Shown one piece after another: positions 1-64,000 of a stretch of DNA of 64,000 bases. The notes beneath the pieces were generated by a model. That model saw only the letters and a list, made by a program, of their open reading frames with translations, was not told the DNA's origin and did no database searches. Every line of letters begins with the position of its first letter. Position 1 is the first letter of the stretch. Source of the stretch: Bugula neritina (lineage: Eukaryota; Animalia; Bryozoa); assembly GCA_964035545.1 (NCBI GenBank), contig OZ037765.1:33293504-33357503 (forward strand), read 5' to 3'. A program made the position numbers and the translations under genes.

Positions 1-2365
1 AAGTTAAATACCTACATAGTAAGTTATATACAGATAGAGTAAGTTAAATTCCTACAGAGTAAGTTACATACAGATAAAGTAAGTTATATACAGACAGAGT
101 AAGTTATATATAGACAGAGTAAGTTATATACAGATAGAGTAAGTTATATACAAATAGAGTAAGTTATATATATATAGACAGAGTAAGTTATATATAGACA
201 GAGTAAGTTATATACAGATAGAGTAAGTTATATACAGACAGAGTAAGTTATATACAGATAGAGTAAGTTATATACAGATAGAGTAAGTTATATACAGACA
301 GAGTAAGTTATATATAGACAGAGTAAGTTATATACAGATAGAGTAAGTTATATACAAATAGAGTAAGTTATATATATATAGACAGAGTAAGTTATATATA
401 GACAGAGTAAGTTACATACAGACAGAGTAAGTTATATACAGATAGAGTAAGTTACATACAGATAGAGTAAGTTATATACAGACAGAGTAAGTTATATACA
501 GACAGAGTAAGTTATATACAGACAGAGTAAGTTATATACAGACAGAGTAAGTTATATACAGACAGAGTAAGTTATATACAGATAGAGTAAGTTATATATA
601 GATAGAGTAAGTTACATACAGATAGAGTAAGTTATATACAGATAGAGTAAGTTATATACAGATAGAGTAAGTTACATATATAGATAGAGTAAGTTATATA
701 CAGATAGAGTAAGTTACATACAGATAGAGTAAGTTATATACAGATAGAGTAAGTTATATACAGATAGAGTAAGTTATATACAGATAGAGTAAGTTATATA
801 CAGATAGAGTAAGTTATATACAGACAGAGTAAGTTATATACAGATAGAGTAAGTTATATACAGACAGAGTAAGTTATATACAGATAGAGTAAGTTATATA
901 CAGATAGAGTAAGTTATATACAGATAGAGTAAGTTATATACAGATAGAGTAAGTTATATACAGATAGAGTAAGTTATATATAGATAGAGTAAGTTACATA
1001 CAGACAGAGTAAGTTATATACAGACAGAGTAAGTTATATACAGATAGAGTAAGTTACATACAGACAGAGTAAGTTATATACAGATAGTGTAAGTTATATA
1101 CAGACAGAGTAAGTTATATACAGACAGAGTAAGTTATATACAGATAGAGTAAGTTATATACAGATAGAGTAAGTTATATACAGATAGAGTAAGTTACATA
1201 TATAGATAGAGTAAGTTATATATTGATAGAGTAAGTTATATACAGACAGAGTAAGTTATATACAGACAGAGTAAGTTATATACAGACAGAGTAAGTTATA
1301 TACAGACAGAGTAAGTTATATACAGATAGAGTAAGTTATATACAGATAGAGTAAGTTACATATATAGATAAAGTTATATACAGATAGAGTAAGTTACATA
1401 CAGATAGAGTAAGTTATATACAGATAGAGTAAGTTATATACAGATAGAGTAAGTTACATATACAGATAGAGTAAGTTACATACAGATAGAGTAAGTTACA
1501 TACAGATAGAGTAAGTTATATATAGACAGAGTAAGTTACATACAGATAGAGTAAGTTATATACAGATAGAGTAAGTTATATACAGACAGAGTAAGTTATA
1601 TACAGACAGAGTAAGTTACATACAGATAGAGTAAGTTATATACAGATAGAGTAAGTTATATATAGACAGAGTAAGTTACATACAGATAGAGTAAGTTATA
1701 TATAGATAGAGTAAGTTATATACATACAGAGTAAGTTATATACAGATAGAGTAAGTTATATACAGATAGAGTAAGTTATATACAGATAGAGTAAGTTATA
1801 TACAGAGTAAGTTACATACAGATAGAGTAAGTTATATACAGATAGAGTAAGTTATATACAGATAGAGTAAGTTACATATACAGATAGAGTAAGTTACATA
1901 CAGATAGAGTAAGTTACATACAGACAGAGTAAGTTATATATAGACAGAGTAAGTTACATACAGATAGAGTAAGTTATATATAGACAGAGTAAGTTACATA
2001 CAGATAGAGTAAGTTATATACAGATAGAGTAAGTTATATACAGAGTAAGTTACATACAGATAGAGTAAGTTATATACAGATAGAGTAAGTTATATACAGA
2101 TAGAGTAAGTTACATATACAGATAGAGTAAGTTACATACAGATAGAGTAAGTTACATACAGACAGAGTAAGTTACATACAGACAGAGTAAGTTATATACA
2201 GATAGAGTAAGTTATATACTGATAGAGTAAGTTATATACAGACAGAGTAAGTTATATACAGAGTAAGTTACATACAGACAGAGTAAGTTATATACAGATA
2301 GAGTAAGTTATATACTGATAGAGTAAGTTATATACTGATAGAGTAAGTTATATACAGACAGAGTA
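1..2365. repeat. 20-bp minisatellite (consensus AGAGTAAGTTATATACAGA[T/C]), roughly 115-120 copies, inside a CCDC40 intron
   Basis: Directly visible tandem array with 20-nt period and occasional 16/22-nt variants; runs from the window start. Confidence 0.97.
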
Positions 2366-3369
2366 AAATTATTATTTAATTCAGTTAGCTTCATGTGGCC
2401 AAACAAGTCATCATATTAGGCACTGGTTTCATTGTGTTAGCTTTATGTTTAACACTAAGCAAATATTATAGCCTCTATTACTTATTGTATCACAGCTATT
2501 TCACTATTCTCTCTACCTTCTGCTACAAAGAGTTACACTCTAACTGTACCCTGTTGTTGTGTAAGCATGATGTGTGGCATTTCCATCTTATATCTAATAA
2601 TGTAACAGGGTCATATTACTTAAACCGTGAATAAAGTTTAAAATAACAATCCCATGCAAGTCATTACCAAAGCACGCACAAGAAACAGCGCTATGTGAGC
2701 ATACGATACACAGTAAACAAGTTTAAGGAAATGTAGTGCATTGTCCAATATGAAGGCATAAAAGTTTATTTAGTTGACCATGAAATAATAATAGCTGGGT
2801 TTTTACTACGGTAGCGTTTGGTCCATATAGAGGTGCATTACAAATGCGGGTACGGTGTGATCAGCCCCTGTGTAGTCAAATGAGATATTATTGTAAACTT
2901 ATTGATTTAATATTCCCATTGCATGTTGAACAATTTAGGTGCACACAAAAACTAGTAAACAAATTCATATCAACAGCAATGCAGTGCTGTCTATAAATTT
3001 ATAGAATCATATAGGAGATATTTACAAAACACAGAAATATTGTTTTCGTATCGAACAGCATTGAATAAATGGTGTGAAATTTTTGGTAGAATGCTTTCTC
3101 GCACAACTTTTTACTTTGTGCCCATCATCATGTCCCTACTTTTGTACAATGCTCATGAACTCCAACTATTCTGTAAGGCTACAACAATATTATTGCACAA
3201 GTGAAATAACTAATTCTAATATTGGTGTTTGACAGCCTATTGAAATCTTGTAGGACTAATTTTGTAAAAATTAGTTATAAGTTTTACTGCTTCAAACTAC
3301 CAAGTGTATGGTTTAGGGTCAAACTGTATAGAAGACAGATTGACCTTGACATAGTGTGTGACTGTGTAG

Positions 3370-5439
3370 GAGACAGACTGGGTGGTGGGAGAGGAAGATA
3401 CAGCTGGGTATGGAGATGAAGGAGTCTGTAGACCCGAAGAACAACCGAAATGCCGACCTGTTTGGTATGAAGGCGGAGATACACCGAATGATGGTGAGAC
3501 ACAAGTCTCTGATGAGAGAACAGCAGCGTCTTATCCGCAGCATGGAGGAGTGTGTGACCAGGTAGTAGCAACATCACCGTGGCAACATCACCGTGGCAAC
3601 AGTAGCTTTCACTGTGCTGCCTTTAACCTTGATTGAGTTGTCGTATGGGCTGAGTTGTTAGTTTCTATAGAGAAATGAGGCTGTTATAACATGCAGAAGT
3701 TTTATTACTAGTGTAGAAGTTTTGTTACTAGTGCAGAAGTTTTGTTTTTAATGCAGAATTTTTGTTACTAATGCAGGCGTTTTGTTACTAATGCAGAAGT
3801 TTTGTTACTAATGCAGAAGTTTTGTTACTTATGCAGAAGTTTTATTACTTATGCAGAAGTTTTGTTACTAATGCAGAAGTTTTGTTACTAATGCAGAAGT
3901 TTTGTTACTAATGCAGAAGTTTTGCTACTTATGCAGACGTGATTATACGGTGGCTGGGTACAGTGCTATGGTGAGTAGTGATCCAAACGCTCTCACAAGG
4001 TCAAAGTTCAAACGGGCTATTCGCAATGCTAAAGAGAAAATACAACAGTTTAAAAAGGTAAATGCTTGATAAAGGCTAATAATGGTTACACAAACTTCGT
4101 TTGTTCATGCCAAGTTATCTTTTAATAGGCTTATATAAGACTACTTGTAATATTCTAAATATATTTCCCATTTATTCGTTGATGTATTTGCAGGGTATTC
4201 ATGTACTTAGCTGTTGTTAGATTTGTGCCAGTAAACTGGGATGTAATGCATAATCACTCAATAGATCACGTGAAGTCATTGGCTGAATAAGCCATATGTA
4301 ACTACTAAGTCTAACATTCATCTATTTTTACTGTTCTTCCCTTTTTCATTGAAACTACAAGAATGTGACTAAATTCAATGTGACAACAATGAAAAAGAGT
4401 AGACAATTCCACCGTAATAATAATCTGGTTTAGTAGAAATATTTTCACTTATATAATTTTTATTTCCTGTATTTACATATCTTGCAGAATATTATATCAT
4501 GTAATACAGTGCGCTGTGGGTATTATATTATAGTATACAAGCTAATGTATGTATATCCCAATGCTAGTCTAGATTATGCACTGATTTATTCTAACAGGAA
4601 ATGGTGGAAATGGAAGAAGAGAAACAGAACCTGCAGGCGAAAGTCAAGTCCCTCGGGGTGACTTTAAATGAGAGAAAGTCTCAGCTGAGCAGACTGAGCG
4701 GAGAGATCGATGCCCTTGACACGGCTGTGGCAGATGTCGCTAACGAGAAGTACAAGGTCAGTGTCAGGTCAACTAACGACAGCGAGTTGGTAATCTGAAG
4801 TCTGTATACTATACAGTGTTGTGTCTCTTCCTACATTAATATTTAATTTGCTGTAAAGTTTAACCACAATTCCGTTGCGGACTTCATTGTTTACTAACTA
4901 TTATTAGTTTGTAGTCTATGATATTTCAAAACTGTTTGCAGCCTGTAATTTCGTGTCCTCATGCTGAGTTTGGACTATATTCAATGGTGTAATGGGGAGT
5001 TGTTTCACCGTGACCTACTTTAAGTGTTGACTGTCTTTATCTTTCAGCGTGTTATAAGAAGTGTGGGTGGAACTATTTCTAACTTAAACTGATTATCGGG
5101 TAATTTATGGCTTAAAACTGCCGGCTGACGCAAAGTAGTATTCAGCTGCCCCTATTCTGACTCCGACTGATTTCTATTTCATTTCAGAACCTCAGTGAGC
5201 TGGTGAGGAGACAGAAGAAATCTGCCCACTACTCTTCTATCAAGTCTGGGAAATATCGTAAAGTATGCAGTCAATCATCTCTCCTCGACAACGAGCTGGC
5301 TAAAGAACAAACTCTGATGAACTGTTTGATTGATATCGTCTCAAAGCTGAAGCAAGAATTTCCTGAGGCGAGATCCATGCTGGATCATGTAGTATGTGGC
5401 TATGGTCATACCTGTACCGCACTGGAAGTTAGCGGTTAG
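3370..5439 (+). CDS. CCDC40: Coiled-coil domain-containing protein 40 (axonemal ruler), last four exons; 5' part lies upstream of the window
   Basis: Exons 3370-3561, 3937-4057, 4598-4755, 5188-5439 are GT-AG and phase-compatible. Translation RQTGWWERKIQLGMEMKESVD..MKAEIHRMMVRHKSLMREQQRLIRSMEECV..ALTRSKF..NLSELVRRQ..SIKSGKY..KQEFP matches my recollection of the CCDC40 C-terminus (WEKKIQLAKEMRSSVD..MKGEIHRMKVR..NLSEIV..KEGRY..DEYP). Confidence 0.88.
3691..3936 (+). repeat. 20-bp tandem repeat (TTTTGTTACTAATGCAGAAG), ~12 copies, ending at the CCDC40 splice acceptor
   Basis: Visible array; the last copy (tttgctacttatgcag|ACG) supplies the in-frame acceptor. Confidence 0.92.
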
Positions 5440-5928
5440 CTAATTATTTTGACCCTAATTCCCAGTCCAACATTGCTATTGATACGGATGAGTCATTCGC
5501 TAAAACTTGGACTGGCAGTGTGTCATTAACAGGGTTTGAATAGCCACTTGTTCTATATCTTCTAATAATAACAATACACAATAACACCTGAGCCAAGTCT
5601 ATTCAATATTTCTATAGCTTATCAGCCCTGAATAGATTTAGTATATTAACGTGTATTAAGTAAACTAGTGATTAAGATGTGGACGCCAACTTTCTATTGG
5701 CTGACGTAAACGGTGGTTGCATTCAGTCAACATCGCTGAGCGATTAGTCATTTAGCTTGAAACACACGCTGGTGTGAGACGCTCAACTGGGTTCAGAGAG
5801 AGTTTCACTTTGGTTTGTGCTTCATGTACCTTGGCGCTTCATTCAATAACGTGAATATCAATATATATGCGCTCGTAACCGACAATAGTTAATATTTTGT
5901 ACAGTTGTACAGACTGTAAGAAGGAAAA

Positions 5929-8900
5929 ATGAGCTCCTTTGGTGCTCAGAGTCATTCACCTCGTTCAGCGGTGAGTTACCTACCATCTGTATCGACTGCC
6001 ATGTTTGCTTTGTCTGTTACAGCTCTTGTAGTGTTTTGTATTTTATGAGATTGTGTTTACAAGATCTATTTTGCTATTAGCATTGTGAAATAAATGTTTC
6101 CAGGTTTTTATTCTAAAAACAGTTTCAGACTATCAGATGAGTTTATGGCTAAACACCAACTTGGTGCCGTGTGTTTAAATTGTTGTGTTGCTTTTCAGTC
6201 CAGTCTTTGAAGGATTATTCAGAATACCTGAATATCTCTTGTGAAAAACACTGATTTCTAAGTTCGCCTGCAAAACCTCTACAGTTAGTGACTTGGTGCT
6301 AATTAATTCTTGTTCTGTCCTTATTTTTATTCGGCAGGTAATGCATTATATGATTAGCTGAAGTCAACTTTGGTTCAAATCATTTGAAAAAAAGATTTAA
6401 TTGAAAAACAATTTCTCCACCCTGTGTAAATTTGCTAATTTTCACATCAATATCAGTTTTAATGCCTGAGAGATATATAGATTTTTGCGCTGTGTATTTA
6501 TAAAACCACCCACAGAAAATTATTTTGAAATTTTGGCCCAACTTATGCATGACTCAAATTATTTCAACTAATTTAAAGTTATTGAGACGTTTTGTGGTCC
6601 CAGTTCTATGTGGTCCCATTTGTCAACCTGCAATCACGCTTCACCTGCCTAGTAATCAATGTCATTTCAACTACCTATCTGTGCCCACCTTAATGATAGT
6701 GTAGTGATTCACACTGGGCCGAATGAATAACTGATATCTGCCTTGTCTAGTCATGTCCTAATCCGCCGGAATCAACATGATATCAAGTTTGTTGAATTCA
6801 TCTCAATAAATATACTTTGGTGTCTTTTATTGCCATTACCTCATATTGTTTTGAATAAGTTGTATACAAAACAACTGATTGCACTGGCTATGGGAGTAAC
6901 CATTGTTCATGCTTCACTTATGAAGTTAATATTTGAAATAGACAATTCAAAGTTCTATGAACTAGCAGGAATTATTGTGAATGCTCTTTCAGACTAGTTG
7001 TGCACCTGGCAATACTTGTATTATAGTTGCTTATTTTTGGCAAAGACTTTTACTAGTTGAGTTCCTAACTGCTCTTGTGCTGTTTTATTGCGATACTTTT
7101 TACAGAGTCCCTACAACAGGTCACACAACAACAATGATCAGCCTCGGACTGAGCGAATAGAAATGAACAATAGGATTCAAAACGGGTCAAAAAATGGGAG
7201 CTATGACTCTCGTCAAAACTTTTATCAAGAAAAGTACTACTCAGGGGGCAAGGGAGTAACTAACCACGGGTATCACGGCTCATCTATGGAAGATGTCAGC
7301 AGCGTACCTCGAAGATCACATGCTAACAATGGAGTTACAAACAGAGCCTACATTCCGTCCACGAGCAGTGACGATGGACTTAGGTCGCCATCAGAGTACG
7401 CCAACATGGGCAACATTCCTTTACCTTCAATAACGGGAGGGCTTGGCTACCATGACACTAACCGATATCAAACTAATGATATCTCAGATTCTAAAATTAA
7501 AAAGAAAGGCGTTTGTCAATCAAGGAAATGCATTTGCATCACAGCTGTAATAGTTGCTCTGATATTGCTCATTGGTGCTGGAGTCGTGATTTATCTATAC
7601 CTTGGTATGCAGAATTTATAATATTCTTTTGAACTGTATATTTTAAATATACTCACACACATACATACATATATGTCATTATAAAAAAAAATTGTACGTA
7701 TATGGAAACTTTGAGAAAACATTGCCAGCAAAATAAAATGACAACATTTAATAAATTATCGTAGGTATAGTTTAAATAAATTCGTTTATTGAGCTTGCAC
7801 TATGCACTTAATTAGAAATGCTTTGAAAAGACAACAAAGAGGTAATTTGTTTGTATATCTAATTTCAAATTTTCGGTACCTAAGGATTAAGTCTTATGAC
7901 AGTAAAATTTCTGTTTTCTTTTAATTGCTCTGCTTGTGTATTGTAGGTACAGACCTGTTGACCAATAGAGGTGTTACACAGCCTACTACAGTAGAGCCAG
8001 GTGAGTGTTGGATACGGAGAGAGTGGTTGACGGAGCTGCATATATTCCTCATTGTTTGTGTAAAGCTTCTTGCTTGGGTTCAAAGTTTACTGCAATGGAA
8101 GACTTCTTAGTCTGAGCACGTCAAATCTGATGGTTTATAATCAGATTGAGTTTGATTCCTCTCATATCTTATTAGATGTGGAAACTTTCTTAAGCTTTTC
8201 TCTTAGTTTCATCAGTTAGTTAGATATCACAGGTTTTTCTGGCCTGTGACTGTTTGAGCTGAATCTATGAATATCATTACAATTGAAATATAATTACTTT
8301 CCAGTAGATCAAAATTCATTTCAACATAAATTTATTACTGTCAGGTCTTGCGTTCTTAGAGAACTTATAGCTGACTGCAATATGTTTAGTTGTCATGGTA
8401 ACAAATGGTTTCATATAGAAAATTGTTGCGGAAGTTTTACCAGCAGGTTGCTGCATGTGTTTGCACCCATAGATCTAATATTAGTTTACAATTTTGCGGT
8501 GAAACAATATGGCACTGAATAGTTTGATTCCATCATCTTTTACTCTACCCTTGTAATTAATATACGTATGCATAATTATGCTATTACCTTAACTAGTTTC
8601 AGTAATATATTCATAAGCTAAATACCCTGTAGAATGACCTGCTATACTAGGTCTACTAATACATGGCTAAGGATTCCACTCAAACCCTGTGTATTTGATT
8701 TCATTAATTGCAGCTAGTTCAACATTAAGTGTCATTATCCCACCAGCTACAACGGTTACTAGTAATGTGACTGTAACTACTGGCCCCGAGTCCTCAACTG
8801 AAAGTCTAACTACTAGCACTAAAGGTCTAACTACTAGTAATGCTACTAGTACTACTACTAGCACAACTACTGCAGGTATAAGAGTTAGTTACCCCAACAG

Positions 8901-11900
8901 CTATCCGCTTACTTTCTCTAGTTTGAGCTTACCAAAGTCACCCTGCACTAGCTTCTATAATTTACACTGCAAGCTTCATCTCTCACTGCTTCACATATTT
9001 AGTGGTATTGTGTGTTGTCTTCTAACATGTTTATTGTAGTTGAACTTTTTTCTGCTAGCCTGACTGGCGGCTAATTGTGATTTTATGTAACTCTTGAGTC
9101 GGAATTTTCAAAAAGAATTGTTTGCAGAGTTAGATCATTTGTTATGGAATTCATTGTTATTCGGTATCAATCGGTCAAGGAGCTTTCTACATATTGATAA
9201 CAGTGCCGCCCTATGAATCACTCTTTCAGTGAGAGGAAGTGTAAATACCTCATAACCGAGTTCATTATTTGTTGACAATCAATATTTTACCTTGTTTACT
9301 CTTTCTTAGCCATTACTAGTATCTATAGCTTTTCACCTATATAGCTTTGTACCTATATAGCTTTCTATCTTTAGCTTTGTATCTGTAGCTATGCCAGATG
9401 CAGACATCTTCTCTGGTGAACTGAGGCTAAACGAAACCTGGTCATCGAATTTGTCTGACCCCGCATCTCAGGCCTTCCAAACCAAGTCACAAGAATTCTC
9501 AAACTTTGTAAGTTGCGTTTGTGGCTGAATATTTTTTTGGTTTTTATAATAGTTAAGTTTGATGAAAAACTTAGTTTAGTTGTTCAAATGATATTATAGA
9601 GATTTTAATATTAAGATTTTGTCTAAAGACGTTTTATATAATCTTTTTGTATGGTAAGGCTTTGAGAAGTTATTTTGGTTTTAGTGCAGAAAATAGCATT
9701 ATATCTTGTGACTAGATTTTATATCAACTACCTGTCACGTGTGGGATAACATTCTTCTTCCATTGCATTGTTACATAATAAACTTAATAGATAATGCAGT
9801 TACTAACTGCTTTATCATCAATGCGATAAAGGAACTGGTGGAATTTTCTTATTCATAGCAGAAGTATTTTAAATTTAAGAAATCACATTGATTAATATTA
9901 TCAACCAGTACTTAGTGAGTTGACTAAACCTTGTCCAAACATTCAGTTTCCACACTGATTGAGAGCTCCAATATTCTACTAGTTATTTATTTACTAAAAC
10001 TATTTTGTTGTGTCATGTTGTTCTGACCCTCATACCAGAGTGTTAAGAGGCTGTTACAGCACCTATTAGCTGGTTATGCCTGATTTGTCATTTGGCAAAG
10101 TCTGTCAGTCTTTTGAAGCTCATTTTTCGCAAATACAAATACCGGGCAGGTATTTAGTGCATAGTATTTGTACAGGTGCCTTTGAATACTTGCATTTCTA
10201 TCTTTTATAGGTTAGGAAACTTGCATAATATTAAAGCATGGTACTTTTCAACTGTAAATGTCATTTCTTTTACAGATGGACAGCAAAATGTCTTCCAGTC
10301 TAATACTAGGACCTTCATATAACAATACTCAAGTAATAAGTCTGAGGTGGGTGTATCTGATACGTCTCAAACTGAATATCAAGTAACTTAGACTATGATT
10401 GCCCTGCACTTGGTCACAGTTCCAGTCATTATACACCAGGTTTATGATTATTAATTTAATTCTGTACTAGACTGAAGTCAATGAGCTGCTATTAAGTCTA
10501 TCCGATATCTTCTGCTTCAATGGCTCACAACAATAGAATACAATACTCCTGCTTGACTTCTTAAATGTTACATCACATCAGCTTTTTCTCTCTCTCTTTA
10601 TGGCTGATAAAGCACACAGTGACTTGTGTTTACTCAGCCTACTGTCAAACTGCTCTTAGTGCCTGCTAGTTATTTAAGCTTAGGTTTCTGATTGTAAGTT
10701 TGAGACATTCAATGGACTACCCTTCCTTTATTACGATTGTTGTCTAAGAACTCGGGCTTCACCAAAGCATAGCTTTCTGGAATGTCTATAGAAACACTTC
10801 ATTCAGTGACCCCAGTCTTTGTGCTGCATCTAGTGATTCCCACAGCCTTCTGCATCTTGGGCTGCTGAGCTACTATTGGCTGTCAATTTCTCAATTCAAA
10901 GACTATAAAGTATTTAATTTGTATGTTTCAAGGGAAGGAAGTATCAAAGTTATATTTATCATAACGTTCAACCAGCCGGTGGTGACAGAGCAAGTTGCAA
11001 GTGAAATAAACCGATTAGCTGACCAGGATTCTACTCTCAAGATAATAGCTGGCAGCGTCAGCGTCACAGGTATGTCTGCTGCCGATGAGGTCATTGATTT
11101 GTGGCTCTGTGTAATTCCTTTAACTTATTGCATTTATTAAAACTTTGTTTACAAATATACTTTTAATGTTCTACTAACATGCTATGAATAGGTTACAAAC
11201 ATGCTATGAAAGCGCTATTCTACTATTTCAGAATATGTAGAGGAAACTGCCTGTGGCCTGGATAGCCTTATTCTCTGTAACTGGGTGTGCAGAGAGAGAA
11301 GTGAAGTAGCCTGTGATACTGTAAACGATTGCGGGGATTGGTACGACGAGTCCAATTGCCCCGGCCAGTCCGTATCGTGTGACTTTGAGACGTCAGAAAC
11401 TTGTGGCTATGAGATTCAGCAGACGGACTACCAGTGGGTGTACAACAGCGGCAACACGAGCATCCCCGGGACTGGGCCGCAACACGACCACACCTACCAA
11501 AACGAATCAGGTACAGGTCAAACAATTTTTGTGATAATTTATAAAAAAATCGCATAATTATGTTCTTAATTTATTGTTTTAAGAAGGCTTATATTTCCTC
11601 TAACCACCAAGAGTTGACTTTGTCGAAAGTTTGCTCTTCCCACATCATATTAGTTAGCTTTTATACCTGCCTTCACATGGATTGGATTTTACCAGTGCGA
11701 TGTCTTTATTTTCCAACTCAAGTTGGAAACTTAATGATTAAGTTACGAAGAGTTTCTAAAAAACCGTTGAGTCACTGAGATGTTTTGATGACTCATACTG
11801 AACCGTGAGATTATCAATCATTATATAATTATCATATTCACATTCCTTCCCCGCACCTTTATAAACTGAAATACAGCTGCATGTCATATATTAATGAAAT

Positions 11901-14900
11901 CATTGACTTTGACAAATGTACTTCGGAGTTGAAGAAATGGTAATTTCTGCCAAATACCATAACTTTCATGCTTCGAGTAGATATAACTATGGTGCTATGT
12001 TGTATTCAACTTACTCTTGTGTAACTATTTAGTCGTGTGGCATGACAATATGACTTCTAAAGCTGTGATTTATTACTCCATCCCCAACACTAGTAGCAGT
12101 GCAGTGGCCTATTTCACACAATATTTATGTTTCTATTCTATCTAGGCTCTATTTGCTCACTCTATCCATATTTAAACTCTCTTATATCAAACTCATTCAC
12201 AAGTCTCTGTTTGTATTCATATCGATAGTTTGATAACTGGCAGTGATGTCATGGGGTGTTGAGTCACACGTATTCTAGAATGTTCTTCCTCTTACAGGTC
12301 ACTACTATTACACAGAGTGGTGTAACAAGTGTCAACACGGAGATGTGGCCACCATTTATTCCCCTTGGTATGTCACTAGGCAGCCATCTTGCTTCTCTTT
12401 CTACTATCACATGATGGGTCATCCCACTGACATGGGGGCCTTGTATCTCTCAGCTTATGACCAGAATCTCACTGAACAGGTTAGTCACATGACTTCCCTA
12501 TTAGCATAATCTTGCTTAGATAACACTTCTGTGTTTTAGCTGAGGTCATTTGAAGTTCACGTATTTTCCTCCTACTAATTAGGTGTGGATGCCTTCACTT
12601 AGTTTATCATTGTCTGCCAAAGTTAGTCTTTTGTTGAATATTGAGAGTTTTCTCTGTAAAATTACCATATAGTTGCTGTGGACGAGGGAGAAACCGGATG
12701 CTGAGGACAACCAGGGCAGCTGGCAGCGTGTTGAAGTTGACATTCCTCCAGGAAGTTACAGGTTCACGTTTGGCAGTCTGTTCCACGGTGGGAGTGATCT
12801 GGGAGACAAGGCTATTGATGACATACTGATAGAGGACGGGGCGTGTGACATCCGTCCCGGTAAGCAGAGTTTTCCTGGTCTCTCCTCTTTTCTCTAAAAT
12901 ATCACTATGGTTACCCTGCATGATGCTTTGAGTCTAGGAATATGTAATAGAGGCACACAATACTATCAGTTGAATCTGTCTGTCTGTGTGTCTCCCTGTC
13001 ACATCTGTTGGCGCTGATTCTGAACTATGAAAACACTTGAGTGATATACTGATAACATTTTCAGCTCTTCACATAACCAGAGTTGTATAATGAGAAGCTT
13101 GCACGGTATTATAAAACAATACAACATGTACATGTGATCATATTGCAGCGTGTAACGCCTCCCTCTTCTGCTCCATCACCAACGAATGTCTCTCCTCGGC
13201 TGACAGACCTCTTTGTAACGGGAAGTTTGAATGTCCGGACGGATCAGATGAAGATGGCTGTTCGGGTTGGTTGTCCATCTTGTCTCTAAACCTCTTAGTT
13301 TATATCATGACTTTCCAGTAAATTAAAAATCAATTCACATGATGAAATGTTACAGCTGTATGTAATTGCAAATTGTTATCTAATGTTTTGTGAATTCATT
13401 TTTGATTGCAGGTTCAGTTTACTCGACTACTTTTGAATTAGGGATGGACTTATCCACTTACTCCTTGAAGAACATGTTTGATAATCCGCAATATCAGTGG
13501 GGGGTGTCCAAGGGCCCCACCTCGGTTATAGGAACTTACCATGACAACACGTACAAGAATCCTCTTGGTGAGTGTTAGCTTGTTACAGCCATTCTCATTG
13601 GTTGATTCATCGGTTCATTTCCTGAGTTGCAAAAGGAATTCTCCTACCCAATAACTACCCTCTTAGGATTACTACGATTTTAGTACGATTGCACTGAACA
13701 CCTTGGACTCAATCACTGAGAATTCTACTGAAAGTCACCCAGTGCAATCAGGAGTATATCAGTTACAGTCATACGAGATGCAACTGCTTGCAACCAGTCA
13801 TGTGATATATTGATACGGTGTATGTATGTAAGGGATTGAGATTTTTGTATTACTAGTAAATTAAACGGATATAGGATATGTTATCTAATCTCCTCGCTTA
13901 TTGTGAGATATGTAGAGGAATGTGCTTCCCCTTGAGTTCAACACATCTCTGTGCTGTGATATGGTAACAGTTGAAGTCAACTGGCTAACGGGAAATGTGT
14001 AGTGTTAGTCATTTGTTCTATTAATAGAATACTTTTATTTGCTAGCTAAGGATAACAGATCGTAAAATGTCAACATAAGAAAAAAGGTTTTGTTAACATC
14101 CCAGTCGCCATGTTGTAAGCTGCATGACTATATAAATTCTGTAGTGTGTCTTGTTCAAACATTAGTCAGTGTTGTGATAATATTAAGTATGATACACCCA
14201 TCAGTGACGTTAAACTATATTCTGTATTCATTTGCTAGTTGCAAGCTTTGTTATAGAATAGGAGTCCAATGTAACTTGGAAGGCAGCTTTTTCCTTTCTC
14301 TGTAATCAATATTATTGACCTTGACATTCCCTTGTAGGTCACTACGTCGCCATTCTTCCTGGTACGTTGTCAGAAGTTCCCGCGGGGTCTGAAAGTCCGC
14401 TAGTCATCGAGCAAGACCTGAGTAGCAACCAAGGTCGCTGTCTGCGTTTCACTTACAACATGAACTACGAGGGGTCAACCTCCGGCACTGGCAGCACCCT
14501 CAAGGTGAGCTCCAGCGCTTCATCTTAGCTGACCCACTTTTTTTCAAATCTGTTTTGATTTGATAACATGTAATGTTGCGTTTACCACCAGTTGTGAAGA
14601 GCGAGTCAATATCAATATATTTTATGTATTTCCCAGGTGTTGGCTAGAAATGTTGTGACAGGGAACTCGAAGGAACTGTGGAATAACACCGAACTGACAG
14701 GGCGTGACTGGATGCACGCCTCCTACAGCATCATGGCTGAACCCCAATCTTACCGAATAGAGTTTGTGGCGGCCCGACTCAATGGCGATGGAGTTGTCAT
14801 TTCTCTGGATGACATCACCATTATGAATGGTATGTTGCTTATATAGGTCACTGTAAGTACACTGATAAATTAAGTAGACTGTACGTGTGATATGCTATGT

Positions 14901-17900
14901 AGGTCACTGTATGTTTAATATCCTATGTAGGTCTCTGTAAGTGTGATGACCCGAGTCGCAGACAATGTCCAGACAGGAAGTGTATCCCCGAAGAGTGGTT
15001 TTGTGACGGAGATCAGGATTGTGATGACGGGGCAGACGAGAACAATTGTCGTGAGTTCACTTCTGTAGTCTTTTGGAATATTCTAGTGTTTCGTAAAATG
15101 TAATGTATAGGAAAGACATTTTGTTTTGATATTTTATCAAACAGGAAGTGAGTCTTGGTGCTGTGAATCACTAACTAACTTTTCCCAAGGTTCTAAGGCT
15201 AGTCTGTATTAGATGTGATTTAGACTGAGTACTGAGTGTTTGTTGCAGCTACCTGCCCTGTGGATGAGTACACATGTAGAGACAGATCCTGTGTGCCTGG
15301 GACAGAGGCTACAGTCCGGTGTGACGGCACCTACGACTGTGCTGATGGGTCTGATGAAAGTCTCTGCGGTAAGTGCTTCCTGTTACGGTAATCCCATAGT
15401 TCCATTGTCGGTTTTATAATTATGTTCATGTGAGGATAACTCCGAGCTCTATGCTGTGAGAGTTATACTTGACCGTCTTGTGTTTTCAGCCTACGTTGAT
15501 CAGTGTTCGGGTGAAGACTGCATTAAACTCTCCCATTCGGAGGGAAACTACGAAGTTTGTGCCACGGATTGGGACGCGTCTTTAAACCCCCAAATATGCA
15601 GATATCTACACAAGTCGTGAGTCAACTCTGCTAAGATTTTGTTAAACTCAAATAGACTCTTGTAGTAAAAGAATTCCTTGGTTTTAGTTGGGTACTTTCA
15701 TAATATGGTGTTCATTTCCATCAGTTAACTGGTGTGTATCAGACTACATATATTATTCACTGCTCACCTGCTATCTATTTCACAGGCCAGATGGAAGTAG
15801 CAATAGCTCCACTACTGTCTCTCCTTCCTCTTCCAAGTTCCTGCGACTTACGAACCCCAGCAGCGACGGCTTTCTATCTAAATTCTCTAAAGTAAACAGC
15901 TGCCCCAACAACCAAGTCATCATGGTAAGACAAATCCTACATAATATGTTGTGGTTTATAGTTCAGACAACACACAAAGTCTCTTTGAATCAATGTGTCA
16001 ATTGGCAAACACATGAATTGTGCAGCTGGTAGCGGAAATATATTTAGGGACCACAACTTCAAACTGTCATGAGCTTTTAAAACATGGTAATTCGTGTTCA
16101 AAAATCGTTCTCGCATGTCCAATTGAATTAGTTTTAGCGTTGTCACTAGTTATTTAAATAATATCCCTTCTATAGCCTTGGTTCTATATGAAACTGTGCA
16201 GGTAAACTGTGAAGACGCTACCTGTGGCACCCGCTCCCCGTTGCTATCTCCTTACATTATCGGCGGCTCCACGACTACTGAGCAAGGTCGGTGGCCTTGG
16301 CAAGTTGACCTTCGACGTCAAGGAGTGCATCACTGCGGCGCCACTCTTCTCAATCACCATTGGGTGCTGACTGCTGCCCACTGCATTGGACAGTAAGTAG
16401 ACTTCATCTAATTGGCTGTTTTCATCATATACTTCTTCTGATTGGCTATTATCCATTATCCGATAAAGAACACAGTGTAAGAGCTTTGAAAATTTAAATA
16501 AAATAAATCTTTGTTTTCAGATACGCTGGGGCACCAAATCTGTTTAAACTAAACTTTGGATCCACCAAAAACTACCCAGGTCAGCCAAACTCGGTGGAAC
16601 TGGCTGTGAAGCGGATATTCCTTCACCCGGATTACGTCAACATATTCGGTGGAGACGATATAGCCCTGCTCTTTGTGGACACGCCCATCAACTATACCAA
16701 TGAGATACGCCCTGCGTGCCTGCCCGCCTTAGAGGATGTGTACAGCTCAAGGTCCACGTGCTACATCACGGGCTGGGGCAGGATCGCCACCGACAGGGTA
16801 TATCCTGAAGATCTGCAGGAAGCTAAGTATAAACTCACCAGTTGGAATAGCTGTCGTGACATGTGGTCAACTACCCTGTCTCTCAGAGAAAGCATGCAGT
16901 GCGCAGGTAATAGCAGTCTACGCTTTTCTACTACTTTTCTACTGTTTTCTAAATAAGCAACAAATTTCATTTTGTAAATATTCGATTATCACATTCAATT
17001 ATTTATGTAATCAAATTATCTTTAATTTTAAGACAATTGCTACGTATTTTGCTCTTTTCAAGTCAACAATATCTTTAGGTTTTCACTATTAAACGTTCTC
17101 TGCTTACTTTTGTGTAATAATAAAATTTTTGATTTGACTTTTTGATAGCACAGAGTTTTCATACGACATTTAAGTATTTTCTAGAATAAAAAATGCAAAC
17201 ATATTATTCAGAATTATATGATGCATCCGTGACAGGTTTTCCTCTCCAGATCTGTTTAATTAATGCATCTTTAAGATTAGTGATTGAGCAAATCTCAAAC
17301 TCATTGATGTTAAAGGCTGCTAACTCCACTCCCTTCCTGCAGGTTACAGCTCAGGTACTATCAGGACCTGTAAAGGTGACAGCGGAGGCCCCCTGGTGTG
17401 TCTAGACAAGTACAAGAGGTGGTCGCTGGTCGGCATCACAAGTCTCGGCCCCTCCGGCTGTTTCCTGGAAACACACAAAGACGATATTTTCACCAAAGTC
17501 TCTTCTTACCTCCCCTGGGTGATGGAGAACATAGGTGAGTGATTCAGACCAGTAGTACCGGACCAATATTACCGGACCAATATTACCGGACCAGTATTAC
17601 CGGACCAGTAGTACCGGACCAGTAATACTGGACTAGTAGCACCAGACCAGTAGTACCATGCACTGCGTTATGTCACTTCATCTGCAATACTTTGTTAATA
17701 CATTTTAATTTGTTTTCTAATCCTGTAAACCTAAAATCGTGGAAATAAATGATGATTGATTAGATATGAGTTATAATAAGTTATAATTAATATATTATGT
17801 ATGCATCATGCGTGGGTTGCAGGGTTTCAGTTCAACTGCACCAACGGCAGGAAGCTTGTAGACCGGGAACTGCTCTGCGATGCTGTAGATGATTGTGGAG

Positions 17901-20900
17901 ACAACTCTGATGAGGTGATCCCCTGCACGCTGTCGGTAGAATGCGACTTTGAGTCCCGTAACTTGTGTGGATATACTCTGGGTGGGGACTGGAGGAACGT
18001 CACCGGGCCAGCCAGCCTTACCGGATCTCTTCATAACACCGGTCCCATATATGATCACACAGTGGGCATAGCCAATAACGTGGCCACTTACTTAGTGACG
18101 TCTGTTGATGGTGCCGTGCTTACTACACCTACCCACAATTCCTCAGACACATCCTGTTTACAGTTCTTCTACTACTTGTCTCACACGAGTAAAATAGAGG
18201 TTCTGGCAGGCGACTTTTCTCTCGCTAGAGTCGGGACGTCTGCTAACTCGTGGCAGTACGCACAACTCAACATCATCTCCGGCGCATACCAGTTGAAGCT
18301 GAAAACAGAGATTCCCGTAGCATCATATGTCGCTATTGATGATGTGACAGTGTCACAAGGTGCTTGCGCTGGTTCCTGTCCACCTGGCATGTTCAAGTGT
18401 CAGACTCAGTGCATTCCCTCAGCATACGTCTGCGATGGCATTGCGCAATGCCTGAATGCAGCAGACGAACAAGGCTGCAACAGTAGGCCCGATACTATTG
18501 AGTGCACGTTTGATGAGGCATACGCCTGTGGAATAAGACATACTGATGACAGCGAGTTCAACATGGCTGTCAGTTACAACAATCCCGCGAGTGGGCCGGC
18601 AAACGGGCACGAAGACGATGCGGAGGAAACCGACATCAGTTACCTCCTTGCGGTGGCCCCTCAGTCGCACCTGAAGTCGACTATTGTCTGGCCAGTGGCT
18701 CCGACAGTGGACTCCTGCTTGACTCTCTGGTACTACATGGAGGGCAGCAGCGTCGGCTCTCTGGAGGTGAAGAGTGGTGGACAGAAGTTGTGGCAGGAGT
18801 TTGGTAGTCAAGGAGCGGAGTGGCTCAGAGCGAGGGTGAATGTAAAGTCCGGGAATTCTGTGGAGATATCCGTTCAGTCTGGAGATGAAGTGAGTTTGCC
18901 AACTGATTTGTTGTACCATTGTATCTAATGTGTGTTTCGATCTCATTGTAATTCATTATGATTATATCTACAAGTAGATCTCACTGTGACTCAATGTGAT
19001 TATGTATCCTAGAGTCGGTATGAGTCATGTTGTTTTAAGTTACTTATTAAATAATTCCATCTTCACTTTTGCTAAATTTAGTTGACCTCGGAGGTAAGAA
19101 AGCTTGCAGAAAATTCAACTGCCTTACGCTTTGCTATTGAAACTCTCACATGGCTAACCAGTAATAGTTATTCATTACAATGCAGCTTAATCAACTCAGT
19201 GCGCTGGGGATACAGTCTTATTCTTTGATTATAAGTTTTACAAACCCCGAACCACCTGACTGCAGCACCTGTATGCTCTACCAGTTACTCTAGTGACTGA
19301 CATAAATGTACTACTCCATTCAATCAGTTTACTGCTGGTGTGTGGGCAGTATGATATGCAGTCTAACTGATACAATACCCCATTGATAAACAGTAGTGTT
19401 ATACGTATGTCCTGCATGCTGTGTGCTTCCATTACCTTTTGAGGCTATGTCTTGCAGTACATCTTTGTCAGCCATATAACTCACACTGATCTACAGTTAC
19501 ACGTGTGTGCTGTGTATATATGTAGAATATAGATGTAATATATTAAATGCACGCGGCTCGTATTTTGCTCATGATGATTGCCAACTCACTTTAGAAGCTT
19601 ATAGATTTAACTAAATTATCATCACCTCTCACTCACTCTCTGACCATATCATTTTTATTTACTAACTCATTTACTCATTCTATCACCTAATCTTCAACCC
19701 TACTCACTCATAGACTCACTCACTCACTTACTCACACTCACTCACTCACTCATAGTCACTCCTTTACTCACTCGCTACTACTCTATCATCCACTCACTCA
19801 CTCGCTAATCACACTCACTCCTTTACTCACTCACTCACTACTACTCACTCACTCAGTAACATACATGCTCTCATCAACTGTTCATCAAATAGTCAAAGTT
19901 TTTCCTTTAATTTTCAGGACACCAATTTCATAGCCATAGACGACTTATCACTCTCTGCGGGTGGTTGTCCTCCCACCCCGAGCTGCGACTCTCAGACTGA
20001 ACACACGTGTCCGGGAAAATGTATCAATAAAAACCGAGAGTGCGACAAAACAGTCGACTGTTTTGATTTGTCAGATGAGCTGACATGTGATTGGACAGTC
20101 AACTGTGACTTTGAAACCAGCTGTCCCAGTTACAGCTCTACTTCGTTTCTGCCTTCCTATACCTGGCAAATCAATAGTGCTGGTATGTCTGAGGCTATTA
20201 TATTTTCTTTTAACATAAAATAAATGACATCCATTGTTCAAGGTCAAAAATAGTCTCTTTTTCTTGCACTTGAAAATTTAAAATTGCTTTCTGCATGTCT
20301 CTTAAATTCAATGTACATAGCCTGAATTCTCACCATGTTTCTTGCAGACGGGTATCTTACAGCTGACCCAGCCAGCACAGATCGGGGAGCTAAGGCCGAC
20401 TACACCTCAGCACCGTTTCTTCTGGACACAGAGCATTGCTTGAGCTTCCGCTATTTGCTAGCTGGAGAGTCAGCAGCCAATCCAGAGCTGCGTATTAACC
20501 TCAGACAGCCAATCATCAGCAAGGATACAACCATATGGCGGGTTTCTCTCAACGACACTGTTTGGCGCACGGGGAAGGTGACTCTCACCCCCACTGATCA
20601 GAGTGTGGTCTCTCTGGTATTTCAGGCTCTGTATGGGGGGAGTAAGGATGTCCCTCTGTCTATAGACGATATCCAAGTCTCTTCTGGGAGGTGCAGCCTT
20701 CCAGGTAATAGTTTCATACAGTTTCTACAGTTGAATATTTTAATATACTTCTACTTTTTCTACCGTGGAATATCTTGACGTCTGAAGATGTGACAAAGAA
20801 TAACAGTACTACTAAAAGTACAATTTACTTATTTGAATATAAACTAATTTTACAAGCTGTATAAGGTGGAGATAATCCCACGTGTGCATATTTACAGTGT

Positions 20901-23900
20901 GTGCTGGTCAGTTCCTTTGTCCGTATGAAGAGAAGTGTATTCCAACCTCTGCACAATGTGATGGTATTGCTCACTGCCAAGGGGGCGTAGACGAAGAGGA
21001 TTGTGGGGGTAAGTATCCTGGCTAATATGGGGGGAGGTTATTTTCTCTTTGCTATGAAGTATTCCTGTCAATAGAGGAACGAGCTAGCATAAGTTAGGGA
21101 GGAATTTACCTTTTACTTACTAAAGTCAAAATATGGCTGAAATGGCCATTTTTAATGAGTCTCCTTTCTTTATTTAGCAGCAGACTCTGGAGACATTTGA
21201 ATTTTCTTTATAGACTCAGTGAAACAGAATATAATATTTTCCCACGTCTGTCGATGAGACGTCTGCAACTCATTTCACTGCTTTTCTTTCAGATTTGGCT
21301 GAAGCTTTGGACTGTAACTTTGACAATGATTTCTGCCAATGGACTCGTTCGACTACTGGCCTATCGTTAGCAAGGGAGGCTGGTTCAACCCCCCTGCAGG
21401 ATACTGGCCCCTTATACGATAACACGCAAAACAATCTAGTTGGCTTTTACCTCTATCTCAGTAAGTATACTTGATGAAGTGCTTTGAGTTAGATATCAAC
21501 TCAGGAGAATTGTAGGGCAGGTTGTAAGAGGGGATTTAGTTGATTAGTGTTTAATAGAAAGGGCAGATAACTATAGTTATTCTAAGTCTCTGAAATATAC
21601 TTAATAACCTGAAATGGATTTGTTGTTGGGACAGACTCAATGTTTGTAGCCTTTTTACTAAAAGTGTACTATCGTACTAAGTATTCATGACTGTACAATG
21701 ACAACGTATAGGGTTGATAGCAACATGTCAAAATTAGGTATTATCTCCCCTGTCTTTGAATTGTATACTTATTTTAGTGTATGCAGCAAAACTATATTCT
21801 AAATTATGTGGTTTGAGTTCCAATAACTGCAGATATGAAATACCACATGAATGTAATACAACTAGGTATATAACACTACTGCAGGTTATTCTTAGAATTA
21901 CATATATATAGAGTCGCTCACTGATTGTCGGTGATTTTATAGAGTCTAAAGTTTCTTCTGGAACAGCTACATTGACCTCTCCAGCTGTGAAGATTTCTAC
22001 AGGTCATTGCCTGACTTTCTACTATCACATGATCGGCCGTAACATCGGGTATCTCAATGTAAGTCTAGACTTATCATTCTCTCTGACTTTCACTCACTCT
22101 CACTCAGCGTCACTCACTTTGATTTACTGTGAATCAAATGTAACATGTGTAACATGTGTATGGATTAATAGTTGTGGAATGTATGCATACTGGCTGCTGG
22201 CAGTGATGTCACATGCTTGTACATGTCACATGCTTGTACATGTCACATGCCTGTACATGTCACATACTTGTACATGTCACATACTTGTACATGTCACATG
22301 CTTGCAGGTGTCAAATGCTGCCTCCCCCGCAGACAATGCGCTACTCTCCATCTTCGGAGCTCACGGCTCGGCCGAGTGGCACGTCGCCAAGATAGACGTT
22401 CATCCAACAGACGCCCTTCAACTGAGGTTCACCTTTACCTCCAATGGGCTCTTCTCTAACACAGCTATTGATGACATCACATTCAGACCGGGCTCATGCG
22501 GTACGTCCCTCACCGTATGCTCAGTAAAGTCTTCAGGCTATCTGTGTGATTTGCTGTCCCTATTATCAAACCCATAACTGTTCTACTCTGTACTGCTCTG
22601 TTCTACTCTATTCTACTCTGTACTATACTCTGCACTACTCTATACTCCGTTTTGTTTTGTTCTAGACTGTTCTGATGACCACCAGTGTCCCGTGTCTGGG
22701 GAGTGCTTTGATAAAATGGCCAAATGTGATAACATCCCGCACTGTCAAGATGGATCTGATGAACAGAACTGTGGTAAATACTTGGCTTATGAATCTCTTG
22801 CTGTATATCTTATATTATAGAGTGTAATATGGTACTAGTAAAATATATATGATAATTTAACATATTGGGCTACATTATAATACAGCATCTGATATAGTAT
22901 ATCAATAAAAATATAGCTTAAAATAATTATAAATAATAATATAGTTATATATATATATAGTAATATAGTATAAATAATAATATATGTAAATAAAGATCTA
23001 GTATAATATATAAGTAATAATATGTTATGTAATATAGTATTATATATAAATAATGATATAGTAAATAAATAGTAATATAGCATAATATATAAATAATAAC
23101 ATAGTATAATATATAGGTATAATTTATAAATAGTAATATGTTATACAGCATGTACAGTAAGTAGTTTATTTCCTTCATTCGACAGGATGTGGTGCAGATC
23201 AGACGTTATGCGCAGCTTTTGATGCTTGTTTACCTACGGACTTCATCTGCAGCCAAGCTAACGCCGACTGCCTGGTAGAGGGTCAGGTTATTGATTGCAG
23301 TAAGTGTCCTGTCCTCTTACTGTATCAATGAGTCATCTCTTACTATATCAATGAGTCATCTCTTACTATATCAATGAGTCATCTCTTACTATATCAATGA
23401 GTCATCTCTTACTATATCAATGAGTCATCTCTTACTATATCAATGAGTCATCTCTTACTATATCAATGAGTCATCTCTTACTATATCAATGAGTCATCTC
23501 TTACTATATCAATGAGTCATCTCTTACTATATCAATGAGTCATCTCTTACTATATCAATGAGTCATCTCTTACTATATCAATGAGTCATCTCTTACTATA
23601 TCAATGAGTCATCTCCTCTTACTATATCAATGAGTCATCTCTTACTATGTTAATGAATCATCTCCTCTTACTATATGAGTCATTTCCTGCCATAGTTCCA
23701 TAGTAGCAGTATAATCACATTGTCTAAATGAAAATGCTTATATTAGTTTTTTAAAATATAACTTTTTATTTTCACCCAGAATGCAACTCGACATTCCAGC
23801 GATCATGTGATCAAGGATTTTGTTACGACCAGCTGGCATATTGTAACGGACACCAAGATTGTGATGATGGCAGTGACGAGCCTCCGCTATGTGGTTAGTT

Positions 23901-26900
23901 GAGTTATAATATTGTAGTCACGTCTGTGTGATGTGTCTGTGAAATGAAGTCATTAGTTTTTGTGTGTGACATGTGACCACATGTGTGTGACATGTGTGTG
24001 ACATGTGTGTGACATGTGTGTGACATACAGTCCTGTGTGATAAGATATGAAAACCATTCCTTTTCCACTTTCAGCTACGGACTGCCCGAGTGGTTACATA
24101 GCGTGTCCCGACAAATCCTATTGTATTCCCCAAGCCTTCTGGTGTGACAATCATGCAAATTGTCCAGACGCAGCCGACGAGCAACTCGGATGTGGTGAGT
24201 AGTTTACTCGCTGGTACTCTAACTGATACTCTAACTGGTACTACTACTGGTACTCTTACTGGTACTCTAACTAGTACTCTTACTGCTACTCATACTGGTA
24301 CTCTTACTGCTACTCTAACTGGTACTATAACTGGTACTCTAACAGATACTCTTACTGGTACTCTAACTGGTACTCTTACTGCTACTCTAACTGATACTCT
24401 TACTAGTACTCTAACTGGTACTCTTACTGGTACTATAACTGGTACTCTTACTGGTACTCTAACTGCTACTCTAACTGCTTCTCTTACTGCTACTCTAACT
24501 GGTACTCTTACTGGTACTATAACTGGTACTCTTACTGGTACTATAACTGGTACTATAACTGGTACTCTTACTGATACCCTCTGGAATATTTATATATCAC
24601 TCATTTGTACGAGTATATCGAGTGTTTACATATCTATTATTGTATATTTCAGTTCCTCAAGTTCCGAATGGAATCGCGACAGACACAGGTAGATAAAGTC
24701 TCTTGTCTCTACGCCTTCTGCTCTTCCAGCTCTCCTCCCATCTCTACTGACACCTCTCTATGCTGACACCTCTCTATGCCGACACCTCATCTCTACTGAC
24801 ACCTATCTCTGCTGACACCTATCTCTGCTGACACCTCATCTATGCTGACACCTCTCTATGTTGACACCTCATCTCTGCTGACACCTCTCTATGCTGACAC
24901 CTCATCTCCACTGACACCTCTCTCTGCTGATCTCCACCACACATTCCATTGAAACCAGTATTGCATCAGCAGGCCAAAAGAAACATTCCATTTTAAAGAT
25001 AAACCGTAAAGTTTCGGAATACGGAATATTTATTTTACTGCTGAATATTATTTATATTAATACAGACTCGGATAGAGTCTAGTTTATTTTTATATTTCAT
25101 TGTTATGTAATTAAAATTTATAAACCTTAAATGTTATCTGAGTATTATCGTCTGCTAAACCTTTTATTTATTATAAATTATTTATGCAATTTAAAATCAC
25201 TTTAGTCATGTGTTATAGTCCTGACTGAAACAATAGTTAGTATTACGTAAGATTTATTTATAGACTTGAAATATGAGTCATATCCGTATGATGAAAATCA
25301 TTTTATGAATTTGAATTTTGTTGCCTAAATGAAGGCACAACATGTGCTAAGCCGTGCATGCATTACTCAACTGCCTATAATATGAGGAATTCTGCATGAA
25401 GGCTTATGACCATTATGAGTGGACACTGTAAATACACATTCTATTTTGTATATACTTTTTATCATATGCAACTTTCTTAACTCACTACTGTCCATGCAGA
25501 TGGTTTTCTTCTATTTTATTATAATTATAGTTTGAACTTTTCTTCCAATGTGCTGTTAGAAACTTCAGTACAATAAAATATATGAATACTATATTAACAC
25601 CTCGGTTTTATTATGTAACATGTTTTTCCCCTGCTTCATCCTGATCTTGACCTCATCTTAACCTTGAACTCTAAACTCCATGTTGCTCTGTTCACCCGCT
25701 TTGTGCTCCATCTTCTTGCAACATCAGTGTGCAATATAGTAGAAATAGGTGTAGTAATGGAGAAATTGGAAAAGCCCGAGTTCTAGAAAAGAAATGTAGC
25801 AATCTTAGGCTATTAGATTTTTCCATTACTGCACCTAAACACAGTAGTTCCCGTGTAGCTTGAAACTAGAATGTATTGTACTTAAACAGTAGTTTAAATA
25901 CATCTACTCGCACATTGCCTCTTTAGTTATAAATGCTTGCATTTCTTTGCATGGTTTGAATGTCTTAAAGCGTTGAATGATATACTTTGCTTTTACTCGT
26001 CAAATATTTAGCTGAAGTTGAGTGATTTTATTCTATGAACTTTGAATGTTCTAAATGTTCTGTTAAACCTCCAGTAGAAGTTTTTATGGAAATTGACAAG
26101 CCGCCTTGGGAGTTATTTTCCCAGCTTAGTTATACAAATAAGGAAACTGATTAAATGCCAGTCAACTCTCACTATTCTGAGAAATAAGCTACAACTTTGA
26201 AATTTGTCTGTCTGAACTAAGGATATTCTTATGCATAAAACTTGCTAAATGGTTACAGAATTGTGTTTTCAAAACAAATTTCAGAACTAATCTTTAGTTT
26301 TCAAGAATAAAAATGTCCATATTGTGTAGTTTTTGTCTACATGTTGCATGATATGCGTTAGTTATAGAGCTACGTATGATTTCCCTGTAGTGGATACAGC
26401 GTAGATGTAGTATGTACAGCATCGTACCTGTAGTGGATACAGTGTTGTTGCTGCCTGCATGTTTACCCGTCAGTGTAGTGTGTGTACACGGTGTGCTTGT
26501 AGATTGCTCCACCACTAACTTTGTTTGTCTTAATAACTCACAAGTCATCACCCGGGAGAAGTATTGTGACGGTACAGTTGATTGTGAAGACGCATCTGAT
26601 GAGCCGGCGCATTGTGGTGAGTCATCAGGATTTGTCTAATATTTGATAAAAAAGAGGCTCTTCATTTCATTCTGGAAATAGAGGGCAGATGAGTTCAAAG
26701 GTCAACCTAAAAAACATCAATTTATTAGGATGAATAACTTTTTAGTCTAATTTGTACAGCTGAGCCTTAAACTTTGCATTGTGATTTGAAAATTGAAATT
26801 GTTTAATTCAAATTTTCAATTTAAAGCTTGTACATAAGCATTTCCGTTGCAACAATTTATTCTCATGTCACATTCTTAAATTTATCGACTATATTTTCCT

Positions 26901-28390
26901 ATCAAGCAATGTAAATATATAACTCATCTATACCATCACTGAGCATGCTCACAACTACTCTATCAACTATACTCGTATTGCAGAGTGCTGTGATGGAAAG
27001 GAATTCTCCTGTAAATCTGGTCACATGTGTATCCCATTGACCTCTAGATGTGACAGCACTTATGATTGTGCTGATTTCTCCGATGAAACTTCTTGCAGTA
27101 AGTTTATAACTTCAAATACAATTATGAGAAGGCAACTTCAAAAGTTGCTTTTCATTCCCAAATTGTTAAGCTTATATTTTATACAACACATTGTATACTG
27201 CATAGTATGTTTCCCTGACTGTATAGAATTTTATCAAGGCTGTGTATAGCACACCCCATAGTCCATGCTATGTGTACCAGAGGCTATGCTGTGTTTATAT
27301 TACATGATGACTCTTATTTCAGACTGTACAGCAGACGAGTTCCAATGTGATGCCGGAATCTGTCTGACAGGAAATAAACGTTGCGACGGAAAGTTGGACT
27401 GCAATGATTGGTCAGATGAAACAAATTGTAGTGAGTTTTACTTTATTATTACTGATGTGAAAGTACATGCCAAGTTTCTATTACGGAGTTAACTGATTTT
27501 TTTATAAATATTATAGAGAATAGACAACTCCTCGTGCTTTACCTGATCTAATTAAAATTTTTAAAGTGCATTTTAAACAATAATAATTACAATTTTGCTT
27601 GCACAAAATATCAAAGTAAAAGTTACATTTATGCTTATGAATAGTTTTATGCATATTCAAAATTGAAAAATTATTGTTTTAATCATTTTTTAAAGAAGAA
27701 ACAAAATTTTAGAAGAAAATATTCAAAACTGTCTTGTGTTTAGCTTGTAGAAGTTCCCAGTTTCAATGTGACAACAGTCGGTGTATAGATGGTGCGCTGA
27801 GATGTAACGGCAGAGATGATTGTTTAGACAACTCCGATGAGTTTGACTGTCCGTGTGCCTTAACTGAGGTAATGTCTTCACTTGTTGTATTGTAATGTTG
27901 TCACTTTCTCTATTGTAATGTTGTCACTTGTTGTATTGTCTTGGTGTGAACTTAATCATTTATAACTACAGTACATAATAGGTAACATATAAAATAATAT
28001 AATATATATAATATTCCAAATTATTATAATATTTGAATAGAAACACAGCGGTTATAAATTGGCGTAAACCTTGAAATTTTGAATTACATTTCCTTAGAAT
28101 CTATATGTTGCCTTCAAATCAGTCATCACAGCACACCTATATACCTTATTACATTGTAGGTGAGATGCACATTGGACACAGACAGACGTTGTATACCTGA
28201 GGAATGGAAATGTGATGGATTCAAGGACTGTGAAGGGGCAACTGATGAAGCCTTCTGCGGTTAGTATTGAATGTAATATGTTTCTGTTTAGAAGTCAGGG
28301 CAGTTGGATATGATAAAAGGAGAAACTGGGTCAATACAGTATATAATAATTATGATATGTGACCTGGCACCACAAACCAGGGGATGTACA

Positions 28391-28480
<90 letters not shown>

Positions 28481-31400
28481 TGATATGTTTTGTGTTGAGT
28501 TATGACGTTAAAAAATGTAAATGCTTTGGAATTTTGTGAAATGACATAATTTGAATTTAGATCTAATTTCCTCTGCTAAAAGCCTTTGAATCCTTGAATT
28601 AATGTATTTAACATAATTCTTTAGGCCGCAAGTAATAATTTGATATATGAATCTTATGTGTAACCATAATAGCTGTGCAACTCATAACATTGTCTTTCAA
28701 ACAGGAAACTGTTCCGAGTTCACCTGCACCGACTACAGTTGTTTTCTCTCCACTCAAGTATGTGACTCAGTGAGTGACTGTAAAGATGGGGAAGATGAGC
28801 TCCACTGCTGTAAGTTCAACTTATGAACTATGAGTCACTCAAAGACAGCAATAAATGCTCAGTACTACATTGCAAAGTGCAACTTTTTCTTCAACCATAA
28901 CAGAAAATTACCAATTGAATTACATCAGCCATTTTTTCCATTTCTTGCCAAAAGAAGGGAGCTACAAAAAAAATTAATATGAAACTATAATCAGGTTGCT
29001 GTGAACCATAGTTACGAGTAATTTTACCAAAATCTGTACAAAAGTTTGGTTTTTAAAATTTTTCCTTCTGATTTTGTCAGAAGAGTGGTTTATACCAAGT
29101 AAAACTACAGTCTTCAACATTTTCAAAGCAAGTAGTGTAATTATTTCTTATATTAATGGGTGCAGTAAACTATCACAGCTGTATGTTTATATAAAAACAT
29201 AATTATTTGGCTGTAAGCTTTTGGCCTTTAGGGCATTGAATATAGACTTAGGATTAACATTTCTGCAATGTAAACGCACTAGGAATGCAATTAACTGGAG
29301 TATTGAAGAGGTTGTAATAATCTAAGTTCCTTTGATGGCTAATGCCGAGTAATAGGTTGTTATTACTTATTGGTTAGGTTATTGCCTGCCCTGCCCTGGG
29401 CCCACTATCTTTGTATGAAGAACTTGAAGCTATATTTCACAGAAAGATAACTGCTCATGCTACAAATATTTCCTAAAATAAAAACTGATACATAAATTAA
29501 TACTGAGCAGATTGTTCTATCATATATCAGGACACACGTGTCTCTCTTTGTCACCATTTCCTAGTAGATTATCTAGCACGTGTTGAAAAGTTATTAACAA
29601 ATGCTAAAAATAGACACACAATCATTCCATTTTTAGATTATAAAATTAAGCATGTAATTTAAAATTCGACAATCCATTTTCACTGTAGGAAGGGAATGCT
29701 TTGCTATAAATATACATGGCACTGCTGTTGAATATGATTTCTTAATTAAGCATATGATTTTAGCAAGCTGGTCAATTTAAATAGAAACAAGCTTAAAAAG
29801 TCACAATGTTTTACTTAATGCTAACAATAACACAAATATTCAGCTAAGTGCTAGTAACAGGGGAGATAATATCGTTTAATTACAGTCCAGCAAGAAGCCA
29901 ACTTGATGGTAACAGTACAGGTAGCCTCAGCAACGTACAGTGTTTGCTATGATGGTTGGAGTGCTGCGTGGGGCTCCCAGCTATGCAGACAGTTGGGCTA
30001 TGACCGTGTACTCTCCACACGGATCCTGCCAACAGACGGGCTGCCAGGTCCTTGGGCTAAACTGAACTACTCTCAAGGCTACCAGAAGTTGTCGGAGTTG
30101 GAAATCGTCCCCTCATGCTCCAATGCCCTGGCTGTAGAATGTGAGGCTAAAGGTGTGTTACTTATATTCTGTATATAGATACATCTGACTTGGACAAGAA
30201 TAAATAATAATTTGAGTTTTTGTTTCAAGACAGAATCGCCAAATAAGTTGTGATGTTTAATGTCAGCCTGACACTGTTTTGAGATATTAAACAAGTCAAC
30301 TTTTTTGGACTAATCTTAAAATTTTGTAAACGAATGTGATTTGCTTCTGAAACAGCTTTTTAAAACGTTTCTGAAAATTATCATAAGTTGAGAAATTTTT
30401 GAGCTAAGCAGTTAAATATATGTTATATTCCAGGCTGTGGAGTCGGTAAGGGGGTCAGACAAGCCCCCTACCTTATCGGTGGGAACTTAGTCTCAGAGTC
30501 TACAGATTGGCCTTGGCTAATGCCCATATATTATTCCAGCAAATTAACAGGCACCGGCGTCCATATTGGAAATGGGTGGATCGTCACAGCCGCCCATCTT
30601 GTGCAAGCTCAGCTAATCAGAGATGGAGTTCGGTTCATTGAGAGGTGAGACACTATGCTGCACTGAGAGCATAAATAACTTACTCTGTGTGCTATAAATA
30701 GCTTACTCTGTGTGCTATAAATAGCTTACTCTGTGTGCTATAAATAGCTTACTCTGTATTCTATAAATATCTTACTCTGTATTCTATAAATAGCTTACTC
30801 TGTGTTCTATAAATAGGTTACTCTGTAATCTATAAATAGCTTACTCTGTATTCTATAGATAGGTTACTCTGTATTCTATAAATAACTTACTCTTGGTGCT
30901 ATAAACAGCTTATTCTGTATTCTATAAATAACTTACTCTGTATTCTATAAATAGCTTACTCTGTATTCTATAAATAACTTACTCTGTGTGCTACAAATAT
31001 CTTGCTTTGTAGAATATAAATTATATGATTAAACTTCGTAAGAAGAGAGATTTTCACGAATATAAACATGCATATCATGTAAAAAATACATTTTATGGAA
31101 ACCAGCATATACTAATTAATTTTTCTTTTATTAAAATATTCATATTGAACTTTTGCTGAGATTTCATTTTTATTAAAGGTATTTGGGAAGTAGTAGGAAA
31201 TAACCTAATTTATCTACATGCTGTTCGAATTTTCACTTTGACCTCTTTTCTAAAATGCCTGAACTGCTTTGAAGTAGAAATATGAACGGTTTTTTGTTTT
31301 TATACTTTGAATATGTATACCCTGCTAGAGGCAACTTAAACGCTCCCTGTAATACTTTGCTTATGCTGTGGCACATTGTTTAGGAGAGAAAACACGCCTC

Positions 31401-32391
31401 ACCTGTTTGAAGTAGAGCCAACCTCACTCATTCGTAATCAATCAGGAACACGACTTCCCGTCACCAAAGTCGTAGTACACCCGGAGTTCACACACTCACC
31501 GACGTTACGCAATGACGTTGCGCTGATGAAAGTAAACATGGATTCCAACTATCCGAGTATCTGTCTGAACCCAGGAAGTGTCAGCCACACGCTGTGCTAC
31601 GTGGCTGGGTGGGGGTCAGTTGATGGTCAAAGTAAGTCTAATATTTTAAGTTTCATACTGAATAATTTTCAAATTTCATCTGACAAGTAGAAATTTACAT
31701 TATAGTTTTGTCTATATGTCTAATTTTAATCATTGTGCATTTATTGTTCTTATAATATGCATACTGTTTATGATTTGAGTTTGGTAGCCAAGGATGCTGC
31801 GAATTAGACATTGAAGTACATTGATAGAAAATATTTTAAAACCAACAACATTGACAATAGCTCAAGATAAACTTCCCAAGGCAATGTATCACCACGCACT
31901 ACGCAATGTTGTATCCCTAATGTTTTCAGACATTGCTGTTGACCAGCTCAGAGATACCAGGGTGGATGTCCTTCCTGACCTAGACTGTCTCAGAGCTTGG
32001 AATTCTGGGGGTTTCACGGTGTTCTACGCCAGTACAATGATGTGTGGGGGCGGTGAGAACCTTCCCTCTACTTGTTTTGTAAGTATAGTAGAACTGCAAA
32101 CATCACTAGTTGTATCTCTTAACATGTGAATCTATTTTATCTATAACTCGTTTACAGTTGAATGGATTTCAATTCTCGAAGTTATGTTTTGTTGAACTTG
32201 TGTTGAATTTGCACACGCAGGGTGACAGCGGAGGTCCACTGATGTGTCTGAACGCTGACACAAATACGTGGAACCTGCGGGGAGTCGTCAGCTTTGGTGA
32301 CACGAACTGTTTGAGACAAGAGAAGCCAAACGTTTTCACCGAACTAACTTCGTATTATTCCGATTGGATAGAAGAAATTACATCTGGCTGA
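5929..32391 (+). CDS. Type II transmembrane mosaic serine protease (enteropeptidase/MALRD-like): TM-mucin-SEA-L-MAM-L-MAM-L-L-SRCR-protease1-(L-MAM)x4-L x10-SRCR-protease2; ~2,700 aa, 44 exons
   Basis: Approximate phase-compatible exons: 5929-5970, 7106-7604, 7947-8000, 8714-8875, 9389-9507, 10276-10346, 10933-11069, 11232-11510, 12298-12479, 12673-12859, 13149-13265, 13412-13567, 14338-14504, 14637-14829, 14931-15050, 15249-15368, 15490-15616, 15786-15924, 16202-16392, 16521-16906, 17343-17534, 17823-18889, 19918-20182, 20348-20704, 20898-21008, 21293-21460, 21943-22058, 22308-22500, 22666-22773, 23186-23299, 23780-23893, 24075-24194, 24653-24688, 26503-26616, 26984-27097, 27323-27430, 27744-27868, 28160-28259, 28705-28809, 29886-30153, 30434-30644, 31384-31631, 31930-32078, 32221-32391. 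Motifs: hydrophobic anchor [24 protein letters not shown], LDLa CDGxxDCxDxSDE, MAM CDFE/GPxxDHT/CLxFYY/IAIDD, and TAAH, D and GDSGGP twice. Confidence 0.85.
7106..7604 (+). CDS. Protease gene exon: cytoplasmic tail and signal-anchor transmembrane helix
   Basis: ORF 7088-7621: polar N-terminal tail, basic cluster KIKKK, then ~24 hydrophobic residues (type II topology); tacag| acceptor and |gtatgc donor. Confidence 0.88.
9389..11069 (+). CDS. Protease gene: SEA domain (3 exons)
   Basis: [48 protein letters not shown] fits the SEA pattern, including the G|S(I/V)xV autoproteolysis motif. Confidence 0.8.
16202..17534 (+). CDS. Protease gene: first S1A serine protease domain (3 exons)
   Basis: [60 protein letters not shown]. 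Confidence 0.95.
17823..18889 (+). CDS. Protease gene: large exon encoding LDLa-MAM-LDLa-MAM
   Basis: ORF 17801-18928: [62 protein letters not shown]. Confidence 0.93.
22205..22307. repeat. 17-bp tandem repeat (ACATGTCACATGCTTGT), ~6 copies, abutting a splice acceptor
   Basis: Visible array; the final unit ends cttgcag|GTG. Confidence 0.9.
22666..28809 (+). CDS. Protease gene: cluster of ten LDL-receptor class A repeats, mostly one per phase-1 exon
   Basis: Successive ~105-125-nt exons, e.g. [35 protein letters not shown] and [35 protein letters not shown]. Confidence 0.88.
23316..23685. repeat. 23-bp minisatellite (TTACTATATCAATGAGTCATCTC), ~16 copies
   Basis: Near-perfect array starting just after the donor at 23300. 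Confidence 0.95.
24210..24580. repeat. 12-bp minisatellite (ACTGGTACTCT[A/T]), ~30 copies, intronic
   Basis: Visible array just downstream of the donor at 24195. Confidence 0.92.
24740..24930. repeat. 16-18-bp tandem repeat (CTGACACCTC(AT)CTCT[A/G]), intronic
   Basis: About 10 imperfect copies of CTGACACCT with short spacers. Confidence 0.85.
25748..25835. mobile_element. 88-bp miniature inverted-repeat element flanked by TA (possible Tc1/mariner-type MITE)
   Basis: ta|GGTGTAGTAATGGAGAAAT ... ATTTTTCCATTACTGCACC|ta: ~19-bp imperfect TIRs with TA on both sides. Confidence 0.5.
28396..28476. repeat. (TA)n microsatellite
   Basis: Pure dinucleotide run. Confidence 0.97.
30434..32391 (+). CDS. 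Protease gene: second (C-terminal) S1A serine protease domain (4 exons)
   Basis: [37 protein letters not shown]|[20 protein letters not shown]; TGA stop at 32389-32391. Confidence 0.93.
30672..31000. repeat. 23-bp minisatellite (CTATAAATAGCTTACTCTGT[G/A]T[G/T]), ~14 copies
   Basis: Visible array starting ~30 nt after the donor at 30645. Confidence 0.93.
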
Positions 32392-33024
32392 GCATTTTCT
32401 CTCTACATTACTTGTTTCTACTTAACCACATTTACGCAATCTTTTGCTTGTTGCTACATATCAACCAGTGCTCAAAATACGTCGCGGGCAGATATTAGCT
32501 TGTATCAACTTACCATTATAGAGGTGTTTCAGTTATATACCAGCAAAACTGATTAACATGTGGAGAAAACTTCACTATACTATTAACTCTAGGTGTCAAC
32601 AGGTCTAGGTGTCAACAGGTCTACAGAAAGACTTTTTCAAATAAGAAAGTCAAATTTTTGATCTCAACCGATTTTTCATGATTATAAATCTTAGTCCATC
32701 CATTTATATCATTATGCTCTGAAAAATATTTGCTAGCTAATGTGTGAGATATTATATAAGCTGGCTTTATTCGAAATCAAGTAATATATTTTTATTATAT
32801 ATTTTTTTACTTATAAGAATGTTCATAGTTGCAAAAATTCTGTCACACATTATTTTGTTGTATGCAAACACATTCCATCACAAAAGAATCTTCTACCTCT
32901 TCATTCCCCCCCCCCCCCCATTAATAGGAATACATATTTAACTGCATGTCATATATAATAGCTAAAGGTAATTTCTATTAACATTTGTACTATTTATTGC
33001 ACTTTTTTACTCAAAGCTGTGTTC

Positions 33025-33030
33025 AATAAA
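33025..33030 (+). terminator. Candidate polyadenylation signal of the protease gene
   Basis: AATAAA ~630 nt downstream of the stop codon. Confidence 0.45.
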
Positions 33031-33975
33031 AATTTACATGTATCAACAAAAATAAGAGCATATGTTTTGACATAATATTATAAAGTAGAATATGCAGTTT
33101 AATGCAACTGGAAGATAAGAGCCTTATATCCTACCCACGAGAGAACAACTTCCTATACAATTCATAAAGCACAACCATAGCAAAATATGAAAAAAAATGG
33201 TATCTAAACCAGCAAAAGCTAAGAAAAAGGAGTTGCTGTGTGCAGTGTTTAGTGACCGAAAGAAATAGAGTAAACAATGTATTATCATTGAACCAATTTA
33301 TTGTTGATTTCAGATGAAAGGAACCAAAATTGTCAGATGCTAGTGAAAGCACTTTAGAAGAAGCTGCAACCTTGCATTAAGAAAAAGTATTGCTTTATAT
33401 TGATTCTACTACTTGGTTGCCACGGAAACCGATATTCCATGTTCTCACATTCTTCATATAATGGAATGGAACGAATGACATAAATTATGTCAACAAAATA
33501 CAATTAAGAATAGTGCACCAGAAAGATTGCACTTGACCAACCAAAGGTTGAACTAGTATAAGAATATTTAAAAAGTTCAACAGTGTTAAATCGATATTCT
33601 AAATAAGTTAGATTCACACATAGATTAGAAAAGGCTAGGTTAGGACTTCATACACAATGATCAAATAACTTCCAATTTGTCAGTCGGGATGGCAAAAAAT
33701 TGCTGAGCAAGTATCGTTTAACAACAAGCATAAGTGTACTATATAATGATTAAACTGTATACGAATATATATATAATTTAAACAGGTAACAAAGGCAATA
33801 TCTTCTGCCTAAAAAAGAACAAAAAAAACGTAACAGGAAGATTGAATATACTAATCTAACTAAAGTCCTTTTCCAAAATATATGTAACCGGTTGACTGAA
33901 GGATAATTCGATTATCTCCTGATATATGCTGGATGAGAGTGTGTGTGTTACTCTACAGTGTCTACTCTACGAGGT

Positions 33976-36900
33976 CTAGTCTACGAGGTCACTGTATCGG
34001 AACACTTTCCTTGACTTATCTACAAAATAAAAGTGAGTACATCAGAAAGGACATCAAATTATGGGAATTTATGTCACAGCTATTGAGACACATTTAGCAG
34101 TGCTACAGCAGTTAAGGGTTACTGGCAGTGAAACTAGCAGTGAGTTACTGACTACTCACAGTGAAACTTCAGTCATAGTGCAACTGACACTAAAATGACT
34201 TAACCAAAGAGTGAACCTCAATCTATATTAATAAGGCATATTTCAACCAAATACTTAAAAAATACGGCAAGTCATACAGACACCCACCTTGTTTGCACTT
34301 TTCCCACTCTGCCGTTGCCTTTGACCATTCTACAAACAGCACAATATAATATGATAGTAAAAAGATAACTGCGTTTGGAGTTATGTTCTTTAATACAGTG
34401 CTGAGAGATTAGTGCTTCAAATTCATACTATGTGGTACTTGAGAAAGCTCTAATGATAGCAGCATAGTTTATTGCAGTAATGTAGTACACAGGCACTGGA
34501 CTGAAAGTTTATCTTCAATACACTGCTAGTAACTCCACTGATAAAATGCTCTGAATATTATGCAATATTATTACACAGAGCCAGCAGCGTTCAGATGCCT
34601 CTGAATACAGGGAAATTTACCTGCTGGAAATACTAGGCATGTAGCAGTGAAAGAGAATAGCCTAATTAGCTAACTATTATAGATGTATTAGTAGAGAGAG
34701 AGTTATACTAAAGAATGCTGATAAACACTTCCAGATATTGTAGAGACAACTTCCAACTATAAGAGAAAGAACTGTCTCTGTTGGCTTCTACTATGAACCA
34801 AGTGGTTATCCAGTGTCAGCATACATGACACCTGCTAGTGATGTCAACATACATGACAGTTGCTAGCAGGTGTCAGCATACTTGACACTTGCCGGTGATG
34901 TCAGCATACATGACACCTGCTAGCGGGTGTCGGCACACATAATAACCAATAGAAACACTACAACACACTAACAGCAAATAGAATACTGCCTACCTTTATA
35001 CATGGACTTCAAATGCTGGACATTTTTCTGTTGAGGAGGCGTGTCTGCTTGTGGAGAGGATGTGGCGGCAGAAGCCAACAGCTCCTGTAGGATATCCCGG
35101 GGATAAGATAGTGACGCTGTACTGACAGGGATATTAGCACTGCTAGGGGTCTTAGAGTCACACAGCTTAGCTGGTTCACCCCTGAGTTCAAGAGGTGGAT
35201 AGTCAAAGCCAAACGATATCTTGCCCAGCAGAGGTCTATCCTTTGTTTCCTTTAGACTCGTGTCAAACACGATGACATTTTTACTGGAAGGTTTTTTTGG
35301 CGGAAGACCATTGGCTACTCTCGTAGGATTAGAACCTTTTGACTGGCCAGAAGACTTGAAGAGGTTTTGCTCATCGCTGACGCTGTTTGACAGGATATGC
35401 TGGATGTGCTGATGACTAGTGCGGTCTGCTCCGGTAAATACAGTCCCAAACTCAATACCGATGGGAGAGGAGAAGCTGGCATCTAGTGGGAGTGTCTTAT
35501 TAACAGCACTACTATCAGAAGGCGAGTAATCGCTAGAGTTGGTTGAGTCCTTATCAGCCATATCTTTGACATCAGAAGGAGGAGATAAGGGGACGTTCTG
35601 CTTGCAGCCATTCACTATCTTAGCCCACGAATTACCAGCCGCAGGTGGAAGGTTTTTCTCTCCTTCGGGCACAGAAGAATCTTCCTCACCCTGCAGGTTT
35701 TTTCTACTAGTAGCTGTAGACTGAGCGTCAAGAACAGGAAACGAATTAAGACTGAGATCCACCTGGTGGTTATCCAGTACAGAGATGACGGCAGTCTTTG
35801 ATTTTGCCAAATTTCCATCAGACATTTTTACGAAGCCATTTCGGCGCTGAGTAACTTTACTTCCTACGGCTTTCGGTTCAACGTTTCGATATTGAGAATT
35901 ATTTGCTTTTTCAACGTGACCTTTGTTGACCTTTCTCCTGCGCTGGACCTCCTTGAAACCCCCGTCTGAGTTATTCGAGTCCTGCTCAGAGCTCCCATTG
36001 AGGACGTGGAACTCGTTCTGTAGCTGCCAGCTCTGTTCAGAGTTCACAGGCAGCTGCTTTCTACTCGGGGCAGCGTGCGACTCAGACTCTTTGCTGCCAG
36101 TTTCGTCATCGCTGGCTGTTGGGTGAGTGCCGTTCACCAAGGCAGCAGTACCTCCATTTCTCTCTGCCTTATGCTGCCCAGACGTCTTCTTGCTCAGCTT
36201 CTTCTTGTGGCTGTGCTGTGTGCCGGAGGACGAAGTATCTTCACCCACAAAGTCCAGAAGTTTGTTCATCTCCTCTATGTTCACGTGGCCCTCCATGCAG
36301 TCCGACTTGGTCCAGCCGGCCGCTTTCCGCTCTCTCTTCTTCTGCTGCTTGAGCTTCAAGTTGAGGTGCTGAGGCTACAACAGGACATGACTAGCTGTTG
36401 ACAAACAGCAGTACAACTGCAGTGCAGGACTTGTTACAGCGAGTGTAGAGTGAGAAATGAGTATTTATAGCTCTTATCAGACTAGCTATTGCACATACCA
36501 ATCAGCCAATACCTAGCTAGGGCCTAGAGAGGGAGTGTGATGTACATGTTTATAGGAGATAAGGTGGGGATATGTTACAGTATACATCACAACTAATAAT
36601 ACATCTACAATAATAATGGGCACTTTGTTTCATTACTGGCTATTAGACAAATCAGTTTGATCTGTGTAGTTTGTATTACCTAAGCTAATATGCATAAGTA
36701 GTTAGTAGTTAGTAGTAGTAGTAGTAGTAGTAGTTAGTATTTAATAGTAGTAGTTAGTATTTAATAGTAGTAGTAGTTAGCAGTAGTAGTAGTAGTAGAG
36801 AGTTAGTAGTAGTAGTAGCAGTGGAAAGTTGGTAGTTAATGGTAGTAGTAACTCTAGTAGGACTACTATCAGTACTACTAGTGGTGGTAGTAAAGAATAT

Positions 36901-39182
36901 AAGAAGTACGTTGCACCAACCCACCTTTATCACACCATTCTTCTGGCCAACTGGAATCTCGTATGACTTGGCTAAAAAGTAAAGGATAACTCACTAAGAA
37001 TATAGTAACAGTATACAGCCATTACAAGTTGTTCCCTGCCCTAGTCTATTGCTTAGTTTAACCATAATATTGAGTAAACAGTGTCATCGGACTTTCTCAG
37101 TCTCATTCAGGGGAAAACTCTCAAATTAGCACAGTGCTGGCTGTTACTGAATCTCAACTCTAGGAGTTACAGTAGCATACAGAAAAGGGCGGGCAACTCA
37201 GCAGCCAGAAAAGCCTAGTAAAAGAAATATTAATAGTAAATGTTACATTGCCTATTATGTAGTACTATAATGGGAAAGATAACTTAAGAAAGAGTACCAT
37301 CATATTTCAGTAAGAATTGTACTAGTGGTAGAAGCATATTGCACACAGGACAACAGGACCAGTAAGCAAGCATTAAGATAGTAGCAACAATGTAATTACA
37401 TGATGGAAAGGCCACCATCTTACAACTCTAAAAGAAATTGTTATATGTAACCAATATGGCTGCTGAACTTTTTCATCATGTAATAGAGTTTTAGCCCATA
37501 ACAATGTTTTTACATAAATATTTCTATTATTCTCCAAATATTATTTCTTTCCGTTCTTTAATATTCAAGTCTTATTGATAAATGCTCATATATATGCAAT
37601 ATGTTTGTTTTGTTCAACATAAGTGCCAATGCTTACCCTGTATACTGTAATAGTAATGGTTCTATATAGTTTAATTTACTAACTCATACTAGTTACAGTT
37701 CTCAGTTCAACTTACAGCGAAGTTTCTTAAGCTGAATTCATAGCAGAGAGTGATTTTTATAAATTATTATCTTCTGTGAAATGAAAATTATACAAAACCA
37801 AACGCTAATCAATAGATTTTCAAGTTTAAACAGTAGTGCTTCCTAATATAAACTCCTAAACTCTTAAAATAGCAGAACCTACATTCTACTGACTCTATAT
37901 TAGGATGTAGAACATAGAAATCAAATTTAAATTATTTTTAAGCTGCAATTTTAAAAGCAAAGATATTTTACGATAAATTTTAAAATGATTTTATTTTTAC
38001 AAGTTGTGTAGATGACAACTCCCAAATAAACTCTAAAACTCTGTTGCCCTGTACAGATGCTGGAGTTGTATCACTATTATCTTAAATACCTTCTCCCAGA
38101 ATCACCTGCTTGATGCAAGACACTTAATTCAAGTGTACAAACTATCTATCAATATGCACTACACACTGATTCTGTGTGATATGATTATAGTCCAGAGAGA
38201 GAGGCGGTATTGAATTTTATAGATCTACTATGAAGTTAGGTTATTGACATCAGCTGATTGATTTAGTCAACATGGAGACAGCCCACAGGTAAAGATACAC
38301 CTCATTGTACTATGGGTTATTACCTGCATGGCAGGTGTGGGCAATCATTTAGCCTTTTACAAGCAAGAAAAGTTACTTGCCTATCTCTAAGCCCAGGTGT
38401 TGGTAAAAAGTAAGTAAAGTTGTGAAGGACAGAAATGACAGAGTGCTTACAGTGGCAAATGAAGTCGTGAATACTAATGATTAAATTTTTATGAATGAAA
38501 TGGACTGAATTTTGTCACAAGATACAATATAATCTAAGATGTGTATTTCTATTGAGTAGAACGCTTGGTTTGCTGGATACGTCTGCAGTGTTTAGAACAC
38601 AGGCTGAAACACTGCTAAGCTCAATTGAATAAAACAGAAGTATTTTCTTCTGCATTACAGGAAATGAAGTAACAGGACTGAATACTTGTACAATGCTTTC
38701 TCATTGGCTCACACTTCTGCAATGCTTTCTCATTGGCTTTTTTCTTATTGGCTCACACTTACTCACAGCAACAATTATACTAATACTCACAATTACTCAA
38801 ATGAACATATACTGGAATCCACATTTGATTGAAGTTACGAGATCTAATTCAGTATGAACTTACGTGGTACTTTAATTATTGAAGACGGGGTGAGCGTGAT
38901 TGTAGTCGGGGCTTCAGACCGCCCATTCAACTTGGCATTGTTAGCAGACTTCTGATTGGCTGAGTTGCTCTCAGCTGGAATAAAGTAGTCAATGGCTGCT
39001 GCTTCATGATTACTCTCCTTGTCCTTCGCTACGGGCAGCTCAGACTGGGTGGAGGGGAGTTGTCCCACGCCATTAACCTTGACGTAATGCAGTTGTTCGA
39101 GTGGGCGGGACCTCGTGTATGGCAATTGGTCCGCCTCATTCTCACCAATGTTGTGATCCTCGTCTTCATCTGAGTGAGTCAT
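33976..39182 (-). CDS. Uncharacterised, largely disordered Ser/Lys/Asn-rich protein, ~610 aa
   Basis: Phase-compatible exons 39182-38864, 36971-36925, 36374-34994, 34329-34288, 34019-33976; includes the 463-aa ORF; ends EWSKATAEWEKCKQDKSRKVFRYSDLVD*. Probable non-coding first exon with a donor near 42295. Family not recognised. Confidence 0.75.
36700..36890. repeat. Degenerate (TAG)n microsatellite
   Basis: Visible agtagtagt runs in an intron. Confidence 0.85.
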
Positions 39183-39870
39183 AGTTACGTTTAAGGTGAC
39201 TCACACCTAGCAACACCTGAAGGGTTATAGACACATGGTTATATGTGTAATATTGCTTCTACCTACTCCACAGTAGACACGTTATTTCAACATAGCGACA
39301 CATTTACTTGCTGCAAAAGCATTATGTTTGTTATTAAAATCAACTAGAAGTATGACCATTTATATTGACAGGAAAGACTGACCGCCTGTCCACACTGAGA
39401 TATCTCCATGAAAAATGAGGCTGTTGAAATCTTAATGCACAAATTTCACTGTTTTCCACAAACATGTTTCATTGGTTTTTCATTTCATGACACAAATTGA
39501 TACTATTTTTTGCCCTATCGGTTAACAAGGATATAACTATTTAATATTCTATTTATTTATATACTGGTATAGTAGACATTCACAATGACAATCAACAAAT
39601 CATTTTAAAATTCTCTCAATTGAGAACTTTTACCTTATTTATTTTGATATTAATACTAATACTATTACTACAACTACGGGATTTTTATTTACATCACTGA
39701 TGGAAAAATCTACTTTTAGTTTTCTTCATTTATAATTGAATATTATATGCTATTAAATATTAGTTATTACTATTAGTAGTACTATTACTATTAGTATAAC
39801 TATAATTATTAAATATTACATAATACTAAATTTCCAAAAAATATCACATAATATTAACTATTACTATAAT

Positions 39871-41650
39871 CAGGGATGTAGTGGCAAAAATGTTCTTGGC
39901 CATACTCTCAGGCCGGGGGTCCAGGGGGCCGCCCAGGCCCCCGGCGGGGTCCGGGGCAGCGCCCCGGCCGCCGAAGCCCTCAGAGCGCCTCAGATGCAAA
40001 TTTTTGCAATTTAAAGCCATTGTGAATTATAATTCTTCTAAAAAAAAATCTGTGTTGAAATGTGCACCTTGCTACTATTTTCATACCATACCAGCTACAT
40101 AACGACTGGGCATTGCTGCAAGCTATATAAATATTCAGTATTGTCCCCTACCTGTTGACTGTAATTTTAAATGTAGTCTTACTCAACTGACACTAAGTCC
40201 AACCTGTACAGAAAATATTTTGAAGATCTCAAAAAGATGGAAGGATAGAGACAGGTAACAAGTGCTCTCCAAATGTAACCTGATTACTTCAAATATCTAA
40301 TACACTGACGTGCACCGAAAAAGAATTATAGATCAGAACAGAGGAAGATTGCAAATCAGAAAATGTGTGTTGGTTATTTATAAAAATCAATTTGAATTGA
40401 TAACTCATTGGCAAGCAGAAATTCGTTGAAAACCTATTTGGAGTTTATTAGAGTACTAACCCATAAGGAGATACCACCTCACCTCCTTGCACACAATAAA
40501 GCACACCCAAGAAGAGTATGTTAACTTGGTTTTAAAGTAAAGCCCCTGAGCTTCCACGAGACACATCAAAGAAATATACCCCAAAAGAACAAATTTGACA
40601 GCTTTAATATGTGTTAACCTGGAAGATGATTAAATGTAAAGCCAGACGTTAGTACAATCAAACATAAAAGGTTACTTATGGTAGTAGTGTACAGTTTGCA
40701 AAACCTCTTTGCATTGATAATTAACATGCAATAACGCAACCGAAATGTGGATATAGTACCTGTAGACCTCAGTGATAAATTTTCATTAGCCTCTCCTACA
40801 CACCTGGTACTGTTTCTTGTAGACATTTTGATTTTATTTCTGGATTTCATGTTGGTTTTTTTCCAAATTTCATTGCTTATTGACAAAATGCAAGTCCACG
40901 CAAGATAAATAAGGGCAACTTTCTAGCTGTCACTGCCTTGCTGAGGCCACATTATTGGTATATTATAAGACTCAGTCCCGCAAAATAGAACCATACTTAA
41001 TTGTGCTAGAATTAAAATTTAAAAACCATGTTTTAAATCTTCCTGTTTCTCAGAGCCCCTGCTTTTTCGAGTTTTCAATATTTTTTTTGCAAAGTTGTGA
41101 ACAAAAATCTACCCATTTATGGCCAATTTTACCTGAAAAATTTATTTTTCAATCCCTGCCAAATATCTCAGCAGAAAAGCATGGTATTCGAATAAAACAA
41201 AAACTGTCGGAAACCTGAGAAATTCATGCATAGCATGTATTTTTATCTTTTCAATAGCTTTCATAGATTTTCTACAAATTAGTGATTTATACACCGAAAA
41301 TGAAATATTTTTTCCTTAGTAGTCACTAATGCATAGCACTTCGCGCTTCAGTGAATACGTAGAGATGAGAAGATGGAATGTTGATAGCCGCTTATTATTC
41401 ATAGTGTAATCTCAAGCTAAACAATCACAAGTAGGCAACACGCATGCCACCCACATAGCATTAACATAACAAGAACTTAAACTAGATTGTGAGCGAATTT
41501 TATGATAATATTCTCAGTGAGGATGCCCTAACTATCTTGTGCACTAACCATCTTTCAAAAATATGCCCATACGGGCGTATGGCCAAGAACAGCCTATTTT
41601 CTTCTAGGCCATACGGCGTATGGGACCGTATGGGTACCACTACATCCCTG
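39871..41650. mobile_element. Non-autonomous hAT-superfamily DNA transposon, 1,780 bp
   Basis: Perfect 14-bp TIRs CAGGGATGTAGTGG (39871) / CCACTACATCCCTG (ends 41650), flanked by identical 8-bp ACTATAAT (39863-39870 and 41651-41658). CAGGG termini plus an 8-bp TSD are hAT hallmarks. No transposase ORF. Confidence 0.92.
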
Positions 41651-43290
41651 ACTATAATATTAATAATAATGATGATAATTATAATGATACTCATAGTGAT
41701 AGTAGTATTACTATTATTGAGTGTGATACCTAATTCAATAATTTACTCAAAATTAACAATACATTTAAAAATGATCTAATTCAACTAGCGATTCAAACGC
41801 AATTTAAACCTAACAATAACTATAAGTATAACTATAACTATAAGTATAAGTAAATTTAACAAACATTTGAGCCCAAACTAAAAACGATACCTATGGGACT
41901 GGGCTATGACTTATGAGTATGACTATGAGTAATAGTAATACTAATTACCACTTCTTAGTTTAGAGTTTAACTTCAAGTTGATAAGTTATAATTAATATTA
42001 TTAACTTATAACATTTTCATTGGCCGCACACTCAGTGCTCACAGACGCACTGACAAATACAATAACTATGAGTATGAGAGAAAAAGGGATACTCGAAATC
42101 CAATTAAAAATAACAATATAATTAATAAATTATAATAATAATTATATTTACTTTTAGTTTTAGTTCAAGTTTTACTTTTACTTTTAGTTTTACTGTTAGT
42201 GTTTAGAATTCAATTACATTTACTGAAAATCAAAATGAAATTACTAATTACTAATTAGTGTTAAGTTTTACTTAGTTGCTGTTACTACTTATTACCTTCA
42301 AGGTGTAGAAATAATCGAAGAGCTGTCAATTTAGACCATCATGTAGAGTAGCCAACCAATTTCAAAGCGTATCGTATTTCTAGTTGTGGTAAACGAAATT
42401 GAAATTCTCCAGCCAAGAGAAAAGCGAGCGGTGTTCTGGATAATACGAATATTGCAATACAACCTTGTCTTCCTATGACCCACTGCGATGACGGAATATC
42501 CGCTAACCTAATGCAGCTGGAATTTTTGGCGAGTTTTATATACCCTGTCCAACTGCTCTACATTGCACAGGTTTCTCGACGAATTACCGTAGATCTACAT
42601 ATTTGGCGCGATGTTTGTATGTAGGAAGGATATAATTGTACACGCCTCTTTTCACCGAAGTTACATAATAGCAGGGCGCTTAAACACTTTTGATAATAAA
42701 TACCTTATTATTATACTAATGACTTCGAAAATTTATTTGTCTCTTTCGTTTTGCTCTATTGTTTAGTGTTTATTATAATGACAGCCTAAATTCCTGCACT
42801 AAGAATGTCCTCAACTGACTAATTTACTGGGAGAGAATACCAAGGTATACTTACCATTGTAAATAGTGTGACAAAGCTTAAACACAATGTAAGCTTATAA
42901 TGACAGGTTTCAGGACTATACAACAAAAAGAGGCTGAAAAAAGAGCCTCTTTTCACCTGATATGCCTAGTCAAAAGCAGTTGGGTAACTTCTTTAAATCT
43001 GAACTAGCAGTGCTTATGAGCATAACTTACTACTCAGTTGAATGAATAGTAAGTCTTTAAAAAAAAAAATAAAACTTAAACCCATAAAACAAACAAATTT
43101 TCTTGTTGTAATGTTTCTATGAAACCAGATAGCTAGCTAATATAATTCATTTTCAACGAGAGACAACCCTGAAACAGCTGCTGTACACAGATTGGGGTAT
43201 ATGAACATATATAAATGTATACCTTGCATAGGCTGAGTAATATAATGAACACTTATTTGAGCAACTCATGAAACAGTAATGAATATATTA

Positions 43291-43686
43291 GGGTTATTTT
43301 ACTTAATTTAGCACACACTGGATATCTTCAGTTTTTAGCTATTTTTCACAATTTAGCTGCTAATGGACATGGGTTTTTTGGCCAAAATTAGTAAAACACC
43401 AATAAATACACCTAATTAATCAAAGTTCTTTTCAATTTTGCTTCATTTCCCATATTTTTTCCTAGTTATTCAGCTACTTTTGGTTGCGGACCATTATATA
43501 TGGTCCGCTTTCCTAATAAGCTAAATATATAAGAAAAAAGATGGGAAATCAAGCAAAATTGTTTCAGTGTATTTATTGGTGCTTTACTAGTTTTGGGCAA
43601 AAATCCATGTTCATTACCAGCTAAATTGTGAAAATCAGCTAAAAACTGAAGATATCCAGTGTGTACTAAATTAAGTAAAATGATCC
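43291..43686. mobile_element. ~400-bp foldback/MITE element, almost entirely palindromic
   Basis: GGGTTATTTTACTTAATTTAGCACACACTGGATATCTTCAGTTTTTAGCT... pairs with ...AGCTAAAAACTGAAGATATCCAGTGTGTACTAAATTAAGTAAAATGATCC; inverted match over 120 bp, central hairpin GCGGACCA-N7-TGGTCCGC, ATTA on both flanks. Confidence 0.85.
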
Positions 43687-45340
43687 ATTAGGGTTTTACA
43701 ATATTATGTTAGCAAGTCTTGGCTGCAGTGTGTTACTACAAGGACTATAGATTGAAATGTTCTAGAACCTTCTAAAGTAGAATTTAGTCATAACCATATG
43801 ATAATAATAGAAATGTTGATAGTAGCATGTCTATGCCATCAAATTATTATTAGTAGCACACAAACAATATTTACACAATATTTTGTTCAGTTTCACAACA
43901 TAATGTTGACAATTGAACTATGAGAGAGAGATGAAGTCAACCAGTACAGTGAACTTACAATATTGTATGTATTACTTGGGTTTTGTGTTTCCCAACTCTT
44001 ACAACAAGCATTGTAAACAGTATTACCCAAGATAACAATGGACAAGTTGGTTGAAACATAATTATTAGGTTGTCTGCTTATAATCCAACTTCACTTATGT
44101 TGATAGTGGGCCAATTAAAAGTTGCCATCTGTTCAGTGGTGGATAGGTAGCTCAGTTCAATCATATAGTGGGTATTTTCATTAAACCTGCAGTGAGTGGC
44201 ACTGTAGGTTTCAGTCATTGAACTATATAAGTTATAGTTTCAGTTCAGTGGTTTCAGTCTTATATACCTCCTACTCATGATGATCATACAGGGCAATATG
44301 ATGCAGCCAACTGAATAGCTAATCTGTCTTGCTCTATTTTATATCAGAAAATAGGTTGCATTTCAATTGAATTAATTTAACTTGAATAGACAAAATGAAC
44401 TTGAATATTTGAGAAACGTTGTCATTTTGAATAACATGTTATACATGAAGAGTATTCAGGACAGGTACTACTAAATAGTGCACGTTGCCCCTTAGCAAAA
44501 CTTTCAATGTCATTTTAAGTACAGTTTGCAGCTCTGATTAGGATGTTATAATTATGAAGAACTTAAGGGGGAAGCAACTTTCCTAGCTACTGTGATGGCG
44601 AGTAAAATGCTAGTATAGGTTTCCAAGAACCACACAAGTCATATAATTTGAAATGAAATTTATTTTGTAGCAGCCTACTACAGTAATTACGAAGATGCTA
44701 TAAATATAAACATACAATACTATCATTTATATACATAACGAAAGATACAAAAATATGTTACTAACAAAATGTATATGTATAATCTGAATTTATATACAGG
44801 AGCGTAGAGGGGGACTGTGGTGCTTATATCTACGTCTCCCTCATGTACTTACAGAAGTCATTTAGTACATTCTAAACAAACTACAGCCATTTCATGGCAG
44901 TAGCAAGTTGAACAATGTACGCAGATCTTAAAATACAAGAGAGCACAACCCCAAGAATAATAACTGCTCTATTAGCAAAGCATAAACACCACAGTCACCT
45001 TAAGCTACATGAAGAGAAAATATATGCAATTAGAAACTGCAAGCGTATATTTTGTATATTCTGTACAGGTAAGATGAGTCAGTATTTAATATGCTTATAC
45101 AAATATGGACGAATAGTGCTTAGCTTGAGCAACCGGGAATCACCATAAGCACACATCACATTGTTAGTATAGTCGGTAATATTCATACAGCATACGTGTC
45201 TACATGCTAGTCTACAACTTAACATATCTGTGAAAAAATACCAATACAAAAACTATGTTTTATAAATGAGTTAATAAGCATATAATATAAAAAGATATTG
45301 AGTTTGGCACTATAAGAAAGAGACGCTCTTCAGATGCTGG

Positions 45341-48300
45341 CTACTGTTGGAGTGGCATGTTGATGCACTGTCTGTGTGGAGGTCGGAGGGCGTGACCCAG
45401 GTTGTACGACCCGTTATTGTAGACCTGCGAGTAGAAGAAGGCGGGGTCTCTGGGATTGTGGTAGAGAGGGGGAGACAACTGCCCGTTGTGTACGTACATA
45501 TGGTGATCTGCCGTGTTATGGTAGCCATTCTGGTAGTGAGTCGACTCGTGGGACGGCCAGGAGGGCATGGTGATGGAGGAGACGGGAGGCAGTCTGCCCA
45601 TCGGGTTGACCGGCACGGCTGGTACAGAGGTGTTTGAGGAGGGAGAGGGTAGAGAGCTGGTGGGAGACAGGTGGTAGCTGGCCTGCCGAGCCAACATTAT
45701 CTGTGAATTGTAGGAGGAAGTTGTGATTTTGGGATGAATTTGGTGATGCGTGTAGAGAGTGTTCTGTTCGTGCATATAGTTCTGAGTGGTAGGGTTAACG
45801 TGAGGTAATGTATTGGGGGAATGGAGGAGTTTAGCGTTGCCAGGGTACTCTGGGGGAGGGCCCTGCGGGTGGCCGTAAGAGTGGTAGTCAGGCTCCACAT
45901 ACATGGGGTCCATGTTACCTGTCATACTGTCATACACAGTGTTGGCCGCTGACGGCAACACATGATGTACAGGTCTCTGCTGGTGCGAGGGCACCTGTTG
46001 ATGGGAAGGCACCTGCTGATGAGAGGGCACCTGTTGATGAGAGGGCACCTGTTGATGGGAGGGCACCTGTTGATGAGACGGCACCTGTTGATGGGAAGGC
46101 ACCTGCTGATGAGTAGAAGTTCGTGTTGGATTATTCTGCTGCTCGTTTTGCTGCCGCTTTTCAAGCTCCGCTTCGTACTCCACATGGAGAATGGCGTTGG
46201 TGATGTCAGCTGGCAGCTCATCTTTCAGATTATCCAGGAGCTCCTGACCGTCTGCACTATTAAACAGCATGTCAGCTTCTGCCTCCGTCAAATCTAAGCC
46301 TTCGCCTGGTTTCTCACCATCTGCAAAGTCAGCCAATCAGCATTCATGTACAAAAATATTAGCACCTCCCGTAAAACACTTAGTTTAGTAAAAAGCATGA
46401 AGTAATGGCCCCACAAACCATTAAACACCAGTTTCGGGCATAAGTACAGCCAGCTGAGATCAACAAATCTCATTTTACAGTTTCAATTTATATTGGATCA
46501 ACATTAATAGAAAGATGCCCAGAATTTAATATTTCTGTCTTCATGCATTGAATATATGTTCAGCTGCCCTCTCCCCCTACTCTGATACAACACATCCGTA
46601 TACTGGGTATACTGTATACACACTGAGTGGCATACTATATACACACTGAGTGGTATACTATATACTCACTGAGTGGTATACTATATACTCACTGAGTGGC
46701 ATACTATATACTCACTGAGTGGTATACTGTATACGCACTGAGTGGCATACTATATACTCACTAAGTGGCATACTGTATACACACTGAGTGCTCTCTAACT
46801 GGTACAAAGCTGCTGAAAGACATATACACAACATGGCTGCCCGAACCTGAGAACAAGTTGAATCCCTCCTCCAGCACCTCATTGATCTCGCTGTCGTTGA
46901 GCAAGCCGTTTCCATCCTGGCCAATGGGCAGCTTGCTAAGCGGCGAGAAGATGTTTTCGCTGTCACTCTCCACGTCAGCAGTTTCTAGATGCAGTGAAGG
47001 CGAGGTTGTTGAGTCAGCGGCAGCAGCGGGAGATGACTCATCAGGGATCAGATCTGAGGTTGAGTGGGAGGAAGCACAAAGAGTATTAGCTGCAAAGTAG
47101 AACATGTTGTCAGGACACAACTAGAGTTGTCTTCTCACAGCACCTGATAACCGCTACTACTGCTAGTACTAGTACTACTACCAGTACTACTACTACTATT
47201 GCTACTAGTACCGCTACTTCTACTATTACTGCTACCACTACTACTGCTACTACTATTACTGCAACCACTACTACTAGTACTACTACTACTACCACTACTA
47301 CTACTACTACTACTACTAGTACTACTGCTACTAACTACTACTACTACTACTACTAGTACTGCTACTACTACTACTACTACCAGTATCACTACTACTACTA
47401 CTACTACTACTGCTACTTCTACTATTACTGCAACTACTATTACTGCAACTACTACTACTACTACTACTACCAGTATCACTACTACTACTACTACCACTAC
47501 TACTACTACTACCAGTACTACTACTACTACTACTACTACTACTAGTACTACTAATACTACTATTACTACTGCTAGTACTACTACTGCTACCACTACTACT
47601 ACTACTACCAGTATCACTACTACTACTAGTACTACTACTGCTAGTACTACTACTACTACTAGTACTACTACTACTGCTACTACTGCTACTACTACTAGTA
47701 CTACTGCTACTACTAGTACTGCTACTACTGCTACTACTACTAGTACCACTACTACTACTACTGCTACTACTGCTAGTACTACTGCTACTACTACTACTGC
47801 TACTACTGCTACTACTACTAGTACTACTGCTACTAACTACTACTATTACTGCAACTACTACTACTGCTACTACTACTAGTACTACCACTACTAGTACTAC
47901 TGCTACTAGTACCACTACTACTACTGCTACTAACTACAATCAGTAGGGGTGTGTCAGCATACCAGATTCTGTGAGTGGCTTCGAAAGTTTGGAATTCTTT
48001 TTCCTTTTCTTTGACCGACGACTAGCAAAAGGTTTAGATTTCTTCTTTTTCTTTCTGAGATTCACATCCTGTTCCAAGTCAAACGGGTCAACCTGGAGAG
48101 AGAGGCTTTAGGTGAACACAGAGTAGAGCACGTACATAGTACATATAACAATACACAGCATGCTAATTCACAGCTGGTGAGGGTGAAATCATGTTTATGT
48201 GAAATAAATTGGCTTTCTTATAAATGCTGTTACATTACTGGCTGCATGACAGAATCCTATTCCAACAATTGTCAACAAATACAGATATTCAGGGAGTTAC

Positions 48301-51300
48301 CATCTCTTTGAACTTGAACTTCTCCAACAACATTGTATATTCGTTTGAAAGAAATGAAAAAGAAAAGTTTAACTTGGAATTATTGCAATAAATCTATAGA
48401 ATCAGGAAACTGGAGATAGAAAGAGCTGAAACACTGAACAGACTGCAGAGTAAGATATATCCTCATCCCATAACCACATACACACACGGAGCAGCAAGTG
48501 GTTAGTGTTGGCATAATATAACAGTAGTCAGTGATTCAAGTCCTATGCCACATCAGAATAAGTCCTATAGAGATGCACACTAAATATGACGTGAAGAACA
48601 AGACACAGAATGAAATGTTACCGCGGGCAGCCGATGACGCTGGCAGAGAGGTTGTCCTTGACCCAGGTCAATGGCTGGCAGACCACACACCTTGGTTTCA
48701 CCGGGAACAGCTGCAGTGGTGTGACTGCAGGTACTAAACAGTTTCTGATCAGCACTGCAGGTGATGTCTGAGGTGCAACAGTCAAGGGAACACAACTCAT
48801 TCAACACAACACGATGTTCTTACTACATGAGTAGATAATTCCTTGAGGTATGTTGTAAAAATAGCAATGCAAGAGGAAGTTTAATATTTCTAAAACCAAT
48901 AAGGGTAAAGTTTATTTCCTAAAATGGAGTTAATTTTGTAGCCATTACAAAATCAATTCAATTTCCAATACCAACACACATGGTGTGAACTTTGTAGGAA
49001 AGGTGAGTCATTATGTCAAGGGCAGGTGTGAAACATTACACATTGTGTGTCACACTACAATTATGTGGCAGCATATATACAGCTGGCAGCATGTATACAG
49101 CTGGCAGTGTCACTGAGAGAGTTATTTGACTTCTAATAATAAATGTCTAAAACTCTCAACACGATAAAAATTTCAACAAAATTTTAAGAGATGTGACAAA
49201 AATAATCACCATCTGAGTTCTTATCAAATTGAATTGACCCCCTGGTCTGCTATTACAACATGTAACAGCCCACTCTAGCGATGCAGAAAGAGTTCAACCT
49301 ACAGGCTGAACAGTCAAGTTCTCAGTCTACATTGCTAACAGTCAAGTTCTCAGTCTACATTGCTAAGCAACTAACTACGACATGAAAGTATTTCCTGTGA
49401 AGTGTAAAGGATACGGTGCAGACACATGTTGGAGAGAGGTAGCGGAGGGAGACTACAATCCTCGTTTGCACACTGCTTCCTGTTTTCTAGCACAGAGCTC
49501 TCAGTCTTCGTTCTGCAATCAAAGACACAGCCTTATGCTTGGCATGTCACGTTAAGACAAAGTGACAACAAAATTGAATTCCGTGCAGCATTGATAGCAT
49601 TGTGTACTGTGTAGAGAAACCCACTGTATAATACAGTGCTACCTTAGTACCAAGAATAACTGGAGGGGAAACACCAGCATGTCTATGAACCCGGAGCTGG
49701 TAATACTTGGATAGCCACAAATGTGAACTCCTACTGACCTAATAGGGATACTTTTTGCTGAGTTATAATAAACAGAGCAAAAGTTATGAGAAGCTATCAA
49801 GAGCTCAAGACTACTGGACGAGTATAAAACATTCAAAAGGAGATGAGTTGTTTGACCAGCTGTGAATATGACAAGCTACTACAGCTACTACTATTCTCTC
49901 TCTGTCTCTCCTCTCTGGAGAGACAGAGAGGAGAGAGAGAACAAGGGAGAGCTACAGTACCCTGAGGAAATCTTTGAGTAGGCGGAGTTTGATTTGCGGA
50001 TCTTGTGTAAGAGAGAGGCAGCGGAGGCGGGATTGTCCTTGGCAGTTTCCGTGAGATTAGCCGTAAGAATTCGTCTGTATTTGAGCAATTCATCGTTTAA
50101 CAATAGAGTGTGACGTATTCGGAGGCAAGAGCTTTTGATGTTGAATAATCCATTTTCATGGTTTTCGGAACTAAAAGAGTAAAACATGCAGAAATAATTC
50201 AGAGAACTCGACTTCAACAAAATATGCCAAATTATAACACTGTGACTTACAAAGTACGACAACATTTGATTACAACATTTTATTACTAGTAGTTTCATGT
50301 GTACTTTTCATCATCAGACAACAAATAGAAAGTCAATGACAGAACAAAGTACTAAAGCTGCACATAATCAAACACAAGACATACATTTGAACTACAAATG
50401 ACTCAGCAAATGGTTGTAAAAACTAATAAAAAACCATAAAATGCAGTAATATGACTAGATTATAAAACATGGCTATACTATAGTATATGGCTATAGAGTA
50501 TACAAGTGGAAAGGCAGAGTGAAACGACACGCTAACTCTCAAGTACATACACAGCGCACAGGCTGGCTTCACACTTTGAATTTCTGCCAACTGACGTGCA
50601 GCTAAGAAGTAAAGTACTCTAACTTTGGGACCTAAAGAAGCTAAAAAGTAAAGTACTATAGTTTTAGGACGTAATGAAGCACCAGCTAGTCACTAGTGCA
50701 CCTGGGTACAAGGTATGTACTAACACATCCTACATGTTACACAACACTCTCAAGTCTGTACAAACCTACCACAATGCTAAACCAACATTTCGTCATTACA
50801 TGAAACTATTTACAGACTCTATTACTGCACACAGGAGTTCTAGCCATCAAGGTCAAGGTAAAACAGGTGCATACGTACTCTGATAGGTCTGAGTTGAGAT
50901 CACTAGAGTAGTTGCGGCCAGGCTGAGGTGAGAGGGGATTATATCCTCCCCCACTGCAGCTGTACGAGTGTAACCGGGCTGAGGTGAAGGTCTCGTCGTC
51001 ACTGTTATCTATCACAGTAGTGAGCAACTCTGACTCTGCCAGTCTGACGGCAGCGTAGTGGCTGTACGTCTTGTAACCGGCAGCAGTGAAGCTCGCCTTG
51101 GCCTGTTCGTCTGTCAGCAGCCCCAGGTGCTTCTTCCTGAGTATAGACAAAGATCTGCGGGTGGGTCTCCTGGCCCTTTTGGGGTGCGGGGCGCTGGCCC
51201 CCTGCTTAGGAGACGTCTTGCTCGTTGGTTTAGCGAGCGACTCGGCCGACGTCAAGTCATTGTTCTTGTGATTGTCGAGAGACAACTTGCCTGCCAGCTC

Positions 51301-52688
51301 GGGGAAGAGTTTAGAGGCGCTGAAATAGTCGCCTTGTTTAGTCAGGTCAGAGAAGCAGCCGTTGGGAGGTCTACAGCCGGACAAAGCAGACATCTTACCA
51401 GCGTCTGGCAAGGTCACGGGTTCAGCCTTCTTTCTACGCTCTTTCTTGGGAATGATGCCCATGGCCTGCATGTGGGTATTGCAGTACCTGCAATGATACA
51501 GAGAATACTATATACTATACAACTGGTGCTACTCAACCTTTTCTAGGATAAATAAGTGTTGTCCAAACCCCACCACCACTAAAAGGACATTTCTCTATAA
51601 CCAAAGTACTACTTGTTATGACTGTGAGTAGATGGCACCAGTTATTAGCGTACTAATCAACCAGGACAACTGTGTGATGTCATGTAATCTACACTGTACT
51701 TGTATCACAATCAATTATGTTACATAAAATAGCACTGATGTGTGACAAGACCATTAGCAAAATGTGAAATGAATAGCAATTATAAGGATAGATGGTTGGA
51801 AAGCACAGGACCATTACTATTGGCATAGTAGAGTAGCTGATGAAATGCTAAAAGGGTGCCCAGTTGAGGAGAACAAACTTAGAATGTTGGTTTGGAGCAT
51901 CACTGAATCCCCGTTCTTACCAACAAAAAGAGGTTGAGTGAAAAGTGAATTGAAACAAGGTACAGGTAAGGGTGTATAGGTAACTAGTGTACAGGTAAGA
52001 GTGTACAGGTAATGGTGTACAGGTGAGAGTGTACAGGTAAGGGTGTTCAGGTAAGGGTGTACAGGTAAGAGTATACAGGAACTAGTGTACAGGTAAGAGT
52101 GTACAGGCAAGGGTGTACAGGTAAGGGTGTACAGGTAAGGGTGTACAGGTGAGAGTGTACAGGTGAGAGTATACATGTAAGGGTGTACAGGTAAGGGTGT
52201 ACAGGTAAGGGTGTACAGGTAAGGGTGTGCAGGTAAGGGTGTACAGGTACGAGTGTACAGGTAAGGGTGTACAGGTAAGGGTGTACAGGTAAGGGTGTAC
52301 AGGTAAGGGTGTACAGGTAAGGGTGTACAGGTAAGGGTGTACAGGTAAGGGTGTACAGGTAAGGGTGTACAGGTACGAGTGTACAAGTAAGGGTGTACAG
52401 GTAAGGGTGTACAGGTAAGAGTTTACAGTTAACTAATGCTGCCGATGCTGCCAAGGAACAAGAAGATACTCACTCTCTGTTTTCTGTCTGTGGAATTGCA
52501 CTGGAGCATTTTGAGCCGCTTTGCTTCACGACGAACCTGCACTGTTTGAAAGGTGCGGACGTGTCCTCGAGGATGTGTCGGACGCAGAACGCGTAGCCGT
52601 TGAGTCGTCTCAGATTACAGAGCTTGCCGCTGAAGGAGCATAGAGGTGTGTTGTTTGCCGTGTAGTGAACATTGCTCCCTTCATACAT
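45341..52688 (-). CDS. INO80D: INO80 complex subunit D
   Basis: N-terminus [64 protein letters not shown] matches INO80D as I recall it ([55 protein letters not shown]). Second C3H-C3H zinc region in exons 49512-49415 and 48767-48622. Exons: 52688-52474, 51487-50879, 50170-49961, 49512-49415, 48767-48622, 48092-47963, 47089-46847, 46320-45341. Confidence 0.93.
45978..46112 (-). repeat. Coding 18-bp tandem repeat (HQQVPS x7) in the INO80D last exon
   Basis: ORF 45341-46336 translation THQQVPSHQQVPS...HQQRP. Confidence 0.9.
46598..46790. repeat. 23-bp tandem repeat (CACTGAGTGG[C/T]ATACTATATAC[T/A]), ~8 copies, intronic
   Basis: Visible array near the INO80D donor at 46846. Confidence 0.9.
47150..47936. 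repeat. Degenerate (ACT)n trinucleotide tract filling an INO80D intron
   Basis: ~790 bp of act/gct/agt triplets between the exon ending at 47963 and the exon starting at 47089. Confidence 0.95.
51957..52428. repeat. 14-bp minisatellite (GTGTACAGGTAAGG), ~33 copies, in an INO80D intron
   Basis: Visible array. Confidence 0.95.
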
Positions 52689-53439
52689 GGTCAGTTAGAG
52701 TGGGAACATCTGCACGAGTAAACAGGGTGATGAGTTGACATGAGAACAAATGTATATATGATATATAATAATTACTATGCCAATGTTTTATTTATTATAC
52801 TAAAAAAAGTATCATATTAATATTAGTATTAGCAATAAAATTAAATTTATTTGGTGTAACAACTAAGAGTGGCAGTAAAACTAAGGGTAGGACTAAGTCA
52901 AAGTGTAGTACTAATACTAATACCAACACTCACAGTAAGTTCAACAAAAACTTGAAGCTTAAGTCAAACAAGAATTTTAAATCTAAATTTAAATTTATTT
53001 ATTATAGTTAATACAAATTATGTATTTATATTAATATTTAATTTTATAAACTTGAAGATAATCACATCAACTATTCCTACTAGCATTACACTAGCCATAA
53101 AGCTACTCGGCTAGGCATAGCCATAAGTCTATACTCTATAGGAACTGAAAGGCAAACACAACGTGAAGTTCAAATGACAAATTGAAATTTATTAATTAAA
53201 TTTGAATTTCATAATTTCAAGAGCTCAAGTACATGTGGCCTAGAAGGAAATCGACATTGTTACGGAGTGTGTTAATTACAAAAACTATATGAAAGCTGGA
53301 AATTAAAAGCAAAATTGAAATGGCATTAATAACACGTACATTTGAAATAAAATTTTGAAATTGAACTTGAAGTTGTCAAACTGAAAGTGAAACTCAAACT
53401 CAATTACAATAGAAAACTTGTCCAAGTTTAAATAATTTG

Positions 53440-53810
53440 AACATCTTACCAGCACATCTCTAATCATCATTTTAACAACCTGGTTGTAGCTGAATTATTC
53501 CTGTGAATTTTAAAAATTACCACTTAACTTTTAGGACACTATAGGAATGTTGTTCTTGAAAACTGGAAATCAATATTAGAACGTGATTTTGTTACATTTA
53601 GCATTGAATTTAAGATGGCGCTGAGGTAAATAAAAAGGATATCCTGTTCTGCATAGCCGTGTGAGATTATTTCGGAAACTATTCGTAGAACATCGCAACT
53701 CAAATGGCATCTAAAACAGATAAATAATTTCTTGGATGTAAGAGACCAAACCATGCTTCTCCCTTGTTTTGTTTAGGATTTGACTATTCTCTCCACAAGT
53801 AAGTAGCCCA
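53440..53810. promoter_or_regulatory. Probable bidirectional promoter / non-coding first exons shared by INO80D (-) and PFDN4 (+)
   Basis: Minus-strand donor (+ strand cttac|c, ~53449) and plus-strand donor aa|gtaagt (~53799) face outward; YY1-type AAGATGGCG near 53612; AT-rich intron-like tracts on both sides. Confidence 0.45.
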
Positions 53811-54162
53811 TTTACTTTTACTTTTACTTTTAATTTTAGTATTTCACTTTTCAATAGTTTTAGTTTTGAGATTGAGAATAAGTGATTCAAAGTTGGACCT
53901 CGAATCGAAAGTGAAAGCTGACGATAACATTAACTATTACTGCTGCATCACTAACCATAATTATAATTTTAATAATTATAATAATTATAATATAAATAAC
54001 GAATAATTATAATAATTATAATAATTAATATACAATAATTTATAGTGAATAATTCAATAAATCAAATTTAAGTTATAACTTATACTTATAGTTAAACTTA
54101 TAGTTAATACTAATAGTTATGTTTATAGTTATACTTAATCTTATAGCTATACTTATAGTTAT

Positions 54163-56390
54163 TCATCTCATCTCATCTCATCTCATCTCATCTCATCTAA
54201 TTAATCTCACTCGGAGCGCTTTGGCTCCTTTATCGAGATGCAGTGGTGTATGAACAATTGTTTAGATTATCAGTAGTAAGGAAAAAAACTATTTTGTCTA
54301 CGAGATAAGAATATAGTTAATTATGCTTCGATTCAAAGCTCAATAGCTAGCTACTGCCAGGAGAGAAAGAAAAAAAAAGAAAGAGAAAAAAAAAAAAAAA
54401 AAAAAAGTAAATAAATAAATAGATATACACAGCTTTAGATGATATAAAGCTGAGTCGGTGTTAAGTGCTTATAATCAGTTTGGCAAAGCAGCTAGAATCA
54501 TTTGAAAAGTTTATGGATGCGATGTTTATATGAATGTTTGGCAGTTTTGGTATTGATATTGCCCTTAATAGCACCATGTCTGGTATTGTGAGACTCTGCA
54601 AAATGAAGGGAGAACCGGTCTTGGTCTATAGCGGCACTACCAGAAAGCATACGAAAGTACATTTTTTGGTCTGCATTGTCACGTCTTTGTGCAAGGCTAT
54701 CCCAATTAGAATTTGTCATGAGCTCAGTTATATGATTTCGTTTTCTCTTACAGAATGTCCACCTGAAGGCTTTTCTATTTATACCTTCTATGATGTTGAT
54801 GTTTTTCAATTTAAATGGAGACCAGGTGTGGGTCGCAAATTCTAGTATAGGGCGACAGACTGTTTTATAAGCTATGGCTCTGGTTTTACTTTTAGCCTTT
54901 TTTAGACAGCGCATCAGCATGTGTAATAATTTATTAGCTTTTGAGCAAATGTTTATTATATGTTGATCGAATGACAGTTTATTATCAATCGTGACACCAA
55001 GGTATAATACTTTGTCAACACATTGTAAGGGGTCATTATTCATGCTGTATTGAGACACTAGAGGATTTACAGTGGAGCGTTGAATTGTCATATGCTCACA
55101 TTTATTTATATTGAACTTCATCTGAGAACTGTCTGCCCAAGTTATAAGATGGTCTAAGTCATTCTGAAATAAACTAGAATCAGCAGGTGTTGTGATTGGT
55201 TTGTACAACAAGGAATCATCTGCATATAGTTTAAGCTTGCTGTTGGCTACCGCAGAGTGCATGTCATTTATGTACACATTAAATAACAATGGTCCTAATA
55301 CACTGCCTTGGGGCACTCCTGAGGTCACATGTCTAGTGGCCGATTTGACGTTGTTGACACAGACTGAAAGAAGACGGTTCTGAAGCCATGAAAAAATCCA
55401 TTTGACAGTTTTATCAGCTATTCCAATATTTAGCAGTTTAACCTGTAGTTTATGGTGCGACACAACGTCAAAGGCCTTTGAAAAATCCAAGACAGCGAGA
55501 TCAACCGGTATCATTTCGTCAAAAAAATCTATAAATTCACTCACTGTATTCAACAACTGAGTATCGCAGCCATGATTTGTCCTGAAACCATGTTGGTGTG
55601 GGTAAAACAGGTCATTTGATTCGAGGAAACAGTTGATATTATGTGATACGATATGCTCGAAGATTTTGGATATGATAGAAGTGAGTGATATTGGCCTGTA
55701 ATTCAGCGGGTCTGTACGACTTCCTTTCTTGAAGATCGGTACAATGTTTGCTGTTTTCCAGTCTTGTGGTGTCTGAGATGTATCGTAAAAGTACTGAAAA
55801 ACTTTTGTTAGGGGCTCATATATATAATGTGCAAGATATTTTAGAAGTGCAGGAGAAAGCTCATCTGGGCCAGCACCTTTTCGTGGATCGAGTTTGGTGA
55901 GCTGTGTTAGGACTCCCCGAGGATCAAATTGTATAGGAGATGATATAGTTTGAGGTGGAATGCAGGGAGGGATATTACCATCATCAATAGAAAACACAGA
56001 AGCAAAGGAGTCCGCAAAAGATTCAGCTATAGCAGTATTGTTGTTAGGGGGGATGTTGTCTAGTTGGCGTACAGTATTTGAGCTGCCCTTTTTACTTGCT
56101 ATGAACCGATAAAAAGGTTTTGAATCACCCTGCTCTAATGTATTGCATATGTGTTTGTTTATATAATTATTATAGTCCCTGTTACACAATTTCTTGCAGT
56201 ACCGGGACTGGGTGGCATGTTTTAAAATGTTGTGCGGGGTGCGATCGTTAAGGCAAGCTAGGTGGAGGTGTTTTCTTTTTCTGATCTCACTTTTAGTTTC
56301 TTGGGATATCCAGAGTTTTGATTTTTTCTTTCTAAATTTGTATGGGATATTGGAATGGGCTACCTGAAGTATTCCAGATTTGAGATTATT
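54163..56390 (-). mobile_element. 5'-truncated non-LTR retrotransposon (CR1/L2 group LINE)
   Basis: RT ORF on the minus strand, ~300-nt 3' UTR, small stem-loop GGAGC/GCTCC (54213-54228) and a terminal (ATGAG)n tail (54163-54198). Sharp transitions into AT-rich host sequence at both ends; no endonuclease domain. Confidence 0.9.
54498..56189 (-). CDS. LINE ORF2 fragment: reverse transcriptase and C-terminal domain
   Basis: 563-aa ORF with KGAGPD, WKTANIVPIFKKG, NYRPISLTS, QHGFR, DFSKAFD, SGVPQGSVLGPLLF, YADD, FNINKC and YLGV. Confidence 0.95.
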   Translation of the reverse strand: MCNRDYNNYINKHICNTLEQGDSKPFYRFIASKKGSSNTVRQLDNIPPNNNTAIAESFADSFASVFSIDDGNIPPCIPPQTISSPIQFDPRGVLTQLTKLDPRKGAGPDELSPALLKYLAHYIYEPLTKVFQYFYDTSQTPQDWKTANIVPIFKKGSRTDPLNYRPISLTSIISKIFEHIVSHNINCFLESNDLFYPHQHGFRTNHGCDTQLLNTVSEFIDFFDEMIPVDLAVLDFSKAFDVVSHHKLQVKLLNIGIADKTVKWIFSWLQNRLLSVCVNNVKSATRHVTSGVPQGSVLGPLLFNVYINDMHSAVANSKLKLYADDSLLYKPITTPADSSLFQNDLDHLITWADSSQMKFNINKCEHMTIQRSTVNPLVSQYSMNNDPLQCVDKVLYLGVTIDNKLSFDQHIINICSKANKLLHMLMRCLKKAKSKTRAIAYKTVCRPILEFATHTWSPFKLKNINIIEGINRKAFRWTFCKRKRNHITELMTNSNWDSLAQRRDNADQKMYFRMLSGSAAIDQDRFSLHFAESHNTRHGAIKGNINTKTAKHSYKHRIHKLFK

Positions 56391-57103
56391 GGTTATACTT
56401 ATTATAAAATTAAAATACTGTTAAGTTTAACTTAAAGTTAAACTATAACTATTACTCCAACTATAAGTTATTTGCAGTTTGAATTCGAATTATTCATAAT
56501 TAATAATTAATAAATTATATAATTAAATATAATTTAAATTAAAATTATAATATTAATATTATTGTTATTATTAATAATAAATATTAATGATAGTTATGAT
56601 TATGATGATGGTTATTATTATTAGGATAATCGTAATGAACAATCACAATGGTTATTACTATTATTATTATAATCCTAATGAAATCACCATTATTAATATT
56701 ATCATTATGAATATAATGTCGACTACCAATATCATTAAATTTAGTATTACTATTATGCCTAATGTTTATATTATGATTCTGAATATCATTATAATATCAT
56801 TTAACAGTTTAATAAAAGTTTAGCAGGATTTACATCAGTTTTCGTGAAAGCTAGGACACGTCTGTGAAATTTAAGTGACTGTTGCTCTAAATTCAACCAT
56901 CACCATGCGTATATCTTGTGGTTAGGATTGTATATATTGTGGTTATGATTGTATATTATGTTGTTAGGATTGTGTATCTCGTGCAAAGCACAAACAAAGT
57001 GTTTTAATTCAGCTAAGTTATGTATATTGGAAGAGCTTAAAGCTAACAAGTATTTTAGATTAAAAGTTTGTAGTACCTGTATGTTGTAGAGCCGTTCTCT
57101 AAC

Positions 57104-58641
57104 ATGGCGAACACAGTAAAGGTGAGCAAACAATCTCTTAGTATTTGTTGATAATAATTACATTTGTTCATCTATATACCAAGTTGTCTTTTCTCTTCAG
57201 ATTCATATTCAGCTAATATACTTTGTTTTTATGAATGCAGGATAATGAAGTTCACATCACCTACGAAGATCAAGAAAAAATCAATTGTTTTGCAAGAAAT
57301 AATGCAAAGCTAACTTATCTAAAGGAAGAAATCAAGGAGCTTATCGTTAGTATTCAATAAATTTTTGTGTCGCAAATTGGATTTCTAATAGTTTTAAATT
57401 TTATATTACCTCCTGTCATAAGGTATCTTTGTATCTTTGATTTTGTGATAATTTTTAGAAAGAAAAAGAAAATTATGTTGATGCTGCTGATGAGATTATG
57501 ATGCTAGAAGGAGATGATGACAGTGTTCCATATATGGTATGTTACTGTGTTCCGTATATGGTATGTGTTCCTTATATGGTATGTTACTATGTTCCTTATA
57601 TGGTATGTTACTATGTTCCTTATATGATATGTTACTATGTTCCTTATATGGTATGTTACTATGCTCCTTGTATGGTATGTTACTATGCTTCTTATATGGT
57701 ATGTTACTATGTTCCTTATATGGTATGTTACTATGTTCCTTATATGGTATGTTACTGTGTTCCATATATGGTATGTTACTATGCTCCTTATATGGTATGT
57801 TACTATGCTCCTTATATGATATGTTACTATGTTCCTTAGATGGTATGTGTTCCTTATATGGTATGTTACTATGCTCCTTATATGGTATGTTACTATGTTC
57901 CTTAGATGGTATGTGTTCCTTATATGGTATGTTACTATGCTCCTTATATGGTATGTTACTATGTGTATGTGAGTGTGTTCCTTAGATGGTATGTGTTCCT
58001 TATATAGTATGTTACTGTGTTCCATATATGGTATGTTATTATGCTCCTTATATGGTATGTTACTGTGTTACTTATATGATACGCTACTGTGTTCCTTATA
58101 TGGTCTGTGGCTGTGTGATGTGACTGTGTAATATATGGTAGTCACAACTCACTGCACAATGTATAATTTCAGTAAAGTGTATTGTGTGTGAGTTTGAATT
58201 AATGCTTTTTTTCTCTATGAATAACTTTGTACATATAACACATTTTAGCAGTTTTTTACTGTTAGTATTATGCTCTATAGTTATTTATTTTGATTGCTCG
58301 ATAGATATACTAGTGGAATATATTCTTTATACTTTTATTTTTGTGAAATAACTTAGCAGATATAATATTTACTATCAAACTATAGCATATATTGCCAACA
58401 TGTTATGACAGGTGTTTAAGCAATCCTTATTTTATGGTTTCAGATTGGTGATGCGTTTTTCCCTCAGACTTCAGAGAAAGCGATGGAATACTTAGAGCGG
58501 AGACAGACAGAGATTGGCGAAGAAATGCAAACATTAGAAGATAAGGCCGTCTCAATTAATAAGATTCTTAGTGACTTAAAGGAGCAGCTTTATGCTAAGT
58601 TCGGTGATAACATCAACCTTGAAAATGATGAGGAATTGTAA
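57104..58641 (+). CDS. PFDN4: Prefoldin subunit 4
   Basis: Exons 57104-57121, 57241-57345, 57459-57536, 58444-58641, all phase 0: MANTVKDNEVHITYEDQEKINCFARNN..DAADEIMML..VPYMIGDAF..LSDLKEQLYAKFGDNINLENDEEL*, the PFDN4 signature. Confidence 0.95.
57523..58105 (+). repeat. 24-bp minisatellite (GTATGTTACTATGTTCCTTATATG; some 18-bp units), ~24 copies, starting at the PFDN4 exon 3 donor
   Basis: Each unit reproduces the exon end plus donor GTTCCATATATG|GTATGTTACT. Confidence 0.95.
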
Positions 58642-58776
58642 CAAAATGACATATTTTATATTTATATACTGGTCATGCTATATAAATTAACACAATCAAC
58701 TGTATATGCTTTATAATGTGTGTAATGCAGTCTAATGAGACACCACACCAAAGCTGTCCAACTGTTTAGTTCATAT

Positions 58777-63080
<4,304 letters not shown>

Positions 63081-64000
63081 AGTCTGAGCTGACTGCCCGC
63101 ACAATCCTGATACTCTTGATACTCTTACTCTACTATAATACAGGGGAATAGTCCTTGTACCAAACGGCTCTTATCACATCATAAATCAAACTTTTGCTTG
63201 TCTAAACTTTCACACTGATCATAGTCAAAGGCTATGTTCTTATATTAGGGCGTGCTTGTATGAACAGTACACCGACCCGTCTCAACAAGTCCATACATGG
63301 CAATTAGGCTGTTTTATTAGTTACAGCTTTTATAAGGTTTCTAACCTTTAAAATACAAGTTTGAAATAATGGTAGTGAGTTGAAATTCCTAATAAGAAGA
63401 GAGGATTTGAACAGCATTTCATAATACTGCTTTAGCTGTCACAGCTTGAAGTAGTTTATTCTCAATTGGTTAAGTGTGTTGTTTAATTTATATAGTCTTT
63501 GTTTTAGTCATACAATATAATATAATATATTTATTATATGAAATAAACAACAAGATTAAATAATTTGGTATAACTGTACTAATAATATTATTTTATTATA
63601 AATACTAACATATAATATACATTTTATATCATATGAATATTATATATATAGAATAATGACAATAAAATTTTGATGAGGGATAGACTAAAATTATATTATA
63701 AATTAATTTATATTACGCTGTACCAAACAATATGAAATATAAAAGCTCAACGATGTTCCTTAGACATATTGATATTTCAAAACTGATTGCTTATTGACAC
63801 AGAATTATGACTTAAATTATGCAGTAAACTGACTAAAACATTGAAAAGAAATACATATTTATTGAAACTGCTCTTGAAGCCCAAGTTCGATTCACAACTT
63901 GATGGAAGTAAAAGTAGAAACTGGCTTCACTTGGTGACTGATAGATCTTCTCCAGAGTTAGTCCAAGTAGCTACAAGTCAAGTCAAGTAATCTTTTTTTA

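What the first reader, a model, noticed from the sequence alone, without database searches (positions are those of the whole stretch)
5929..32391. Giant membrane-anchored double protease: two enteropeptidase-like modules in series, both with intact catalytic triads
Seen: one continuous phase-compatible exon chain gives TM-SEA-(LDLa-MAM)x2-LDLa2-SRCR-protease1-(LDLa-MAM)x4-LDLa10-SRCR-protease2, and both protease domains keep His, Asp and Ser. Known: enteropeptidase has one protease domain, polyserase-1 has tandem protease domains without long spacers, Drosophila Nudel has two with the second inactive and no MAM, and MALRD1 has MAM/LDLa arrays with no protease. Inference: this architecture matches none of the families I know and could be a self-contained cell-surface proteolytic cascade with a receptor-like ligand-capture arm between the enzymes.
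Basis: partly seen in the sequence, partly recalled or inferred. Interest (0 to 1): 0.8.

Follow-up and report, generated by a model that had tools for sequence, protein, structure and literature searches.

The report
Two-headed membrane-anchored serine protease gene
A moss-animal (bryozoan) gene really does encode one giant membrane-anchored protein with two apparently working protease heads separated by a long binding-module arm. The same unstudied design sits unnamed in annelid, ribbon-worm and other bryozoan genome records, so it is a conserved family rather than a one-off.

Summary
On the + strand, about 40 GT-AG exons (7163, or 5929, to 32391; about 2,650-2,690 aa) encode TM, Ser/Thr stalk, SEA, (LDLa-MAM)x2, LDLa x2, SRCR, protease 1, (LDLa-MAM)x4, an LDLa run, SRCR and protease 2. 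Both heads keep His57, Asp102 and Ser195.

The critical 17534/17823 junction is a consensus phase-1 donor and acceptor. It is kept in two other bryozoan contigs, one with an intron of only 171 nt. A Watersipora RefSeq protein (2,428 aa) is colinear with the window and crosses this junction. The gene is single-copy, and the exons on either side of the junction are under purifying selection (dN/dS 0 and 0.10).

The claim that the architecture matches no family holds only for characterised proteins. Owenia (annelid) has the same two-headed layout, and two nemerteans have three-headed versions; all are unnamed in the databases.

Family traits:
- Tyr or Phe at P1 of every activation site.
- Ser or Thr at position 189 in most heads.
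- Head 1 runs directly into an LDLa module.

Bryozoan head 1 has an odd Arg189/Asp226 pocket, and bryozoan head 2 has lost the Cys42-Cys58 disulfide. Self-activation is plausible but untested, and no RNA evidence was found.

The contig is bryozoan, not human.

The parts
5929..5970 (+). Possible first coding exon (ATG plus 14 codons), spliced to an acceptor at 7106. Tentative; the alternative start is the ATG at 7163.
   Evidence: ATG at 5929, donor GCG|GTGAGT after 5970, in-frame acceptor ctttttacag|AG at 7105/7106.
7163..7604 (+). Cytoplasmic tail and single transmembrane signal-anchor (TM 7529-7603). This gives type II topology.
   Evidence: a 25-residue hydrophobic stretch about 120 residues after the ATG, with no Pfam family. 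The Owenia and Lineus orthologues have an N-terminal TM at residues 221 and 181.
8714..8883 (+). Ser/Thr-rich, mucin-like stalk exon. The boundaries are uncertain; the alternative donor is after 9009.
9361..11069 (+). SEA domain in two exons (9361-9520; 10902 or 10773 to 11069). It carries a G|SIKV motif at 10937 that resembles the SEA autoproteolysis site.
   Evidence: Pfam SEA E 0.0025, below threshold. The second exon aligns with the Watersipora N-terminus. Owenia has a significant SEA at the same place.
11232..12859 (+). Divergent LDLa-like module plus MAM 1 (exons 11232-11510, 12298-12479, 12673-12859).
   Evidence: The three Pfam MAM pieces cover profile positions 1-157. LDLa E 0.055. 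58-61% identity to Watersipora.
13149..14829 (+). LDLa-like module plus MAM 2 (exons 13149-13265, 13412-13567, 14338-14504, 14637-14829).
   Evidence: LDLa E 2e-4. MAM E 3.8e-7 for the last exon. Colinear with Watersipora residues 280-500.
14931..15368 (+). Two LDLa modules (exons 14931-15050 and 15249-15368).
   Evidence: Pfam E 1.4e-8 and 2.2e-9.
15490..15924 (+). SRCR-1 (exons 15490-15616 and 15786-15924).
   Evidence: Only a weak exon-level hit (SRCR_2 E 0.12). 52-59% identity to Watersipora residues 577-665, and that protein scores two SRCR_2 stretches.
16202..17534 (+). Protease head 1 (exons 16202-16392, 16521-16906, 17343-17534). Linker Cys 16223; activation site SPY|IIGG (Tyr 16253-55); His57 16379; Asp102 16657; Cys122 16717; Arg189 17363; Ser195 17381; Asp226 17483.
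   Evidence: Pfam Trypsin E 1.8e-11, 1.5e-17 and 1.9e-12. PDB alignment places Arg at position 189 and Asp at 226. Coordinates.
17535..17822 (+). Junction intron (288 nt, phase 1) between head 1 and the second stem. It holds a 14-nt tandem repeat at 17547-17657.
   Evidence: Donor TAG|GTGAGT and acceptor ttgcag|GG. This is the best-scoring in-phase pair. The sites are conserved in L001 (171-nt intron), L003 and L004.
17823..18889 (+). Single large exon: LDLa, MAM 3, LDLa and the N-terminal part of MAM 4.
   Evidence: Pfam MAM 2.4e-28 and LDLa 2.8e-13. dN/dS 0.096 against L004. Single copy in the genome.
19918..22500 (+). End of MAM 4, LDLa, MAM 5, LDLa, MAM 6 (exons 19918-20182, 20348-20704, 20898-21008, 21293-21460, 21943-22058, 22308-22500).
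   Evidence: Pfam hits. Splice sites. Colinear with Watersipora residues 1282-1720.
22666..28809 (+). Run of ten Cys-rich LDLa-type exons: 22666-22773, 23186-23299 (degenerate), 23780-23893, 24075-24194, 26503-26616, 26984-27097, 27323-27430, 27744-27868, 28160-28259, 28705-28809.
   Evidence: Pfam Ldl_recept_a for nine of the ten. 23186-23299 has no LDLa match. Junctions are mostly phase 1-1.
29886..30152 (+). SRCR-2.
   Evidence: Pfam SRCR_2 E 1.1e-8.
30404..32391 (+). Protease head 2 (exons 30404 or 30412 to 30644, 31384-31631, 31930-32078, 32221-32391 including the TGA stop). Linker Cys 30436; activation site APY|LIGG (Tyr 30469-71); His57 30595 (TAAHL, no Cys58); Asp102 31514; Cys122 31562; Ser189 32067; Ser195 32227; Asn226 32329.
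   Evidence: Pfam Trypsin. The best PDB match of the last exon is the elastase chain 1bru_P. 40-64% identity to Watersipora head 2. Coordinates.

Best explanation
This is one single-copy bryozoan gene of about 40 coding exons. It encodes a type II membrane-anchored mosaic serine protease of about 2,650 residues with two catalytic heads in series.

Domain order: cytoplasmic tail, TM, Ser/Thr stalk, SEA, (LDLa-MAM)x2, LDLa x2, SRCR, head 1, (LDLa-MAM)x4, a run of about 10 LDLa, SRCR, head 2.

It belongs to a conserved but uncharacterised spiralian family. Bryozoans and the annelid Owenia have two-headed versions; nemerteans have three-headed versions.

Shown:
- The architecture.
- The intact triads.
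- The conserved splice junction.
- Purifying selection on the two exons flanking the junction (exon 18, the last exon of head 1, and exon 19, the first exon of the second stem).
- Orthology.

Inferred mechanism:
- Each head is made as a zymogen.
- It is cut after a Tyr (SPY|IIGG and APY|LIGG).
- It stays tethered through the linker Cys-Cys122 disulfide, so both active heads remain on one cell-surface stalk.
- Every activation site in the family has Tyr or Phe at P1, and most heads, including head 2 here (Ser189/Gly216/Asn226), have a chymotrypsin/elastase-2-like pocket. The heads therefore most likely activate themselves or each other.
- Head 1 of bryozoans (Arg189/Asp226) would be a retuned effector.
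- The MAM/LDLa arrays act as substrate- or partner-binding exosites, as in the enteropeptidase heavy chain.
For: - Domain order by exon-level Pfam scans.
- The triads and other key residues lie in canonical motifs.
- All 39 junctions are in-phase GT-AG, and the exon lengths sum to a multiple of 3.
- The junction has the donor TAG|GTGAGT and acceptor ttgcag|GG in phase 1.
- The same donor and acceptor phase is kept in L001, with a 171-nt intron and the downstream stop at a different place, and in L003 and L004.
- Watersipora protein P0215 is colinear with window 11222-32379 and crosses the junction.
- P0215 has MAM x6, Trypsin x2 and SRCR_2 x2. Owenia P0024 has SEA, LDLa x18, MAM x4, SRCR_2 x2 and Trypsin x2.
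- Head 1 runs straight into an LDLa C-x-F-x-C motif in every orthologue.
- No orthologue has an internal TM.
- dN/dS is 0 for exon 18 and 0.096 for exon 19. The gene is single-copy.
- The terminal heads form one clade with 85/86 support.
- Aromatic P1 and Ser/Thr189 hold across the family, whereas deuterostome and cnidarian relatives have Arg P1 and Asp189.
- PDB alignments fix Arg189 and Asp226 in head 1 and give the elastase chain 1bru_P as the best match for head 2.
Against: - No transcript evidence was found. Two word searches for RNA-derived fragments returned none.
- The orthologous proteins are computed gene models, and such models can merge neighbours. The Batillaria 'double' has an internal TM and is such a merge.
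- An in-frame stop lies 2 codons past the donor, and an AATAAA lies at 17744, so a short single-head isoform is possible.
- Head 2 lacks the near-universal Cys42-Cys58 disulfide.
- Head 1 has an unprecedented Arg189/Asp226 pair that could plug the S1 pocket.
- Activity, specificity and self-activation are all untested.
- The boundaries of the N-terminal exons (8714-11069) and the acceptor of exon 37 are uncertain.
Confidence: 0.7

Rival explanations
1. There are two products rather than one. Either two tandem paralogous genes have been mis-joined by reading across a gap, or one locus mainly makes a short single-head protein (stop at 17540, polyadenylation after the AATAAA at 17744) and the long form is rare or absent.
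For: - An in-frame TGA lies at 17540-42, two codons after the donor, and an AATAAA lies at 17744.
- There is no RNA evidence either way.
- Gene-model merges do happen in this family: Batillaria P0216 has an internal TM.
- Mya arenaria has shorter and longer isoform models.
Against: - The donor and acceptor, and their phase, are conserved in bryozoans at about 45-50% protein identity with a 171-nt intron, while the position of the stop is not conserved.
- Every intron of this gene has an early in-frame stop (median about 8 codons). AATAAA/ATTAAA occurs at 1.85 per kb in the gene's introns.
- The second half has no start, signal peptide or TM of its own.
- Four independent gene models from three phyla (Bryozoa, Annelida, Nemertea) join head 1 directly to LDLa and have only an N-terminal TM.
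Confidence: 0.12
2. It is one protein, but only one head is a working enzyme. The other acts as a binding or regulatory pseudo-protease despite keeping the triad, as with the dead domains of Nudel and polyserase-1.
For: - Head 2 has lost both Cys42 and Cys58 in the window and in Watersipora.
- Head 1 has Arg189 paired with Asp226, which could close the S1 pocket.
- Owenia head 2 has Glu at the oxyanion-hole position 193.
Against: - Both heads keep His57, Asp102, Ser195, Gly193, Asp194, Ser214, Gly216, Cys122 and an Ile/Leu16-type N-terminus.
- The last exon of head 1 (exon 18) is under strong purifying selection; no dN/dS was computed for any head-2 exon. Head-2 conservation is shown only by 40-64% identity to Watersipora head 2.
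- Dead homologues normally lose triad residues.
Confidence: 0.15
3. It is one active two-headed protease, but it is not self-contained. The Tyr-P1 sites are cut by a separate chymotrypsin-like activator, and the two heads act in parallel on different substrates rather than as a cascade.
For: - Single-headed bivalve relatives also have Tyr at P1, so aromatic P1 does not need a second head.
- Most TTSPs and enteropeptidase depend partly on other proteases for activation (own knowledge).
Against: - Ser/Thr189 pockets compatible with aromatic P1 lie in the same polypeptide.
- Co-conservation of matching P1 and S1 residues across three phyla is what autoactivation predicts.
Confidence: 0.3

Closest known systems
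Uncharacterised spiralian multi-headed MAM/LDLa/SRCR proteases: Owenia fusiformis CAH1772368.1 (A0A8S4MU04), the Watersipora subatra RefSeq protein named 'MAM and LDL-receptor class A domain-containing protein 1-like' (P0215), Lineus longissimus LOC135503121, Tubulanus polymorphus XP_074657056.1
   Same: - Same colinear order: SEA, LDLa/MAM, SRCR, head, LDLa-MAM array, LDLa run, SRCR, head.
- N-terminal TM only.
- Head 1 fused directly to an LDLa.
- Tyr or Phe at P1.
- The terminal heads form one clade.
   Different: - Nemerteans have three heads.
- Numbers of MAM and LDLa modules differ.
- Arg189/Asp226 in head 1 and loss of Cys42-Cys58 in head 2 are specific to bryozoans.
- None of these proteins has been studied.
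Enteropeptidase (TMPRSS15)
   Same: - Type II anchor.
- SEA, LDLa, MAM and SRCR modules ahead of a disulfide-tethered S1A head.
- Enteropeptidase light chains are among the PDB matches.
   Different: - No CUB domains were found here.
- Two heads instead of one.
- P1 of the activation site is Tyr, not Lys or Arg.
- The pockets are Arg189 and Ser189, not the trypsin-like Asp189.
Polyserase-1 (TMPRSS9)
   Same: A membrane-anchored polypeptide with several S1A heads translated from one ORF (own knowledge; PMC11172050 summarises polyserases).
   Different: - Polyserase heads are adjacent, with no stem modules between them.
- Its third head is inactive.
- Its activation sites are basic.
Nudel (insects)
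   Same: Two S1A domains separated by LDLa repeats: LDL(2)-SP-LDL(2)-SPH-LDL(3). The Tenebrio form is membrane-anchored (PMC11172050).
   Different: - Nudel's second domain has lost the triad.
- Nudel has no MAM, SRCR or SEA.
- Its activation site is R|VVGG with Asp189.
MALRD1 / MAMDC4 and 'MLRP' MAM-LDLa array proteins
   Same: The inter-head arm (17823-22500) is an alternating LDLa-MAM array. It is the part that gives the orthologues their automatic 'MALRD1-like' names.
   Different: Those proteins carry no protease domain, at about 27-34% identity. The name is a by-product of domain composition, not orthology.
Molluscan 'corin' / 'atrial natriuretic peptide-converting enzyme-like' models (Mytilus, Mizuhopecten, Mya, Octopus, Aplysia)
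   Same: - Type II anchor.
- An internal S1A head followed directly by (LDLa-MAM)x3.
- Tyr at P1 and Ser189 in bivalves.
   Different: - The N-terminal stem has Fz/PKD modules instead of LDLa-MAM.
- The models seen have only one head.
- Their heads form a separate clade.

Membership tests
S1A chymotrypsin-fold serine peptidases (Pfam PF00089) | Trypsin-domain profile match for each head | tested here: met
   Head 1 exons score E 1.8e-11, 1.5e-17 and 1.9e-12. Head 2 exons score 9.4e-7, 2.9e-7 and 3.7e-10.
S1A chymotrypsin-fold serine peptidases (Pfam PF00089) | His57, Asp102 and Ser195 in canonical motifs, plus Gly193, Asp194 and Ser214 | tested here: met
   TAAHC / DIAL / GDSGGP in head 1 and TAAHL / NDVAL / GDSGGP in head 2.
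S1A chymotrypsin-fold serine peptidases (Pfam PF00089) | Conserved Cys42-Cys58 disulfide around the catalytic His | tested here: not met
   Present in head 1. Both Cys are absent from head 2 in the window and in Watersipora.
Type II transmembrane serine proteases (TTSP) | N-terminal cytoplasmic tail and a single signal-anchor TM, with no cleavable signal peptide | tested here: met
   A 25-residue hydrophobic segment lies at 7529-7603, after about 120 residues. Orthologues have a TM at residues 181-221. The test was hydropathy only.
Type II transmembrane serine proteases (TTSP) | Activation motif Arg/Lys|(I/V)VGG, with a linker Cys paired to Cys122 | tested here: inconclusive
   The linker Cys (16223; 30436) and Cys122 (16717; 31562) are present, but P1 is Tyr in both heads.
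Enteropeptidase (TMPRSS15) orthologue | CUB domains in the stem (SEA-LDLa-CUB-MAM-CUB-LDLa-SRCR) | tested here: not met
   No CUB hit in any exon scan, nor in the orthologues.
Enteropeptidase (TMPRSS15) orthologue | A single trypsin-like head with Asp189 | tested here: not met
   There are two heads. Arg189 is fixed by the PDB alignment and Ser189 by the family alignment.
Polyserase-1 (TMPRSS9) | Protease domains directly adjacent, with an LDLa-only stem | tested here: not met
   The heads are separated by four MAM, about 14 LDLa and one SRCR module.
Nudel | Second protease-like domain without a catalytic triad; LDLa as the only other module | tested here: not met
   The head 2 triad is intact, and MAM, SRCR and SEA are present. 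The Nudel layout is taken from PMC11172050.
Spiralian multi-headed MAM/LDLa/SRCR proteases (Owenia, Watersipora, Lineus, Tubulanus models) | Colinear domain order with two or more heads and only an N-terminal TM | tested here: met
   tblastn colinearity of P0215 over window 11222-32379. Pfam counts. Hydropathy.
Spiralian multi-headed MAM/LDLa/SRCR proteases (Owenia, Watersipora, Lineus, Tubulanus models) | The internal head continues within about 5 residues into an LDLa (C-x-F-x-C-x-N-G) | tested here: met
   Seen in the alignment. In the window it is formed by splicing 17534 to 17823.
Spiralian multi-headed MAM/LDLa/SRCR proteases (Owenia, Watersipora, Lineus, Tubulanus models) | Aromatic (Tyr/Phe) P1 at every activation site | tested here: met
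   All 10 heads of the four orthologues and both window heads.
Spiralian multi-headed MAM/LDLa/SRCR proteases (Owenia, Watersipora, Lineus, Tubulanus models) | The terminal heads are orthologous, so the duplication predates the phyla | tested here: inconclusive
   Clade of Watersipora d2, Owenia d2, Lineus d3 and Tubulanus d3 with 85/86 support. The Watersipora d2 branch is long, and the internal heads are unresolved. The window itself was represented by its Watersipora orthologue.

The most novel reading that the evidence does not exclude
Spiralian animals carry a conserved class of membrane-anchored multi-headed proteases built as a self-priming unit. Every zymogen site has an aromatic P1 that matches the chymotrypsin/elastase-2-like pocket of a sister head on the same stalk. 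One head therefore fires the other, in cis or between neighbouring molecules, without any outside activator. In bryozoans, head 2 would be the igniter, and head 1, with its unique Arg189/Asp226 pocket, would be an effector of new specificity. The MAM/LDLa arm between them would select the substrate.
Probability: 0.25. Interest if true: 0.7.

Novelty: new variant of a known kind. Interest (0 to 1): 0.5.

Why it matters
Multi-headed serine proteases (polyserases, Nudel, ovochymase) are rare and poorly understood. In the studied cases the extra heads are often dead.

Here a two-headed form with both triads intact and a long modular arm between the heads is conserved from bryozoans to annelids and nemerteans. 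It also has a matched pair of unusual traits: aromatic P1 activation sites and non-tryptic pockets. This gives a natural system for asking whether tethering two proteases on one stalk creates a built-in activation cascade.

The finding also shows that the automatic names 'MALRD1-like' and 'corin' hide a distinct protease family in spiralian genomes.

Tried and rejected
- **RNA evidence.** The word search with exon 19 found only genomic fragments. The search with exon 18 found nothing. So there is no transcript support or refutation.
- **Joined protein and junction.** Searches were exon by exon by reference, and database orthologues served as full-length proxies. One script translated 31-residue junction windows to rank splice-site pairs.
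- **Splice ranking.** That ranking by local alignment picked exon-skipping pairs at several junctions. It was replaced by a search constrained to the conserved blocks.
- **Batillaria P0216.** It looked like a fourth phylum with a double head, but it has a TM at residue 1248 and two sister heads. I rejected it as two merged tandem genes.
- **Stop and AATAAA in the junction intron.** I rejected them as evidence for termination, because every intron has an early stop and 16 of 39 introns carry a poly(A)-like hexamer.
- **TSS-linked first-intron repeat signature.** Many introns here hold minisatellites of 12-23 nt, so it was not informative.
- **PDB search with exon 39.** No hit.
- **Literature.** Four searches found no description of the family. 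One search was a malformed query.
- **Structure and complex prediction.** Not run. Each head is split over three or four exons, and the orthologues exceed the 1,200-residue limit.

Full report
**What is in the sequence.**
The window is AT-rich eukaryotic DNA. On the + strand, stop-free stretches between 7.0 and 32.4 kb carry a long series of extracellular modules. Exon-by-exon Pfam scans give this order:
- A hydrophobic signal-anchor (7529-7603).
- A Ser/Thr-rich stalk.
- A weak SEA (E 0.0025).
- Two LDLa-like plus MAM units, two clear LDLa, and an SRCR seen only through orthology.
- A three-exon Trypsin domain (16202-17534).
- A 1,067-nt exon encoding LDLa-MAM-LDLa-MAM, then further MAM/LDLa up to 22500.
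- Ten Cys-rich exons, of which nine match LDLa.
- SRCR_2 (29886-30152).
- A four-exon Trypsin domain ending at the TGA at 32389-32391.

Both heads keep the triad in canonical motifs. Four modules fall below Pfam thresholds, and the boundaries of exons 2-4 and the acceptor of exon 37 are uncertain.

**Gene model.**
I restricted donors and acceptors to the edges of the conserved blocks. With that constraint, every one of the 39 junctions has an in-phase GT-AG pair, mostly with good consensus. Twenty-eight junctions are phase 1, as expected for LDLa-type module exons. The 40 exons sum to 7,971 nt, a multiple of three. An upstream ATG exon at 5929-5970 may add 33 residues.

One script translated 31-residue junction windows only to rank splice sites.

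**One gene or two.**
The exon ends ...ATA G|GTGAGT after 17534. The next exon starts ttgcag|GG at 17823. Both are phase 1, and the join produces a Gly codon followed by the first Cys loop of an LDLa. This is the best-scoring site pair available.

Conservation of the junction:
- The 367-residue exon found three related genomic contigs.
- In a relative at about 45-50% identity (L001), the last exon of head 1 ends ATC G|GTAGGT and the LDLa exon begins ttgtag|AT only 171 nt later.
- In L001 the first in-frame stop after the donor lies at a different distance from that in the window. The splice sites are conserved and the stop is not.

Why the stop and the AATAAA carry no weight:
- Reading into any intron of this gene meets a stop within a median of about 8 codons.
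- AATAAA/ATTAAA occurs 1.85 times per kb of the gene's introns.

Other evidence:
- Against the near relative L004, exon 18 has 6 synonymous and 0 non-synonymous changes, and exon 19 has dN/dS 0.096.
- The gene is single-copy in the 216-Mb assembly.

**Relatives.**
The exhaustive representative search with the 367-residue exon returned many giant MAM/LDLa proteins. Local BLAST with the window's protease exons showed that a subset carry an S1A head directly upstream of the matching LDLa-MAM stretch.

Named relatives:
- Owenia fusiformis CAH1772368.1: 2,620 aa, with SEA, LDLa x18, MAM x4, SRCR_2 x2 and Trypsin x2.
- A Watersipora subatra (bryozoan) RefSeq protein of 2,428 aa named 'MAM and LDL-receptor class A domain-containing protein 1-like': MAM x6, SRCR_2 x2, Trypsin x2.
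- Lineus longissimus LOC135503121 and Tubulanus polymorphus XP_074657056.1: three heads each.

The Watersipora protein aligns colinearly with the window from 11222 to 32379 (residues 66-2422). It crosses the junction: residues 857-922 map to 17339-17536, and residues 920-1282 map to 17816-18895. Owenia and Lineus have a single N-terminal TM and none between the heads.

A Batillaria 'double' has a TM at residue 1248 and is a merged pair of genes. This is a reminder that these are computed models.

Bivalve, gastropod and cephalopod relatives, annotated 'corin' or similar, have one head followed by (LDLa-MAM)x3 behind a Fz/PKD stem.

**Family traits.**
- In every orthologue the internal head runs within a few residues into an LDLa C-x-F-x-C motif. 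The spliced window junction produces the same motif.
- Every activation site of the bryozoan, annelid and nemertean proteins has Tyr or Phe at P1. The window has SPY|IIGG and APY|LIGG. Bivalve relatives also have Tyr. Deuterostome and cnidarian relatives have Arg at P1 with Asp189.
- Most heads have Ser or Thr at position 189.

Window-specific residues:
- Head 2 is Ser189/Gly216/Asn226. Its best solved match is the elastase chain 1bru_P. From my own knowledge that sequence is of the pancreatic elastase-2 type, which prefers large hydrophobic P1 residues.
- Head 1 of all three bryozoans has Arg at 189 and Asp at 226. This is fixed by the alignment to plasma kallikrein, where these positions are Asp189 and Gly226.
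- Head 2 of both bryozoans has lost Cys42 and Cys58.

Tree of protease domains:
- The terminal heads of Watersipora, Owenia, Lineus and Tubulanus group together with 85/86 support.
- The internal heads are unresolved.
- This is consistent with a multi-headed ancestor older than these phyla, but it is not proof.

**How it most likely works.**
- Shown: a type II anchored polypeptide with two S1A heads that keep the catalytic apparatus. Each head is preceded by SRCR and a linker Cys, and each has Cys122.
- Inferred from the known behaviour of TTSPs: each head is a zymogen, is cut at the Tyr-Ile/Leu bond, and stays disulfide-tethered. Both heads would then remain on one stalk, and SEA may be autoprocessed at G|SIKV.
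- Inferred from the matched P1 and S1 residues across the family: the heads activate themselves or one another. Limulus factor C, which autoactivates at a Phe-Ile bond (own knowledge), is a precedent for aromatic P1.
- Speculative: the role of the MAM/LDLa arm as a binding exosite, by analogy with the enteropeptidase heavy chain.

**Comparison and novelty.**
The gene is not an enteropeptidase orthologue: it has no CUB, no Asp189 and two heads. It is not a polyserase-1, because the heads are not adjacent. It is not a Nudel, whose layout is LDL(2)-SP-LDL(2)-SPH-LDL(3) with a dead second domain (PMC11172050).

It is a member of an unstudied spiralian family already present in public protein sets under uninformative names. 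Four literature searches found no description.

I rate it a new variant of a known kind, namely multi-headed mosaic TTSPs. It is of moderate interest. The interest lies less in the single gene than in the conserved pairing of aromatic activation sites with non-tryptic pockets.

**Provenance.**
Earlier notes of this scan call the genome a bryozoan, which agrees with the best full-length match being Watersipora. It is not human DNA. I checked that note here and extended it to the orthologues.

Noticed in passing
window 54501-56420 (-): A 640-residue open frame with a reverse-transcriptase domain (RVT_1, E 7.7e-31). It is probably a non-LTR retrotransposon copy.
   Followed up: partly
window 17547-17657, 22206-22319, 23314-23664, 24211-24577, 24739-24930, 30671-31011: Many introns of this gene hold short-period minisatellites: 14 nt x8, 17 nt x7, 23 nt x15, 12 nt x31, 16 nt x12 and 23 nt x15. 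Two unrelated 23-nt arrays sit in different introns.
   Followed up: no
window 34971-36374 (-), 45344-46336 (-), 50809-51507 (-): Long open frames on the opposite strand downstream of the gene, with no Pfam family. One contains a repeated QQVPSH motif. They are presumably exons of neighbouring genes.
   Followed up: partly
window 47138-47943: An 800-nt low-complexity tract that is open in several frames on both strands (poly-Val/Leu/Ser/Thr readings).
   Followed up: no
P0216 (Batillaria attramentaria model): This public gene model with two protease heads has a transmembrane segment at residue 1248 and two sister heads. It is probably two tandem genes merged by the annotator.
   Followed up: partly
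P0170 / P0199 (Acropora) and P0253 (Strongylocentrotus LOC585547): Cnidarian 'MALRD1-like' models carry an S1A head at each end of a MAM array. A sea-urchin model has four heads. All have Arg P1 and Asp189, so multi-headed mosaics also occur outside Spiralia, with the ordinary tryptic logic.
   Followed up: partly
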